IMG/VR virus record: IMGVR_UViG_3300008952_000006
Span: 109,035 to 173,034 of that record
Source of the DNA: a virus
Direction: 5' to 3' (one strand)
Length of the DNA: 64,000 nucleotides
Shown: one piece after another, positions 1 to 64,000 of the stretch
How positions within the stretch are numbered: position 1 is the first letter of the stretch
Layout of the letters: the number at the start of each line of letters is the position of its first letter
Translations under genes and position numbers: made by a program
Notes under the pieces: model-generated
The model's input: the letters and a program-made list of their open reading frames with translations, nothing else
Databases searched by the model: none
Told to the model about the DNA's origin: nothing

Positions 1-91
1 ACGAGAAGACCCTGAAAGGGGAGTTGCCTTCAGGGCTAATCAATATCTAAATAACAGCTAACATTTATGCAAGAACAAGGAGGAGCACGGA

Positions 92-1522
92 ATGGCAAAC
101 TGGGAGCTACAGTTAATAAGTGCAATCGTCGGAGCGGAAGAGCCCGGTGATATTTTTGAGACCGCACAAAGGGAGGGAATAAACTTCCGAATATTCGGTG
201 GCATGGAGGCAAAGAACCTCTGGGCAACCATTGACGCGCACTATAGGAGACCGCAAAACTTCGGGCACGTTCCAAGCGAACAAACACTGCTGGAACAATT
301 TCCCTCTCTAGACCTGCCAGCGCCAGTAGAGAACTTTCAAGACCTATGCGAGAAGGTAAAAGATAGCCATCTCAGGAGGGAGGCCGAAAGCGCTGTGAGT
401 AAGTATCTGGCCGATGTCGAGCCAAGCAACGGATTGACGATCATCGCACATCTGCACCGTAAAATAGGGGAGCTTCTAGAAACAAACTCTGCGGACAACG
501 ATGTATGCTTTTCTCAGGTAGCGCTACAGGAATGCGCTGCTGAGCTTCGGAGAATCGAAGATACAGATGGTATGACTGGCTACCCGTGGCCGTGGCCTAG
601 ATTGAACATTGCAACCCAGGGCATACAGCCCGGTGACTTCATCATGGTTTGGGCCCTGCCGAAGTCCATGAAAACATGGTTTGGTTTGGTGGTAGCGGCT
701 CATATGTTAGCTACGGGGAGGCGTGTTCTTATCTACTCAAAGGAGATGACATGGCCCGCCGTTAGACGTCGATTGGCTTGCATCTTGGCTCGAGTAGACT
801 ACACGCGCCTAAAAGAAGGAAACCTATCAACTGCTGAAGAAACCCAGTACCTCCAAAAGCTAGAGGAGATCTGCGACCCAGAATTTCCTGGTGACGTTTG
901 GTTTACTTCGGCTGACTGTGCGGATGGGAGTCCTGGGGGACCAGACGAGATACGGAGAAAGATCGATATCTTCAGGCCGCATTTCGTGTTGCTTGACTCA
1001 GCCTACATGCTGGAGCTACCGGGTTCTGGGAGCAGCGCTTTGGACTGGAAGCAACTGTCGCTTGTAAATAGGCGTATTAAACAGATAGCCAAAACAACAG
1101 GTATACCAATTATGGCGATCCTCCAAGAAAATGAGAGGAGTGCGCTTAAGTATGCAAAGTCACGTGGGACGGCATCATTAGCCATGAACACGGGCGCTGT
1201 TATGGACTGCGATGTTGGTATACGTCTAGTCTATCATAAAAATCGTAGAGAGCTGTCTATCCACCTCCCTGCTGCCAGGGAGACAACCTGTGAGGGCTTC
1301 ACAATTAACGCCTTGGCGGCAGAGAATTTCTCCTACGCTCACGATGGACTTCATTCCTTATCGGATATTTACGATGAAGAAGCTGCTGAATCCGCCAATC
1401 TGCCAGAGCAGATGAACGGTCAAGGAGAAGAGGTTCGCGCAGTCGTAAGCCCTTTAATGGTTAGCAGCAGAGAGACCCCACAGGTCCCTCGCGATGAAAT
1501 TGATGATGATTTAGGGATCTAA
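92..1522 (+). CDS. Replicative DNA helicase, DnaB/SF4 family
   Basis: TGYPWPWPRLNIATQGIQPG; Walker A variant ALPKSMKT; IYSKEM catalytic Glu; Walker B VLLDS; ILQ motif; RBS AGGAGG upstream; followed by primase. Confidence 0.9.
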   Translation: MANWELQLISAIVGAEEPGDIFETAQREGINFRIFGGMEAKNLWATIDAHYRRPQNFGHVPSEQTLLEQFPSLDLPAPVENFQDLCEKVKDSHLRREAESAVSKYLADVEPSNGLTIIAHLHRKIGELLETNSADNDVCFSQVALQECAAELRRIEDTDGMTGYPWPWPRLNIATQGIQPGDFIMVWALPKSMKTWFGLVVAAHMLATGRRVLIYSKEMTWPAVRRRLACILARVDYTRLKEGNLSTAEETQYLQKLEEICDPEFPGDVWFTSADCADGSPGGPDEIRRKIDIFRPHFVLLDSAYMLELPGSGSSALDWKQLSLVNRRIKQIAKTTGIPIMAILQENERSALKYAKSRGTASLAMNTGAVMDCDVGIRLVYHKNRRELSIHLPAARETTCEGFTINALAAENFSYAHDGLHSLSDIYDEEAAESANLPEQMNGQGEEVRAVVSPLMVSSRETPQVPRDEIDDDLGI

Positions 1523-1523
1523 A

Positions 1524-2519
1524 TTGGAGCAGAACGACTTACTGTCTGTGCTGCGACCATACATATCCATAGCAGAGCATCAGGCTTCATCATCGTATAA
1601 TGTAGCCGCTTACTGCCCCTTCCATAAAGGGGGTAGAGAATCTAAACCCTCATTTTATATCTATGTTGGTCCGCCAACGAGTGGCAAGAGGCCGGGAGCG
1701 GCCTTCTGCCACACCTGTAATGAGGGTTGGAGTTTTACGGGGCTACTTAAAAAGCTCGCAGTCCCCAACAAGATAATAGACAGCATAAGACAGCATGTTG
1801 ACTATTCCGCACCGGAACCAAAAACACCACTTAAAATGGTGTTCTCGTGGGACGTATTACCGGAAGCTATTCTCGGTACGTTTTCTTACCTGCCAAAGAA
1901 GCTTATAGATGATGGGTTCACCACCGATACTCTCCTGAATTATGAGATAGGATTTGACCGTTCGCGGAAGAGAATCATATTCCCAATCCGGAATCATCAC
2001 GGTGAACTCGTCGCTATCAGCGGGCGGACAATTTCTGGTCGGTGGCCGAGGTATAAGATCTATAAGAGCGAATTGGAGGAAGTTATTAACAACTATTCCT
2101 TTGATAAGAAAACTGTACTTTGGGGGTTAGAGAAATTCTACGAAACACGCATGTATACAGATACAAAGATTGACACACCTGTGGTAGTGTGTGAAGGTTT
2201 CAAGGCCGCGCTCTGGGTTGTGCAAAGTGGATACCCACACACAGTCGCACTGTTGGGCTCTTACCTGAGCAAGGAGCAGGAGATGTTGCTCTCTAGGGTT
2301 ACAAACAACGTGGTGTTGTTCCTAGATAACGACGAGGCTGGCTGCAAGGCCACAGAGAAAATAGCGGATAACCAACTAGGAGGTGTCAGCATAAAGATAG
2401 CAAAATATAAGGACAACGATAAAAATAAATCGCCGGATGATTTGAATGAGCTTCAAGTAAAAGAAGCCATAACATCCGCAATAACACTAATAAACTGGAG
2501 GAGATCCTGTGAGTATTGA
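1524..2519 (+). CDS. DNA primase, DnaG-like (CHC2 zinc finger + TOPRIM)
   Basis: CPFH...CHTC zinc finger, RIIFPIRN...GR, VVCEG and LDND TOPRIM motifs; TTG start. Confidence 0.9.
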   Translation: MEQNDLLSVLRPYISIAEHQASSSYNVAAYCPFHKGGRESKPSFYIYVGPPTSGKRPGAAFCHTCNEGWSFTGLLKKLAVPNKIIDSIRQHVDYSAPEPKTPLKMVFSWDVLPEAILGTFSYLPKKLIDDGFTTDTLLNYEIGFDRSRKRIIFPIRNHHGELVAISGRTISGRWPRYKIYKSELEEVINNYSFDKKTVLWGLEKFYETRMYTDTKIDTPVVVCEGFKAALWVVQSGYPHTVALLGSYLSKEQEMLLSRVTNNVVLFLDNDEAGCKATEKIADNQLGGVSIKIAKYKDNDKNKSPDDLNELQVKEAITSAITLINWRRSCEY

Positions 2520-3639
2520 TTACGAAGAGTTTAAAAAATTACAAGCATCAAAACGAAGAAACCTAATGAGTAAAGTGGGCAAAACCGGAAAGTCATCCGG
2601 TGGCGGCCAAGGCGGTGGGAGCAAGTACGAAACCCCACCATGGAAGCTCAGGCGAGAATATTTCAAGCCATCGATAGAGCAACCGACCAAGATTAGGATT
2701 ATCCCTCAAAGCAATGGTGAGATTTGGTACCCATTTATGAGTAAGTGGGTTTCAACGGCCAAGGGAAAGCGACAAATTATCTCAAACGCCTGGAACGGGG
2801 AACGAGATATGCCCTGCGTTCTCTACTACTACGCCCTTGAGGAATCTAAAGCGGACTTTCTCGCGTCGGAGCAAGTGGCAACAACCGTGTTGGTCTTAGA
2901 GGATTTTTACAAAGTTCCCAAGGTGTCAGCCAAGGGTACCGAGTATCACCTTTTCGAGCGCAGCCTCGGGGTTGATAAACATGGTCGTAGCTTGGACCAC
3001 GTGTCAAGACAAGACCAGGAAAAAGTATTCGGTCGAAAGCTGCACTGGTCCATGTGGCCTACGCAGCAAAGAAACCTGATGACCACCCTCCAAGGGCTCA
3101 CTGAGAAGTGTGCTCATTGTGGTGAAGGTGAGATTAGCGTCTACGCGTACCAATGTACGGACTGTGGCGAAATGATCGCCAATCATAAGGAAGAGCCAAT
3201 CGACCGGAACTCCGAGCAAGTACTACAGAATGAGTCTGTGGCCTGCCCGGGTTGTGACACTCGTATGATCGCTAAGCAAATATATGAGTGTGTTAAGCAG
3301 GACGGTTACAAAGGTAACTGGGTGCATGGTTGCGACAACCCCTTGAAGGTGTCGCTGAATGAGCCCTTAGACCTTGTAATACGTGCTGTGCCCGCCGGTA
3401 AGTCAACCGCCATAGAGGTGCTCAGTTTCGCACCGGCTGACATGCAAGCCACCGAGTCACTGCCTAACTTCTTGACGGCTCCATTCGAATTCGATCAATT
3501 TTTCGGAAAGATGGACCTAGAAGAACAAGCAACTTCGATGGGTGTAGAGATGCCATTTGGCGCAGGGGATCAGCAGATCATTGATGACTTCTTCACGGCT
3601 AGTCCGAACGACGAAGACGAAGATAGCATCCCCTTTTAG
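2509..3639 (+). CDS. Probable single-stranded DNA-binding protein with Cys-rich zinc-ribbon insert
   Basis: Lies between primase and polymerase; CAHC, CTDC and CPGC pairs; acidic C-terminus DEDEDSIPF resembling the bacterial SSB tip DDDIPF. Confidence 0.6.
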   Translation: MSIDYEEFKKLQASKRRNLMSKVGKTGKSSGGGQGGGSKYETPPWKLRREYFKPSIEQPTKIRIIPQSNGEIWYPFMSKWVSTAKGKRQIISNAWNGERDMPCVLYYYALEESKADFLASEQVATTVLVLEDFYKVPKVSAKGTEYHLFERSLGVDKHGRSLDHVSRQDQEKVFGRKLHWSMWPTQQRNLMTTLQGLTEKCAHCGEGEISVYAYQCTDCGEMIANHKEEPIDRNSEQVLQNESVACPGCDTRMIAKQIYECVKQDGYKGNWVHGCDNPLKVSLNEPLDLVIRAVPAGKSTAIEVLSFAPADMQATESLPNFLTAPFEFDQFFGKMDLEEQATSMGVEMPFGAGDQQIIDDFFTASPNDEDEDSIPF

Positions 3640-3652
3640 ATAGCTTGAACCC

Positions 3653-3788
3653 TTAGGTGAGGGGGAAGCGCCAGTCTCCGGTCCCAGGATTTCCTGCGAG
3701 GTATGCGAGCCTCGACTTTTACTGGGAAAGGTAAAAATTAACTCTATCTAGTCAGCAGAGTTGATGGGCAGGCGCTCCCCCCACCTAA
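3653..3788 (+). ncRNA. Putative structured RNA / cis-regulatory element between the SSB and DNA polymerase genes
   Basis: TTAGGTGAGGGGGAAGCGCC (3653-3672) pairs with GGCGCTCCCCCCACCTAA (3771-3788), enclosing inner helices TCCCAG/CTGGGA, CGAGG/CCTCG and TTAACTCT/AGAGTTGA. Confidence 0.5.
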
Positions 3789-3806
3789 TTTATTACAAAA
3801 GGAGAG

Positions 3807-5699
3807 ATGATGGGAATGTTTACAGCGCTCCCTGTGCCAGTTTGTGTAAGAACACCAGAGCAGGCACAGGTAGTATTAGAGGAGTATAAAGATACAAGCA
3901 TCTTAGCATTCGATACAGAGACAACTGGTCTCGACAGGCCAAGGGACAGAGCAGTTGTTCTGGCCCTTAGCGACGGAAAAACAAGATATGCAATCTACGC
4001 GGAAGTTATACCCTACTTCAAAGAATTCTTAGAGAACCCAGAATTAAAATTAATCGCGCACAACGCTAACTATGACTGCTGGATGCTGTTAAACGTTGGC
4101 ATAGACGTTAATAGATACTCGTTACGAACACATTACCGTGTTCTCGATACTATGGTCATGCACGCGCTAGTGGACGACACTAAGTCACACAAGCTAAAGT
4201 CCCTCGCAAAAGAGTACCTAGGCATTGACATGGTCTCCTTCAAGAGCGTGTTCGGCTCACAGATGCGTAAACGGACACTGCACGACCTGCTGCTTGATCC
4301 TGAAAATGAGGATATTGTGACCAACTACGCATCACTAGATGCTTACGCCACATTCAAACTATTCCTTGCGCTTAGAGAAGAATTAAAGGAGATGGAGACA
4401 GGCCTGGAAGAATACCCAACCCTCTGGGAATACTTCTACAAAACCGAAGTCCCCTTCACCAGAATACTCTGGGAGATGGAGCGTAATGGGGTGCGGATAG
4501 ACGAGGAGGCCCTCCTTGAGCAAGCCCCCCTTATAGAGAGTGAACTTCTCGGCATACAGAAATGGTTCGGTCGGACCATGAATAAACTATACGTTAATCT
4601 CAACTCTGGTAAGGAGATGGGTGCATTTTTCTTCACCCAGCTGGGCTACAAGCCCGTGTCTTATACGGAGAAGGGAAGCCCCCAGCTAAATGCACCAACC
4701 CTTGAGCGCTGGGCTAGGGGTGGTTGTGAGTACTCGGAGAAGCTCTTGCGTTATCGTGACCAAGACAAGAAGCTATCCACGTATATAACCAACCTCCTTA
4801 AACGCATCCACGTAGATAAGCGTATCCACGCCACCTTCAATCAAACGGGGGCGCGAACCGGAAGGCTGAGTTCATCGGAGCCAAACCTGCAGAATCAGCC
4901 CCCCTACATACGGGGAGCATACATTGCAGAGGGGCGGTCACGCCTACTGGCTAGGGACTTTGCACAATTGGAGATGCGCATCCTAGCGCATTTCTCAGGA
5001 GACTCGTCGTTAATCACAGCGATTAAAAGCGGACAAGATGTCCACTCAAGTACCGCATCAAAAATGTTCAAGGTTCCGTATGAGGATATTATGGAGGCTA
5101 GAAGAAAAGACGATGCGGATGAACCAGTAAGCCCCTACGAGAAAAAGCTCCTTACCCATCGGAAAGGTGCCAAAGCCATTAACTTTGGCTTGATGTATGG
5201 GCAGGGCTCTGGGAGGCTGTCGGCTACACTTGGGTGTTCTTTAGACGAAGCCAAGCTTCTAATAAAGCAGTACTTCGCAGCATTCCCTAAAATCACAAAG
5301 TACTTCCGTCAAGCTATCAAGGAAGCAACCGCAGACGGCTACTGCGCCACGATATTGGGTCGGCGCAGACAAGTGCCGGGGCTCAGGTCAAATATTAGTA
5401 GTGATAGAGGAGACGCTGAACGGAAGGTGAAGAACTCGCCTATTCAGGGCAGTGCTGCGGATATTACTAAGATGGCCATGATCCGACTTTGGGAAGACCC
5501 GCTTGTCGAGGCATCTGGGGCCAAGATGGCCATCCAGGTTCACGATGAAATCGTTTTCGAGGTGCCTGAAGAGTTTGTGGACGACGAAGAATTTAATACG
5601 CGCATTGAGGAATTGATGGCGCACCCCTTCTCTTTTGAGTTGGCGGTTCCGCTAGAGACGTCAGGGAAGTACGGGAGCAACTGGGCGGAGTGTAAGTAA
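3807..5699 (+). CDS. DNA polymerase family A (3'-5' exonuclease + polymerase, no 5' nuclease domain)
   Basis: ExoI FDTETTG, ExoII HNANYD, ExoIII YASLDA; TGRLSSSEPNLQN; motif A DFAQLEMR; motif B RKGAKAINFGLMYG; motif C QVHDE. Confidence 0.97.
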   Translation: MMGMFTALPVPVCVRTPEQAQVVLEEYKDTSILAFDTETTGLDRPRDRAVVLALSDGKTRYAIYAEVIPYFKEFLENPELKLIAHNANYDCWMLLNVGIDVNRYSLRTHYRVLDTMVMHALVDDTKSHKLKSLAKEYLGIDMVSFKSVFGSQMRKRTLHDLLLDPENEDIVTNYASLDAYATFKLFLALREELKEMETGLEEYPTLWEYFYKTEVPFTRILWEMERNGVRIDEEALLEQAPLIESELLGIQKWFGRTMNKLYVNLNSGKEMGAFFFTQLGYKPVSYTEKGSPQLNAPTLERWARGGCEYSEKLLRYRDQDKKLSTYITNLLKRIHVDKRIHATFNQTGARTGRLSSSEPNLQNQPPYIRGAYIAEGRSRLLARDFAQLEMRILAHFSGDSSLITAIKSGQDVHSSTASKMFKVPYEDIMEARRKDDADEPVSPYEKKLLTHRKGAKAINFGLMYGQGSGRLSATLGCSLDEAKLLIKQYFAAFPKITKYFRQAIKEATADGYCATILGRRRQVPGLRSNISSDRGDAERKVKNSPIQGSAADITKMAMIRLWEDPLVEASGAKMAIQVHDEIVFEVPEEFVDDEEFNTRIEELMAHPFSFELAVPLETSGKYGSNWAECK

Positions 5700-5770
5700 T
5701 AAAAGGAATGCCTTTACCCAGAAAGCGCTGACCTTTATAAAAAGCGGACACACTAATAAAGGGGAGCCAT

Positions 5771-5947
5771 ATGGAGGACACAGAAGAAGCGATGCCAGAT
5801 AGTTGCTACAGGGAATTAGACGAGAACGAAGAAAAGGAGTTCAGGAAATGGGCCAGGGACAACTATATTTCAGGAGACCCAGTAAAAGCCGTTTGGCACC
5901 CAGTGGTGCGAAACGAGTGCTCTATTATAGATAATGAATCGACGTAA
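5771..5947 (+). CDS. Small hypothetical phage protein (58 aa; not in the ORF track)
   Basis: ATG at 5771 after GGGGAG; translates MEDTEEAMPDSCYRELDENEEKEFRKWARDNYISGDPVKAVWHPVVRNECSIIDNEST*; fills the polymerase-to-GIY-YIG gap. Confidence 0.7.
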   Translation: MEDTEEAMPDSCYRELDENEEKEFRKWARDNYISGDPVKAVWHPVVRNECSIIDNEST

Positions 5948-6200
5948 ACCATGGTTTTTCTACGTAGTAGAATGCTCTGATCAGTCTCTCTATGCCGGTA
6001 TTACTACTAATATAGAGAGACGGGTCAGCGAGCATAACAAGAGTCCGCGCGGGGCCAAGTATACAAGAAGCCGCAGACCTGTCCACCTAGTGATGTCCAG
6101 AAAATTCCCAAGTAAATCGGGAGCCCTAAAACATGAATACAAATTCAAGCGGCTTACTAAAAAAGGTAAATTGGCCGAAATTCGGAGACAGCATGGATGA
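5934..6200 (+). CDS. GIY-YIG nuclease, small stand-alone (UPF0213/YhbQ-like)
   Basis: FFYVVECSDQSLYAGITTNIERRVSEHN...GAKYTRSRRPV...ALKHEYKFKRL. Confidence 0.92.
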   Translation: MNRRKPWFFYVVECSDQSLYAGITTNIERRVSEHNKSPRGAKYTRSRRPVHLVMSRKFPSKSGALKHEYKFKRLTKKGKLAEIRRQHG

Positions 6201-6921
6201 TAACCAAAGAAAAATTACCAACCTAGGGTTGGTGACCCTAACCAACCTAATTATGCAAAAGGTTGTAGACAACCTTGTAGGCCCTGTGGAGTTTAAAGAG
6301 GGGTTCGACGGAAACTTTGCCATTGAGCTACGCGACATGGAAAAGGCAGCATATGGTTGGACTCCTTTTGTGGCGGCAGCCCCACTGAACACAGGAAACC
6401 TGGGAATAGATACGAAAGAGGTCTGGGTAAACTGCTGCTATCAAGTCTACGCGTACTACCGAGAATTCGAGGGTATGCCATTCTCCATACTCAATCTTAG
6501 CCTCAAAACAAATGACAGAGCCCCTGTAAGAGATTGGCGAGACCTACAAAGAATCAAGAATGAATTATGTGGAACACTTTGTGAGGCGGTAGAGATGTAT
6601 CCTGCCGAGTACAGGCTGGTGGACACGTCCAACCAATACCATTTGTGGGTCCTGCCCCCAGGCAGGATATTCCCGTTTGGTTACAATGGGGGAAGGGTCG
6701 TAACAAGTGACGCACCAACCAAGGAACGTCTAGAAAAACACATGAAGAAGAATTACAAATTTGGTGAGGACGAGAAAGCCGTACAGCGGCCCTTCGAAAA
6801 GCACCATACGGCAGACGACTGCCCACCAATCGGCCCACTCTGGGCAGCCAAAGGATATTCATTCAACGAGGAAGCCGAACGGATTCTTCTGAATGGTAAA
6901 GAAGTAAAGGAGTTACGATGA
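6193..6921 (+). CDS. Conserved hypothetical phage protein
   Basis: Recognisable phage motif DWRDLQRIKNELCG..CEAVEMYPAE.RLVDTSNQYHLWVLP; start moved to ATG 6193 (MDDNQ) after GGAG. Confidence 0.7.
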   Translation: MDDNQRKITNLGLVTLTNLIMQKVVDNLVGPVEFKEGFDGNFAIELRDMEKAAYGWTPFVAAAPLNTGNLGIDTKEVWVNCCYQVYAYYREFEGMPFSILNLSLKTNDRAPVRDWRDLQRIKNELCGTLCEAVEMYPAEYRLVDTSNQYHLWVLPPGRIFPFGYNGGRVVTSDAPTKERLEKHMKKNYKFGEDEKAVQRPFEKHHTADDCPPIGPLWAAKGYSFNEEAERILLNGKEVKELR

Positions 6922-7190
6922 AGGTAAAATACGCAGTCCCACAGCGCCTGGTAAGCGATCTGATCGCTTCTGGCCTCGCAAGCGGGGAAGAAGACGCAAT
7001 GACTAAAGTCGCCTCTGGTGAGGGCCTGGACGCCCTCTGGGCAGACAAAAATAAAAAATTAATAGAACTCGAAATAGCATTCCAGTCAAACGGCGGACGG
7101 GGTGTTGACCTTGCGGAAGAGATCGACCTGCTGCGTGGAAGCATTGAGGAGATAGACGAGCTTATTAAAACTCGAGACGGGGAGAAGTAA
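6918..7190 (+). CDS. Hypothetical protein
   Basis: ATGA overlap with upstream stop, AAGGAG RBS, coupled to the downstream recA-like gene. Confidence 0.7.
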   Translation: MKVKYAVPQRLVSDLIASGLASGEEDAMTKVASGEGLDALWADKNKKLIELEIAFQSNGGRGVDLAEEIDLLRGSIEEIDELIKTRDGEK

Positions 7191-8248
7191 TGACCAAGAA
7201 AGACAACTTGGCTGGTCTGATCAAGGGTATCCAGAAAGACCTTGGAGGGGCAGCAAGAATTACCCGCCTCTCCGAGGTGGTCGCGCCATTCCAGACCAGA
7301 CTGCCTACAGGTATTCTGAGTTTAGACTTGGCGCTTAGAGGTGGGTTCCCTGCGGGGTCCATGCACCAATTATTTGGGCCAGATGGGGCGGGCAAAGACT
7401 ATTTGTCCAATCTACTCATGGCGCAGACCCAAAGAACATACGGCGAAAAGACTAATATCGCCTGGATGTCCTTTGGCTACAAACCCGACATCCCCTTCAT
7501 GGAGATGTGTGGGATCGACACCGAAGTCGGCAACCTAATGTTTATTGACGTTGGAAATGAAGAAGCGCTTGACCAACCAGCCGAGTCGCTCCTTACAGCC
7601 ATGTTGAACCTTATTAGGTCTAATAAATTCCAGTTAATGATTATTAACGAGCTTGGTTCAGGAGAAACTAAGGACAACGTAAAGAAAGGACTCCATGAAG
7701 ACGCAAAGATTGCTACATGGGCGTCTCTTATGGCTACCTTCTGCCAAAAGTTTTATAGTGCTATGCGGAATACGGATGAAGAAACAGGTCCAAACAAGAC
7801 CTGTGTTATCATGATAAATCCCGTAAGGGCCAATATAGACGCTAGGTCGGCAAAGTACTTCCCCTATTCACAAGGTGGTGGCTACGCGCTCAAGCATGCA
7901 AAGGCAGTTGACCTACATCTAAGAATTGGTAGCTCAATAAAATCTGGTGGTAAAAAGGTGGGAAAAGAAATCAAATGGAAGATAAGCAAGGGCAAACATG
8001 GAATCTCTGAAGGCGCGGAGGGCGGCTATAGCTTCATCTTCAACCAAGGAGTTGACTTAACAGAGGACCTCGCAAATACCGCCAAAGCCATGGGGCTCAT
8101 CAGAAGCTCAGGCCCTGTGTATTATATATTAGACTACGAAGATAAGGTTAAGGGCGGATTGGCCGGTGTCGTAGACATCCTAAGAAAATCCCCCGCGCTC
8201 TGCGAAGAAGTTCGCGCAGCTGTATTAGAGAAAGCAAAGAATGGCTAA
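7190..8248 (+). CDS. RecA/UvsX-like recombinase with degenerate ATPase motifs
   Basis: LPTGILSLDLALRGGFPAG..HQLFGPDGAGKD, GGYALKHA, VGKEIKWKISKGK; full RecA length. Confidence 0.88.
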   Translation: MTKKDNLAGLIKGIQKDLGGAARITRLSEVVAPFQTRLPTGILSLDLALRGGFPAGSMHQLFGPDGAGKDYLSNLLMAQTQRTYGEKTNIAWMSFGYKPDIPFMEMCGIDTEVGNLMFIDVGNEEALDQPAESLLTAMLNLIRSNKFQLMIINELGSGETKDNVKKGLHEDAKIATWASLMATFCQKFYSAMRNTDEETGPNKTCVIMINPVRANIDARSAKYFPYSQGGGYALKHAKAVDLHLRIGSSIKSGGKKVGKEIKWKISKGKHGISEGAEGGYSFIFNQGVDLTEDLANTAKAMGLIRSSGPVYYILDYEDKVKGGLAGVVDILRKSPALCEEVRAAVLEKAKNG

Positions 8249-9002
8249 AGTCTACGTAAAGATTGGACCCAAGGTCGTTGAACACGCGGTTGACGGACTC
8301 CCGTTTCTCCCAGGGCTTTGTATGCACAAAGTCCCGTATAGCGGGAAGTCCAGCAGCGTATACAACATAACGCACACACAAAGCGGCCTTGCGGTCCTAT
8401 CTAAAGTAGATGAAGCCAACTTAGAGCTTATCAGAATGATCCTAGGGCGGATGCTGTGGGACAAAACAACAGACATTATCTTTGATGAAAGTAAGTACTA
8501 CAGTCTAGTCAAAGAAGCGGAGGCCGTATTGTCCAATCATAAAGAAAGCGAGAAGCAGGAAAAGAGAATCGCTAAGGATATAAAGGGAAAACGACAGCCC
8601 GCCTCTGGATCAAGATGGGGCAGCAAGAGGGACGTTATTACACCAGATCTGTTGATCGAGGCTAAAACAACAAAATCCTCCAGACAGAGTGTGTCGATAA
8701 AAGACCTCCATTTCCTAACGAGGCAGGCATACCAACAAGGTAAAGTCCCTGCGTATATTATAGAGTTTGCGAGAAGGTGGGAGGTTGTCCTTGTGCCTGT
8801 ACAAGAACTTGCAGAAAGTACCCTGGAAGAATTTGAAGAAACCAGGAACCTAGACTATAAAAAGAGGAAGTCGTTTTCCGTTAGCACGGGATTGGCTGAC
8901 TGGGTTTCATCCGAAAATTGCGCCCTGATTGAGACATCGGAAACAACCTATGCACTAATAAGCTATTGCTCCTTTCTGGAAATAGCTAAGAGGGGAATAT
9001 GA
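8241..9002 (+). CDS. PD-(D/E)XK nuclease, Holliday-junction-resolvase-like, with extra N-terminal domain
   Basis: QEKRIAK...KRQPASGS...KRDV...LLIEAKTT. Confidence 0.7.
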   Translation: MAKVYVKIGPKVVEHAVDGLPFLPGLCMHKVPYSGKSSSVYNITHTQSGLAVLSKVDEANLELIRMILGRMLWDKTTDIIFDESKYYSLVKEAEAVLSNHKESEKQEKRIAKDIKGKRQPASGSRWGSKRDVITPDLLIEAKTTKSSRQSVSIKDLHFLTRQAYQQGKVPAYIIEFARRWEVVLVPVQELAESTLEEFEETRNLDYKKRKSFSVSTGLADWVSSENCALIETSETTYALISYCSFLEIAKRGI

Positions 9003-9700
9003 AGAGAGATAAAACAAGCATGCCCCTTCGGTGTTTCCGCGAGGAGCAACCTAAGAACGACAGGAACTTCAACATTGCTCGAGAGTTTGAGTACTTGCTG
9101 GAGAAGGAGAACGCTAAGCCGTGGACACGGAAAATAGGGCATTACCACCCATCCTCAATACGGGGGTGTAAACGGGCAATGTATTACGATAGGATTGGGG
9201 CTGATCCCAAACCTAGAATACACGCAGATCTACGTATGCTGTTTGACATGGGCCACGCTCTCCATGGCATGGTTCAGGAATACCTAGCACAAATAGAAGG
9301 CTTCGAGCCAGAAGTAGCGATTGAGTTCGAACCGCTAAACTTGTACGGCCACTGTGACGGTGTGTTTAGAGCACAGGACTGGGTCTTGGAAATTAAGACT
9401 GTGGGTGAGTCAGTTTACAGAACACTGGTTCAACCTAAAATTGATCACATCTGGCAAATTCATTGCTATATGTTTGCTCTAGACATCCCAAGAACACAGC
9501 TGCTCTATGTTAACAGAGCAACCGGAGCAACCCGCTTATTCAAGGTTACTTTTTCAAATGACATATGGGACCAGATAGTAAGTATTATTAATTATGTAGA
9601 GGGATTTGTTAAAAAAGAGACACCTCCCCCGCAAGAGATAAGCAAGTGGACCTGCCGATCCTGCAAGTTTTATCATATATGCGAACCAAGTTTTGACTAA
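8999..9700 (+). CDS. Cas4/RecB-like PD-(D/E)XK exonuclease (Fe-S cysteines)
   Basis: HPSSIRGCKR, GHALH, GHCDG, LEIKT, QIHCYM and C-terminal CRSCKFYHIC. Confidence 0.85.
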   Translation: MKRDKTSMPLRCFREEQPKNDRNFNIAREFEYLLEKENAKPWTRKIGHYHPSSIRGCKRAMYYDRIGADPKPRIHADLRMLFDMGHALHGMVQEYLAQIEGFEPEVAIEFEPLNLYGHCDGVFRAQDWVLEIKTVGESVYRTLVQPKIDHIWQIHCYMFALDIPRTQLLYVNRATGATRLFKVTFSNDIWDQIVSIINYVEGFVKKETPPPQEISKWTCRSCKFYHICEPSFD

Positions 9701-9709
9701 GGAAGAATA

Positions 9710-10273
9710 ATGACACAGGAAAAGAAAGATCTTTTTCTGGCACTTCGGGACACCTTGGAGGAAGACCTCAAAAGAACAGGCTTTAATCCTGACACCAATC
9801 CTCCAGGACGTGAACCCAGGATTAGGGGTTCCGTCGCCGCCCTAAAGGCACCAGAATTAAAGGAAATGTACGACGAGTTCTTAGCATTTTACGACTACAT
9901 CACAGACCAGATAGTTACAGACATAGGCTTTGAAGTAGTCAGCAAAGCAAGGCTTGAGCATGTGCAGGCATCGGTGACCCTCAAGGCTCACGCAGACTCC
10001 TCACTTAAAAATGCCGAACAGCGGAAAGCATTTGTATATAACGACCCGGCCTATCTTGGAGCAAAGAGAGACTACACCTACTTCAAGGGGAAGCTCGCCA
10101 TGCAACAAGAAAGAAGGGATAAGTATAAACGGGCTATGGACCGCATCGGACGAGAGTTGTGGCTTAGAACACAGGATGATAATCCGCAGGAATTCTTTAA
10201 GCCAAATAAACGAATTAAACTACCGGAGCCAGCTTACCAATCAACCTATAAGCGTATTAAAGATGAAGGGTAG
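9710..10273 (+). CDS. Helical protein, possibly a UvsY-like recombination mediator
   Basis: Helical/coiled-coil pattern AEQRKAFVYNDPAY...RDKYKRAMDRIGREL; located near recA-like gene; functional call is inference. Confidence 0.4.
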   Translation: MTQEKKDLFLALRDTLEEDLKRTGFNPDTNPPGREPRIRGSVAALKAPELKEMYDEFLAFYDYITDQIVTDIGFEVVSKARLEHVQASVTLKAHADSSLKNAEQRKAFVYNDPAYLGAKRDYTYFKGKLAMQQERRDKYKRAMDRIGRELWLRTQDDNPQEFFKPNKRIKLPEPAYQSTYKRIKDEG

Positions 10274-10697
10274 CTGTGTGTTCGAAGCAAAAATAACAGT
10301 GCTGCCGCCGTCTGTTAATAAAATGTACGTCTATACAAAGTGGGGCCCCCGACCATCGTCGGCAATGAAAAAGTTCAAAGCAAAGGCAATGGCAGAGCTG
10401 GTAAAACAGGTGCCGTTCGACTCAGAGCCCTTAGATAAAAACTTACCCTACAGACTTAGCTTGGAGTTCTACCTGCCAGCCCTTATAAACAAAGGCTGGC
10501 CGGGTAAGGCAAAAACTAGATACAAAAGAAGAGATGTTTCAAATCTTGTCAAGGTAGTTGAGGATGTTCTTGCCCAATGCCTGGGCGTAGATGATTCATG
10601 CTTCCTCGAAGAGGAGCTGAAGAAGCTTGATGGCGGGATTCATGGGTTTGTGGGGATCAAAATCAAGGTATACGAGCTAATCCAAGAGGATACATAA
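10263..10697 (+). CDS. RusA-like Holliday junction resolvase
   Basis: PPSVNKMY...RRDVSNLVKVVEDVL...GVDDS; start moved to ATG 10263, overlapping the upstream gene end. Confidence 0.8.
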   Translation: MKGSCVFEAKITVLPPSVNKMYVYTKWGPRPSSAMKKFKAKAMAELVKQVPFDSEPLDKNLPYRLSLEFYLPALINKGWPGKAKTRYKRRDVSNLVKVVEDVLAQCLGVDDSCFLEEELKKLDGGIHGFVGIKIKVYELIQEDT

Positions 10698-10698
10698 A

Positions 10699-10986
10699 AT
10701 GACCAATAATAAATTAACCCCCCTAGAGCTTCAGCATATAGTCTGGACAGAGCATGGAAGGCGGATCGCTATCCATCCAAACCCAGAGCAAATACAGGCC
10801 CTTTTACCGTATAAGGTAGACGAAGCTAAAGAGAACCAGTTTAACCATATGCGTGATGAAATCATGCTTTACATAAAGGAACACGAGAATATGTTGTCTT
10901 TACCTTGCAATGGTGATTGTTATCAACACACAGACGGTGTAGTGGTGTTTTGCCACCAACAACTTATGGAGGATCAGTCAGAATGA
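10699..10986 (+). CDS. Hypothetical protein
   Basis: GAGGA RBS; tightly packed; CNGDCYQH...C possible metal site. Confidence 0.7.
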   Translation: MTNNKLTPLELQHIVWTEHGRRIAIHPNPEQIQALLPYKVDEAKENQFNHMRDEIMLYIKEHENMLSLPCNGDCYQHTDGVVVFCHQQLMEDQSE

Positions 10987-11894
10987 CCGCAGCAACAAAA
11001 GTGAAAGTAAAAAAGAAAATGTTTGAGAACCTGGATAGGGCAGAGATTAGAAATCTAGCCATTTTCGGGATGAAGCTATCCCCGCACCAAGCCTATCACC
11101 TAGACTCTAAGCAATTAGTTACCTGGGTGCATGACCGCGCTCTCGAAGTACCGGCAGAAGAAGTCACTGGAGACCGTGGCGTAGACACGAGGTCGTTCTT
11201 AGACGCAGACCTGGAAGCGGTAATCGCTCGACAACGAGAAGAGCGAGAAACTTTTAGGGAAGGCGTTCTGGATTACATCTCTAGACTACGAGAGTTTGTC
11301 AGGGGTGAATCCGAGAAGGAGCCCGGGTGGCCGCCGATTAAAGATGGCACAGAAGAGGTTGTTGTTAAAGACGCAACCCCGCCAAAGGAAAAAGAGCCCG
11401 TAAAGCGACGACGTGGACGACCTCGCAAGACAGAGACCGTCAACAACAAGACGCCGCAAAAGGCTGCCCCGAAAGCTAAGGTGACCCCTAAAGTTGCCCC
11501 TGCTCCTGCGGCTACGGCGAAGCCAAAGAAGAAGATCAAGAAAACAAAGTTCGGTACAAAGGCGGAGCCAACGGTTGTCGCGCAAGTAAGTGAATCGAAC
11601 CAAACAGAAGTATTAGAGGCTATTAAAGTTCTCGAGACCCAAGTAACAGAAATCACACAAACCATTAAAGACATCAGTGCCTTTACCGATGGTTTGGCTA
11701 GTGGAATTAAAGACGGGTTTGAGAGAATGAACGAGCAAGTAACTGCTATTCGTGCGGAACAAACGGCAGCACATAACCTCCTGGGTAATGCGCTCTTGTT
11801 CTTGATGAATTCTGCTATATTCGAGCAAGGTGAGGAAAAGGCTGATCTGGCCGCGATACCTGAGCCGAGCGTCTATTTAGATATAGAAGAATAA
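10983..11894 (+). CDS. Putative DNA-binding protein (AT-hook, K/A/P-rich linker, coiled coil)
   Basis: KRRRGRPRK AT-hook; histone-H1-like KAAPKAKVTPK tract; start moved to ATG 10983 after GGAGGA. Confidence 0.65.
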   Translation: MTAATKVKVKKKMFENLDRAEIRNLAIFGMKLSPHQAYHLDSKQLVTWVHDRALEVPAEEVTGDRGVDTRSFLDADLEAVIARQREERETFREGVLDYISRLREFVRGESEKEPGWPPIKDGTEEVVVKDATPPKEKEPVKRRRGRPRKTETVNNKTPQKAAPKAKVTPKVAPAPAATAKPKKKIKKTKFGTKAEPTVVAQVSESNQTEVLEAIKVLETQVTEITQTIKDISAFTDGLASGIKDGFERMNEQVTAIRAEQTAAHNLLGNALLFLMNSAIFEQGEEKADLAAIPEPSVYLDIEE

Positions 11895-11924
11895 CTGCCC
11901 GTACCCTCCTTCGGGCCAGCAGGT

Positions 11925-11969
11925 GACCCCTTGTATGCGTATTACTACGCATATAGGGGGTCTTTTTTT
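11925..11969 (+). terminator. Rho-independent terminator of the replication operon
   Basis: GACCCCTTGTATGCGTA-TTAC-TACGCATATAGGGGGTC, 17-bp stem including G-U pairs, followed by T7. Confidence 0.85.
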
Positions 11970-12082
11970 ACCCCCAAAAAGTGCAAAAATAGACCCCTTT
12001 TTAGGGATAAGAATGATGAAGGAAGGGTTGTGTATCTCTCCCCCTTCACCTTTTCTCACAGATACACAGGGAGAAACTAAAA

Positions 12083-12298
12083 ATGGCTATTTCAATTTTC
12101 AAAAAGCAGACCAAAAAACCAAACCAGATTGAACAATTCGGGAAGGCAGTGGGGGGCCAAGTAGCGGTGATGATCGCCGCTAGCGCGGTATTGACACTGA
12201 TCGATACAGGGGTGTCCTTCGCTAGCCAAAAGGTAAACGACCTTAGGGCGAAGCGAGCGGCGGCTAAGGCCGAAGAGGCTGCTCCGACTGCTGCGTAA
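12083..12298 (+). CDS. Small protein with one hydrophobic segment, in a stand-alone transcription unit
   Basis: GGGAG RBS; AVGGQVAVMIAASAVLTLI; flanked by two terminators. Confidence 0.7.
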   Translation: MAISIFKKQTKKPNQIEQFGKAVGGQVAVMIAASAVLTLIDTGVSFASQKVNDLRAKRAAAKAEEAAPTAA

Positions 12299-12315
12299 GC
12301 AGCAAGTCGAGAAAG

Positions 12316-12347
12316 TAGGGGACGCGAAAGCGTACCCCTATTTTTTT
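12316..12347 (+). terminator. Rho-independent terminator at the convergence of the two genome arms
   Basis: TAGGGGACGC-GAAA-GCGTACCCCTA hairpin with GNRA loop, followed by T7. Confidence 0.85.
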
Positions 12348-15300
12348 AGCTAAGGTTGAGCCAATGACTGGTTGGGCCAACTACCGGAAAGGCAGTCTCG
12401 TTGTGGTAACCAGTTCCAGTTCCAGCGCCGCCAGTGATAGCATCTATATAACCACCACCTACTTCGGAAGAGATAGCCTCATTTAACAAGCCCATAGCGG
12501 CGACATACCTTTCAGGACTGTCTGGGACTCCGGCCCAACCTGCACCGTTGAAAACGGTAAGCTGAGTCCAGTGGCTTCCGCCACCGAAGAAAAGAGGCTT
12601 GCCCCCTAGCTCACCAATCAAAGTCAGACCGCTATACCCTTCTGGTTGGCTAAACGCCCACGAAAGAGCTATCCCCGGTGGGCTCCAAGATACACCAAAG
12701 TCCTGTCCGCCGCGAGAGAGGTCTTCGCTATAATTCCCTGGAAGGTCGTGCTTCGTGTAGAAACCGTGCACCTCGCCAGCGGGGCCTGTCCACGACTCAT
12801 CACCGTCTGTAGCGTACATGGAGTAGTTATTTCCAGTAAAGACGGCACCACCACCGCTGACCTTGGGCCTCGCGAGGCCTCCCTTAAATTGGTTAGCCGA
12901 GACAACAGCGTAAGCCCCACGAGCAGTAAAGGGCTGAATAATCCCCCCCTGATCCGTGCCCTGCTTACCAATTGCAGCGCCAGTGTACGAAATATTACTT
13001 GTATAAATTATTCCGGTAGTAAACGCCCTAAACCACGTGATACCCCTGTAGAGGCCGCTTAAGTCAGCCAATTGGTCATAGTCTTCTAACCGGCCCTCAT
13101 ACCATTTATTGGCATAAACCATGTTCCCTGTGACGATTGGATTCTGGATGTCGGGATACTCCTCAGTTGAGTGATCCCAGAACGTACTCACAAGAGTATT
13201 GTTCGCTAGACGAAGGCTATCAATGTCTAAGGGTAGTAGATTTCCGTCTTCATGATGGGCGTTGTTGTAGAAGATGCTCCCACTCCAACCCTCCATCCAT
13301 ACGCCCTTCATAAGGCCCAGGTTCTCACCCCAGACACCTACGTTCTCGAAGTTTGCCGATAACTGCCCATCGTCGCCCGCCCGCTCAGGGAAGTAACCCC
13401 ACTCAAACGGATCAACAAAGGGTCTCTGATCGGGCTGGTAGGGGATTGTAGAGTTATTCCCCGCTGCCCCGTTAGCCAAAGGCAACTGGTTGACGTTATA
13501 AGTAAACTTCTGATCGTACCCAGCACTGTCGTCAGGATCATACGCCCGTTCCCAAATAAGCTTATTGCCCTCGATAATGGCCCCAGTCATAAGTCCGAAT
13601 AGTTCCATGTGGCCACCGTAGCCAAAGGTAAACCCGTGCCCACCATTCCAGTGCTCTCGACCATTCGCCATATCGTTATTTGTAATTCTTAAGCCTTGAC
13701 AATCTTGCGCAACAATAAGGCGAACACCTTGGTTGCCATCAATTGTTGATTGGTGCGCCCTATTTAGGGCAATCATCGGTCCCCAGTGCTCCAACGGACT
13801 GTCGGTACTACTCGTGCTGTAGTTCTCCATCGCATTAGCAGCGACTCCGCTGTATGGGTCAACTATCGCGTACGAATTCTTATTAGCGAACTGGTTGTTT
13901 TTTATCTGTGTGTGGGACCCTCCTGCTATCGCATTGGAGGTCAAGCCGATCCAGCCCGAAAAATCAATGCGTCTGGTTACGCCAATCTTCCAGTGGTAGA
14001 GACCGTTACCGCTCATATCCGCACTGGTATTGGAACGTCCTGTGGGGCCGCCAAGCAGTTCATCATATACGGTTGCGTTATGGAAAATGCCGCCGACAGC
14101 TGTGTTGCCCGTGATGTCAAACATCCAACCAGCAGTCTTAATGACAGATCCTTGCATGTTATTACCGCTAATGGTGCAATTGTTGGGGCCGCCTATCAAG
14201 GGCTCACCCACGCCACCGTCAGGGCCGACCTCGTCATCTTTCTTGCCAAACCCTACCTGGATCCCACCCTCTTCATTATTTATGGCTGCACCTACGTGGT
14301 TATCGCTTATGATGCAGTGCATCGGAGTGCCGCCAAAACGGATACGGCCCCCAGAATAAAGACCGTAACGACCGACAAACTGTGAGTTCCATGTACCAGC
14401 ATTTGGGATCAGGGTGTGCGTTAGATCATTACCAGACACGGTCACGTTATGGTACATGGAGTACCCGCCGTGTGGGTCTATGTCAGACCCAACCATGATG
14501 TTTCCACCATTGGTCCGATTATTGGTGATACGCACATTGTTCAAGCCTTGGAAGGCTCCGCCGTACCCATTGTAGTCTAAAATAATCGAACCACCCATCT
14601 TGGTAACGGGCAACATGAAATCATCAAACCACTTGTCATCCTTTTGGTGGAGCGCTGTATTGAGAGGATTAGCGGCAAAATTGTTATCACTAATAGTGTG
14701 TCCTGTAGAGTCTAAACCCTCACCGCTAAAGATAATATCTAGGCCGTTAAAATTATTCCCTTGGGTTACCCCGTCTATCGACTCGCATTGACCGGCAACA
14801 GCAGAGCCGGTACCCCCACCATCCGTAGTGAAAAAACGATACATGTAGTCGGGCCAAGCGCCCCAAATATTATTTGTGACCCGGACGCGGGTGTTTGTTG
14901 TAGTTGGCGCATTACCCTGAGTTCCGATGAGCGGCTTGCAGGCAAAGACATTCCCATCAATGTTTACATCGTGTAGGTCATACCCATGAACAGAATAGTC
15001 CGTGAACCGAAACCCATTCGGATAATGTTTTGCAGGGGCGGGGGTTGCGCCGCTGTTCTGCCGCTCAACGGCATCCTCTGTGTTGCCAGAAACTACTGAC
15101 GCTGCAGCGTGGAACAACCTCAAGAAGCTATGACCTGCCACACAAGACGTTGAGTTGTCGGTAATTATAATATTGTTACCTACGTCATCATCTAAAAAGT
15201 ACATTGGGGCCCCGAAATGGTTCGGAGAAAGTATCCTACCAGCGCCCCAACAATCAATGACATGATGAGGATACTCTTCCGAAGACGGGTTGGCTTGGTT

Positions 15301-18300
15301 CCAGTTTGGTCCATGATCTACACGGACAAACTTATTGCCTTTGATAAGAGTGTCTGCGCCAACAGTCTGAATGGCAGGCGCAGCACCATACCGGGTGATT
15401 AGGGCCATAGTGTCCTGCGGCTCCCACACATCTTTGTATGGTGCCGATTGTTCAATACGATCAACAGCCCACTCCTTAAACACACAGTCTGTAATGGTTA
15501 TCCCGCCCCACTGCCTGCCTATGTTAATGGGTGCCCAGTCGCTGATAGAGTGCCAAATAATCCCCTGGCGGTACTGTTTAGTAAAAGTAGAGTTGGCAAT
15601 AGTGCCAAAGCTAGGTTGGAGGCCATCCACACCTGCTGGCATCACGCCGCCAAAATAGGCGGGGAGGTTTGCGGGGAAGCCGTTTACCCAGCACTCCCTT
15701 GTGTACCACCAGTCTTGGTGGCGGGCGCAAACCCCTGTGAGGAACCCCTGCACCATGCAGTTATCAACTTTAAAGTTAGCGCAGCCTGTCAAATGGATGG
15801 CATTAGAGAACTTATACTCGATACTATAATCAGGAGAGCCATCCAAATTGTCGCGAGACGATGCAAAACAGTCCTCAATAACCACATTAGTGTGGTACCC
15901 CGGCGAAGTGAGTCCAGAGCCATCTAGCCGGTCTGCAGAGACAGACTCTATCGTAACAAACGTATTTGATATATGGGTAGCAGAACAATCACGGATGGTG
16001 AGATTATCAAAATTAGGATAATCAACGTGGAAGAGAAAACCAGAACCGCCTGTTAAATGGACATTCTCAATCAAGATGTTTCTGCTAGAGTTAGAACGGA
16101 AGATGGTCTCTGGAAATGTATTCTCTGCCGCGTACCAAAAAGCCAAGCCAGGACGGTCGCCATCCTCTAAGGGCCCACCTGCTATGTAGTCCTCTGGTGT
16201 AGCCGTTCTATTGATAAATAGGTTACACCCAGGCATGTTTGCATACCACGTAGTTGGATCACCATAATCGTAAGCAATATCCCTGTTTATTGCGATATTT
16301 TGTGCCGCAGTGAGGTTGCTGCCAAGCCACGTAAAAGAGAGGTCGCGAAAAACCAACCCACTCTTACCGTTGAGATCGATAAGGTTTTGCTCCGGTGACC
16401 CCGAAGCGTCCGACCAGCCAGAGCCCCCACCTTCCCCAGTGCCAATGTCGGGATTTCCCCACATAACTATAGGGTACTGGTTCGTATCGTCAGGTCTCGG
16501 GGCTTGGGCCCGCCCAATGACCGTAAGACCGTTTGCGGGAACCCTGAAGGGGTACGAGAGCCCTCTCTTTGCGGCGTCGGCCATCGTAAACCCTGCGACC
16601 CAATCACTGGGCCACTCGAACGTGTGGCTAATAACCTCAATGGTCCAGTAGCGCTGCAGGATCTCCACATCATTTTTAATCACGCTGTCTCTTAGGGTTT
16701 CCCAAACCCCTATAGCGGCGAAGGCTTCGCCAAGGGTCTCGAAGTGCACAATCTGATTTGGGTAGTCTCCTGCAGCGGTTTGGCCAGCAGGAAAGGGATG
16801 GTAGTCGCCAGTTCTCCCGACGTAAATATTACCACGAGTGTCCTCTCTCGAAATCCGCTGACGGCAATCAATGACGGTCTCAATCGTTGTCGCCGCAGCG
16901 TTGTAAACAACCTGACAGACAGGGACGGTCCATGGGTTATCCCAAATGTTCCATCCAGCGGGAACAGCGCCCAGGGCGGCGACGTCCATAAGGCGGTATC
17001 TCCCTACGTAGTCTCCTGTGCCGTCGTTATTATCAAAATGGAAGAACAAAATGTAAGTACCAGATGCGACCAATTCGTTACCAAGGCTTAGTCTTGTCTC
17101 TGGTTGGTAGATCTTTGCGCCGCCCTTAACAAACCACGCCTCACCAATATCTATATCATCTGTGCCCTGAGCAACTCCGCCGCCATAAGTGGTGCCGAAG
17201 CGGTCTTGGTCTTTCTCGGACCAGGAGATATGAGCGCCGTGCAGAATCCCGTTTGAGAGCGCACCAAAGTTGCTTGCTGCCTGACCGGTGCCGCTGTAAT
17301 CTGTCCCCGTGTTGATGGGGTCACCGGGAATGTAAGAGCCTAACTTGAGTGCCTCAAGGGCCTCCATTAAGGCAGGCTGCCTATCGACGGAGCTATTAAA
17401 TGTATTTAGTTCCTTGGGCATTCCTCGGTAATCAAACGCCCGAGCATTGGCGTAATTTGTATTGAACCCGTAGCTATAACCATTAGGCGCTTTGGCGGAG
17501 TCCACCCATTTTTGGTGGTCGTCATAGCCAGTGAGGGGAATACCACAGTGGTCCCCAACCATCTGAAAGTCGGACTTCCAGGACCACGCGTTTGTATTCT
17601 CATCGAAGAAAGTGAGGGGCTTCTGCTCTGTCGCAGGCACGGCATTGATGCGCTGATCGTAAGATGACCGCCCCCATTCCAAGCTGATCCGGGTCAGCAT
17701 GTATGCGCCCGTGGCCCGGTCAAAACCATCAATCAGGCGAATAGATCTCTCAGGAACAGCGTCTGAATGAAACTGGAAAAGTTTCTGGTCCCCTGTAATG
17801 TCTTCCTGAAAAAACACAGTGATTGGGCGTTCGTTGTCTGTGTAGCCAATCTCGTTTCCTGTGCCCTCTGCGCCGCGCTGATATTGATTAGCCGCGTAAT
17901 CATTATGATAAACAGCGTTTAAACCATCTGTTGGCGTGAAGGTATTGGTCTTACCCTCGCTCAAGTTTCCGCTTAGGATGAGCGCCACCTTGTACTCGTT
18001 AACCCCCGCATTTAAGGAAACGGTTGATAGGTAGCCATTGGCGTTAAGGTTTCCTAGGGTTTCGTCAACAATTAACTGGTTGTCATCAATAAAGGTCCGA
18101 TCCCTATTTGCGCCAGATAACTCAGGTAGGACATGACTAAGAACAACGTAATTACCGCTTACGCTAACAATTAGTCCCATCGCGTCCGCGTTCGACCCAG
18201 GCCCTGTCTTTTCAAGGAATATCTGCTGACCTATCGAAAGGCCCTCGCCGCCAAATTGGTTGTCACAGGCATCCTCAAAAGATACACCTGTTGCAGTTGT

Positions 18301-20028
18301 TTCCTCCATTTCAAGGTAATAAATGTCGTTCCCTAGGATCATCTTTGTAGCGTTGAAACCAGCAGCGTACTGCGAATCCCACCCAAGTGGTGTATACCCG
18401 CCACCGCCCCTTGGGACCCACTGGTCGTACCCACCCCTAACATGGCGAGCAAAGTCCGTAATCGCCCGCATGTCTGCGTAGTTGATAACCATTTCGGCTG
18501 CTGGGTCTTCGTAACTGCCTCTGCTGGCAGACGCGCCGCTGCCTCGAAGCTGCTCCCCCACTGTTGTAAGGGTGCTGCAGTAAGCATAGTAATCCCCTTT
18601 TACGGGTTGGTTGCCGTCTTCAAACACCAAGGTGGGGCTAAGAAGGAACCCGAGCGGGTTACAGGGTCTTGCGATACCCTGCTGCTTACCCTGCCAGAAG
18701 TGTAGGGGGGCGCTTGGGGCAATGACGTTGAGGACCTCCGCGTAGCCAAACCCGCCATTATCGCACCATAAGTTTGTTCCAATAGGCAGACTCCAGTTAG
18801 AATCCGCGTCTGCTTCTGGGTCGGGCAGTCCGACATTTCCATAAATTCTTCTACCACTACTCTGGTAACCGGTACTTGCGGTCTTTTGCCCGCTAAAGTC
18901 TTCGCTGGCACCAGCCACGGATAAGTATAAATCGCCGGGGGTTACGCCCCCGATGTGTTCTGGAAGATCGGGTCGCTCAAGAATATGCACAACGTGTGCA
19001 TAATTTGGCGCGTCCCCGGCAATCGCGGCAACGCTATCGTGGTTCGGGTAGTGTCGCCAGAGAACAAGCGCGCCCTCTACAAACTGACCAGGATCAGCCA
19101 CGGTAACCCTTGTCAGGTTCCCCCGCGTCAGGACCGCCTTGTCTCCTGTGCCAGAAGCCGCAACATCATCACTATGTTGGATAGACGCAATCTGGTACAA
19201 GCCATTATTTGTTTGGCCGTGGACAATATCGTGTTGCCCATCATTTACAATTTTGAGGTAGCAACCAGGACGAAGACAGTAATCAGAAAAGCCTTTATTA
19301 GAAGATCGGATCACGATCCCGTCAGACTCCCATTTGTAGATTGTGATCGACTTCCCACTACCAAAATAGGGTGCTGCATCAGACTCAATCTCAGAAATAA
19401 ACGGGATAAAATTGGGGATACTGTGGAGGTCGTCACCATCGTACGTAGTCCCTGCGGGGAAATAAGAATCAACTGCTGCTGCGTTCTTGGTTCTCACCGA
19501 CGAAGGGGAAATGGTTAATCTCTGGTCGAGATGGGCTCTATCACCGTCTACTGTAGCGCCGGTAGAAAGATCATTAGGGTAAATAGACGACCTGTAGAGC
19601 CGGATAAGGGAAGACAGCTCTGATTCGTGGAGACCAACATATACCCAGGTAGGGGGCGCATTAACATGGGCCAGATCAATAGCGGTAGCGCCGGTTGTAA
19701 CACCACTGGGGTTTGTTGACCATTCCACGCTAAGCGTTGGAAATCCCGTGACAGAGGTCGCGGAGTCCGTAGAGCGCCTGCTGGGGGAAAGAACTTCACG
19801 CCGCAACGCAGGAGCGTCAAGGGCCCCCTTAATGGAGTCAATATTCGAAGACAGGGCACCAAAAGCGCGGTTAAAGGCTTCGCTGGTCGCGTTCTCGCCG
19901 TAAGCCATAAACTTGGTTGCAGGGGCCTGTGGATTGAAAGGTGTGGCTGTGTTCGGAGGCGCTGTGGTGTCGAGAGCGTCAAAGGCAGAAGTCAGTCCCG
20001 CTAGCTTTCCAAAATATTTATATGACAT
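12346..20028 (-). CDS. Very large tail fibre/tailspike with right-handed beta-helix (pectin-lyase-like) region
   Basis: 2560 aa; N-terminal anchor GENATSEAFNRAFGALSSNID; many I(T/S)xN beta-helix rungs (NIIITDN, VRITNN, CIISDN, CTISGNN); last gene of the tail module. Confidence 0.75.
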   Translation of the reverse strand: MSYKYFGKLAGLTSAFDALDTTAPPNTATPFNPQAPATKFMAYGENATSEAFNRAFGALSSNIDSIKGALDAPALRREVLSPSRRSTDSATSVTGFPTLSVEWSTNPSGVTTGATAIDLAHVNAPPTWVYVGLHESELSSLIRLYRSSIYPNDLSTGATVDGDRAHLDQRLTISPSSVRTKNAAAVDSYFPAGTTYDGDDLHSIPNFIPFISEIESDAAPYFGSGKSITIYKWESDGIVIRSSNKGFSDYCLRPGCYLKIVNDGQHDIVHGQTNNGLYQIASIQHSDDVAASGTGDKAVLTRGNLTRVTVADPGQFVEGALVLWRHYPNHDSVAAIAGDAPNYAHVVHILERPDLPEHIGGVTPGDLYLSVAGASEDFSGQKTASTGYQSSGRRIYGNVGLPDPEADADSNWSLPIGTNLWCDNGGFGYAEVLNVIAPSAPLHFWQGKQQGIARPCNPLGFLLSPTLVFEDGNQPVKGDYYAYCSTLTTVGEQLRGSGASASRGSYEDPAAEMVINYADMRAITDFARHVRGGYDQWVPRGGGGYTPLGWDSQYAAGFNATKMILGNDIYYLEMEETTATGVSFEDACDNQFGGEGLSIGQQIFLEKTGPGSNADAMGLIVSVSGNYVVLSHVLPELSGANRDRTFIDDNQLIVDETLGNLNANGYLSTVSLNAGVNEYKVALILSGNLSEGKTNTFTPTDGLNAVYHNDYAANQYQRGAEGTGNEIGYTDNERPITVFFQEDITGDQKLFQFHSDAVPERSIRLIDGFDRATGAYMLTRISLEWGRSSYDQRINAVPATEQKPLTFFDENTNAWSWKSDFQMVGDHCGIPLTGYDDHQKWVDSAKAPNGYSYGFNTNYANARAFDYRGMPKELNTFNSSVDRQPALMEALEALKLGSYIPGDPINTGTDYSGTGQAASNFGALSNGILHGAHISWSEKDQDRFGTTYGGGVAQGTDDIDIGEAWFVKGGAKIYQPETRLSLGNELVASGTYILFFHFDNNDGTGDYVGRYRLMDVAALGAVPAGWNIWDNPWTVPVCQVVYNAAATTIETVIDCRQRISREDTRGNIYVGRTGDYHPFPAGQTAAGDYPNQIVHFETLGEAFAAIGVWETLRDSVIKNDVEILQRYWTIEVISHTFEWPSDWVAGFTMADAAKRGLSYPFRVPANGLTVIGRAQAPRPDDTNQYPIVMWGNPDIGTGEGGGSGWSDASGSPEQNLIDLNGKSGLVFRDLSFTWLGSNLTAAQNIAINRDIAYDYGDPTTWYANMPGCNLFINRTATPEDYIAGGPLEDGDRPGLAFWYAAENTFPETIFRSNSSRNILIENVHLTGGSGFLFHVDYPNFDNLTIRDCSATHISNTFVTIESVSADRLDGSGLTSPGYHTNVVIEDCFASSRDNLDGSPDYSIEYKFSNAIHLTGCANFKVDNCMVQGFLTGVCARHQDWWYTRECWVNGFPANLPAYFGGVMPAGVDGLQPSFGTIANSTFTKQYRQGIIWHSISDWAPINIGRQWGGITITDCVFKEWAVDRIEQSAPYKDVWEPQDTMALITRYGAAPAIQTVGADTLIKGNKFVRVDHGPNWNQANPSSEEYPHHVIDCWGAGRILSPNHFGAPMYFLDDDVGNNIIITDNSTSCVAGHSFLRLFHAAASVVSGNTEDAVERQNSGATPAPAKHYPNGFRFTDYSVHGYDLHDVNIDGNVFACKPLIGTQGNAPTTTNTRVRVTNNIWGAWPDYMYRFFTTDGGGTGSAVAGQCESIDGVTQGNNFNGLDIIFSGEGLDSTGHTISDNNFAANPLNTALHQKDDKWFDDFMLPVTKMGGSIILDYNGYGGAFQGLNNVRITNNRTNGGNIMVGSDIDPHGGYSMYHNVTVSGNDLTHTLIPNAGTWNSQFVGRYGLYSGGRIRFGGTPMHCIISDNHVGAAINNEEGGIQVGFGKKDDEVGPDGGVGEPLIGGPNNCTISGNNMQGSVIKTAGWMFDITGNTAVGGIFHNATVYDELLGGPTGRSNTSADMSGNGLYHWKIGVTRRIDFSGWIGLTSNAIAGGSHTQIKNNQFANKNSYAIVDPYSGVAANAMENYSTSSTDSPLEHWGPMIALNRAHQSTIDGNQGVRLIVAQDCQGLRITNNDMANGREHWNGGHGFTFGYGGHMELFGLMTGAIIEGNKLIWERAYDPDDSAGYDQKFTYNVNQLPLANGAAGNNSTIPYQPDQRPFVDPFEWGYFPERAGDDGQLSANFENVGVWGENLGLMKGVWMEGWSGSIFYNNAHHEDGNLLPLDIDSLRLANNTLVSTFWDHSTEEYPDIQNPIVTGNMVYANKWYEGRLEDYDQLADLSGLYRGITWFRAFTTGIIYTSNISYTGAAIGKQGTDQGGIIQPFTARGAYAVVSANQFKGGLARPKVSGGGAVFTGNNYSMYATDGDESWTGPAGEVHGFYTKHDLPGNYSEDLSRGGQDFGVSWSPPGIALSWAFSQPEGYSGLTLIGELGGKPLFFGGGSHWTQLTVFNGAGWAGVPDSPERYVAAMGLLNEAISSEVGGGYIDAITGGAGTGTGYHNETAFPVVGPTSHWLNLS

Positions 20029-20040
20029 TCGTAAACCTCT

Positions 20041-20697
20041 CTAGAACCGCAGTTCCCATTCAACTCTAAGAATAACATTAGGAGTGACCACAATAGGATC
20101 AAAAATATTATAAGCAACTAGGTGGTTAGGTTGCGCAGGATCTGCTTCACCCGGAATAGCAGGGGCTGCCTCATGAGTAAAAGTGGGATTAGCGTCTGTT
20201 AAATACAAACCAGCCTCAGAAATAGGAACGGAGGTCCCTACCTCAACATTCGAAACTCTAGTAATACTGCCAGTAAAAGATAACTCAGTTTCAGAAATAT
20301 CCACAATGAATCGTGTTCTAAAATCGCCTGGGAAGTAAATACTATTATTAGACTGGTTATCCACCTGCTTCAAATAAAAACGTTCAGCACCAGAAATCTG
20401 TAAAGGTACGGGGTCTTGGAGGGCTGTTACAGTAACTAGCTCTGTCTGACCTGTGGCAAACAAAGTATTAGTCTGTAATGCGCCGCCGCAGCCAAAACCC
20501 ATGTAGCCAATCTTAGACGTTACGTGGGGGCTGGGCGGGTCCGTGGAGTAGTCATCCGACCCAACAAGCCTAGAGAGCCACTGCCGCCCGACATTGGTGA
20601 CAACATTGTGCCCAAAACGTTGGTCTACGAGTTTTTTATCTTTATAGACGCCAATAACAATATTAATTGTCGGGTCTAGTTTGTCTAATAGGCGCAT
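20041..20697 (-). CDS. Tail fibre attachment/baseplate protein
   Basis: HNVVTNVGRQWL...YMGFGCGG...ISEAGLY...F.PI..TP...LRVEWELRF, typical of tail-collar/fibre-base proteins. Confidence 0.7.
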   Translation of the reverse strand: MRLLDKLDPTINIVIGVYKDKKLVDQRFGHNVVTNVGRQWLSRLVGSDDYSTDPPSPHVTSKIGYMGFGCGGALQTNTLFATGQTELVTVTALQDPVPLQISGAERFYLKQVDNQSNNSIYFPGDFRTRFIVDISETELSFTGSITRVSNVEVGTSVPISEAGLYLTDANPTFTHEAAPAIPGEADPAQPNHLVAYNIFDPIVVTPNVILRVEWELRF

Positions 20698-20732
20698 AAT
20701 GTTGTCTCCTAACTTTTCCTTAAAAATTGTGT

Positions 20733-23700
20733 CTAGGGCAAGGATCCGTGACCTCGTACATAGGCGTAGATAAACACTTGATAGGGACCACCAAGACTGG
20801 CGGCCACAAATGGCCCTGTGCTTAAAACAATGTCTACTGGATTCCCTGCGCCGATAAGACCATGTGCAAACTCTATACCACGGCAGCGATGGTGTGTATT
20901 AAGTGCATAGTTGTCGTCCGTAAGATTATTCGCAGAGGCCCTAACTTGGCTTCCCTTCATGAGCACCCCGTGAGGACTCAAGTCCATACCAGCTGGCCAC
21001 CCAGATGGCGCGGTACCGTTATAGGGACTCATTGGCCGCAAAATTGAAGAGTTAATCACATGACCGCCGATAGACATATTGAATAGCTGTATGTCTATTC
21101 CGTGCCCTGCGGTCCCTACTGGCGTTGCGGCGTGGAGGGGCTGTTGGGTGTTGGAGTCGATGTTCCAGACCATCACGTCATAGATTTGTATGGTGTCTTG
21201 TGGGACCCAAGTATAGATCATAGTGGTCGGGTTTACCGCGTCCATGGAGTACGCATCAAATTCAACTATATAGAGGGCCGGGACTGTCGGGTGACCTGAC
21301 TGCGCATTGATGGCCGCTGTCCCCGATGCCCTCGAAGGGCCCACAAATCCCGCCGTATCAGCATGAATAACCCCGCGAGTGGTGGTATTTGCCCAGTGAG
21401 TAGCTAGTACGATACTCCCACCACTCCCGTCATCAGCCATGCCTGTCTGCAGAGTAATATCGCCAGAACGACTGCCTCCGGTGCCGCCGCTGGAGGCACT
21501 AGCACGACCTGTGGTTAGGGTTATGCTTCCCGTATTTCCTGCAGCCTGTCCTCCTGTGGCGTCTGTCTGCCCCGTCTCTAAAGCGATATCGCCAGACTTT
21601 GTTTGGTTCCCGCCGCCACCATCCACAAGAGTATCACCGGTAGTAACCTCGAAATTTGGGGTTCGGGTCGTGATGGTGACAAGAGGGTCCGAGTCGCTGG
21701 TCTGTATCTTAAACGCTGAGGCGGCACTCGCGGCATTATTTTCGAATAGGGTGTGAGGTATAGAGGCCGATACATCGGTACCGAAGTAAAGGTCATCATA
21801 GGCATTAATCCGAACGTCCCCGTCTATGGTGATCCCCTTGTTTGGAGCAGTAGGTGACGTCCAGCCAGTTATCGTCGCAGATTCGGTAGGCCCGCCACCG
21901 CCAACACGCTCGAAACTGAGAACGTCACCAAACTCAATAAGGGGGGATTGCCCATTTGTCGCCGCGTCAACCGATAACGTACTAGACCACGACGGTGTAG
22001 ACCCACCCGCAGGAGCAGCCCATTGGGCAGTTCCGCTCACGTCTATAGATGTTAAAACATGGCCGATAGTCCCAGCAGTATTCGTTAGTTTAAAGGCTGT
22101 GTCAGATTGGATGGTGTTCGCAGCCGTTAGTCTGCCAGAAACCTCAACAGTGCCGAGCGCCCCTGTATCAAGAGAGATATCTCCACGAGTACCCGAAGCT
22201 GTTCCAGTCTCAATGGTGACCCCGCCCGAGTCGCCCCCACTTGCATTACCAGTCTTGATAACTAATTCGCCCGAGTCGCCAGACGTTATTGAGTTACCTG
22301 TGTTTATTAGGACTTCACCCGAGTCACCGGCAGCATTGGAGGAGCCTGTAGAGAAGAATAACGCTCCTGTATTCGCCGCCGTAGGCGTCTTAATCCTTAT
22401 AAAGCCCGACCCCGATGAGGTTATGTCGTGTCCGTTAACAACTAGATTCCCGCCAAGAAAAGGGGTCGCGTCATCCACAACAGCCGTTAGATAACCAGCT
22501 GCCCCGTGGTCTCCCCAACCAAAAGCATTATCCCAGTTAGTAATATCGGCAGTTGTGATGCCAAATGAATCAGATGCGGTAAAGATAGGGTCGGTCTCAG
22601 CGCCAATGGAGGGGGCCGCCCATACCCCATCACCATTAACGGTACCCGCTGTAAGCACATAACCGGGGGTTGTTGGGGTGCCGATACCGACACGGAGGGT
22701 GTTTGTACGCAGACCGACGATAGTCATATTGCCCGTGTTTGTGCACCGAGCATTGCTCCCCGTATCTTGGATTAACTTCCCTGTTGTGCCGTCAAAGCGC
22801 GCTAACGAATCATTGACGCTAGACGCGGGACCAACAACGTCCCCTGTTCCCCCGCCAATAAGGACTGGCGCGCCACTGGACGCAGGGATGTAGTAAAGAT
22901 TATTGTCAGCACTAGAGACAAATATCGCGCCTTCATTTGCGCCAGTGGGAACATTCCCCGCTGTGGTCTCGGTAAAAATCACCCCCGTTGGGTCAAGATT
23001 ACCAGTAATATCTACGTCCCCGTGGAACGTGGCAACCTTGCCAGCGCTTGGGGAGCCTGCGCCAAAGGACGCTTCAAGATTTCCGGCCCCGTCATCCGTT
23101 AAGACAACCCCTTCCGCAGAAGAGACGGTCCCAGGATAGAAGTGTATGTCCTCACCGCCGGGTGTGCTGAAACCTACACGACTACCAGCGGCTTGTGACA
23201 ACCTGACGAGACTGTCTTGGACAATGTGCGTGTTATTACCGTCCCACCGAACAAGATGCTCGTCCGTGCTGTCCCCCGAACTGTGTACTACGCCCGCGAT
23301 GTGGGTAGAGCCGTGAAACCAGATAGAGCCTGGATTTGTGTCGGTGTCTGTCCCGGTGGACGCAACAACTCCGACAATTCTCTTGTTTGCTAAGGGGCCC
23401 GCGTCTGTGGTTAGCGCGTTCCCAACACCAACGTAAACCAAGTCGCCCATAGACGCTGCACCGCCACCATTTAGCGTGGTGGTGTCAACAGGTATTAGGC
23501 CCTCCACCAACAAGTAGCTTCGGTCGCCGTCAGCGATCTGGTCATGCAGAGCTAAAAAGATAGGGCCTGTTGTTACAGAAGCATCACCATCTCCGATCAA
23601 CTTAAATTGTACAACAAAGTTCTGATAATCCTCTGCACTAGCCGTAGCGTTTTTCCAGGTATCCAGAGCGTCTGCGTGCAGCGTGACTGTCTGACCAAGA

Positions 23701-24308
23701 TCTACTTGGCCGCCCTCCATATTTACCCCGCTAGCAATCTTGCGGGCTCCGAGGCCTTTTGAGACGGTATTCAAATAGCGCTCTAGACCGCGAGACCACC
23801 CCTCATCGGCGTCAAACTCTACTGTCTCATTAGCTGCGCTCATTGAGGTTGCTCGAGAAGGAGCTTCGCTAGGGTATTCCGCGTTGTCCGCGCCTAAAAT
23901 TGCAGGGTCCTGAATCTCAAGCAGGACTGTGAACGTTTCTTCTGGCCCAGCGATAGTGCCAGGGCCGCTAGGGTCTGCTATGTAGGGCTCGGCAGTAACA
24001 CGAACCAGCCAGCGCCCAGGTATGTTGGGGGTAAACACGCGGGGATCGGCCACGGTACCAGTTCCCGCCATAGCGATAGATAGCCCATCTGGACCGAACA
24101 GGTCCCAAGAAGCCGAGCCTATATTGTACTCACCTAAAGATGCGGATGCGTCTGTGTCAAAAGCATCGGTGGGTGCAGCAGGATTGTTGTCCCTATCTAG
24201 CCAGATATGACACGGGGAAGAAGCCTCCTGATCATAAGTGACCGAGTGGGGGAGATTGTCGTTGGACTGTTCCCCGGAACCAAGATGTCTAATTACAAGA
24301 ATAGCCAC
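20733..24308 (-). CDS. Tail fibre protein (mosaic)
   Basis: Fibre motifs GDVVGPASSVNDSLARFDGTTGKLIQD, ETDPIFTAS...NWDNAFGWGDH and SG.v.I.TG repeats; start moved to GTG 24308 after GGAGGAG, which removes the overlap with the upstream gene. Confidence 0.75.
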   Translation of the reverse strand: MAILVIRHLGSGEQSNDNLPHSVTYDQEASSPCHIWLDRDNNPAAPTDAFDTDASASLGEYNIGSASWDLFGPDGLSIAMAGTGTVADPRVFTPNIPGRWLVRVTAEPYIADPSGPGTIAGPEETFTVLLEIQDPAILGADNAEYPSEAPSRATSMSAANETVEFDADEGWSRGLERYLNTVSKGLGARKIASGVNMEGGQVDLGQTVTLHADALDTWKNATASAEDYQNFVVQFKLIGDGDASVTTGPIFLALHDQIADGDRSYLLVEGLIPVDTTTLNGGGAASMGDLVYVGVGNALTTDAGPLANKRIVGVVASTGTDTDTNPGSIWFHGSTHIAGVVHSSGDSTDEHLVRWDGNNTHIVQDSLVRLSQAAGSRVGFSTPGGEDIHFYPGTVSSAEGVVLTDDGAGNLEASFGAGSPSAGKVATFHGDVDITGNLDPTGVIFTETTAGNVPTGANEGAIFVSSADNNLYYIPASSGAPVLIGGGTGDVVGPASSVNDSLARFDGTTGKLIQDTGSNARCTNTGNMTIVGLRTNTLRVGIGTPTTPGYVLTAGTVNGDGVWAAPSIGAETDPIFTASDSFGITTADITNWDNAFGWGDHGAAGYLTAVVDDATPFLGGNLVVNGHDITSSGSGFIRIKTPTAANTGALFFSTGSSNAAGDSGEVLINTGNSITSGDSGELVIKTGNASGGDSGGVTIETGTASGTRGDISLDTGALGTVEVSGRLTAANTIQSDTAFKLTNTAGTIGHVLTSIDVSGTAQWAAPAGGSTPSWSSTLSVDAATNGQSPLIEFGDVLSFERVGGGGPTESATITGWTSPTAPNKGITIDGDVRINAYDDLYFGTDVSASIPHTLFENNAASAASAFKIQTSDSDPLVTITTRTPNFEVTTGDTLVDGGGGNQTKSGDIALETGQTDATGGQAAGNTGSITLTTGRASASSGGTGGSRSGDITLQTGMADDGSGGSIVLATHWANTTTRGVIHADTAGFVGPSRASGTAAINAQSGHPTVPALYIVEFDAYSMDAVNPTTMIYTWVPQDTIQIYDVMVWNIDSNTQQPLHAATPVGTAGHGIDIQLFNMSIGGHVINSSILRPMSPYNGTAPSGWPAGMDLSPHGVLMKGSQVRASANNLTDDNYALNTHHRCRGIEFAHGLIGAGNPVDIVLSTGPFVAASLGGPYQVFIYAYVRGHGSLP

Positions 24309-24310
24309 GA

Positions 24311-27300
24311 TTATACTCCTCCAAACGTGCCAGTACCCCAAGCCGTAATACCCCAGCCGAGGGCTGAATGGTGGAAAGCTTTAAGAGAGACATCTTCGTC
24401 CATATGATACGACCAAGCCCCACCAGATTTCATCTGATAGGGTCGGTAATTACGCACAATTATATCATAATACCCAAACCCTGGAAGCGCGGCGGGGATA
24501 TCAAATTCAAGTACGTGGCCGTCACTGGGTTGGTCTGGCCCCCCGTAAACAAACTTAGATGTACCGCTGCGATTATTACCCAGGAAGCCTACAATTTTAC
24601 CCGCGTTAATACCTGTCTCAAAAAAGTAATTACTAACAGGTGTCTCTACCCCGGTATCTGAATTTCTAAAAAACACCCACGATCCTCCGATTATGCCTTC
24701 AGGTGTCGCCGCTGTCGGATCGCCATAACTGTCCGGATTTTCGTCTGGAACATCGACCCGGGTTGGGTCATCATTACAGAAATAAAACCCGCAAAGTCTA
24801 ATATCGTAACCGGCAGAAAGCGCTAGGATCATTTTAATACTTGGGGCGGGAATAAAGAACTCCGTAAACCCTTGTGTGAAATGGTACTCCTTTGGGGCGC
24901 GGACCTTAACCCCGAAATGGATGTTCTGTAGGTAGGTGGAGACGTGAGGAGAGTAATCCCAATCCTCTAGATTGTTGCCGCCCGCAGGGTGGATCGCGCC
25001 AATATCTTCGTAGCCCCAAACCATGGGGACGTTTGCCGGATTAGGGAGGGAACTCCAAATAGAATAGTTGCCTGGGCTTGTTGAGGGGATAAACTGCTTG
25101 TCCAGGGCGACAGTCGGATCATACGGGTGCTGCTGCAGCTCTCGTTGCATCTGGACAGCCTGCAGATGGTACAAAGGACTGTGGCCCAGATAGCCAGAAG
25201 TGCCGTCCTCCATGATTGCGGCCCCAACGTTTACTTCAAACTCTGACGCGCTGACTACATTAGCCACAGTATACTCATCGTTTAATCTGACTGAGTTCGG
25301 TAGAGTGGTCGTCTGGTCTGTGTTCCAGATGTGGACCTTATCCCCCGCAATAAGGTGATGCGTGAATGGTGGTGGCACTTTAATGCTAACGATTGGCAAA
25401 CCAGAAGCGTCTATATCATCAATAATACAACCAAAAGAGGCAGGGGTCTTTTCCCAGGTACCGTCAAAAGTGGGGGTAGCGGACCACCAATCGGCAACAT
25501 CTATCCCGCCAGTCCCGTCCGGGTAAGTGGCGGGAGGGTTTCCTGGGGTGTCCATGGGTATAAACTTCGTCAGGAAAATGGTCGGGTCAGACTCTGGGCC
25601 GTAATCAATATGTTTATCTTGTTGCCAAATGGTCTCGAGCAAGAAGTAAGGTCGAGTGCCAGTAGACCCGGGCATCGCTACATGGTCAGTATTACTGCGT
25701 GATAAAACAGGAGTCCCGTCTGCAGGGGCTTCTATTGTTGCGATTGCCCCACTCCTGCGACCTACAAGGGTAAGGGTTGCGCCCGCATGAGCGGCATCAT
25801 TAAAGACCGTTTCGATAACATCTAGCCGAGTCTCGTCTCCGTAAGCATTGTAGTTCTCCGTAGCTGTAGTGGGTGGGTTGTCCCAGTCATGGGTATCTTC
25901 CGTGTCAGACCTATCAAACCCTAGGATTAAGTAAGTATTCGGGTGCTCAACCTGTGGGCTGAATATGCCCTTGGTTGCATCCGCCGGATCAAAAGCGGGT
26001 ATTCTTGGGTGTACTCCTGCGCCAATGTGGAGGATTACTGGAGGCGCGGTATCCCAGATAGGTGAATCACCTGAATCTAGAACAACCGGGGCCGCACTTC
26101 CCGTAGCATCGCTGTAAATATCAACAGGCTCACCAAACTCGAACTCAATATCTTCCTGGAGGCCTGCTATATCTTTTGTGACGGGAACCCATAACCTCGA
26201 CCTGAGAACATCAATGTCGGAGTTCACGGTATTTATCATGTCTAAAGTGGTGCGGCGAGAGTTCCAGGAACCATCGCCAGAGTAATCGTCTAGGACGCCC
26301 TCGCAGTACCCGGACTCATACTTTTCTAGGACATCCTCCTTGTCCCAATGGGCCATTATTGCTGGTCCCACTAAGGCTGCAGTTGGCGCGATAAGGTCAC
26401 CGAAAAAGTAAAGCACCGAGCCCGGGGCTAAAGCGTTTATGTCTACGCCGTAAGAGCTATTTATAAATAAATCCATGTAAATAGGGGACCCGTTGGCGGG
26501 CGTTCCTATAGGGTTACTCCATTGGACAGCGGCTTCTACGTAGTGAATATAGGGGTCTCCGGGGACAAATATCCCTATGCAGGAGTTTACGTACAAACCA
26601 ACCTGATCCCCAGCAATCTCTGCACCAAGCTGGGTAAGGTTGGCTGTGACTTGCTGGTAGGGATCTACCTGTGCTTGCGGGGGGTCTACGGACATACCGT
26701 AGGCAAAAGACGCCTCAAGCCTAAGCCTGTAAAGGTTGGTGGTTGGTATAGACTGGGTCCAGAAGTTTGTATCGCTCAGCGTAAACTCGAGGTAGGCGGC
26801 CCCCGCCAGTCCGGGGTAGGTTACAGACGACACCTTCTCGAAGGTCTTTTCTTTTGGCCATATGAGATCCTCCCTGTCTTGAGGTATGGGGGACGAGGCC
26901 ATGGCCCAAAATGGGGAAGTGCTCGGAGTATCCTCTAGAATAAGTGTTGGCTCTAGGAATACAGTGTCTAACACGCTGATTTCATCAGAAAGTTTAAGAG
27001 AACCAACCAAGATAAAATCTGTATACGCTGGCTTAGCTTCGTTTAAAAACGATTTAACCAGAGGAAACACTTGCGTAGTCTGTGTGATGTCCATGGGGAC
27101 TTCCACGACAAACTTGTGGTACTTCTCAATAATCGAGGGTTCTTTGTCTACAATGTGCTCGATTCCGTATTCGTCCACGTACTTGTCTACGTTCCCGCCA
27201 AACTGCCTCTCAATCAAATCTGGGTCTGAGATGTAATCCTCAATGCCAACAACGTCTACAAGCTTCGAGTAAGGAAGGACTTTGGCGTCTTCCATGACCG

Positions 27301-30300
27301 CGAGGATATCGGGAGAAACAACTTCTAAAACACCGTCAGTGGTCTTGTAGTAGACACCATTTTCCAGGGTTAAATCCCAATACAAGGGGTCTCGAAGCGC
27401 CTGATACACATTACCCGTAACAGGATTAGTGGCTATATCGGCCCCTCGGGGGTAGATGTAGGTATACTCCCGTCCATCCTCGTCTTCGATAAGAATGCGC
27501 CCATCCTGGAGATCTGTAGGCTCATCAATGGCTTTTATCTGTCCCTTTGCCTCGGCGTAGGGGAGGTCAAACATGGACTGGATGGCTAGCTGTAGATTAT
27601 CGAAATGTGGTCCGCTCATAAAGGCAAACCAAACCGCTTTCGTTACAGAGAGGTAATCCAGACTGTCATCGTAAGAGTCTACAAGCTCTTTGGGTAGCCC
27701 AATAAAAAGCCCGAAGTTATTCTCGATGGTCTTCCAATTATCAAAGTAAGAAACCTCGGCCCAAAGAGAGTCGGGGCCTGGGCGATAAGCGCTGTATCTA
27801 GGAGCCCAAAAGCGCAGCTTCTCCGCCGTGTGGTCCAGCTGTCTGTCCAGGGTAAGAGATCCATCAATATTATAACTAATAATCCTGTAAACAGAGGAAT
27901 CACCCGCACCAAGACAGATGGTATCAATGGGCAGGGAGGAGTCCTCGCCAACAAACTGGAGAGTCCCTGTCTCTTGGTACATGGTTGCTAAGTCTGGGTG
28001 GGTGACTACGGTGTCGGGGTAGACAATGTTGGTGCCAGCAACCGTGCTAAGAGTCCCCCCAAACCAATCGACAAGGGAGATTACGCCATCGGTTATCCTA
28101 TAGTCAAAGTTCTCTTGTAAGTCCGACACTATAGAGGTTGTGCCCAGCCTCGGTATGCTTACAAGATCGGTAACCTTTGCCAGCCTCCTGGCCAGAACAA
28201 GTGCTTTAGGGGTTATCGCCACGTCAACCAAATCACCAGCAACCCAGTCTTTCGGGGCACCCGATACAGTTGCTTGCAGAGACAGAGCGGACAGCAGCGG
28301 AAACCACTCCACAAAAACACACTGGTCCCCCGCCGCTAGGATTGGTAGCGACACAGATATCTCGCTCGACGTGTAGGGGTCTACAACCGATATGACCAAG
28401 TAGTCGCCAAGAGTAATCGTGTGCGCAGACAGGTCTAGTTCTGACCCAAAAGAAACGTAGGGGGTTTGCTCCAAGCTAGTGTTTTCTACAGTGCGTAAAT
28501 GGTCCCATTTTCGTGCAAACCCATCTACGGTTTGTGCCACGATCTCCCCAGGGAGACCGCCACCGACATCCTCTTTCAAAAGAACAGAGTTTGGTGTCAA
28601 GGAGGGGCTTACTTCGGCAATGTCAACTATCTGAGGGTTCTCCCCAAGCTCGTCGTAAATCCGCAGAACGTCCCTAGTAATATCCGCTTCCGAAGCAATC
28701 GGGTAAGTCGGGTCTGACAGAACCGTACTTTTCGCGGGGGTTTGTGGCACCAAAATAGACGGGTCTTCAACAAAGTACCCCCCTGTACGCTCAGCCAGAA
28801 CCTCAAAGACCGGAAAAGCCTCCACCGAAGTGGTGATGGACCATTGCGGCTCAGTCGCACCGGTAGCCACAGGAAGCTCAACAACGCCAGTTACCTCAAC
28901 AACAAACGGCGGGTAAAGTGATGTCCTTAAAAGAGCCTTGCCTGTGAGAAAAGGGATCGTCGCAGACTCTGCGGTTATGGCGGTATCTACGACATTAATA
29001 GTCGTTGGCTCAGGAACAACCATATCTTGCTTTGTTATAATATCCGGCTGTGTGATGTAGGCCGTATACCCTGCGGGGATGTCGATCCTCGTGTCGTAAT
29101 GAAGCCACCGTCTTTGGTATCGTCGCGATGTGTCTTTTAACGCCTTCGAGTAATCGTTCTGCCAAGCGGTCATCAGGTCCGAGGAGACAGCCTGGGTCAT
29201 GGCGGACCACACAGACGTAATTTGATCCTTGTCCGGGACAAGCTTCCAAAAATCGCTGAGGTACTTCCAGACGTAACCAGAGTTAGGTCTGTGAGACAAC
29301 AGCTGGTTGGTCACCGTAGCAGAGAACACTACCTTGCTGGGGAAGCTATCGCGTACGCCATTATTAACAGTAAGAGAAAGCGCGTAGACACCGGGCTTGT
29401 CGGGGATAAAGATTGGGTTCATCATCGCTGAACCGGAGCCACCAGACAGGCCATAAACACCCGTCTCAAGAATCTCAGTCCCTGCAGAGGCTAAAACAGC
29501 CAGTTCCGCCCTAAAGATGCCTGGGTAGACAACTTGTTCAGAAGTAGTGGTGCCTGTAGCGCTGTCAAAAACAAAGCCGATGTTGGCTGAGCCGCCAGAA
29601 ACCTCAACGTTGTAGCCAGCGGCCAAGGGGTTCTTGAATGCCTGGACCAGGGCCCCTGAAGTAGTTGTAACATTACCGGCGTCGTCCATGCCGAGCATGA
29701 TCGTTAATGTCTCAAGGGCGCTATCCCAGACCAGGGCCAGCAACGAGTTAGCGGGACCCTCCTCAATGAGGACAGTAAAGCCATCCGCCTTCTTGGTTGG
29801 GCGTTTGCTCGTAATCACTGCCACGGGAATACCACCAACCAGAATTTCTGTGGAGGCGTGGGCGGCCCCCTGGATAGCGGCAACGCTCCCGTCAGGGTAA
29901 ACATCAACCTCCCAATTATAGCTTAGGCTTCTCCCTGACGGATCGAAGCTTTTGCTCCCCACAAGCTGGAGAGAGGACCCGACTACTGTCTGGTGTTCCG
30001 CAAAACCATCAGCTACGGGGCGGTCTTCCGGGAAAACCTTGCTGCTGGCTAAACGAAGAGACCCTACAGATAAAACGGCCTCATTGCCCGAAGTCGCGGG
30101 GACGCCCTTGCTTATAAGTCGTAGCTTTGTTGACGCGGACGCTTGCAGGTAAACAGAGTCGTTGAAAGACCCTGTGGATGGCTTGGCGGCCAGACTATAC
30201 TTCAGTGACGCATCGGTATCGTCCGCGTTTGTTAGGTAAGCTTCTTCCGAGGAGGCTACGTAAACAGCAATCCGCCCCAAGTCTCCGTCAATGATGGCGC

Positions 30301-30796
30301 GTATGTTTACCCCCGGTATAAACATCCCTGCGTCATCCAAGATAAGGTCTTTTGAGCCAGCAAGGACAGTCGGCGTGGGGTCTTCCGGGTAGGCTGCGAG
30401 GGCTATGCCGTCGTAAGAGAATAGGAACCCTGCCGTGTACCCCTGTTGATTGATTGCACCTATAAACACACGGTCATCAGGGTCCGCAAAAGACTTGGGC
30501 AGCGCGTCAGAAAGATAAACGTCAAACTCAAATGTAAACGTTGAAGGCACTGCGGCTGGGAGGTGGTCAGACACCTGGAGCACCGACTTGATAACGGTAT
30601 CCAGAGAATTGGTCGTGCCATCCGCAAGAAGTGTAGTGAACCCATCACTTGTGACCACTGTCGGATACGGGATAAAAGCGTACTGGTCGATCTCCTCTAC
30701 AGGGTCCGACAAAAGGGCGTCAGACACGTAAGAAGTCGTGTCTGCGCGTATATTCCAGTCGATAATGTCGAACTTTGTTGAGGAAGGAACCGGCAT
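24311..30796 (-). CDS. Large baseplate wedge/tail structural protein with PKD/Ig-like domain
   Basis: 2161 aa, acidic; PKD motifs SFDPSGRSLSYNW and FIPDKPGVYALSLTVNNG; wedge-like NNFG...YL...F..GP...N and FLNEAKPAYT; follows the J-like gene. Confidence 0.65.
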   Translation of the reverse strand: MPVPSSTKFDIIDWNIRADTTSYVSDALLSDPVEEIDQYAFIPYPTVVTSDGFTTLLADGTTNSLDTVIKSVLQVSDHLPAAVPSTFTFEFDVYLSDALPKSFADPDDRVFIGAINQQGYTAGFLFSYDGIALAAYPEDPTPTVLAGSKDLILDDAGMFIPGVNIRAIIDGDLGRIAVYVASSEEAYLTNADDTDASLKYSLAAKPSTGSFNDSVYLQASASTKLRLISKGVPATSGNEAVLSVGSLRLASSKVFPEDRPVADGFAEHQTVVGSSLQLVGSKSFDPSGRSLSYNWEVDVYPDGSVAAIQGAAHASTEILVGGIPVAVITSKRPTKKADGFTVLIEEGPANSLLALVWDSALETLTIMLGMDDAGNVTTTSGALVQAFKNPLAAGYNVEVSGGSANIGFVFDSATGTTTSEQVVYPGIFRAELAVLASAGTEILETGVYGLSGGSGSAMMNPIFIPDKPGVYALSLTVNNGVRDSFPSKVVFSATVTNQLLSHRPNSGYVWKYLSDFWKLVPDKDQITSVWSAMTQAVSSDLMTAWQNDYSKALKDTSRRYQRRWLHYDTRIDIPAGYTAYITQPDIITKQDMVVPEPTTINVVDTAITAESATIPFLTGKALLRTSLYPPFVVEVTGVVELPVATGATEPQWSITTSVEAFPVFEVLAERTGGYFVEDPSILVPQTPAKSTVLSDPTYPIASEADITRDVLRIYDELGENPQIVDIAEVSPSLTPNSVLLKEDVGGGLPGEIVAQTVDGFARKWDHLRTVENTSLEQTPYVSFGSELDLSAHTITLGDYLVISVVDPYTSSEISVSLPILAAGDQCVFVEWFPLLSALSLQATVSGAPKDWVAGDLVDVAITPKALVLARRLAKVTDLVSIPRLGTTSIVSDLQENFDYRITDGVISLVDWFGGTLSTVAGTNIVYPDTVVTHPDLATMYQETGTLQFVGEDSSLPIDTICLGAGDSSVYRIISYNIDGSLTLDRQLDHTAEKLRFWAPRYSAYRPGPDSLWAEVSYFDNWKTIENNFGLFIGLPKELVDSYDDSLDYLSVTKAVWFAFMSGPHFDNLQLAIQSMFDLPYAEAKGQIKAIDEPTDLQDGRILIEDEDGREYTYIYPRGADIATNPVTGNVYQALRDPLYWDLTLENGVYYKTTDGVLEVVSPDILAVMEDAKVLPYSKLVDVVGIEDYISDPDLIERQFGGNVDKYVDEYGIEHIVDKEPSIIEKYHKFVVEVPMDITQTTQVFPLVKSFLNEAKPAYTDFILVGSLKLSDEISVLDTVFLEPTLILEDTPSTSPFWAMASSPIPQDREDLIWPKEKTFEKVSSVTYPGLAGAAYLEFTLSDTNFWTQSIPTTNLYRLRLEASFAYGMSVDPPQAQVDPYQQVTANLTQLGAEIAGDQVGLYVNSCIGIFVPGDPYIHYVEAAVQWSNPIGTPANGSPIYMDLFINSSYGVDINALAPGSVLYFFGDLIAPTAALVGPAIMAHWDKEDVLEKYESGYCEGVLDDYSGDGSWNSRRTTLDMINTVNSDIDVLRSRLWVPVTKDIAGLQEDIEFEFGEPVDIYSDATGSAAPVVLDSGDSPIWDTAPPVILHIGAGVHPRIPAFDPADATKGIFSPQVEHPNTYLILGFDRSDTEDTHDWDNPPTTATENYNAYGDETRLDVIETVFNDAAHAGATLTLVGRRSGAIATIEAPADGTPVLSRSNTDHVAMPGSTGTRPYFLLETIWQQDKHIDYGPESDPTIFLTKFIPMDTPGNPPATYPDGTGGIDVADWWSATPTFDGTWEKTPASFGCIIDDIDASGLPIVSIKVPPPFTHHLIAGDKVHIWNTDQTTTLPNSVRLNDEYTVANVVSASEFEVNVGAAIMEDGTSGYLGHSPLYHLQAVQMQRELQQHPYDPTVALDKQFIPSTSPGNYSIWSSLPNPANVPMVWGYEDIGAIHPAGGNNLEDWDYSPHVSTYLQNIHFGVKVRAPKEYHFTQGFTEFFIPAPSIKMILALSAGYDIRLCGFYFCNDDPTRVDVPDENPDSYGDPTAATPEGIIGGSWVFFRNSDTGVETPVSNYFFETGINAGKIVGFLGNNRSGTSKFVYGGPDQPSDGHVLEFDIPAALPGFGYYDIIVRNYRPYQMKSGGAWSYHMDEDVSLKAFHHSALGWGITAWGTGTFGGV

Positions 30797-30797
30797 C

Positions 30798-33700
30798 CTA
30801 GGTCACCTTATTAACAGTAATACCTGCCAAGTCTTCCATGATATGGAAACGCTTATTCAAGTAAATGATATCAACGCTGCGAGCGACCTTAAGGACGCGA
30901 TTTTCATCGTGCAGTAAGAACTCAACAACTTGCGGGAACTGGATGTACCCAACACCTTTACGCGCCATAATGGCGGAAATATCGTAAAGCTCCAGCGGCG
31001 CGTTAGGGTACAGAGTTTTAAAGTGTTCTTCCAGGATACCCTGCACCTCGGTAGGAGATAATCTTGTGTCACCATAATTAAGCTCACCGATTGGGTAGGC
31101 GGGAAAGAAATGGCGGGACAGAGGATTATTGCAAACCACCCTGAGTGAGGGACTCAGTAAAAAGCCTTGAATATCAGACACCACCTGTGACCGATCATAC
31201 GTGATTGTGACGTCCGCGCCGGGAAGGGGATACACTGTGTCAAAACTATCCTGAACGTCGCTCAGAACGACGCTGGTAGTCCGTAAGCTGCATTCCTCAC
31301 CCAGAGAGTAGGAGTAGTTTGCATTTTTAACGATCATCTCATAGCCAAGAGACTTATGACCCTCGACAGACAGTTGGGTGTTGTCCGTGATGAGGGCTGT
31401 CGGTGTGTTCGGGTCGTAAGAGGTCAGGGTCACGGGGGCTGTGTATAGACCAAAACCATTATCCGTCATATCGGACGGGTAAATGCGTTGATACTTGTAC
31501 CTACGCGCCTCAACAAAGACGCTTTGTATGTCAGTAACCGGCGTTGGCTGACCACCATCAACAGAGGTAATTTCAAGCTCCCACCGAGCGACCCCGCCAG
31601 GAGCGGTGTTTTTGTCGATATAGTTGACCGCAGTAACTAGGTAGGGATCAAATAACTCCGCCCCACCACCTGCAGGGTAATAATTGTTATCTCGGTGAAT
31701 CAGGTCAGTGTTGACCCGCAGTTCTGTGAGTATTCCGATGGTCCCGTCGTTCGTAAGCTCAATCGGGAGGTTAGACGAGATTTGTAGAAAGTACTCCTCG
31801 GGAGAGCCTGTGGGATCGGGCTCAATCACCGCCGCTTTAAGCTTGTCGCCTACCTGACGGTTAATGTCAGAAACGGCCTGCTCAAGCGTTGTCGGATTTG
31901 GACCACTAAAGACAACCGACTTCTTTGCGCCGTCAATATTAATAACAAGTGTTTTCCCCGCCAACGATAGGTTCTCATCATCCAGGAAGGGGGCGGCACC
32001 ATTAAAGGCTGCGGAGCGCATAACGCGGGTAAGAATCGTAAGGCGATCTCCTACCTTTATATCGTGCTTGAGGAAATTAACATCCAAGCTGTATATTTTC
32101 GCGTTGTCTAGCGTCCCGTCTATGGTCAAGTCCGTGGTGGTGTACCCTGTTTTGTACAGAACAGCCGACTCAAGAGGTGACGGCCTAAACTTATAGGTCT
32201 TGTCGTCACCTGCCGTTTCTATGCCCGGTGTGCTGCGGACAGAGACGTAGCTAAACTCCGTGTCAGGACCTGCCTCAAAGAAGGTGGGATCCTTGAACAC
32301 AAGCTGCGCTGTGCCAACGGCGGGGCGGCCTAACGAGAACTGGACGTTTTCAATAGCAGAAGACAGCCCTGAGATAGTCCTGTCTAATACCAAGGCGTTG
32401 AGGAACCCGGTACCCCCACCCGTATTAACATTAACAAAGTCCTCAACGTAAAAGTACTTGTTGGGCTCATCAAGTGTCTCAATGCGGAGGACGTCGTACC
32501 TGATAGTCTTGTACTCGGTAACAAAGTCCTCATTATCGTCAACAATGAGGTGTAGTCGGGGTTCGCCGCCATAAGAGAGTACCTCTAAAGTGGGCGGAAA
32601 AGGGTTATTCCCCAGAGACTCCTCGTTAATTGGGTCGTCATTCAAGCCAGCGAAAGAGCTTGCGATAATGTCCACAGGGTTCTTATAGGGCACAGAAACA
32701 CCCTCTACCTCATCCCCGGACAGGGAAACAGACTTAACTCTAACTAGCGGAAGGTCTACGCCAGCGGCTTGTTTTGTATAAACCCTGTAAGAAAGGGCAG
32801 AGCCAGACTCGGTTATCGCGGTTTCTGTAACAAGCGTGTTGAGATTCTTCCCGGTTACACGGTACTCCCCACGGGCCTCAATCGAGTCTATAGAGATGTA
32901 CACGGCAACGTCTGCTGGATCAGTCCCGAAGTCAAACCCTGTGGGGCAGAACACAGAGAAATCATTTTTTTGGACAATCAGGTCTGCGCCCTGCTGAAGG
33001 ACTATCAAGGGTTTATCAATGCTAGTGGTGCACCCAAAGAGGGCCCGGAAACGCATCCCCGCGTAGGCAGCGCCTGCTGGGAACGCACCATCAACCTTAA
33101 CTCCGGTTGCGGTCGTATGAATAGCACGGAAAAACCGGGGCTGGAGATCAGGACTCGGCACATCAAGGAGTTCAATAACAAGGTTATCAAGGCTTATGAT
33201 GCCAGCGGCACCATAATGGGTAGCGATGGCAGACAGGAGGGCAAGACTGTCAAAGTGTGTGTCATCCCAAGCCGAATCAATAGCTCCATCGGTTGCTTGA
33301 AGCAGGACTTCATACTCTGGTGGTGGGTCTGTTGGTGATGGGGCAGGAAGGGCATCGGGGTCTAGAGCCTCGGGCTGCAAGCGGATAGGGGGCGTCGTGC
33401 GCTCCTCGGCAGCCGTCGCCTTTACGTACACATCCGTCATGCCGCCAATATGAATCTTGTCGTTCTCGATCTCGAAGTCACCGCCAAACCAACCGGGAAA
33501 GGGGACGCTGCCTGGAATGCCTGAGACCACAATACCTGTGTCGCCCATGTCGCCAGATGCGCCTTCGTATACCTGAAGAACTTGGTGGTCTAGCAGGTGT
33601 TGGAGGGCAATATTGTTGGTCAGATAGTCAAATTCCGAATTATCCAAGTTTCCTGGCTCTCCGTAATGGGCAGGGCCCATGGGGTGGGGGAGAAGGAACC

Positions 33701-36700
33701 CAAAAGACCCCGCGTAGTTGATAAAGGACATTTCATCGAGATCAAAGTCAGTCTGTGTCTGATCTGAGGGGTCTACAAGCCTCGTAGCTCCCGCAACCAG
33801 AGGCAGCGGTGTTCTAGTAACAAAGTGCGAGTCCACCACAGCGTCGTTGTCCACATCTTTGGCAAGGCCGAGAGAGCTAGACTTGGCTGCAGGGTAACGC
33901 TTCTCACAGTAGGACAGTTGATCAACTGTCGAGTACCCTGGGCCATAGGGATTACCGTTGATGCCAACGCTGGGGCGGTCGAAATTTATGACCTCGCCAG
34001 ATAGACAGCGTGTGACGGGAGGCCCGCCAAGGCTTGGGTGTTGTTGCTCAAAGCTTTTCCCTAGGCGGACCCAAACAGCTTCCCGTTGGTTTATTGCTCC
34101 TACGCCAGAACTAAATCGATAAGTTGATCCGAGATGTCCATTAAAATCGACCTGCCACCTGTCTCCCTCGTAGTAACAAGGTCCTCGAGCGGCAACGGCT
34201 CCATTAGCGGTAGCATTGGTGCCATCTGGCCCAGGACGCTTGTATGCGGGAGCAAAAGAGAAGTCGTCGTAAGATACGCCCAGGTCTCCCGAAGGAGAGA
34301 TGGTCTCCACCTCGCCACGGTAAACCGTCCAGTAAGCCTTAAACGGATTTAGATAGTAGTTGTACCCAATAGAGAAGAGGGGGAGCGGGTGGTTACCGGC
34401 TAGCGGGAGCATGTTCTCGGCACGCGGGGTAAAGCCCGGAGCAAAAACAATAGCCACCGTGCCAGAGGAATAGTCGATCTGGCTTGAGGCTAGGTAGCCA
34501 GCCCCAGGAATAACTTCCACAAGATTGCCATCACTGTCGTCATCCCAGACAACTTGCGTACCAGCGCCGCCATCCGGCCCAACGTCCCAATAATGGAGCC
34601 GCAAACTCCCGCGCTGTATCGGACTGTTCTCCGCAACCAAGGTGTAAAGGCTCGACATACCATCTACAGGATCAGGATTAGGTGTAAGCTCCTCGTGGTC
34701 AAATTCTTCGGCTGAGCCCGCAGCCAAGTCAGGAGCATTAGCGCCGGGGACAGGTGCGCCGATATTCTGGTCAACGCCAACCTGTGCTAGAGGGCCGAAC
34801 GCGTAGTCAAATCCGCCCTGGAGGACTGCGTTTAGATTCCAAGTAGCCAGAGCAAAAAGGTCAACAGCAGGAAGATCGGTGTGCAAGATTGTGACAGGGG
34901 TATTGTTATCTGTGCTTCCCGGGTTGTCGGAAAAAATCCGAACTCTTCCATCAGAAAGGGCCTCAGCGGATATGTTTGGTATGTTGGCCGTGATTTCGGA
35001 GGCCATATGCACAGCAAGTTCTTGGGCAGTTGGCTCATCCCCGCCCGTGAATAGGCCAAACCCTGCGCCCACATTTGCACCATTTTGGGTGCAGTTGGCT
35101 GCGTTCATCGTATTGCCATACCGCCCAAATAAATCACAAGTAATAGTGAGTGCGGGCCCAAGAGCAGACGCGCTTGTAAAAAAACCTGCGGTAGGGTCGG
35201 TGTCAATTGCTGCTGCTAAGCCCGCGACCCAAAGATCCAACGTAGCGTAGCTACTAGCGCTGTCGTCCACAGTCACTGTGCCCGCAGCTGTTAACGGGGC
35301 GTCTATATCAATTATGCCGCCATTATAGGGGCCCCCGCCCGGGGTAAACCCTGCCGTCGTAAAGGTAAGGGTAGTGGACGCATTAACTCCACCCCCGCCC
35401 CATTGTGTGGTGATGTCAATAATGTGCACCCCGCCGACAGTAACAGTAATAACGTCTGGGCTTGCCGAGTTAGCAGTTGGTAACTGCGGCACAGGGTCTG
35501 GGACAGTGACAATCATGCTCGCTGATGGGGAGAAATGCCCAAAGTTATTCTCGTGGAGTGGCCCAAAGTCCATCCCCTCAACGCGAATCCTCCAAGGTGT
35601 CCCTGCACCAACTTTTACAATACGTCCCCAGCCCTGCCACTGCAGCTGGCCCTCAACATTCGACAGGTTTCCATCAAAGATACCGGGTGTCCCAGGAGCG
35701 GATTCAAGGGAATAAACCGAACAGCTAATATAGTGACCTTCGGTAACACCGCGATTGGCCCACTTTGTTTGCGTACTGTCCAATATAATGTCTACCTGTC
35801 CTGGGTGAGGGAAGGTTCCCCAGGTAGAGGTGATGGGCTGGTGCGGATTGGCCCCGCCTAGGTCATTCATGGCTTGAATCATGCAGCCAGGATTTCGCCC
35901 CAAGTCCTCAGCGGTCTCGCCATCAAACCTAACCTCAGGATCTGGGTCAGATGATTTTGGCCCACCGAAGTCAATAATCTTTAGGTGCTCCCTGAATAAA
36001 GAGAACACGGGGCTTGAGTCAAAGACAAACTCGTCTTTTCCCGGGTAGACTGCGCGATTTTTACTCACCAAGAAACTATCAATCCTACCGATCCCCAAAT
36101 CAGTACTGGAATAGAACTTCGTTAGGGGCCACATCTGCATCATCTTGGGGTAGCTGAAGCCTAAGGAGTCTCCGTTCTCGTTTTGGTCGGTCAGGTCTGT
36201 GTTGGTAAAAGAGAACAAGAAATCACGACCGACCACGACCGATCCAGGAACTTCATTGGGAACAAAGCTTGTGTGTACGTGGTCTGTAAAGGGTAAGTGC
36301 GCGCCGAGCACGGTTTCGACACCGCCCGACTCACCGATCATCTTAAAGGCGGAGCCTTGGTTGGAGCGCTTGTTTAAGCCCATCTCAGGGGCAGAGGTGT
36401 CTGCAGTCCCCAGGAAAGGCACATCGTTAGTAATGCTTGGGGGTGACGGGTAGATCTCAAAATCTTTGAGCTTTATATAGATGGCGTAATCGTTGCCATC
36501 GTTGTAGAAAGTCTCGTCAACAGCGCGGATTCGGTTCAGCACCGTGTCATTATAGGTATTCTTTCGGAAGGGCTGCGCGACCCCGGCGTTACCATCGGAG
36601 TCTCCCCAGAGGGGCTCATGAGGGACGCCTAAGGGATCTAAGTCGCAGTGAGACCAAGTGAGTCCGCTGCCATCCGCAACACGGATATACTTGGCTTCCA

Positions 36701-37733
36701 ACAACGCTGCTTTTAAGTCTGCAGGCCATTCGCCAGCACCAAGAAAGGAACCGCCTCCGGGAGGCATGATTTTAATCGTATTGGTGAAGGGCAAAGTTGA
36801 GCTATTAGACCAGAGCGCATGGGTCTTCCAGTTAGCGGTCATGTATATTAGGGGACCGATATCCTCATCAAAGACCTGCTTGACCCTAGCCTGGAGGACA
36901 TCGCGCTTCATATCGGGCTCCCCGTGCCCAACAATTTGTACAGAGACGATGTCGCTAAAATTATTCAAAATGGCTGTCTCAATCCCGCGTTTGGTATTGA
37001 GCGACCGCTCGGAGAGGCTCCTCTCCGCCCGAACCAGAAAATCTGCGTTGGTCTCTTGTGTGACACCGCCAGTGAAGGCGTTCAGGTTCGCCACTCGCGC
37101 AACCCCCGAAAGACCGTTTACAAAACGGATCTCCCCAACACCTATATTAGTGGCTGCGTCAGGTAGCTGAGAGCGGACGGGTATGTCTATGTAGTATTGG
37201 CTCCCCGAGCGCGTCATGTCTGACGGTGCGTAGGTGAAGGCCTCCTCGGGAACGTAACCAAAGCCAGAAGCAGTGCTAAACACAATTGAGGAGTCAACCC
37301 CAACAGACCGTGCGGTGGTAAAGTAGACCCTCACGAGCCCGCGTGAGTAATCACCGTATTTGCGCTCAGACAAGACATTAGACAAGAGGGCGTCAAGCTC
37401 AACCTCTGTAAGCGCGTCACTGTCCCCCAGAGAGTTTTGGAGGCGCAGAAATTCGATCTCACGCTGCAGGGGCTCGAGGATGAGGGCGAGGGGGTTTACA
37501 AGAACATCGCGAATAACAGAACCGGGGCTGGTAGCATCCAGGTCCGGGAACTCATCCGCCAGTCGGGCAACAATAAAGGACCCAATATCCACAGCTAGTG
37601 GATCAGTGCCCAAGCGCTTTATGAGCGGGTCAATGACCTTCATATACATCAACGATCCCTCGGAATCGTCAAGTGAAGGGTCTAGGTCGAGCAAGCGCTC
37701 TATAAGAAATCTTTTTAGTGTCTCATTAGCCAT
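30798..37733 (-). CDS. Baseplate J-like (gp6-like) wedge protein, greatly enlarged
   Basis: PGSVIRDVLVNP...LDALLSN...R..G..SRG.V.VYF...NLNAFTGGVTQETNADFLVR...SL, the J-family N-terminal signature; 2311 aa. Confidence 0.8.
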   Translation of the reverse strand: MANETLKRFLIERLLDLDPSLDDSEGSLMYMKVIDPLIKRLGTDPLAVDIGSFIVARLADEFPDLDATSPGSVIRDVLVNPLALILEPLQREIEFLRLQNSLGDSDALTEVELDALLSNVLSERKYGDYSRGLVRVYFTTARSVGVDSSIVFSTASGFGYVPEEAFTYAPSDMTRSGSQYYIDIPVRSQLPDAATNIGVGEIRFVNGLSGVARVANLNAFTGGVTQETNADFLVRAERSLSERSLNTKRGIETAILNNFSDIVSVQIVGHGEPDMKRDVLQARVKQVFDEDIGPLIYMTANWKTHALWSNSSTLPFTNTIKIMPPGGGSFLGAGEWPADLKAALLEAKYIRVADGSGLTWSHCDLDPLGVPHEPLWGDSDGNAGVAQPFRKNTYNDTVLNRIRAVDETFYNDGNDYAIYIKLKDFEIYPSPPSITNDVPFLGTADTSAPEMGLNKRSNQGSAFKMIGESGGVETVLGAHLPFTDHVHTSFVPNEVPGSVVVGRDFLFSFTNTDLTDQNENGDSLGFSYPKMMQMWPLTKFYSSTDLGIGRIDSFLVSKNRAVYPGKDEFVFDSSPVFSLFREHLKIIDFGGPKSSDPDPEVRFDGETAEDLGRNPGCMIQAMNDLGGANPHQPITSTWGTFPHPGQVDIILDSTQTKWANRGVTEGHYISCSVYSLESAPGTPGIFDGNLSNVEGQLQWQGWGRIVKVGAGTPWRIRVEGMDFGPLHENNFGHFSPSASMIVTVPDPVPQLPTANSASPDVITVTVGGVHIIDITTQWGGGGVNASTTLTFTTAGFTPGGGPYNGGIIDIDAPLTAAGTVTVDDSASSYATLDLWVAGLAAAIDTDPTAGFFTSASALGPALTITCDLFGRYGNTMNAANCTQNGANVGAGFGLFTGGDEPTAQELAVHMASEITANIPNISAEALSDGRVRIFSDNPGSTDNNTPVTILHTDLPAVDLFALATWNLNAVLQGGFDYAFGPLAQVGVDQNIGAPVPGANAPDLAAGSAEEFDHEELTPNPDPVDGMSSLYTLVAENSPIQRGSLRLHYWDVGPDGGAGTQVVWDDDSDGNLVEVIPGAGYLASSQIDYSSGTVAIVFAPGFTPRAENMLPLAGNHPLPLFSIGYNYYLNPFKAYWTVYRGEVETISPSGDLGVSYDDFSFAPAYKRPGPDGTNATANGAVAARGPCYYEGDRWQVDFNGHLGSTYRFSSGVGAINQREAVWVRLGKSFEQQHPSLGGPPVTRCLSGEVINFDRPSVGINGNPYGPGYSTVDQLSYCEKRYPAAKSSSLGLAKDVDNDAVVDSHFVTRTPLPLVAGATRLVDPSDQTQTDFDLDEMSFINYAGSFGFLLPHPMGPAHYGEPGNLDNSEFDYLTNNIALQHLLDHQVLQVYEGASGDMGDTGIVVSGIPGSVPFPGWFGGDFEIENDKIHIGGMTDVYVKATAAEERTTPPIRLQPEALDPDALPAPSPTDPPPEYEVLLQATDGAIDSAWDDTHFDSLALLSAIATHYGAAGIISLDNLVIELLDVPSPDLQPRFFRAIHTTATGVKVDGAFPAGAAYAGMRFRALFGCTTSIDKPLIVLQQGADLIVQKNDFSVFCPTGFDFGTDPADVAVYISIDSIEARGEYRVTGKNLNTLVTETAITESGSALSYRVYTKQAAGVDLPLVRVKSVSLSGDEVEGVSVPYKNPVDIIASSFAGLNDDPINEESLGNNPFPPTLEVLSYGGEPRLHLIVDDNEDFVTEYKTIRYDVLRIETLDEPNKYFYVEDFVNVNTGGGTGFLNALVLDRTISGLSSAIENVQFSLGRPAVGTAQLVFKDPTFFEAGPDTEFSYVSVRSTPGIETAGDDKTYKFRPSPLESAVLYKTGYTTTDLTIDGTLDNAKIYSLDVNFLKHDIKVGDRLTILTRVMRSAAFNGAAPFLDDENLSLAGKTLVINIDGAKKSVVFSGPNPTTLEQAVSDINRQVGDKLKAAVIEPDPTGSPEEYFLQISSNLPIELTNDGTIGILTELRVNTDLIHRDNNYYPAGGGAELFDPYLVTAVNYIDKNTAPGGVARWELEITSVDGGQPTPVTDIQSVFVEARRYKYQRIYPSDMTDNGFGLYTAPVTLTSYDPNTPTALITDNTQLSVEGHKSLGYEMIVKNANYSYSLGEECSLRTTSVVLSDVQDSFDTVYPLPGADVTITYDRSQVVSDIQGFLLSPSLRVVCNNPLSRHFFPAYPIGELNYGDTRLSPTEVQGILEEHFKTLYPNAPLELYDISAIMARKGVGYIQFPQVVEFLLHDENRVLKVARSVDIIYLNKRFHIMEDLAGITVNKVT

Positions 37734-37762
37734 AATAAACAGTCCTACTTGCCCGCTAGAAT

Positions 37763-38773
37763 TTATAACCCGCCAGCATCTTTAATCGCCTCCTCGGCAG
37801 CACCAATCAATAAACTAATTGTCGCTTGTCTCCTAGCAAAAGTATTCAAACGAAGGCTCAAATCCATGACAGATGGATTAGATGGGTCGAAGCTGATGTT
37901 TAACACTTGCACGTCACTTAACCGTTCTTCTGGGGGAAGGGTCGATGCTGCTTGTTGTGCAGCAAAATAAACACCCGTGTTAATTATATTTAAAACAGTC
38001 TTCGCTACAAGACCCTGTGGATTACTCAGGGCAACCTTCTGCCCAACCCAATTTTGTAGATTGCCCCCTAAGGTTTTATTGAAAACATCGCTGCCGGGGG
38101 TCGTGAGGAGCACTTTGACGAATTGCTGTACCAATTTGAACTCGCCAGAAACAGAAGAAATATTGTCAGTAAATAAGTAAGCAAACAAAGAGGACCTGTC
38201 CGCCACACGAGAGGTGGTGACAACCTCCACATCATCTATAGAGACGTCATTCTGAGGCAACGTGCAAAGAATGGTTCTATTATCCATTATCACGTACCCC
38301 TGGGATTTCCGGTTAACATAAACCCCAACCGCTTTGTCAAAATTGGCACCAGAAAGCTGTAAAATCCCTCCCTCAAGGGTGGCTCTAAGGGACCCTGGTG
38401 GGGCTTTTGTGTCAAGGCCCCCATCCGGGCCCCCTAAGTCCGTTAAAACCTCAGGGGTATTTACCTCAACACCGGCAGCGTCTGTGGCTACCCTGTTGAT
38501 ACGTATGCTGGTAACAGCCTCCACAAGGACCCCTTGGTCCTGGAGTTCCTGTGGAAAGGCCACCAAAAGAGTTGTGAGGTCCGTAACAATAAACTTGGAA
38601 TTGTAACCGTTTACCTGGACGCTGTTTACTGTAAGGAAGCTAGACTCCGGTAGACTGGAGAACCCTGTACCAGAATCTACGGCTGGAGCTGCCTCAACAC
38701 GAATCATAGATAGAAATCGTACCCCACTCAATTTCGCAATGTCGCGTACATAAACCGCTTGTAAATCAATCAT
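37763..38773 (-). CDS. Baseplate gp25/GpW-like protein with N-terminal Ig-like domains
   Basis: VSGEFKLVQQFVKVLLTTPGSDVFNKTLGGNL...PEERLSDVQV; directly upstream of the J-like gene. Confidence 0.75.
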   Translation of the reverse strand: MIDLQAVYVRDIAKLSGVRFLSMIRVEAAPAVDSGTGFSSLPESSFLTVNSVQVNGYNSKFIVTDLTTLLVAFPQELQDQGVLVEAVTSIRINRVATDAAGVEVNTPEVLTDLGGPDGGLDTKAPPGSLRATLEGGILQLSGANFDKAVGVYVNRKSQGYVIMDNRTILCTLPQNDVSIDDVEVVTTSRVADRSSLFAYLFTDNISSVSGEFKLVQQFVKVLLTTPGSDVFNKTLGGNLQNWVGQKVALSNPQGLVAKTVLNIINTGVYFAAQQAASTLPPEERLSDVQVLNISFDPSNPSVMDLSLRLNTFARRQATISLLIGAAEEAIKDAGGL

Positions 38774-39135
38774 TTATCACTACCGTCAATCTCTAGGGCA
38801 TCCTGCACTACGCCGCCTTTACCATCTTCACCTATCAACTGGGTCTGGAGGTAGTTCAGTCTAGAAATCAAAGTACGCTTTGCACCAGAAAAAGCGGCAG
38901 TACTTTCGTCATCTGCCTCTTCCCCTATCAAAGCTAGCCTTTCTGTGATGACTTCCGCCAAAGAGTAGCCCGTAAAATAGTCATTAGTCCGAGCAGTGGT
39001 CCGGAAAAATTCTAATGCCTCATCAATTAAAGAGGCAATTTTACGCTTCGCGAGCTTATCGCTTACATCGCCCGCACGAAGAGTGCTGGATTCTGCTGCT
39101 ACGGTTGCGCCGCCGCTTTCTGGGAGGTCACTCAT
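38770..39135 (-). CDS. Hypothetical protein (tail module)
   Basis: Translationally coupled on both sides. Confidence 0.65.
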   Translation of the reverse strand: MSDLPESGGATVAAESSTLRAGDVSDKLAKRKIASLIDEALEFFRTTARTNDYFTGYSLAEVITERLALIGEEADDESTAAFSGAKRTLISRLNYLQTQLIGEDGKGGVVQDALEIDGSDK

Positions 39136-42100
39136 TAATCTTCCGGTGCTGCTGGGTCTATGTCCTGGGTATTAGTATTAATACCACGAGTATCATAATC
39201 TGTTAGGGGGTTATTATTTGTAGAGTATTCTATAAAACTTGTCTCTCCTCCGAGCAGGTTGAAGGCCCGCACTAACAAGTTGTCCAAGCTTGTCTGGTTG
39301 GAGACCTCTGCTACTGTAAGCTCCGAAACCTCACTAAACTGACCTGTCATTAACATATTTAATGGCAAAGTAAGCCTTTCTTGTTTCAGCGTATCCAGTA
39401 ATTTATCAACTGTTTTTACGATATGTGCATCATACCCTAAATAGCTTTCCCGGATAGGGTTTAAAGCGCTTCGTAGAGCAAAAAGTAAGGACATGTACTG
39501 TCCCTGCCCAGACCCAGAACTAACAAAAATGTTAGTCGCGCTTAGTAATAAATTATCACCAGTAATACTTTCCAGCCCTTGTAGGGCCCGGAAGAGTGCG
39601 TCTCGAATAGCTGTAAACCTATACCACCCTAAGGAGACAATTTTTAAATCCTCATAGGGGTATATATGGGAAGTCCCTTCCGGCACCTCAAAAGAAACGT
39701 TATCTCCTAAAACAGAGGTGACGCGCCCTATAACCCTCTCAGACCCCCCAGAACCATTTTCAATGACAACATCATTAGGGTGTATCTCGTAGCCGTTTTT
39801 AACAGAGCCCCGCAAAGCAACGGTGCTGGATGACCCTATGGTGGTTGCCCCATCTACAAAGCCGAGGTCGTCACCAAGTATTGTTGTAACCGAAATAGCG
39901 CTCTCTGCCTCATTGTTCTGGGACTTGACCTTGATCTTGCTTCTGGAGATGGTGCAAGACCAGTCGCCACCAAGGGTTAGTCCCTCTACCGAAGCATCGT
40001 CAATAGCTAGAGGTAATGTAGGCCAGACATCTAAAACTGAAGAAGCGCCAGGCCCCGATATGCCAGTAATCTTGGTGTGGAACACCCGCGCAGACCTAGA
40101 TAGCCCCGTGTTACCCGCTCCCCATGTCACCCTGACGTCATCACCAACCTCTAGGCTTTCTGGGGGCAAATCAACAGAGATGGTAGTCGTAGATGGCAAC
40201 GCGGCCAGGATCGCTGTTATTGGCACCCCTGTAGCGATGGTGTTGGGCGGACAACTGACCGTTATGGGGCCGGAAGAGGTAACGTCAGCAAAGGGGGTGT
40301 CGGAACCAAAGAACTCGCCTCGAGATGAATAAAGGGCCCCAATAGCTTCATTGATGGAGTTAGGCTGGGATGACCACACGGGCGCGAATGGGGTTGAATT
40401 TGGTAGGGCTTGTTGATGATTAGGGAAAGCAATTCTAGAGGCGGAGCCGTGCAAGTCAGACGCAAACCAAAGAGTGTTTGTAGCCCCAGAGTACGCAACC
40501 TGCACGTCACTAACAAAAGAGGTCCCGCCGAGCAACGTCACCAAGTCAGCCCCGCTCGTAACCCACTCCAACTGATTCCCTGGGGTTGGGGTGGGGAGCA
40601 CCGCAGAAAGCAGAGTATTGTGCTTGAAAATCTTTATTACGCTGTAGTCGTTTAAAATAGGGGGAGGGTAAACACCTGGAGTAGTGTCAATCACCTCCAT
40701 GCGAGCTAACGGATGGAATCCGTGAGAGCACGTTAGATAGCTCCCCTCCGTCAAGGGGTGGGGCATTTGAATAAAAATGTGTCCTGTTTCGTAGTCAACG
40801 CGACCAAAAGCTACCTGATACCCCGTGACCGTTATTGCGGCGAGTGCTGACGGAGCTACACCAAAGGTTAGGTTTATCTCCCCAGTAGAAAAATTTATCT
40901 CACAGTAATCTCCCGCAGCGCCGCCAGTGCATTCATAAAATCCCGCAGTGGTGCCGGGGGTCAGTGTGGGGGTAAACGCATACTGAAATATAGTATTCTC
41001 TAAGTACACGATAGTCCATGTGAGGTTCTCTTCATAAATGGGTGGTTTCATACGACCTGGGTACGGCGACGTAAAAGTAAAACTAAGATCCATGCCGTTA
41101 TATGGGCTGTCAGGCGAAAGTATGTGCGCAAGGACCCAGGAGGCCGTGTCGTTACTAAAAAGAACCCCAGAAACCCCGTCATCTACCGCAGTTACGGGGA
41201 GGTCAGTCCCCCCGTCATGCACAAGAGCATTGACCTGTACGCCGCCATCGTAGTTTGGGTTCCCCGTAGAGGGCCTAACAACCGACTTTAGGTAGGGGGA
41301 CAGAACTACAGGATTGCCCAAGTCATCCACGACCCCACCATCTGTGTCGGTACCGCTCGAGGAAAACCACTTCTCATCAGCAGACACCTGGGGGGTCGTC
41401 TGGTGGTATAGGATCCCAGCATCCTCTTTGGTGAACAAAGGAGCCCCCAGACTTACAGATATGTTGGGCAAAACGGACTGGGGGGCATGTACTGACGCAG
41501 AAGCACCGCTACCCAACGTAAACACAACTGAGGAGTCCTCGTCTAGGATGAAGGGCTTTGTGCCCCCGATCATCTCGGCGGAAACACCAGCTCTGGTATC
41601 GACAGAACCATTATATTTAGGCTCTGTTATGTCTAGCTTGGGAACAGACTGTTGAGATAGGAGAGACGCGAGAATTGTAGCGTCCAATAGCGCGCCAGAT
41701 AGGTCAGTGGAGCCCTCGTGAGAAAGAAGGGTAGTTGTAGCTTTCCTGGCCTGTGCAGAAAACGACAGAGGTTCAAACGAAGCGCCAGAGTAATTGGTCA
41801 GGGCGTCAAGAAACTGCCCCGCCTCAGCAAGTATAACCTCGATTAAAAACCCGGTTTCCTCTGCAAGGATAATAGACTGCTCCTGTGCATACGCAGGACT
41901 AATACCTGCATTGTGGAACCCGTCTGCCGTTACGCTACTCTTGGTAAAATCGGTAGCAACCCTTGAAAACTCCTGTAGCAGGACCTCGCGCTCACCTTCC
42001 GAGGCAACCTCCAGCCTGTAGCTAATATCTAGTAGAGTGTCTAGCTTGCTTGTGTCCGGTAGGGGGTCTTCCTGCCTCGATATCGGGGCGTATCTCTCAA

Positions 42101-42341
42101 GAGAATCTATATTGGCAAGGGCTTTGGAGAGAAAGCTGATGTGTCGGTTGGCGAAAAGTTTTAGAAGAGCGTAGACCGAGTCAACGTCCGAATTAAGTGT
42201 ACGAAACACAAGATCCTTGACACCATCAACAAGATCGTCCGCAGACTGGCGTGTATTGCGGTTCACAACAGACACACCGGTCCTAAGAGCATCGATTCTA
42301 GCGCTTATCTCGTCTTCAGTGTATCTATTGCTACCACTCAT
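39135..42341 (-). CDS. Large virion structural protein (baseplate region)
   Basis: 1068 aa, acidic; helical ends and beta-rich middle with INFSTGEI and VDYETGHI motifs. Confidence 0.6.
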   Translation of the reverse strand: MSGSNRYTEDEISARIDALRTGVSVVNRNTRQSADDLVDGVKDLVFRTLNSDVDSVYALLKLFANRHISFLSKALANIDSLERYAPISRQEDPLPDTSKLDTLLDISYRLEVASEGEREVLLQEFSRVATDFTKSSVTADGFHNAGISPAYAQEQSIILAEETGFLIEVILAEAGQFLDALTNYSGASFEPLSFSAQARKATTTLLSHEGSTDLSGALLDATILASLLSQQSVPKLDITEPKYNGSVDTRAGVSAEMIGGTKPFILDEDSSVVFTLGSGASASVHAPQSVLPNISVSLGAPLFTKEDAGILYHQTTPQVSADEKWFSSSGTDTDGGVVDDLGNPVVLSPYLKSVVRPSTGNPNYDGGVQVNALVHDGGTDLPVTAVDDGVSGVLFSNDTASWVLAHILSPDSPYNGMDLSFTFTSPYPGRMKPPIYEENLTWTIVYLENTIFQYAFTPTLTPGTTAGFYECTGGAAGDYCEINFSTGEINLTFGVAPSALAAITVTGYQVAFGRVDYETGHIFIQMPHPLTEGSYLTCSHGFHPLARMEVIDTTPGVYPPPILNDYSVIKIFKHNTLLSAVLPTPTPGNQLEWVTSGADLVTLLGGTSFVSDVQVAYSGATNTLWFASDLHGSASRIAFPNHQQALPNSTPFAPVWSSQPNSINEAIGALYSSRGEFFGSDTPFADVTSSGPITVSCPPNTIATGVPITAILAALPSTTTISVDLPPESLEVGDDVRVTWGAGNTGLSRSARVFHTKITGISGPGASSVLDVWPTLPLAIDDASVEGLTLGGDWSCTISRSKIKVKSQNNEAESAISVTTILGDDLGFVDGATTIGSSSTVALRGSVKNGYEIHPNDVVIENGSGGSERVIGRVTSVLGDNVSFEVPEGTSHIYPYEDLKIVSLGWYRFTAIRDALFRALQGLESITGDNLLLSATNIFVSSGSGQGQYMSLLFALRSALNPIRESYLGYDAHIVKTVDKLLDTLKQERLTLPLNMLMTGQFSEVSELTVAEVSNQTSLDNLLVRAFNLLGGETSFIEYSTNNNPLTDYDTRGINTNTQDIDPAAPED

Positions 42342-42660
42342 CCCCGAACTCCATACCTCTAAGCCTTCTAGCTTCCTCTTCTGTAAGACTAGTAACTTTA
42401 GAGCGTACGAGGTCTGGGCTTAGCCCCAAGATGTCACAAACAACAGGGAATGAACAAATATGATCCTCACTAATGTCGTGGAACAACCACTGACCGGCGT
42501 CTGCTCCCACTTTTCGCAACTTCAAACTCTCGTGATCGTGGTATAGAACCCAATCCACCGCTGCTCGTCTAACGACGGCTGCCCAAAGGCGAAGAAACCA
42601 AGGAACCCTTGTGTTTCGTTTCGCTGCGGCAGTAAATAGTCCATCATACGACGATGACAC
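42331..42660 (-). CDS. Small helical protein, possible transcription regulator
   Basis: RLWAAVVRRAAVD...AGQWLF...SFPVVCDILGLSPDLVR, an HTH-like pattern. Confidence 0.5.
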   Translation of the reverse strand: MSSSYDGLFTAAAKRNTRVPWFLRLWAAVVRRAAVDWVLYHDHESLKLRKVGADAGQWLFHDISEDHICSFPVVCDILGLSPDLVRSKVTSLTEEEARRLRGMEFGDEW

Positions 42661-43612
42661 TCAAAGTACCCCTAAGCACAGGCTCAGGGTCTATGGAAAT
42701 ACCCATACCCTCCTCCGGTGCAATACGAGCGGCTTCGAGTGTTGCGGTTCCTGCGCCTATAGCGGTGACCACGAGAGTGTTACTGTCTGAATAAGATAAT
42801 CCTATTATTAATCCTCCTACATCATCAGATGTAAGTGTGACAGCAACAAGCCCTTCTACTCTCAGTCCGCTTCTGTGAACGGTTTCGAGGGAAAGAACTG
42901 CTTGTTGCCCAACACCCATGTTCAAGACAGGGTTGTCTAAGGGAACCAGTAATGCGTTGTCCTTGGTGTATTCAACACCATCGACAACAGGGAAAATAAC
43001 ATCTGGCAATAAAGAAGCAGTCAGGTCTGGGACCTTTATCGTTCTAGATAAATTCTCAAACCCTTCGAGATAAACTTGGTACGTTGCACCACGCAGCAGA
43101 TCAACAGACGCATATCCTGCGCCGTCTGTGCGTATAACCTGAGATTTAGGGATAACAGCATTTGCTGTGTTGGAAGCTGCATAGTAAGCAAGCTCCGGTA
43201 AGGTTTCTTCAGAGAAGAAGATACTAAGTTGTTTGATTGGTTTCCCGTAAGGGTCCATAAACGTCCCGGAACAACGGCAAAAATGCTCGTCAGTCGCGGC
43301 TGGTAATGCGGATACATCGATAAGAACATCAAAAATTTGTGGGTCTAGAACGGTACCAACCTCGATTGAGTGGAGGTTGCCTTCTTGGACTATAGCTGCC
43401 CCCAAAGGCGGCGTGACCTGAACTTCGTATGTACCAGCGGCACGGTCTCCCAGGTAAACACTTCCGTCTGGGTTTGCCCCAGCGCCAGTAATGTCAGAAG
43501 CAAGGGCTACGCCACCGCCGTCAGGATGAAGGCTTATATTAACCCCATTAACGGGGGCGCTTCCGAGGGATCCGAAAGGGGCTGTTCTGCAATGTACATA
43601 TACGTCTGCCAT
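42644..43612 (-). CDS. Virion protein with prealbumin/Ig-like beta-sandwich domains
   Basis: APVNGVNISL...GTYEVQV; CSGTFMDPYGKP...RTDGAGYASVDLLRGATY; similar to the C-terminus of 47376-49316. Confidence 0.6.
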   Translation of the reverse strand: MADVYVHCRTAPFGSLGSAPVNGVNISLHPDGGGVALASDITGAGANPDGSVYLGDRAAGTYEVQVTPPLGAAIVQEGNLHSIEVGTVLDPQIFDVLIDVSALPAATDEHFCRCSGTFMDPYGKPIKQLSIFFSEETLPELAYYAASNTANAVIPKSQVIRTDGAGYASVDLLRGATYQVYLEGFENLSRTIKVPDLTASLLPDVIFPVVDGVEYTKDNALLVPLDNPVLNMGVGQQAVLSLETVHRSGLRVEGLVAVTLTSDDVGGLIIGLSYSDSNTLVVTAIGAGTATLEAARIAPEEGMGISIDPEPVLRGTLSVIVV

Positions 43613-43616
43613 CTAG

Positions 43617-44324
43617 TTACCTTTTCGGGAGAGACTGTAGCGGGGCTAAAGTGTTAAAAGCGGGTAGTGGCTTCTTTTTAGGGGCTGCCGTAGTCGCAGA
43701 AGCGCCAAAGAGCCCACCTTTTGGGAACGCCGAGGATGGGTTAAGGGCGGCTTGCCCACTCCCATAGGTCATGTACCCTCGGAAAGCCTGTCGGGGAATC
43801 CCAGTAATATGACGGGGATCAGCGAGCCTTGTGGAGGACAGGCCTGCTTTGGTAGCCTTGTTTAAACCCAAGATTGGGCTATTTCCAGCAGGCCCATAGC
43901 CGCCCCATGAACGGTTCCATGGAGTGAGGGCTCCCTTAGCTGTTGTGACAGCCTTTTTTCTGGCTAGCAAGGACGCTGCCGGGGCCACCTTTCTCGCTCG
44001 GAGGGCTTGGACGCCCAATTGTAATGCCTTCCCTATCCCGCCAGCAACCCGTACAGCGGGGATCATGCTCGCAACACCAAACGCTGTTGCCCATGGATTC
44101 TTTTTAACGTACCGAACAGCGGGTTCGAGCTTTTGTAATAACGACGTGGTGGGTTTATTAGGCTTAATATCAGCAGGGTTTACCGCGCCGCCTTTAGGGC
44201 GGACACCGAGCCCACTCGCATCAAGGGCCACCTTCTCAAAACGAGACCCCGCACCGCGTACTTCATTAGTGTAAGCTGCGCTTGATATCTTCATAAATGG
44301 GCCGGGGCAATTCTTGGTGTACAT
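43617..44324 (-). CDS. Basic protein with KxA leader (putative head cargo)
   Basis: FEKVA ending at residue 33; K/A/G-rich; paralog of 44324-45715. Confidence 0.6.
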   Translation of the reverse strand: MYTKNCPGPFMKISSAAYTNEVRGAGSRFEKVALDASGLGVRPKGGAVNPADIKPNKPTTSLLQKLEPAVRYVKKNPWATAFGVASMIPAVRVAGGIGKALQLGVQALRARKVAPAASLLARKKAVTTAKGALTPWNRSWGGYGPAGNSPILGLNKATKAGLSSTRLADPRHITGIPRQAFRGYMTYGSGQAALNPSSAFPKGGLFGASATTAAPKKKPLPAFNTLAPLQSLPKR

Positions 44325-45715
44325 TAGTTAACCCCCTTCTTTAGCTGACCGAACTCGTCGTAACCTTGTGGTGGGTAAAATGGGGCGGTCTGACTTGGGT
44401 AGTATCGGTCAGCGTACCGCTGTAGGGCGGCCTGCTCCGCCTGAGGATTCCTCGCAACAGGTTGTGGCGTCGGTTTTTTCTTCGCGACAGCCTTAGTCGC
44501 TGGCTTGCCCTTGTACTTGTTGTATGCCTTGCTTATGGCGCTTTGCGCCATGCCTGCGGGGGTGTAGGGGTGGACGTAGTTAGCATAAGCCCCAGGAATG
44601 GCCGCAACTGTATTAGCCGTGTTCTGTGCGGGCGTCATCTTATTCAGCGTGCCTCTCGCCGCGTTGTATGCAAAGTCCCCTACCTGAGTAGCCCCCAATC
44701 CCACGCCTACACCGCGCATCGCCCTTCGCGTATTGGTAAGCTTCGCCCAGGGACTAGCAACATTCTTCATAAACGGTACTGCGCCAGTCACCTGACCAGC
44801 GAGTGAGGCTGTCCCCTTAGCCGCCTTAAGCGATTTGGGCAGATTGCGTCCTACGCCTGCGGCCCACTTGGGTGTCTGCAGCATCATCCCTGACCAATGG
44901 CGGTTCCAAGGCATGCCGCCGCTCAAAGCCGATTTTGCTTGTCGGAAGTGTCTAGCGCTCCGCAGCTTTTGGGTAACATTAGATGCATTAAGAGCGCCGC
45001 GCCCCAGCCAAGCAGCCCTAGCGCCTTTAGCTGCAAGGGTAGCGCCTTTGGCTCCCCCAGAAACAGCAGCCCCAACAGGAGTGACCATCGCAGCAGTTGC
45101 GGCGTAATCTGCTGCAGTCCAGGGATTGCGTTTCGCCCAACCTGCGCCACGGGTAAGAGCGGAGTCTCTAAAGGGCGAGTAGGTGTCTCCCAGAGCCTTA
45201 GAAAGGAAAGTTTGGCCCGGAGCCATCCTTGCGTCTCTAAATGCCGATTGCGCTTTTGCTGGGTTAGTCTTTTGGAGCGCTCTCACCTGCTTTTGGACGG
45301 GGTGGGTGCCTGTGGCTGCCTGGGCGACAGTTTTTGCCATGCTGCCAGTGTGTGACGCGCCACGCTTGAAATCCCCAAAGACTCCCTTAACAGCCCCGCC
45401 GGTTCTGCCAGACTTCCAAGAACTTGGAGAAAGGACCGCGCCAGCACCTCGTTTAAGGTTCTGCCAGCCTCTTCCAACCAAATTAAAATCATCACCCTGT
45501 CTGGGCGTGTTCCATTGAGACGGGGCGGGTGGTTTTGGGGGGCCCTGTGTTGTCTGCCCCTTAGCGATACGCTTTATAACTTTGCCTTGCGGATCTGTTA
45601 TTACAGCACCAGCTTGCTTCTCCATGGGAGCAGATAGCCCGCGCACAAAAGCATCATAGACAGCCTTGCGTGCGGCTACCTTTATTAGTGCATTTTGTAG
45701 GGCGTCTTCTTTCAT
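44324..45715 (-). CDS. Basic protein with KxA leader (putative head cargo)
   Basis: LIKVA (residue 14) and MEKQA (residue 35); highly basic, A/G-rich. Confidence 0.6.
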   Translation of the reverse strand: MKEDALQNALIKVAARKAVYDAFVRGLSAPMEKQAGAVITDPQGKVIKRIAKGQTTQGPPKPPAPSQWNTPRQGDDFNLVGRGWQNLKRGAGAVLSPSSWKSGRTGGAVKGVFGDFKRGASHTGSMAKTVAQAATGTHPVQKQVRALQKTNPAKAQSAFRDARMAPGQTFLSKALGDTYSPFRDSALTRGAGWAKRNPWTAADYAATAAMVTPVGAAVSGGAKGATLAAKGARAAWLGRGALNASNVTQKLRSARHFRQAKSALSGGMPWNRHWSGMMLQTPKWAAGVGRNLPKSLKAAKGTASLAGQVTGAVPFMKNVASPWAKLTNTRRAMRGVGVGLGATQVGDFAYNAARGTLNKMTPAQNTANTVAAIPGAYANYVHPYTPAGMAQSAISKAYNKYKGKPATKAVAKKKPTPQPVARNPQAEQAALQRYADRYYPSQTAPFYPPQGYDEFGQLKKGVN

Positions 45716-47376
45716 TTTAGATTACCTTGGTGTTTGGCCCGAAAGTTCCCCTGCCAATCAGTCCCGACAGCGGGATTATTCTTATCCCATGTAGCGCCTC
45801 GGGAGTTCTTTTGATAATCCCAGGCCTTATCGGAGAGACCGGGCGGTCTAGGCCCGATGAATTTTGTCCGATCAGCATTTCTCTTGGCATCTTTCGGTGT
45901 CTGTTCGCTTATGCCGGATAGGTAGCCCCCCGCCCTAAGCCCTGGATGGTAATCACGGTACCCTGATACTTGCATACCGAGAGTCGGGATAGCCTGTGGC
46001 CCTAGGTATGAGGCCCCCATCGCGGCTCCGTAACCACCCCTCGCAAGCCTTTTGGGGTCCCAAGGGGCTGGACCTTCCCCACCAATAAGCGGCGTGCCTT
46101 TTGGGAGTCCCTGGCCCCCAAGGTCCGTTGGGGTATAGCTGTGCCCGTAAAAACCAGCCCCAGCCCCAGCAGCGCCAAGAGCACCACCCTTCAGTGTCTG
46201 TGCCAGAGGACCCCCAGTTCGAGCCCAGTGAGTATCAGGCTTAAATCCTTCGGGGGCTTTTTTTCTAGCGCCTCTTCGGGTCCAAGCCCTGCCTTCTGGG
46301 GTGGTTGGTATTATTTTGGTATATTCCTTAGTCTCTGGGTGGGGCTTAGTTGATGTGTAAATGTTCTGGCCGCGTCCTGTCCCCCGGGATGTAAGTTTTT
46401 TGGGGTCAAGCCACGTCTTCCAATTCATTAAAGAAGATTGATCAGGTGCGCGGGTATAGTTTTTAGGTATACCGGACGCGTACTGATTTAGAGACTCTGC
46501 CAATTCCTCAGCCTTGGTTTTGGGTGCTGGCCCATGACCCTCTGGCCATTTTTTTGGTTCGGGGGGATTCGCAGGCGGGGTATCCGGGCGACCGCCATGC
46601 ACTGGCTTCGTTTTATTGGTTGGTTTAGATGGTGCGGGCTTAACCGTAGTAGTTGCGCCTGAAGGCTTCACCCCCGCTGCTGCGGTTTGTTGGGGAGTAG
46701 CTTGGGCTGTTGGTGGTCGTGGTGTGAATTTTGGGGCCGCCGAGGACACGCCCCCTTGGTTAATAGGGGTCATATTGGGTTGGGGCGTAGTGGTGGGTGG
46801 TTTTGCTAAAGTCTGCCCCGGGAAACCCGTAGTAGGACCGCCTGTGTATGGGGGTGCGGTTGGCGTGGTCGGTGGTTTTACACGTGGTGCTGCGTCCGTC
46901 AGCGTTTTCCAGGCTTGGCTGAGGCCCTGCCCTTTGGGAGCTTTTCTGTATGCATCAATAGCTGGGCCAGCCCGCTGGAAGAGTTTGGCGGCCCCAGAAA
47001 GCCCCTTGGTTTTGTTCGCTGTCTTCTCTAAGAAAGCTCCGTAATGAGCCATGGCTGTCTTTGGTAAACCAGACCCCATGCCGCCCACAGGGTTCTGCTT
47101 CTTTGCGGCTGTGTTTATATTTTGGGCCATGGGCTTGGACGCGTTTGAGCTAACACCGCGCATTTTAAACAATCGAGTCATAGCATCAATATGGGGGGCA
47201 ATGTTGCCAGAGCCACCTAGCGTCATTGCACTGCCGCCTTGCGAAGGCGTAGGTTGAGAGTCTGCTCTTGGGCCTGACCCACCAACAGAGCTTGCGCCAA
47301 CAATGGCGGTCTTAATTTTAGCGGTATGACGCAAAATCCTAAGTGCTGCTTCCTTGTCGAATTCGATGTCAACCAT
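45712..47376 (-). CDS. Basic P/T-rich protein with multiple KxA motifs (putative head cargo)
   Basis: FDKEA, KIKTA, LPKTA, FLEKTA; glycine-rich GGALGAAGAGAG segment. Confidence 0.6.
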   Translation of the reverse strand: MVDIEFDKEAALRILRHTAKIKTAIVGASSVGGSGPRADSQPTPSQGGSAMTLGGSGNIAPHIDAMTRLFKMRGVSSNASKPMAQNINTAAKKQNPVGGMGSGLPKTAMAHYGAFLEKTANKTKGLSGAAKLFQRAGPAIDAYRKAPKGQGLSQAWKTLTDAAPRVKPPTTPTAPPYTGGPTTGFPGQTLAKPPTTTPQPNMTPINQGGVSSAAPKFTPRPPTAQATPQQTAAAGVKPSGATTTVKPAPSKPTNKTKPVHGGRPDTPPANPPEPKKWPEGHGPAPKTKAEELAESLNQYASGIPKNYTRAPDQSSLMNWKTWLDPKKLTSRGTGRGQNIYTSTKPHPETKEYTKIIPTTPEGRAWTRRGARKKAPEGFKPDTHWARTGGPLAQTLKGGALGAAGAGAGFYGHSYTPTDLGGQGLPKGTPLIGGEGPAPWDPKRLARGGYGAAMGASYLGPQAIPTLGMQVSGYRDYHPGLRAGGYLSGISEQTPKDAKRNADRTKFIGPRPPGLSDKAWDYQKNSRGATWDKNNPAVGTDWQGNFRAKHQGNLK

Positions 47377-49316
47377 TACAAAGTCCTCTTGGGAGCCGAA
47401 ATGATGTTCGGGACAAGAACATCAAACGGGTCGTCAGCCCCAGACATTAGCGTCATTAGATTAATAGGACCAGCATTATCCGGTACTTCGATGCGGCGCT
47501 TTAGTGAAAGAGGGGCAATAGACACGTCTACTTGTATGCCCTGAACCAAGGAGAACTCTACATATCCGTTAGAGTCAGTTGTATATGTTCTTTGGGTGTC
47601 GAAGACAGCCGTTCCTGAAAAGAGCTGGGGTCGATGGATCAGGCCAACGTGCACAGTTGCATTCTTAACGGGGGTACCATTCATATGGTACAGGGTGGCG
47701 TACAGGGTGCATAAGCTTGCAGGGGATGGCGGAGAAGTAACTGTCGGGTTGAACACCTCTGAAATTAACTGTATCGCTTGCACGTCTGTGCCTTCCGGCT
47801 CTGAGTACAGATAAGGGTCCGAGGCCTCTAATTTCGAGTTAAACACTGTGTATGAAAAATTATTAGTTGTGAAAGAGCTACCGGCCTTGGTTAGAGTAAA
47901 AATATATTCCCCGGGAGGGATCTCTAAGCGAAGACTTCCAGCAATGTCGGTGACCCCTTGAGCAACCTGAGTGCCATCTAACTCGCTCACAGTCACTGTT
48001 GTAATTGTATGCGGTGTCCCGTTAAGACCAGAGGTTCTGCCAGCGGTAATCTGTACCACTTCCTTGGCTTCAGCGGGAGTAATTAGATAGTGGGTTAGAT
48101 GCGTTTGCACACCAGCGTCATGCCAGACAACGTAAGCTTCTTGCGCGGTGGTGAAGGTGTGGTTTTGTATTACATAGCCGTCTACGCCGATAGCGTAGGG
48201 AGCCTGTGTTGAAACCCCATCAGAGCCTTGAGCAACTATATTACCGCCCTGTGACCCGAGCGCAGTAATACCGAGTGCGGACAGGACGCTCGCAGTGCCG
48301 CTTTGCACGTCAATCTGGCTTGTGGCCCCCGCGCTGCCCGCTGTAGCAGTTAGAGTGAAATAATTAGTGTCGTCCTCTAGCGTCACTAATAATCTATCCC
48401 CCTGGGCACCACCGGCAGTCATGATCAGTGTTTCAAAGAGAAGCTTCAGCTCAAAAAAGGTTACCGCAGCGCTATTGCCAACATTGCTCAGAGCAGGGTT
48501 AGAATTAAAGGTTCCCTCCGCAAGACCGGTATTTGCAGCAAACGTACCCCCGAAGTCAGATAGTGTAATCTGTGAGTCAGAGCCCTGACTATCAGTAGTA
48601 ATCTTCAGGTTTCCACCGTCATCAGAAACATAAACAGCCCCCATCTGGGCGTTCAGTGCGGCTATATACGATGCTTGGCCGGGGCCAGCGCCGTTCAGGT
48701 CAATTGTTCCTGGGGGGTGACCGTCAATTTGATAAGTTGCCGTATCTGTCCCTACACCGAAACCGTACAAGGCAGCACCGCCACTGGTTTCTGCTGGTGC
48801 GCATAAGAACTGGACTGTTTGGGCTCCCGTAGGGGCTGTGTCCGGTAATACCTGAATGGTGACTTGGTCTAGGTTATTAACAGAAATAGTGCTTACTGCT
48901 TGGTCCCCAATATAAGATGCGTACGTAAGAGGAAAGACCGAGGAGCCGGAACTATTATAAAGATGTGCGGTAACGGTCTGACCGATACCACCAACAATGC
49001 TGCTCTCTAGGACGATGTCTACTTCAGCGCCTATCGGAAAATCAGAGATGGGAGTGCCCGCCTCCAAGGTGTCCGAGTAGATAACCACAGGGACATTGCC
49101 GTACTTAAAGCGTAACTGATACTGGCCGGGATCTTCTGGGATAAAGGCAGCGCTTAGGTACAGGTTCGGAGCAGTTGTTACTTGGGTCATAGTGAGTACG
49201 GCTAGTTCAACCCCACCACTCGCGTCTAAAATTTGCAGCACAAAAGGCTCGGCTCCGACTTCTGCGGCGGAATCGAAGAATGGTATTGTTCTGCTTATGC
49301 CTAGCTGTGCTTTCAT
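47376..49316 (-). CDS. Acidic beta-rich virion structural protein (Ig-like/prealbumin-fold domains)
   Basis: 646 aa; VAQGVTDIAGSLRLEIPPGEYIF; TTDSNGYVEFSLVQG. Confidence 0.6.
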   Translation of the reverse strand: MKAQLGISRTIPFFDSAAEVGAEPFVLQILDASGGVELAVLTMTQVTTAPNLYLSAAFIPEDPGQYQLRFKYGNVPVVIYSDTLEAGTPISDFPIGAEVDIVLESSIVGGIGQTVTAHLYNSSGSSVFPLTYASYIGDQAVSTISVNNLDQVTIQVLPDTAPTGAQTVQFLCAPAETSGGAALYGFGVGTDTATYQIDGHPPGTIDLNGAGPGQASYIAALNAQMGAVYVSDDGGNLKITTDSQGSDSQITLSDFGGTFAANTGLAEGTFNSNPALSNVGNSAAVTFFELKLLFETLIMTAGGAQGDRLLVTLEDDTNYFTLTATAGSAGATSQIDVQSGTASVLSALGITALGSQGGNIVAQGSDGVSTQAPYAIGVDGYVIQNHTFTTAQEAYVVWHDAGVQTHLTHYLITPAEAKEVVQITAGRTSGLNGTPHTITTVTVSELDGTQVAQGVTDIAGSLRLEIPPGEYIFTLTKAGSSFTTNNFSYTVFNSKLEASDPYLYSEPEGTDVQAIQLISEVFNPTVTSPPSPASLCTLYATLYHMNGTPVKNATVHVGLIHRPQLFSGTAVFDTQRTYTTDSNGYVEFSLVQGIQVDVSIAPLSLKRRIEVPDNAGPINLMTLMSGADDPFDVLVPNIISAPKRTL

Positions 49317-49327
49317 TTACAAAGTGC

Positions 49328-49555
49328 CTAATTATTAGAAGGTCTAAAAACGCCAATGACTTCTTCTACACTGGCAATCGTAAGAACTGTATTATATCTT
49401 TTTTCTTTGACGGAAGGGTCCCCTAAACTCTTTTCAAGAACAGACTTTAAGAAAGTTCTTTCTGTGATAAGGCGAAGCTTCTCGGCAGTTACGTACTCTT
49501 TTACTTGCTCCCTGAGCTTTTCGAGGGTTTCTTTTTTCTCTGATTCGCTGGCCAA
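49328..49555 (-). CDS. Hypothetical protein
   Basis: TTG start with GGGGG RBS; fills the gap in the operon. Confidence 0.55.
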   Translation of the reverse strand: MASESEKKETLEKLREQVKEYVTAEKLRLITERTFLKSVLEKSLGDPSVKEKRYNTVLTIASVEEVIGVFRPSNN

Positions 49556-49567
49556 GATGTACCCCCT

Positions 49568-49864
49568 TTATTTGTGTCTACTAGTAAGTTGTTCCCATGC
49601 CTGTTGCTTCCTAAGCTCGTCAGGAGTCTGTGGGGTCGGGATCGACTTCCCGATACGCTGAAAATTTGTCTTTATGTTTCGGACTTTTTGTATATCCCCT
49701 TCTGGGGCGGTGGTTGCCGCTGTAGGGGATATTGGTTTTGGTTGCTTGACCGGTGCTTGACTGCCTTGGATTCCAAGCATCTTCTTAAAAGCAGAGTACG
49801 TCCGAGAAAGAAGTCCCGGATCTTCTGCTAATTTAGCCAAGTAGTCTGTTTTACCAACCGGCAT
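49568..49864 (-). CDS. Small basic protein with KxA leader
   Basis: MPVGKTDYLAKLA; P/T/K-rich. Confidence 0.6.
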   Translation of the reverse strand: MPVGKTDYLAKLAEDPGLLSRTYSAFKKMLGIQGSQAPVKQPKPISPTAATTAPEGDIQKVRNIKTNFQRIGKSIPTPQTPDELRKQQAWEQLTSRHK

Positions 49865-49872
49865 AAAAACCC

Positions 49873-51225
49873 CTAAGAAGTAAGTGCGTACATGCCTAAT
49901 CCACCAGCGCCAAGAGCCGCGTAAGGGGCGATCTCCTTGAGGCCTTTTGCTTTCTGCCAGCCCTTGCCAAGGTTCATCGCCGCTTGAGCGCCCGCCCCTG
50001 CGATGCCACCGAGAGCCCCAGATTGGAGCGCAGAGTTAGCAAGACTTGGGCCATACGCCTTCCCGTAGTCTTTCATCGTTTGCCAGCTTTCAAAGGGATT
50101 CTCCGGCAAGGGGGTGCTGCGAGCGCCCTTAGGCAGGGGCGTGTTAACGCCGCCCGGGGGCATATGAACACCCAGCCGGTCTAATTGTTTCGCATCAGCC
50201 ATAGCATTGAATTGCGCAGAGGTTGGGGTCTTGCCAGCTGCCTTGGCTGCCTTGCCCTCAGCGGCAGCTACACGAATAGCTTGTGCTTCTGCTGCTGGCA
50301 GCTTTTGAAGCGCCCGAATACGAGAAGCATCTTTACCGGCACCCAGGAGCGCGCCGCCAACAGCGGTCCCGAAACCAGTTTGCGCCACGTTCTGGGTTAC
50401 TGGGGGACCTACGAAAGAGCTTTTAAGATTTTTTAGCCACCCCGGGAACCCCGCTGTTTTCACTAGGCGGTTACCGTATGTGTCTGTGTAGATGGCCATA
50501 GATGCTTGTTGAATCCCGCTAACCATAACGGAGCCTTCTTTTTTCTTACCCTTCTTCTTGAGAATGGCTGCTTGGATCTTATCTGGCAGCTTAGATTGCT
50601 TGCCTTTGAGCAAAGGGCTCTCGTCCATAGCGGGAGAGAAGGTCGCCTTGGCGGAGCTTTCTTTTTTCTTGTCTACGCCTTTGGTTAGCGCCTTGTAGCC
50701 CGCGATTCCTCCGCCGACGCTACCAGCTGTCCCCCCAATGAGCCCGGGGATCAGCAGTCTGAGCTTTACGGCGGCGTCATCGCCGGAACGAGCGCCGCTT
50801 ATTATCCGGCTGTATGCCTTAGGATTTGTCTTGCTTAGGAGAGCAAGGGATGCGAGGCCAGCGCCCATGCCTACTGCGCCCCCGCCCCAGCCCCCAAGTA
50901 TTGAGCCGCCAGCGCCACCGATGCCGCCCTTTACAGCGCCTTCGGTACCTCTACCGGACTTCTCCCCTTTTTCGAGGCCCTTGTAGGCACCTAAACCCGC
51001 GCCTGCAAGCATTGCGAGTGCTGCTTGCTTGGTCTTTTGCTTCTTTTTCTTAAGGATAGCAGCCTGAATCTGGTCTGGGAGCTTGGACTGCTTGCCCTTA
51101 AGTGCGGGACTTTCGTCCATAGCGGGGGAGAAAGTAACCTTAGCGGCTTCCTTTTCAAGTTCGACTAATGAGACTGCTTTTTTCATGCTCTTTAGTGACG
51201 TGTTGAATCTTAAAATGTCGTCCAT
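49873..51225 (-). CDS. Modular basic protein with glycine zippers, internal repeat and several KxA motifs
   Basis: LEKEA, KTKQA, LVKTA; two copies of TFSPAMDESPxLKGKQSKLPDxIQAAILKKK. Confidence 0.65.
   Translation of the reverse strand: MDDILRFNTSLKSMKKAVSLVELEKEAAKVTFSPAMDESPALKGKQSKLPDQIQAAILKKKKQKTKQAALAMLAGAGLGAYKGLEKGEKSGRGTEGAVKGGIGGAGGSILGGWGGGAVGMGAGLASLALLSKTNPKAYSRIISGARSGDDAAVKLRLLIPGLIGGTAGSVGGGIAGYKALTKGVDKKKESSAKATFSPAMDESPLLKGKQSKLPDKIQAAILKKKGKKKEGSVMVSGIQQASMAIYTDTYGNRLVKTAGFPGWLKNLKSSFVGPPVTQNVAQTGFGTAVGGALLGAGKDASRIRALQKLPAAEAQAIRVAAAEGKAAKAAGKTPTSAQFNAMADAKQLDRLGVHMPPGGVNTPLPKGARSTPLPENPFESWQTMKDYGKAYGPSLANSALQSGALGGIAGAGAQAAMNLGKGWQKAKGLKEIAPYAALGAGGLGMYALTS
50551..51144 (-). 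repeat. Diverged ~100-bp direct repeat (copies at about 51043-51144 and 50551-50653) encoding a ~33-aa peptide
   Basis: AKVTFSPAMDESPALKGKQSKLPDQIQAAILKKK vs AKATFSPAMDESPLLKGKQSKLPDKIQAAILKKK; mostly synonymous nucleotide differences. Confidence 0.9.
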
Positions 51226-51229
51226 TGTC

Positions 51230-52111
51230 TTACTCCGTGAGGTATCGCTGAAGCTTCTTTTTGATAGTATTCTTCAGACGGCTAACTTGATAATCGGGGA
51301 TTTTCATTGCGCGAGCAATATCACCGGTTGAAGAAGTTTGGGTCTTCCCATAGCCAGTTAAATATTCATAAACGGTACGCTCGTTACCGGTTAATTCATA
51401 TTTAAAAAGGCGAAGAACTTCTTCGGATTTTGAGGGAACTAAAGCATATGGGTCTTCTTCAAAACCCTGGGAAAGTAAATCATTACGAAGCTCGGACTCC
51501 ATGCGCCCCGCTTCTGCGAGCGACCACCCGAGATCTTCAGCCACTTCGGTAGTGGTGGGTACGCGCCCCAGGGTCTCTACAAGCTCATCTCTAGCAGATG
51601 TGTACTTTTTAATTTTGTAGACACGATTCTCAGGGATGCGGCCAATATTCTGGTTTTCTACAATAAATCTTTTTGCTTTATCTAGGTAACGGTAGACGTA
51701 TGTGCCTAAAGAACCCTTGCTCGGGTCGTAGGACCTTAATGCGTCCACAAAGCGAAGTTGAAACTCGGACTCAATTGCTGAGTCTGGGATCATCTTTACC
51801 TTGCCTTTGTATACGTTTACTTTGGAGCGAATCATGGGGCGAAAGCTACGGAGAAGTGGGGCTAAGTCCCGGGGGTTTTGGCCTCCGTCCATCCATGCCT
51901 GCCACAGCTTGATCTCGCGAGCCTTCTTGGCGTCTAGATTATCAAGAGCGTTAAAGGTCTCCAGCCCACCGTTATCAGTAGTATCGTCAGTTTTCCTCTC
52001 ATGTTGCTTCACAGCTACCAGTTTCCCATCAACATGGCGCGTGTGTGCATCTACCTGAGTGCTACCGGCATATTTTAGGAAATCGGAAATGGGGTTTGCC
52101 ACGGCTAACAT
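51230..52111 (-). CDS. RNA polymerase sigma-70 family factor (FliA/SigF-like) with N-terminal extension
   Basis: Region 2 DALRSYDPSKGSLGTYVYRYL; region 3 LGRVPTTTEVAEDLGWS; region 4 HTH TGDIARAMKIPDYQVSRLK; start moved to ATG 52111 after GAAGGA. Confidence 0.88.
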   Translation of the reverse strand: MLAVANPISDFLKYAGSTQVDAHTRHVDGKLVAVKQHERKTDDTTDNGGLETFNALDNLDAKKAREIKLWQAWMDGGQNPRDLAPLLRSFRPMIRSKVNVYKGKVKMIPDSAIESEFQLRFVDALRSYDPSKGSLGTYVYRYLDKAKRFIVENQNIGRIPENRVYKIKKYTSARDELVETLGRVPTTTEVAEDLGWSLAEAGRMESELRNDLLSQGFEEDPYALVPSKSEEVLRLFKYELTGNERTVYEYLTGYGKTQTSSTGDIARAMKIPDYQVSRLKNTIKKKLQRYLTE

Positions 52112-52122
52112 ATATCCTTCTA

Positions 52123-52806
52123 CTAGGGTTTGGGGTTGGCCAACATCCCCCAAGCCTTTTGGGCTCGAGAATTAGCGGATGCATCAATAACGGTGCCAGC
52201 CTTGCGCACAGGTGCGGGTTTGGGCTTGCCAGTAAATTTATCTATCGACGGTATTTTTTTAGCTCCAAAGAACTTTGAAAAAGGACTAGGGCCTACCCGC
52301 GACATCGGGGGTGGTGATGGTTCCATGTAGGCCTTGTCTATTGTCGCTTCATTTTTAATCTGCTGCTTTGTTTTTCCCAGGGCTGTCGGCTTAGCGGGAA
52401 CTAGCGCAGTGCTTTTGGGGGTTTTCATCAAGTGCCGAGCCTCACGAGCCTCACGAGCATCGGTTTTTTGCATTCTTCGGAGCTTCCTTGCCGTATCGCC
52501 TGGAAAGCCGGGTCTCGCTTGCGGGAGGCCAAACTCAGCAACCATAGCCGCAGAGGGAGAAATCTTGGTCTTGACAGGGGGCCTGTTAGCTATGCCCATC
52601 CAGGCCTGCTGAACATCAGGGGATAGTTTGGGAGTAGTCCCGGGAATCGTTGAGCTACGTGGTTTGGGTGCTGCTCTGTAGGCCGCTTTCATGGCGTCCC
52701 ACCCCTTTGGGATAGCTTTCAAAACACGTATGGGAGTGTCTAAACGACCAGCCTCTTTCTCCAAGAGGAGTTCTTCAATGCGTTGTTTACGTTCGGGGGA
52801 GAGCAT
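52123..52806 (-). CDS. Basic protein with KxA leader (putative head cargo)
   Basis: MLSPERKQRIEELLLEKEA followed by a K/P/A-rich body. Confidence 0.6.
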   Translation of the reverse strand: MLSPERKQRIEELLLEKEAGRLDTPIRVLKAIPKGWDAMKAAYRAAPKPRSSTIPGTTPKLSPDVQQAWMGIANRPPVKTKISPSAAMVAEFGLPQARPGFPGDTARKLRRMQKTDAREAREARHLMKTPKSTALVPAKPTALGKTKQQIKNEATIDKAYMEPSPPPMSRVGPSPFSKFFGAKKIPSIDKFTGKPKPAPVRKAGTVIDASANSRAQKAWGMLANPKP

Positions 52807-52814
52807 TGAGTTCC

Positions 52815-53030
52815 TTAAGGCTGTTTTGGGGCTGGGATACCAGCCTTTGCGAGGGAAGTAATTTTAGTTGCGGGCTTGCCAATATTACCGGCGAAGTTTT
52901 TTACCTTTTTATAGCCCTTAGCGAGCGCCTTGGCTGCCTGGCCAACGCTGGGTAGCTTAGGCATTCCTATGCCAAAACCAGCTTCTTTGATCTTGCCCTC
53001 TAAAACTTCTTTTCTCTGCTTATTAAGCAT
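52815..53030 (-). CDS. Small basic protein with KxA leader
   Basis: MLNKQRKEVLEGKIKEA followed by an amphipathic basic body. Confidence 0.6.
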   Translation of the reverse strand: MLNKQRKEVLEGKIKEAGFGIGMPKLPSVGQAAKALAKGYKKVKNFAGNIGKPATKITSLAKAGIPAPKQP

Positions 53031-53048
53031 AATAAAACCCCAATATGT

Positions 53049-53426
53049 TTAAGAAGCGAGAAGAGCGCCAAGGCCTCCAGCGCCAAGAGCGCCACCGCCT
53101 GCAACCAAAGCTTTTTGTTTTGTGGGCAACTTCTTCCAGCTCTTGTAGGCCTTACCGAGCATTTTATTACCTTTTGTCCCAATAAGGGATTTTTTAGCAG
53201 CCCGTGCTTTCAAGAGTTTGCGCAGCAAAAGTGCCGTGCCTCCAGCGCCAACAAGAGCGGCTGCGCCGCCCATAAGCTTGCCCTTGTGCTCCTTCATAAG
53301 CTCAGGCCCTTTTTTCATCGGGTTCCTTTTAAGTTGCTCAAGGGCAACCCGGGCTCTCATCATTCGACTAAGTGCTAATTTTTCTTTTCCCTGCTGTGCG
53401 CGCAGCAAATTTTCAAGGTTGCTCAT
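53049..53426 (-). CDS. Basic protein with KxA leader and two Gly-rich hydrophobic segments
   Basis: Start moved to ATG 53426 after GGAGGAG; MSNLENLLRAQQGKEKLA; GGAAALVGAGGTALL and GGGALGAGGLGALLAS. Confidence 0.65.
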   Translation of the reverse strand: MSNLENLLRAQQGKEKLALSRMMRARVALEQLKRNPMKKGPELMKEHKGKLMGGAAALVGAGGTALLLRKLLKARAAKKSLIGTKGNKMLGKAYKSWKKLPTKQKALVAGGGALGAGGLGALLAS

Positions 53427-53498
53427 TATAATAACTCCTCCGAAGTAATTAAGGCTGGGTGCCTTATTATGCAACAATCTGTCATGACAACATAGGCT

Positions 53499-53708
53499 TT
53501 ACTTAGATGCTTTCACAATATTTTTCAATGACACACCCTTAGTAACAAGAAGAGTCTTCTTGTTTGAGCCCAAACCAAAAGTTTCTTCAACTAAAGCTGT
53601 GTCATTATCCATAATAAGCATATCAGGATTACCCTCATCAGGGGAGCCCTGATCGGGCAATTCCTCATTAAGCTGTGCGTCTACTGGTGTTTGTAATTGT
53701 GAAGTCAC
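53499..53708 (-). CDS. Hypothetical protein
   Basis: GTGA overlap with the hub gene stop; GAGGAG RBS. Confidence 0.55.
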   Translation of the reverse strand: MTSQLQTPVDAQLNEELPDQGSPDEGNPDMLIMDNDTALVEETFGLGSNKKTLLVTKGVSLKNIVKASK

Positions 53709-56700
53709 CCGGTCTCCTCAAGGTCAGCGATGTGACTATCGTCATATGTCCCACCTATGTTTCTAAAACCCTGGCTTCGCAGGGCATTAACGTATGATAC
53801 AACTCTTTGATATCTTAACGAGCGAGGGTCCAGCTTGCTGTCAATGGGCCTCGCGGGCACTGATGGCTCGTCAGTCAATCTGGTTAAGGTCTCAGCAATT
53901 AATGGTTTGCCGTCCACCCCAATAAAATTAGTATAGTCCCCGTAGGCATCGCCATGAAACCCACGTGTAAACACAGGCTTACCAGCGTCATCTACACGGT
54001 CGCCCCCGTACTGCCAAGGGCCTTTGAGTCCCTCTGAGCTAAAGTCCGTCTTTATCTTTAGATAGGGGTTCTGGTTCCCCATTACGTCTAATAATGTCGC
54101 GAACTTTCTGTCTACATACCCATCGATAAACTTGTCTGTATTAGCGCCAATCTCTTTTAGGGCCAGCCAAACATCAGCAAGCTGGTCTGCTGCGCCAGCA
54201 GCGGAAGCGGATGCTGTTGTTAAATCGAGGGGGATTCGGATCTCCTTGTACTCTGTTCCTCCCTGAACGGAAAAAGGAACCGCTACAGTTGTCCCAAGTT
54301 GGAAGTCCTCGTTCTGCGGGTAATCATCTGCACTCACCCCGCTTACAAACTTGATTGGGGGGTCGTCCACAATAGAGTTGCAGCCATACATTTTCTGGTA
54401 ATACTTTGGCCCGATATTCTTTGGGTTGTATATATTGGAAAACCAGGGGGGTAATACACTGGCCTCCCAGGTAAACTTGACATCATGAGACTTTGTGCTG
54501 GAGGAGCGGTAGTCCACAGTAACCCAAACTTCTGGGTACTGAAGGCTCTGGTCTGGTAGAGGGGAGTCTTTGGTTGGTAAATCATCTATTAAGTTCGCCC
54601 CACTGGCAAAGGACCAGCCGTCGTAACCATCTCCGTCCACAGCCCTGACCCGATACTTCAGCTTGGGGTTGTATCTGTCCCCTAAAATCCTTTCTGGGGC
54701 GTCTGCGTTATCAGTGTCAGCCACCAACCTCCCAGAGGCTGTCTTGGACACGACAAGGGTCGTAAACTTGCCTAGGGGCTTCCAAGATGTCTTAGTCTGA
54801 GATCGTTTAGCGTTTATTAGTCCGTCGTCATCCGGCTCCCCAAATAAGCCCGCTGTTTCATTGTGCTCGCGACACTTCACGAGAGATATCAAGGTCTGCG
54901 CTCCGCCCGCCACATCAATCACGTGTGTTATCCCTGCAACCATACCTATATAATGGGTTCCTTTTGGCGGCATAAGCCCAGCGAGCCCAGAACCACCATC
55001 CGTAGATTCAAGGGGTTGAGGCTCATTGGCTGTAATCGAGTAAACGTTATTCCCATCCGGGTCAGCAACGGGGGGAGAGTCTTCGTCCCCTGTCCAAGCC
55101 AAAATGCTACTCTTTGCCTTCAAGGGGTCTAAAACCAGCGCGGGCATGCCTACAACGATCTGCGGAGAGTATTTACAAGTCACTTCCATTGTTCGGGTGC
55201 TGTATCTAGCGGAAACAAACATATAGTTAGCTGCCCGCTGGAGGTGGGGTTGGGGCGAGAACTTAGCCTCACCACTAAACTCCACGTCATCGAACGGTTG
55301 CGTACGCTTGCCTGCATCGATTTCCTGTTGGGCGACCTTCCGTGCTTCCGCAAGACCCTTTGTATGCAGCGTTTTAAATATGTCTGCGTCACCCAGGCCA
55401 ACAATGGAGGGAATAATCCCTGTCCATTTCTCGTGGTTCATTAAAAATGATGCGCCTTTCTTGACTGCTTGGTCGGCGCTTGTATTAGAAGGGCCACCCA
55501 GAATGGCAGAATTTGGTGAGAAGTAGCAGTCCTTCTTGTTTCTGCCGCTTTCTGTCCTTCCGTGTAGCCACAGCCGAGTAATCTCACTCATCCAGTTACG
55601 GCTAAAAGAGATAGACTGGATGTGATCGGGGAATAAAACATTACATTTAGGCGGCGGGACCATGAATAAATCAGGGTGGAAAAACGTAGTCAGGAGTCGA
55701 TCTCGTAACTCTACCGCAGTACGCTTAGTCTTGTAGGTCTTGCCCGTAAGGGAATTTAACATCCCGAGAGCTTCTTCTAGTAGTTTACGGATTTCGTAAT
55801 ATGTTTCGCGGTTATGCCGCAGTATGGTGGCGTTTTCAAGAGCCGCATCAGCATTGTAAAGCGCCGTCTTGCTTATAAATTTAATCTTGCGGTACGCCTC
55901 GTACATGCCTGCAGCCAAATTCCGAGCCTCTTCAGCTTTCTGATATATCTGCTGTACTTTATCGGCGCGTTTTTCCCAGTACACGTTGTTTGTGTCAACG
56001 CTTTTCTTCATCAAAGCGTCGTACCGCTTATTGCCTTCGATAAATAGCGGGCCCTTCTCGGAAAACCCATGTTTAAACCACTCAGTGTTTGACCCTATCC
56101 CACTAGACATGATGCCGTCTTTTATATTCAAGTCATCAAAGGCTTTATGGGTTGCTACATCAATGGCCCCATTTTTCTCGTAGAGCATAAAGTCTCTCTC
56201 GAACGCAATGGAGACTTCCCCGCGCCGCTTCTTCGTGTCCGACGTCTGTTTATTGGCAAGCTCGTAGGTTTTCTGGAGGGCGTTCTCTAGATTGTAAAGG
56301 TAGTCACCCTTCTTGAATTTCCCACCACCAGTCGCAACAGCAACATCAGAGTAGACAGTATCCCCATCGGAAAAGTAAGGGGGAGCCGATTGGGAGTTCC
56401 AAACGTGGTAGATCTTCCCCATGAGCATATTTAAAAACTGTATGAAGGTCGCTGTGTACGTAGCTTGTTTAGAAACACGTAATAAGTACTTCTTAAAAGA
56501 CTTGCTTGCTGTAAATGTGGCTGAGGTGTCGTCTTCGGAAGACGCTCCGACCTGCCTTGTTAACTTAAGACGGACCTCTGCTTGGCTCATGAAGTCGTTA
56601 CACCCAAGAAACTTCTTATCTGCGTCTGGAGAGAAACACCCCGTAGCAGACTCGAGAAGAGAAAAGATCCCCCCGAGCAAGCCGGGTACGTTTGGCATAG

Positions 56701-57295
56701 ACGAAGGTTTGTTCTGCAGCAAGTAAAGGAGGTCTTTTGAGTCGTCTACCTTGCTTGTTCCCCGGTAGAGCTGGGTCGCGCCAGAAAAAATAGCAGTTTT
56801 ATAAGCATTGAACACACTCGAAGACTTCTTTCCCCAATAAAGACGGCAGTTAGCCCAGTAACTAGTGTGGTCACGGCACCCGAGGAGAATCTCGCGGCGG
56901 CTACCAACCTTTTTGAAGCTGTACCCCATCACTTCCCCAACAAAGAGGAGCTTCCAGTTTCGCCAGTCGTTCTTATCCGTTAATAGGACACTCTCACCGG
57001 CCTCTTGTGCCGCAGCCTGTTGGTCTGGCGTTGGTCTTTTTTGGGAGCCGTAGGCCCGTTCATCGCGGTCGTTGAGTCCATGCTGGGTGCCAAGCTCGTA
57101 ACGGGAGTCAAAGTAGAACACATGTACAAGAGTTCGAGGCAGGATCTTGTGGACCTCATCTACAGCTGGGATAGTTAGCGTAGCCGTACCAGAGACGTTC
57201 ACTCCGCAAGAGACCTTTACGGAGGTGACATCTACCTCAACCCCCTCTAAAAAGAGACGGACGCCTAGGTATCTTCCCTGTACGCGACTATCCAT
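53705..57295 (-). CDS. Baseplate hub-like (gp27/GpD-like) tail protein
   Basis: VRLFLEGVEV...ATLTIP...LFVGEV...LGCRD N-terminus; R...V...YSPQIVVGMP...YIGMVAGITH....QTLISL C-terminal hub pattern. Confidence 0.65.
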   Translation of the reverse strand: MDSRVQGRYLGVRLFLEGVEVDVTSVKVSCGVNVSGTATLTIPAVDEVHKILPRTLVHVFYFDSRYELGTQHGLNDRDERAYGSQKRPTPDQQAAAQEAGESVLLTDKNDWRNWKLLFVGEVMGYSFKKVGSRREILLGCRDHTSYWANCRLYWGKKSSSVFNAYKTAIFSGATQLYRGTSKVDDSKDLLYLLQNKPSSMPNVPGLLGGIFSLLESATGCFSPDADKKFLGCNDFMSQAEVRLKLTRQVGASSEDDTSATFTASKSFKKYLLRVSKQATYTATFIQFLNMLMGKIYHVWNSQSAPPYFSDGDTVYSDVAVATGGGKFKKGDYLYNLENALQKTYELANKQTSDTKKRRGEVSIAFERDFMLYEKNGAIDVATHKAFDDLNIKDGIMSSGIGSNTEWFKHGFSEKGPLFIEGNKRYDALMKKSVDTNNVYWEKRADKVQQIYQKAEEARNLAAGMYEAYRKIKFISKTALYNADAALENATILRHNRETYYEIRKLLEEALGMLNSLTGKTYKTKRTAVELRDRLLTTFFHPDLFMVPPPKCNVLFPDHIQSISFSRNWMSEITRLWLHGRTESGRNKKDCYFSPNSAILGGPSNTSADQAVKKGASFLMNHEKWTGIIPSIVGLGDADIFKTLHTKGLAEARKVAQQEIDAGKRTQPFDDVEFSGEAKFSPQPHLQRAANYMFVSARYSTRTMEVTCKYSPQIVVGMPALVLDPLKAKSSILAWTGDEDSPPVADPDGNNVYSITANEPQPLESTDGGSGLAGLMPPKGTHYIGMVAGITHVIDVAGGAQTLISLVKCREHNETAGLFGEPDDDGLINAKRSQTKTSWKPLGKFTTLVVSKTASGRLVADTDNADAPERILGDRYNPKLKYRVRAVDGDGYDGWSFASGANLIDDLPTKDSPLPDQSLQYPEVWVTVDYRSSSTKSHDVKFTWEASVLPPWFSNIYNPKNIGPKYYQKMYGCNSIVDDPPIKFVSGVSADDYPQNEDFQLGTTVAVPFSVQGGTEYKEIRIPLDLTTASASAAGAADQLADVWLALKEIGANTDKFIDGYVDRKFATLLDVMGNQNPYLKIKTDFSSEGLKGPWQYGGDRVDDAGKPVFTRGFHGDAYGDYTNFIGVDGKPLIAETLTRLTDEPSVPARPIDSKLDPRSLRYQRVVSYVNALRSQGFRNIGGTYDDSHIADLEETG

Positions 57296-57297
57296 GA

Positions 57298-57699
57298 CTA
57301 CTGCCCCGGGGCCATTTGGGCGGCGTCATAACTCGGCATCTTGCCCCTAACTTTTGTGGGGACCCTTTCCCTTATCGCAGGAGCTGCTGGGAGCGTTGGG
57401 AGGCTTGCAGAAGTGCTGCGGGCTCGAGGTGTTTCGTGAGTCAGTAAGAATTGGATGACCTTGTTCTGCAAGGCGATAGATTGCTCGAGGGTGCCAATCC
57501 TGGCGGCTAACTCATCTACATCTTCTGTAATATTCCACATAGCGCCTTGAACAGCGTCGTAGCCCTTTCTATTGGCCTTCTCGCTCTCCACAATAGCGCC
57601 TTCATTGGGTGTGTACCGGTTTATCACCGCAGTACCAAAACCAGCAAAGGCCGTTATTAGTGCTAATATTATTGCTGTAGTGTTTTTATCAAATTTCAT
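57298..57699 (-). CDS. Membrane-anchored protein (N-terminal TM + coiled coil), possibly lysis-related
   Basis: TAIILALITAFAGFGTAVI TM segment, heptad-like stretch VDELAARIGTLEQSIALQN; lysis role is unproven. Confidence 0.5.
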   Translation of the reverse strand: MKFDKNTTAIILALITAFAGFGTAVINRYTPNEGAIVESEKANRKGYDAVQGAMWNITEDVDELAARIGTLEQSIALQNKVIQFLLTHETPRARSTSASLPTLPAAPAIRERVPTKVRGKMPSYDAAQMAPGQ

Positions 57700-57704
57700 G
57701 CAGG

Positions 57705-59222
57705 TTACTCGTCAAGGCTAAAGGTTTCCGATTGCTGTAAGGCGGAATCAACCGGGCCAAGATGTACCATAGTAGCAGTAGTAGGACTAGCGGATCGGAA
57801 TACCGAGCTATTTTTACCATAGCCAACACCGCTTTCGTTTAACGCCCCGATCCCTAAACCATAAATAACACGGTCTAAGCTGCCAACCTTGAGGGCGTCG
57901 AGCATATTAAACTTTTTAGAAGGGTCACCAATCCAGTTAGCGCTAGTTTCACCGGGAACGGCTGTGCCGCCGCGATATCTTGCGGCTTTGGCCGAGCTGC
58001 CCTTGTCCATCCTGCCCACAATCTGACCAATATAACCAAACCACTGGTTAATCTCCCCGTGCTGGAACCCTGCTAAATCCTCTGCTGCGGTGACTGCATG
58101 GTTAGTCCAGTACTTTGTGGTTTGCCATGCGAGAGAGGTTGTATAGCTATTTAAGAAAGTCATGGCTGCTGCGTCAGACTGCAGTAGGGCGTAAGCCCCC
58201 TGCTTGGCCGCTGCGGCTGCCCCTGCTGCGGTCTTCCCCACAAAAGAGGAGAAAGCGGGGTTTGCCGCACCGCCAGCTTGTTTGGCAGCAGCGTTACCGA
58301 CGATGCCCAGACCGTACGCGCCAAGGTACTCGATAACACGATTACGCCGGTCTACAGTCTCCCTTGTCGCAACTAGGTCTAAGTCAAAACCACCCCGAAT
58401 CGTGGCGATCTTAGCGCTCTTGTTTAGCAAGAAATTGCTCTGTGCCGCAGTATTAATGTAGTTAGTTACATAAAAAGTAAATTGGAAGGTCATGGCGTTG
58501 GGGCTGTCCGATAGCTCCGCTGCTGCTGCGTTAATAGGATAACCTTCAACAATAATGTCGTCCCACCCAATGTACACACGCGCATTACGCTCAATAAGTT
58601 TAGTAGCACGAAAAAACTTATCCCAGTTCTCCCAAAACACAGCGCGCCAATTATAGTCCGCAGTGTTCATCAAGATGCCACGGAACTCCAAGGCTCTGGG
58701 CCTCTCCCCAAAAGCATATATGTAGGTATCACCAAAAGTCTCGACCACTTGCGTCTTCTCTATGCGCTGCTCACGGACAGACTGTAAAATCCAATCCGTC
58801 CAAGCGGTGGATGCGGGCGCGCCTGATGCATTGTCTGTAGCATCGTCACTAGCCGATGGTTGGAGGAGCCCCGAGGGGTCCGCGCCGCTCAAAAGGCCAT
58901 TTGAGTCTCTTAGGGCCGGGTCGGTAAACGGGCTCGTTCCGATGTCTGTCCCAAGCTTGTTGAAAACCATAACTGGTGTTCCATCTTCTCTGAGAACCTG
59001 TACAAAGGCGTGTGTGTTTGGCTTGGCGGTGATGCCCCGTGTTGGTCGGGAAACCTCTGCGATGTCATCGAAGTTCGCGCGTTGTGATTGAGCAAGCTGC
59101 TTGTCCGCGTACTCTTGCTTTGAACGACCTTGAGCCCTGTAGTCGGGAATGTAACTGGCGACCTCTTCCCCTTTACCGATAAAGGCGTCTGGTTCCACAA
59201 GGCAAAGTGCTTTTGATGACAT
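57705..59222 (-). CDS. Tail tube-like/baseplate tube-initiator protein
   Basis: WILQSVREQRIEKTQVVETFGDTYIYAFGERPRALEFRGIL...IVEGY...FQFTFYV; upstream of the hub gene. Confidence 0.55.
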   Translation of the reverse strand: MSSKALCLVEPDAFIGKGEEVASYIPDYRAQGRSKQEYADKQLAQSQRANFDDIAEVSRPTRGITAKPNTHAFVQVLREDGTPVMVFNKLGTDIGTSPFTDPALRDSNGLLSGADPSGLLQPSASDDATDNASGAPASTAWTDWILQSVREQRIEKTQVVETFGDTYIYAFGERPRALEFRGILMNTADYNWRAVFWENWDKFFRATKLIERNARVYIGWDDIIVEGYPINAAAAELSDSPNAMTFQFTFYVTNYINTAAQSNFLLNKSAKIATIRGGFDLDLVATRETVDRRNRVIEYLGAYGLGIVGNAAAKQAGGAANPAFSSFVGKTAAGAAAAAKQGAYALLQSDAAAMTFLNSYTTSLAWQTTKYWTNHAVTAAEDLAGFQHGEINQWFGYIGQIVGRMDKGSSAKAARYRGGTAVPGETSANWIGDPSKKFNMLDALKVGSLDRVIYGLGIGALNESGVGYGKNSSVFRSASPTTATMVHLGPVDSALQQSETFSLDE

Positions 59223-59223
59223 G

Positions 59224-59445
59224 CTACTCCTCCGATTGGCCCGCCATCGCTCGTGCGGCGGACAACCCTAGTGATGGCCCGTCAGGGCCGAAGATATCAC
59301 TAGTAATAATACGCCGTGAGGGGACAATATCGGAGTCTTCCTCTATAAAAGATTCCGGGTTGACCACTTCGCCCTTAGCGAGTCCTACCCCGCCCTGAAT
59401 TAATTCCATCTCATCACGCATAGCTGCAAGTATTTCGGCATTCAT
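59224..59445 (-). CDS. Small acidic hypothetical protein
   Basis: AGGA RBS; N-terminus MNAEILAAMRDEMELI. Confidence 0.55.
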   Translation of the reverse strand: MNAEILAAMRDEMELIQGGVGLAKGEVVNPESFIEEDSDIVPSRRIITSDIFGPDGPSLGLSAARAMAGQSEE

Positions 59446-59461
59446 AGTAATTTATCCTATG

Positions 59462-61375
59462 TTATTTAAGAGCCCCCGGGCCCATTAAGATTGGTCCGCC
59501 TTTTACGGGTAGAAATGCCCCGACCAGCGCCATTCGATCCGTGATCGCCGTGATGGCCGTCACTCGGTTTTTCTCTATAATCTCCACCATAAGAAGGAAC
59601 TGCAGCAGTGGGTCGTAATTACCGCTCTCTAGCTCTATTTTTAGCTGCGCAACACTGAGACCGAGCACCATATTGATGGCATCCGTAATTGGTGGGGGAA
59701 GGTGTGGGCGCGGATCCTCTGGCACTTTCTTCCCCCCTCCTTCCTCAGGGTCTACAAAAACAAAATCTTCTGGCAAGGCGAGCCTAAGTGCGCCAATAAT
59801 AGTATTATTGTCTTCTCGAAGCTCCGTAGTGTCATCGAAGTCGTCAGCAACAAATGCCCACGTAACAGTTACTGCGGGGCCTCCAGCCAAACCACCAGCA
59901 AAGTGAGCCCAATTGCTTGTGTCTATAGCAACCACGTGGCTCTCACCAGCTTTAAGGGACGGTATAACGACGGCGTCGTACGGGGCTTCCTCAAAAGCTA
60001 CGGTGCTTTCCTCTGGAATAAGTAGGAGGGGGGCCACTAGCTCCATGTTTATCCAGACAGCATGCCAGTCAAAGCCGTCAAAGCCTTCGGAGTCTACTGT
60101 CCCAACATTTGTGATCGTAACCTTGACAACAGGGGCTTCGTAACCCTCGAGGTCCACATACTCAAAATCACAGGTTAAATCAGGACCGAAAATCGGCTTC
60201 TTGTCCCGTTCCAGGTGACTCAAGAGGAAAGCAGGGAGAATGGGCTCCGCGACTGTTTTAGGAGCCGCTTTCGCAGCAAGAACGCCTTCGAACATCTCCT
60301 GTAAGCCCTCTTTGGTAGTGGAATCGGTCACGGCAATTCCGAGCCTCTTCATTACATTACGCATCTTTAAAGAGAACGTGTCAGCACTGACTGGTTTATC
60401 CACGGGCGTGTAGGTTGGTAATACAGGTTGTGTGCGCGTGGGCACGCTTTTCTTGTCTCTTTTTAGCCCTGTCCCGTGAATGTGAGCAGACCGGCCCTTT
60501 AGTAAGAGGAGGAAGTCTGCATACTCATCATTACTTAGCCCATAAAAGGCAGCCCGATCACTGTCGGTGGGGGGACTGTCGCCCTTAGGAAAAGGTATCT
60601 TCCCGAAAGGTACACCAGGATAGTTATCAGAAAGGTGCTTCTGGACCTTTTGAATGTTTAGTGGTGACGGTAACCTTTTCTGGGTGAGCCACTGATAGTC
60701 ATTAGTAGTAATCTCGCCGTTCGCAACTGCAGATAAAGCTAGGATGCCTAATTCCACTTTAGAAAACGCTAATTCTGTTCGGTAACTATGGTGGCTCCGC
60801 GCACCATCCTCGGTTAAAGCGGCTACCAATGTTGCGCGCTCCGCGCTGTACCCAGCAGATAAAGAAGTGATTACATCCTTTGAGCCAGACAAGCTTAGTA
60901 GCGCTTTTGCGTCCCCGTAGGTGATGTGGAGCTTAGCGTTAAGGCCTGCCCCGATAGCGGCCACAAGTGGGTCTTTAGCCTCTAGCCCGAGTCCCTCTAA
61001 GGCAGCCGGGAATACTCCAGGCCCTAATGGAGTCGAGTCCGGGATAACCGGCCCGCTAGGAGGGGGATCTTTTGGTTTGCCCCCCACGCTCAACGTAAAG
61101 CTACCGCCAGCCGCTGCGCCCCCGGCCTCCGCCAAAACTTCACCGGTATCGTCACGAACCATAACGAAAGACGATTCATTAATAAAATCCCCCTCGCCAA
61201 AGGTCCAGGCGTAAGTGCCTGTGGCCAACTCAAAAGAATCCGACCCCGTACCACCCGCCTCCAGAGTGTGGGCAGCGACCTCTACCCCACCAGAATCAAA
61301 GACACGGACATACTGGCCTTGCCAGCCATCGTCGAAGGCGTCCGTTTCGTTGATGGTAACGGTTATTTTTGGCAT
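59462..61375 (-). CDS. Multidomain protein with CARDB Ig-like domain
   Basis: GPDLT...VKVTITNVGT.DS...SLKAGESHVV...ADDFDDTTELREDNNT is a CARDB signature; N-terminal DAFDDGWQG beta domain; C-terminal small helical domain. Confidence 0.7.
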   Translation of the reverse strand: MPKITVTINETDAFDDGWQGQYVRVFDSGGVEVAAHTLEAGGTGSDSFELATGTYAWTFGEGDFINESSFVMVRDDTGEVLAEAGGAAAGGSFTLSVGGKPKDPPPSGPVIPDSTPLGPGVFPAALEGLGLEAKDPLVAAIGAGLNAKLHITYGDAKALLSLSGSKDVITSLSAGYSAERATLVAALTEDGARSHHSYRTELAFSKVELGILALSAVANGEITTNDYQWLTQKRLPSPLNIQKVQKHLSDNYPGVPFGKIPFPKGDSPPTDSDRAAFYGLSNDEYADFLLLLKGRSAHIHGTGLKRDKKSVPTRTQPVLPTYTPVDKPVSADTFSLKMRNVMKRLGIAVTDSTTKEGLQEMFEGVLAAKAAPKTVAEPILPAFLLSHLERDKKPIFGPDLTCDFEYVDLEGYEAPVVKVTITNVGTVDSEGFDGFDWHAVWINMELVAPLLLIPEESTVAFEEAPYDAVVIPSLKAGESHVVAIDTSNWAHFAGGLAGGPAVTVTWAFVADDFDDTTELREDNNTIIGALRLALPEDFVFVDPEEGGGKKVPEDPRPHLPPPITDAINMVLGLSVAQLKIELESGNYDPLLQFLLMVEIIEKNRVTAITAITDRMALVGAFLPVKGGPILMGPGALK

Positions 61376-61385
61376 GCCTGATCCC

Positions 61386-61571
61386 CTATACGCTTAAACG
61401 CTCTTCTTGAACTTGCTTACGCAATTCTTTACATTGTGCGGCTACTGTCTGTAGTGTCTTTCGTACCCTACCACCAGCGGCGTTGTTGCCATTACCATGT
61501 TTTTTTGCGTCAACCAGTCCTTCGGTCAATAACGCGATCATATCATCAATTTGCTGTTCTGCTGTTTTCAT
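61386..61571 (-). CDS. Histone H1-like nucleoid protein (Hc1 family)
   Basis: DAKKHGNGNNAAGGRVRKTLQ...KELRKQV matches the Hc1-type pattern GNxAAGxRxRK...KExRK. Confidence 0.8.
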   Translation of the reverse strand: MKTAEQQIDDMIALLTEGLVDAKKHGNGNNAAGGRVRKTLQTVAAQCKELRKQVQEERLSV

Positions 61572-61573
61572 CT

Positions 61574-62590
61574 TTATTTCCTACCTTTCTTTTTCTTTGG
61601 TTCTTTAAAGTATTTAGACCCCCCAGGTATCAAACTTCGGTGATTCAACGATTGAGCCGTGGGTATAAATGTCGGGGGCGCTTTGCGGCCTGGATAGGCC
61701 GCTTCAAAAGAGCTGGTTTTCGGTACAGCATAATATGTGCCTAGCCGGGACCTATGAAAGTTATAGTTATCAGCTTGGCCCCCTAGCGCCTCTATCTTAG
61801 AGCCCAGGTGACCTAGATTGCTGCCACGGAAAACCCCGGGGGGTACACCGGGCTTGGGTGCGCCTGCGCCAACTTGATGTAGCTTTTCGTACGCCTTGTT
61901 CATCGCTACACCGCGAGCCGTGGTTTTTTCTGTGGGCTGCGGTCGAGTAGAGCTTACAACTCGGAAAGGCTGCTTCGTGGCAGGCTGCCCTATAGGTTGC
62001 TGGGGTGTCGCAATTGCTGCCTGCGACACAGGCTGGGTTGGTGTACTAATAGTCTGTGTTTGGGGCTGTGTTTGGGGCTGTGTTTGAGGAGCGGGCTTCG
62101 GGGCGGGCGTGACCGGTGTTTCGAGCTTAAGCGGGGGTGGTACATTCATCTTGCCCGTTGCTGAGACCTTTGGTGCTTTAAAATCCGCTGGTTTTGTTGT
62201 GGGGGGCGTGACAGGGGTAGCGGGTTTTGGGGCCGGGGTCGGCGTAGGCTTCGGGGTAACCGTTGGTGTGGCGGTTGTTGCCGTGGTGGTTGGTGGCTTA
62301 GCGGTAGTCGTTACAGCGGGCGGCTGGGCGTTTACTGGTGTAGTCCCCGTTGCGGGTTTCTTTGCGGGCTGCTTCTTTGGTTGTGGTTTAGGTAGATTGG
62401 CTGCCGCAGGGGATAGTGATGCGGGCTTAAGGTAAGGAGCCTTTCTATTAGGGTCGAGCAGTGGTAATCCTGCGGCGGTCTTCTCCAAGACACTATTAGT
62501 GATAATACTTTGAACATACTTGTCCGCTATCCTAGCCAGGGCGATCTTCTCGAACTCATCCTTAAAGGCGGCGAACATAACTTTATTCAT
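61574..62590 (-). CDS. Basic P/T/K-rich protein with tandem KxA leaders
   Basis: MNKVMFAAFKDEFEKIA...SVLEKTA; long low-complexity region; C-terminal KKKKGRK. Confidence 0.65.
   Translation of the reverse strand: MNKVMFAAFKDEFEKIALARIADKYVQSIITNSVLEKTAAGLPLLDPNRKAPYLKPASLSPAAANLPKPQPKKQPAKKPATGTTPVNAQPPAVTTTAKPPTTTATTATPTVTPKPTPTPAPKPATPVTPPTTKPADFKAPKVSATGKMNVPPPLKLETPVTPAPKPAPQTQPQTQPQTQTISTPTQPVSQAAIATPQQPIGQPATKQPFRVVSSTRPQPTEKTTARGVAMNKAYEKLHQVGAGAPKPGVPPGVFRGSNLGHLGSKIEALGGQADNYNFHRSRLGTYYAVPKTSSFEAAYPGRKAPPTFIPTAQSLNHRSLIPGGSKYFKEPKKKKGRK
62054..62086. repeat. 12-bp tandem repeat (CTGTGTTTGGGG x ~2.7) encoding PQTQ
   Basis: Seen directly in the sequence; in frame within 61574-62590. 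Confidence 0.85.
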
Positions 62591-62602
62591 TTCTGTTCCT
62601 CC

Positions 62603-63352
62603 TTACCATCCAGGCATCTTGTCCATTTTATTGCGAAGTAACTTTCCTTGCTCTTTTGTAATTCTTTTAAAAGACCTTGTCGTGGTAGTGCCGAAGAGGC
62701 TGAGAGGGAAGCCCTCCCTCTCTATGATCTTACGCATAGCCTTAGGTATCTTGGCTCCCGGTTGCATGAACTCGGCAGCCCTGGGACCAAAGCGATCTAC
62801 TAGTTGTTTCCGAAGAAGCGCGAATTCCGGCTCCCGTATAGACCCAAAGGATCTACGTGCTCCCCGAGACCCCGGACCAGACAAGCGGCTTAAAAGATTG
62901 AAGTCTTTAGCGAGAACAACAGGATTGGCATGAAGGGAGCCCATAGCAAGAGGGGCTGATCGTTCTGCAGATTCGTGAAGAGCCGTAATATCTCTTAGTG
63001 CCCGGACGCGCTTACGCCCAGCCGTGGGGTCAATCAGCTGCCCAACCTGGGGGTGCATAATAATAGTTCCAGGCTTCTTCCTGGCCACTATGGGAGCCAG
63101 CTCCTTGGCGATGTGTTCCGACACGCGCTTTCCTAGTACCCCCTGCTGGAACTTCTCCATCTTTTTACCAAGTGGGCTCCTAGTCTGACGCTTAGTTGGC
63201 AGAGCAAGGGCCCCAAACATATGGGTGACGGCATCTTCAGGCACTTCCCGCTTGACTAGTTGAGCGCCTGCCCGAAGTTGTGCCAATGTCGCGGCTACTT
63301 TAAGTTTGCCTGCAAGTTTCTTTTTTGCAATATGTCGCTCTAATACGTTCAT
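62603..63352 (-). CDS. Basic protein with KxA leader and HExxE motif
   Basis: MNVLERHIAKKKLAGKLKVA; ITALHESAERS...GSLHANP. Confidence 0.6.
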   Translation of the reverse strand: MNVLERHIAKKKLAGKLKVAATLAQLRAGAQLVKREVPEDAVTHMFGALALPTKRQTRSPLGKKMEKFQQGVLGKRVSEHIAKELAPIVARKKPGTIIMHPQVGQLIDPTAGRKRVRALRDITALHESAERSAPLAMGSLHANPVVLAKDFNLLSRLSGPGSRGARRSFGSIREPEFALLRKQLVDRFGPRAAEFMQPGAKIPKAMRKIIEREGFPLSLFGTTTTRSFKRITKEQGKLLRNKMDKMPGW

Positions 63353-63894
63353 TAGGGTCGCCTAGCTGGTGCTGTCCAGGGCCCTGCTTTGTTAGTCTGG
63401 CCCCCAGACAAGCCCGATAGGCCTTTTGGGCGACTCGACAAACTGCCGCGAACAGCGGTTGCTTGCGACCCCTTCATAGTACGAGCGACAGTTTCAGGGG
63501 AAGCCAAGCTGAGGCTTCTCCCTTGTTGCATAACGCCTTTCCACCCGCCTGCGGGGCCTGTCCCCTTGGCTGGGGCGGCTGGGACTTTCGGAGATACTGG
63601 TTTTTTTGCTTTAACCTGGAGAGGCGAGAAACCCATGTGTTGTGTTGGGGGCTTCAAGCCCATCCGAGCTTGTCCAGAGGGCGGTCCCAAGGGTTGCTTC
63701 TGTTGTAAGGGTTGTCGAGCGCTCAGGGATGGCTTGGCAACCGGCTGTGGTCCCGTCTTTAGGGGGTTGCCTTTGGGGAGGGAGATGCCTTTGGGGTTTA
63801 CGCCGCCGATAGACCCAATTGGTGATTGAGCCAGCTTAGAAAGCAGCGCTTCTGTTAGTCGTCTCTTTGTAGTGTATTTCTCTAGTGCGTTCAT
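63352..63894 (-). CDS. Basic P/G/K-rich protein with KxA leader
   Basis: MNALEKYTTKRRLTEALLSKLA followed by a low-complexity body. Confidence 0.6.
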   Translation of the reverse strand: MNALEKYTTKRRLTEALLSKLAQSPIGSIGGVNPKGISLPKGNPLKTGPQPVAKPSLSARQPLQQKQPLGPPSGQARMGLKPPTQHMGFSPLQVKAKKPVSPKVPAAPAKGTGPAGGWKGVMQQGRSLSLASPETVARTMKGSQATAVRGSLSSRPKGLSGLSGGQTNKAGPWTAPARRP

Positions 63895-63900
63895 TACTGT

Positions 63901-63999
63901 TTATCCTTTGTTGCTTGCTAACAGGGCCGCCAAGCCACCGGCTCCACCAACGCCTGCGCCAATCCCAACATTAGTCTTTAATTGACGTTTGCGGTATTT
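63901..63999 (-). CDS. 3' end of a gene truncated by the window edge
   Basis: Reads KYRKRQLKTNVGIGAGVGGAGGLAALLASNKG*; same C-terminal motif as 53049-53426. Confidence 0.65.
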   Translation of the reverse strand, partial: KYRKRQLKTNVGIGAGVGGAGGLAALLASNKG

Positions 64000-64000
64000 A

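Follow-up and report, generated by a model that had tools for sequence, protein, structure and literature searches.

Gp21 of phage T4 cuts its substrates at L/I-x-E and gp245 of phage SPN3US at A-x-E, each code consisting of a defining residue, any residue and the residue at the cut (PMC9026906, PMC10052503). The T4 internal proteins carry N-terminal capsid targeting sequences of 10-19 residues (PMC9026906, PMC10052503). The head proteases gp175 of phiKZ and gp245 of SPN3US cut at A/S/G-x-E (PMC5694885, PMC10052503). The principle proposed below for an uncultured phage is, by analogy, not new, T4, phiKZ and SPN3US doing the same with other codes. Assemblin, the maturational protease of herpesviruses, cuts at (V/L/I)-x-Ala before Ser. 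In Bacillus sporulation pro-sigma-E and pro-sigma-K carry a short N-terminal pro-sequence that is removed by a dedicated protease.

The viral DNA analysed here, a stretch of 64,000 nucleotides (the window) from a 173-kb marine phage genome, codes on its minus strand for 12 proteins that bear the pentapeptide [FLMK]xKxA close to their amino terminus. Each pentapeptide listed in the original prediction was recovered at its gene start and position. The 12 carriers and three of their neighbours are the following.

63352..63894, minus strand: 180-aa P/G-rich protein, pI 12.0; MNALEKY-type leader ending in LSKLA, residues 18-22 (63829-63843)
62603..63352, minus strand: 249-aa protein, pI 11.4; MNVLERH leader variant ending in KLKVA, residues 16-20 (63293-63307); additional KKKLA at 63311-63325
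61574..62590, minus strand: 338-aa P/T/A-rich protein, pI 10.4; FEKIA, residues 13-17 (62540-62554), and LEKTA, residues 35-39 (62474-62488)
61386..61571, minus strand: 61-aa histone H1-like protein of the Hc1 family, conserved in relatives (context, outside the 12)
53705..57295, minus strand: 1196-aa conserved structural protein without N-terminal motif (negative contrast)
53049..53426, minus strand: 125-aa glycine-zipper-rich protein, pI 11.3; KEKLA, residues 14-18 (53373-53387)
52815..53030, minus strand: 71-aa protein, pI 10.4; ML-x3-RK-type leader ending in KIKEA, residues 13-17 (52980-52994)
52123..52806, minus strand: 227-aa protein, pI 10.7; ML-x3-RK-type leader ending in LEKEA, residues 15-19 (52750-52764)
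51230..52111, minus strand: RNA polymerase sigma factor, 293 aa; 15-residue leader ending in FLKYA, residues 11-15 (52067-52081)
49873..51225, minus strand: 450-aa G/A-rich glycine-zipper protein with an internal repeat, pI 10.1; LEKEA, residues 23-27 (51145-51159)
49568..49864, minus strand: 98-aa protein, pI 10.1; LAKLA, residues 9-13 (49826-49840)
47376..49316, minus strand: 646-aa conserved structural protein, acidic, pI 4.2, without motif (negative contrast)
45712..47376, minus strand: 554-aa P/G-rich protein, pI 10.3; FDKEA, residues 6-10 (47347-47361), KIKTA, residues 20-24 (47305-47319), and a third site LEKTA, residues 116-120 (47017-47031)
44324..45715, minus strand: 463-aa A/G-rich protein, pI 10.9; LIKVA, residues 10-14 (45674-45688), and MEKQA, residues 31-35 (45611-45625)
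43617..44324, minus strand: 235-aa protein, pI 11.2; FEKVA, residues 29-33 (44226-44240)

The switch of composition to very basic sequence described for these proteins is real, the pI being 9.0-12.0 in 12/12 carriers. They had been taken for mostly unrelated basic proteins; all are basic, but one of them is a phage sigma factor rather than an unknown protein. PHROGs and Pfam gave no family for the basic carriers, their only matches on this genome arm being the sigma factor, the Hc1 protein and one CARDB Ig-like domain, with a few other Ig-like domains scoring under their cut-offs. Comparison of the 249-aa carrier to a protein atlas yielded scores in the chance range and no lead, and its atlas model is disordered. 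Several carrier bodies have glycine-zipper, membrane-like segments. That the bodies are DNA-condensing or ejected effectors is a guess; they might serve in DNA charge neutralisation, as a membrane channel or in anti-defence.

The interleaved proteins lack the pattern, as had been noted for most of the acidic ones, with the N-terminal motif in 0/9 of them. Among them the large proteins are conserved, with an acidic to neutral pI of 4.2-6.9, while the pI of three small ones is 8.0-9.0. Judged by eye from its amino terminus rather than from an alignment, the 1196-aa protein may be the counterpart of gp8 of Salmonella phage Arash. The 61-aa protein matches Pfam PF07432 (E 2.7e-12, 46.8 bits vs a cut-off of 23.5) and shows 76% identity in the related locus L015. 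The carrier genes sit among genes of tail/baseplate type, outside the head block, a location that counts against their products being head cargo.

The motif is enriched over composition-matched shuffles, a comparison suggested with the original prediction. Within the first 40 residues it is found in 12/21 minus-strand proteins vs 2.3 expected from shuffles of the same 40 residues, and 0/5000 shuffles reached 12 carriers. The residue set [FLMK] had been picked after the data were seen and three extra controls were therefore added. Bare K-x-A alone is not significant (13 vs 7.4 expected) and is not the top gapped pair in an unbiased scan, so that the signal resides in the three-position motif. 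When a hydrophobic residue is fixed two positions upstream, (K,A) ranks first of the 400 possible residue pairs within the N-terminal 40 residues, where hydrophobic-x-K-x-A is counted 11 times in the window (2.8 expected) and 33 times in five related phages (6.1 expected, z 11.4). Arg-x-Ala, Lys-x-Leu, Lys-x-Val, Lys-x-Ser, Lys-x-Gly and Glu-x-Ala do not exceed expectation in the same pair scan, and no x-Glu pattern (L/I-x-Glu or A/S/G-x-Glu) emerged from unbiased scans. Helical periodicity was rejected as a source of the motif.

Position and gene context are also restricted. The 12 carriers have 16 sites in their first 40 residues vs 8 in the other 2803 residues, and as read from the translated frames the first or main site would end at residues 10-33 in 12/12. 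The fixed [FLMK]xKxA pattern is enriched among genes that played no part in its definition, both in the arm that lies across the terminus of the genome (5/10 vs 1.4 expected, p 0.003) and among the head-block genes (7/29 vs 2.3 expected, p 0.002). The 133 genes that lie outside the minus-strand virion blocks show no such enrichment (7 vs 5.7 expected, p 0.34). A looser hydrophobic-x-K-x-A count gives about 26 carriers genome-wide. These sequence counts support the view that the motif has the properties of a residue-specific recognition site limited to virion genes.

The leader had been described as shared. All 12 carriers do share the five-residue site, but it lies within leaders of at least five unrelated types. 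The MNALEKY type is found in only 2/12 carriers (starts 63894 and 63352), in 9 genes genome-wide and in 5 further viral contigs; the other 10 carriers have at least four other types, and some leaders repeat the motif two or three times in a row. The leaders do not have the hydrophobic character of signal peptides. Conservation of the MNALEKY leader extends over about 13 residues, a longer stretch than a protease would need for its site, and is seen at the protein level only, with 41% identical codons at identical residues. A DNA- or RNA-level motif or a recent duplication of the leader was rejected, as synonymous codons differ freely. Such a longer leader would speak for a targeting role apart from cutting, and it might address proteins to the capsid in the manner of the T4 capsid targeting sequence. 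Elsewhere in the genome, however, several leaders of the MNALEKY type end in K-T-S or lack K-x-A. A word-index query made of residues 1-40 of one MNALEKY protein returned only the self-match.

Loci of related phages were collected by a single-sequence search with the 1196-aa protein, which gave two relatives, and from the sigma factor alignment, which gave 17. Basic proteins of these loci bear the motif in 21/28 cases vs 14/70 for the others (Fisher 8e-7; shuffles expect 5.4), while in the same arm of more distant relatives it is found in 2/12 basic proteins, with no enrichment. The carriers are mostly hypervariable: BLAST-detectable homologues of most basic carriers are absent from relatives whose neighbour genes are 34-80% identical. 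The comparison supports conservation of the motif in orthologues and also in syntenic, non-homologous proteins. The protein syntenic to the 125-aa carrier in L006 has KVKLA at 10-14, the syntenic basic proteins of the 227-aa carrier in L015, L016, L017 and L019 bear one to three such sites, and ITKLA lies at the same place in the L006 counterpart of the 98-aa carrier. Relatives of the 554-aa carrier keep FDKGA, FTKEA or LTKEA, and those of the 463-aa carrier L-x-K-V-A and a second F/M-E-K-x-A; the 450-aa carrier has partial similarity only. The residue following Ala is variable in the relatives' sites.

The sigma factor (51230-52111) matches phrog_351 (1.5e-12) and Pfam Sigma70_r3 (29.0 bits, above the 25.3 cut-off), the Sigma70_r2 match being under its cut-off (16.3 bits vs 24). 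Its leader is near-invariant in 121 aligned sequences (query and 120 homologues), with F11 in 117, L12 in 107, K13 in 118 and A15 in 113, while the residue following the Ala varies. A more distant clade has a shifted L-D-K-E-A version of the site. The protein might be a pro-sigma factor that is matured inside the capsid; the single-chain RNA polymerase, its expected partner, has no such leader, which counts against this reading. The likeness to Bacillus pro-sigma factors is one of logic only, since neither leader nor protease is homologous and the proposed place of processing here is the procapsid.

The nearest cultured relatives, Salmonella phage Arash (PMC10585845) and Vibrio phages D69, D148 and D181, share the sigma factor at 31-32% identity. 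The Arash sigma factor Gp10 and RNA polymerase subunits were found in virions (PMC10585845). Unlike the phage studied here, Arash has a sigma factor without leader and a syntenic arm without basic leader proteins. Its capsid protein is shared and has G-L-V-K-E-A at the homologous position. The Arash proteomics gives protein-level coverage only: 86.6% for the capsid protein, merely compatible with loss of a 29-residue propeptide, and 100% for the sigma factor, uninformative on cleavage because that protein lacks the leader.

Searches outside the window, also suggested originally, revealed the motif in the head genes. The major capsid protein, of HK97 fold, has a conserved K-x-A that closes a 27-residue N-terminal piece. 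Among 135 capsid sequences less than 50% identical to each other, Lys occupies the K25 column in 98 and Ala or Ser the A27 column in 110, and 127/135 have K-x-[AS] within the first 50 residues. The site lies in a predicted helix (residues 20-31) and not in a loop, which counts against cutting. The candidate prohead protease (562 aa, genome 78986-80674) matches the PHROG head maturation protease (1e-11), and its sequence matches no catalogued protease family in Pfam or among solved structures (PDB). An AlphaFold model was built from 44 homologues (pLDDT about 85-92 in the N-terminal domain). In the fold search only T4 gp21 chains (three, 5jbl) came above noise (prob 1.0, TM 0.62 on target, E 3e-3), pointing to a gp21-like fold, and the HSV-1, VZV and PRV herpesvirus proteases appeared only among the weak matches. 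His104 and Ser160, candidates for the catalytic residues, are invariant in the 44 homologues, of 39-78% identity. The enzyme itself has K-x-A/S sites at 29-31, 229-231, 259-261, 265-267 and 483-485, kept in 38-44 of the 44, and these lie in or at the edge of segments modelled with low confidence (27-32, 218-235, 251-265 and 470-489). Around the linker sites between folded domains the flanking sequence varies in residues and length. The protease gene is adjacent to one for a small acidic protein that bears four E-K-x-A sites and is a candidate scaffold at most.

It is fairly probable that the prohead protease removes the leaders as propeptides and that they mark the cargo of the capsid interior, as in T4 but with a different code. 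Hydrophobic-x-Lys-x-Ala at the leader end would be the recognition site of the phage's own protease, which would cut after Ala. Proteins bearing it would enter the procapsid, where they would be trimmed along with the capsid protein and the protease, then remain next to the DNA in the head and probably pass into the host with it. This cargo would be a rapidly turning-over set of very basic low-complexity or glycine-zipper proteins and the phage sigma factor. The original prediction of an analogous system with K-x-A specificity stands for the site specificity, the restriction to virion genes and the gp21-fold protease, while cleavage, capsid location and targeting are what we infer: cutting would occur, and after Ala, and the carriers would be inside the capsid.

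The T4 system (internal proteins IPI, IPII, IPIII and Alt; PMC9026906) resembles this one in the predicted protease fold, in a short site of two fixed residues two apart with the proposed cut after the second, in sites at the capsid protein amino terminus and in the protease, and in small basic proteins of divergent body that bear short leaders at the amino terminus. It differs in having Leu/Ile-x-Glu instead of Lys-x-Ala, whereas here the carrier set is larger (12; about 26 genome-wide) and includes a sigma factor, the leaders are of several unrelated types and the carrier genes are interleaved with tail genes. The likeness to phiKZ and SPN3US lies in the many internal or ejected head proteins, including virion RNA polymerase subunits, that lose N-terminal propeptides there, and in self-processing of the head protease at its C-terminal side. 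Their cut residue is Glu and not the Ala proposed here, and they have a five-subunit RNA polymerase, unlike this 173-kb genome with a single-chain enzyme and a sigma factor. Herpesvirus assemblin has what may be a distantly related fold, given the weak structural matches, and likewise Ala before the cut with the defining residue two earlier; that residue is aliphatic in assemblin and Lys here, and Ser follows Ala there while the residue is variable here.

Other explanations fit part of these data. The motif might be an uncut docking element, its short helix remaining on the mature protein and contacting the scaffold, the portal, the capsid interior or DNA. Its often predicted or likely helical, amphipathic sequence and the length of the conserved MNALEKY leader would suit such a role, but recurrence of the motif in low-confidence protease linkers with variable flanks and its tandem repetition in some leaders fit cutting better, and a gp21-fold protease is present; docking without cleavage is thus unlikely, though of some weight. 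Processing or recognition by another agent, such as a protease of the host or a step of tail assembly or export, would make the carriers tail-internal or secreted proteins, in keeping with their genes' place in the tail/baseplate arm and with the membrane-like segments. As the capsid protein and the head protease bear the same motif and the leaders are not signal peptides, this is quite improbable.

The phage also encodes a ThiF-type E1 (genome 54439-55101; Pfam ThiF 1.8e-17), and lysine is invariant in the motif, so that the site could be a tagging consensus whose Lys is the acceptor for a ubiquitin-like conjugation cascade and not a cut site. Three complete genomes (Salmonella phage Arash, G003 and G005) lack the E1 match and yet their capsid proteins keep K-x-A at the homologous position (G-L-V-K-E-A, G-K-E-K-V-A and G-K-E-K-I-A, respectively); moreover, an acceptor lysine leaves the strict Ala two residues on and the N-terminal and linker positions unexplained, which makes conjugation very improbable. 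Least credible is a by-product of Lys/Ala-rich helical composition. The modest excess of bare K-x-A, below the top of the gapped pairs, and the post hoc choice of residues would agree with it, but shuffles of local composition, controls with chemically similar residues, enrichment in out-of-sample gene sets and conservation across sequences of the sigma factor (120), the protease (44) and the capsid protein (135) all speak against it.

Cleavage by the prohead protease can be put in broader terms, with a chance slightly short of even: a lineage of ~170-190-kb marine phages would have a T4-fold head protease requiring Lys two before the cut Ala, a specificity absent from the papers searched, and portable N-terminal address-and-cut modules (MNALEKY and others) that load an open-ended, fast-swapping set of basic proteins and a pro-sigma factor into the capsid for delivery with the DNA. 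The literature search found no paper describing a K-x-A code, and a phage G paper contains no cleavage-site data. If K-x-A is the cut site, it provides a sequence rule to list the head-packed, probably injected proteins of abundant uncultured marine phages. It would also add a third specificity class to the proteases of the gp21/assemblin lineage, one that shares with herpesviruses an Ala ahead of the cut, and offer a candidate portable tag to load foreign proteins into capsids. Were its leader removable, the sigma factor would parallel the pro-sigma factors of bacteria and tie head maturation to the phage transcription machinery. A purine-rich stretch resembling a ribosome binding site precedes most carrier gene starts.

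The window is the final 64 kb of a complete virus record of 173,034 bp that has a 119-bp direct terminal repeat. Twenty-one minus-strand genes form a single run (window 43617-63894) which, on the circular map, extends over the terminus into the minus-strand genes at genome positions 20-8970. The run holds the 12 listed genes whose products have the motif [FLMK]-x-K-x-A near their amino terminus (the carriers), each pentapeptide being found at the gene start and position where the original prediction placed it. Most carrier starts are preceded by a purine-rich stretch resembling a ribosome-binding site. The carriers have a pI of 9.0-12.0 and are rich in P, G, A and T, with frequent glycine-zipper stretches. 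The nine non-carriers lack the N-terminal motif (0/9); pI is 4.2-6.9, acidic to neutral, for the large proteins among them and 8.0-9.0 for three small ones. The proposed division between basic carriers and acidic neighbours is thus borne out, and it is sharp. In PHROG and Pfam searches the basic carriers match no family, with the sole exception of a sigma factor. Two proteins of the run are identified as follows.

Window 51230-52111, minus strand: RNA polymerase sigma factor, a carrier (phrog_351, 1.5e-12; Sigma70_r3 above cut-off).
Window 61386-61571, minus strand: histone H1-like protein of the Hc1 family, 61 aa (PF07432, 46.8 bits).

The Hc1 protein is a DNA-compacting protein of chlamydial type lying within a phage structural operon. 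It is 76% identical in the related locus L015, and L006 has an evident counterpart at the same place (by eye).

The motif occurs in the first 40 residues of 12 of the 21 proteins, against 2.3 expected from shuffles of the same residues, and a count of 12 was reached in 0 of 5000 shuffles; the enrichment over composition-matched sequence on which the original prediction depended is therefore present. Since the pattern had been chosen post hoc, harder tests were run. An unbiased scan of gapped residue pairs did not place bare K-x-A at the top (13 versus 7.4 expected) and had F-x-K among the leaders, showing that the signal is a three-position motif. When the hydrophobic residue is fixed, Lys and Ala rank first of 400 pairs, with 11 occurrences in the window versus 2.8 expected; in plus-strand proteins of five related loci hydrophobic-x-Lys-x-Ala is found 33 times versus 6.1 (z 11.4; 95% null maximum 5.5). 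In the same scan Arg-x-Ala, Lys-x-Leu, Lys-x-Val, Lys-x-Ser, Lys-x-Gly and Glu-x-Ala are at or below expectation, so that neither Lys/Ala richness nor simple amphipathic periodicity can account for the signal. The pattern as originally fixed is also enriched in unseen genes, with 5/10 versus 1.4 in the part of the arm beyond the terminus and 7/29 versus 2.3 in the head block; the 133 genes not belonging to minus-strand virion blocks show no enrichment (7 versus 5.7). A composition artefact, contradicted by the shuffles, the unseen gene sets and the related residue pairs alike, is excluded. Within the carriers, site density is about 12 times higher in the first 40 residues than elsewhere, a figure inflated because these proteins were selected for such a site.

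Seventeen loci, each centred on a sigma homologue, were retrieved for comparison. Tara and other marine samples are the source of the homologues, whose contigs are 170-190 kb long. The sigma factor and the large structural proteins are detected by BLAST at 23-80% identity; among nine basic carriers covered by the loci, five have no homologue detectable by BLAST and three more match only locally. The syntenic slots of the relatives are nevertheless occupied by basic proteins that again open with one, two or three hydrophobic-x-K-x-A sites. Across the six closer loci the motif is found in 21 of 28 basic proteins versus 14 of 70 others (Fisher 8e-7; shuffle expectation 5.4). The arm of the more distant loci shows no enrichment, with the motif in 2 of 12 basic proteins.

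The 5-residue site is all that the 12 carriers have in common. Two of them (starts 63894 and 63352) have a leader of about 20 residues with the consensus MNALEKYAAKKxL followed by K-x-A, also present in seven further genes of this genome, of which five lie at positions 20-8518 and the other two shortly after the large terminase. An exact degenerate-codon search found it in five other viral contigs, on different basic bodies. Where residues of these MNALEKY-type leaders are identical, their codons agree in just 41% of comparisons, so it is the peptide that is under selection. A 178-kb relative has a single 193-aa ORF (L009:10321-10902, minus strand) with two such leaders in tandem and, between them, a small helical module (A-N-I-A-K-V ... 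A-I-K-A-A-Y-P) which is conserved and is also found at the head of the post-sigma protein of L016, L017 and L019. The other ten carriers have different leaders, for example of the ML-x3-RK, F-D-K-x-A-A-L, A-L-I-K-V-A-A-R and sigma types.

The sigma leader was aligned in 121 sequences (the query and 120 homologues, 49-87% identity). F11 is kept in 117, L12 in 107, K13 in 118 and A15 in 113 (Ser in 6), followed by a variable residue. In a more distant clade the leader is of a related kind and its site, L-D-K-E-A, is shifted; sigmas more distant still, Gp10 of Salmonella phage Arash among them, have no leader. Its behaviour is therefore that of an add-on module. Directly after the leader, residues 18-39 form a conserved module, V-x-A-H-T-R-x(3-4)-G-K-x-V-x-V-x-x-H-x-R, in which V20, H23, R25, V34, H37 and R39 are near-invariant in the 120 homologues. 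This module is not present in Arash or the distant clades; an unrelated 485-aa ORF (L007, 16307-17764) opens with a similar stretch.

Outside the window, the motif was sought in two head proteins.

Genome 78986-80674 (L003:15987-17675), minus strand: head protease, 562 aa (PHROG head maturation protease match).
Genome 75013-76233: capsid protein, 406 aa, HK97 fold (pLDDT 86; D3 and HK97 capsids, E about 1e-11).

It is found in both, as would be expected if the original prediction of a processing system is right. In a fold search with the protease model, built from 44 homologues, the only matches above noise are three T4 gp21 chains (5jbl), herpesvirus proteases giving weak rows only; His104 and Ser160 are invariant. 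Five K-x-A/S sites (29-31, 229-231, 259-261, 265-267 and 483-485) have been retained by 38-44 of the 44 homologues, with intervening sequence that differs in length as well as content. The sites lie in or at the edge of low-confidence segments (27-32, 218-235, 251-265 and 470-489) that separate well-folded parts of the model. The gp21-like domain has an inserted, invariant C170/C173/C184 cluster with a near-invariant H186, possibly a zinc site, and several homologues of about 890-950 aa contain inteins (PF14528, PF05203, PF14890). The capsid protein was aligned with 134 full-length representatives mutually less than 50% identical. K-x-[AS] occurs within the first 50 residues of 127 of these 135 sequences, immediately before a conserved Y-I-R-D-x-L-R-E segment; in the G-K-E-K-I-A columns, 98 sequences have Lys and 110 have either Ala or Ser. 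A 224-aa acidic protein adjoining the protease gene, a candidate scaffold, has four E-K-x-A sites.

The feature is real and conserved, and most likely represents a known kind of propeptide and cut-site system. Herpesvirus assemblin cuts after the Ala of (V/L/I)-x-Ala-Ser. Among phage enzymes, the cut follows L/I-x-Glu for T4 gp21 and A-x-Glu for SPN3US gp245, and T4 internal proteins are loaded through N-terminal capsid targeting sequences of 10-19 residues later removed by gp21 (PMC9026906, PMC10052503). The site geometry is the same here, with Lys and Ala as the residues. The leaders would then be propeptides that the prohead protease cuts after Ala, and the carriers, a pro-sigma included, would be capsid-internal cargo; this mechanism appears reasonably probable. 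The address for capsid entry may be the 5-residue site alone, or only the longer MNALEKY-type leader. That the motif is instead a docking helix which stays uncut is rather improbable. Virion proteomics covers 86.6% of the Arash capsid protein (per-protein coverage only), compatible with a 29-residue loss but not diagnostic of it. A tagging consensus of the phage's own ubiquitin-like system is unlikely, because Arash and two complete relatives, all missing the ThiF-type E1, retain the capsid-protein K-x-A at the same place, which in Arash reads G-L-V-K-E-A followed by G-A-A-M.

Relative to known systems, the propeptide and cut-site reading would be new in its specificity and in a cargo set that is unusually large and fast-changing. 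No paper describing a K-x-A code was found in the literature searched. The present analysis adds the residue-specific statistics, the contrast, seen across relatives, of carriers that are basic and hypervariable with neighbours that are acidic and conserved, the conservation of the sigma leader and the test of the ubiquitin-like alternative. Rapid turnover of the carrier bodies could reflect weak constraint or else an arms race; as a guess, they could possibly serve in DNA charge neutralisation, as a membrane conduit (glycine zippers) or in anti-defence roles like T4 IPI.

Some proteins show further repeats and sites. The 450-aa carrier (window 49873-51225, minus strand) has two copies, near residues 30 and 193, of a repeat some 35 residues long (T-F-S-P-A-M-D-E-S-P ... 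K-L-P-D-x-I-Q-A-A-I-L-K-K-K); its L017 counterpart has the same element after the leader site. The adjacent carriers 43617-44324 and 44324-45715 (minus strand) have in common a K-[KR]-N-P-W-[AT] element and, after it, a hydrophobic stretch rich in glycine and alanine. This arrangement, also found in the L006 counterpart, looks like a swappable module. Arash gp4 (L008 2528-5821), a 1097-aa structural protein with the second-highest virion spectral count, contains 12 or more K-x-A sites, including six that read K-A-A, as well as long stretches of glycine zipper; its counterpart here by size and position is a 1287-aa protein (genome 3417-7280). The giant 2560-aa protein (window 12346-20028, minus strand) reads Y-F-G-K-L-A at residues 5-10, with G next. 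An N-terminal site is absent from the other giants, of 1202, 2161 and 2311 aa, which contain the motif only very rarely over their approximately 8,000 residues.
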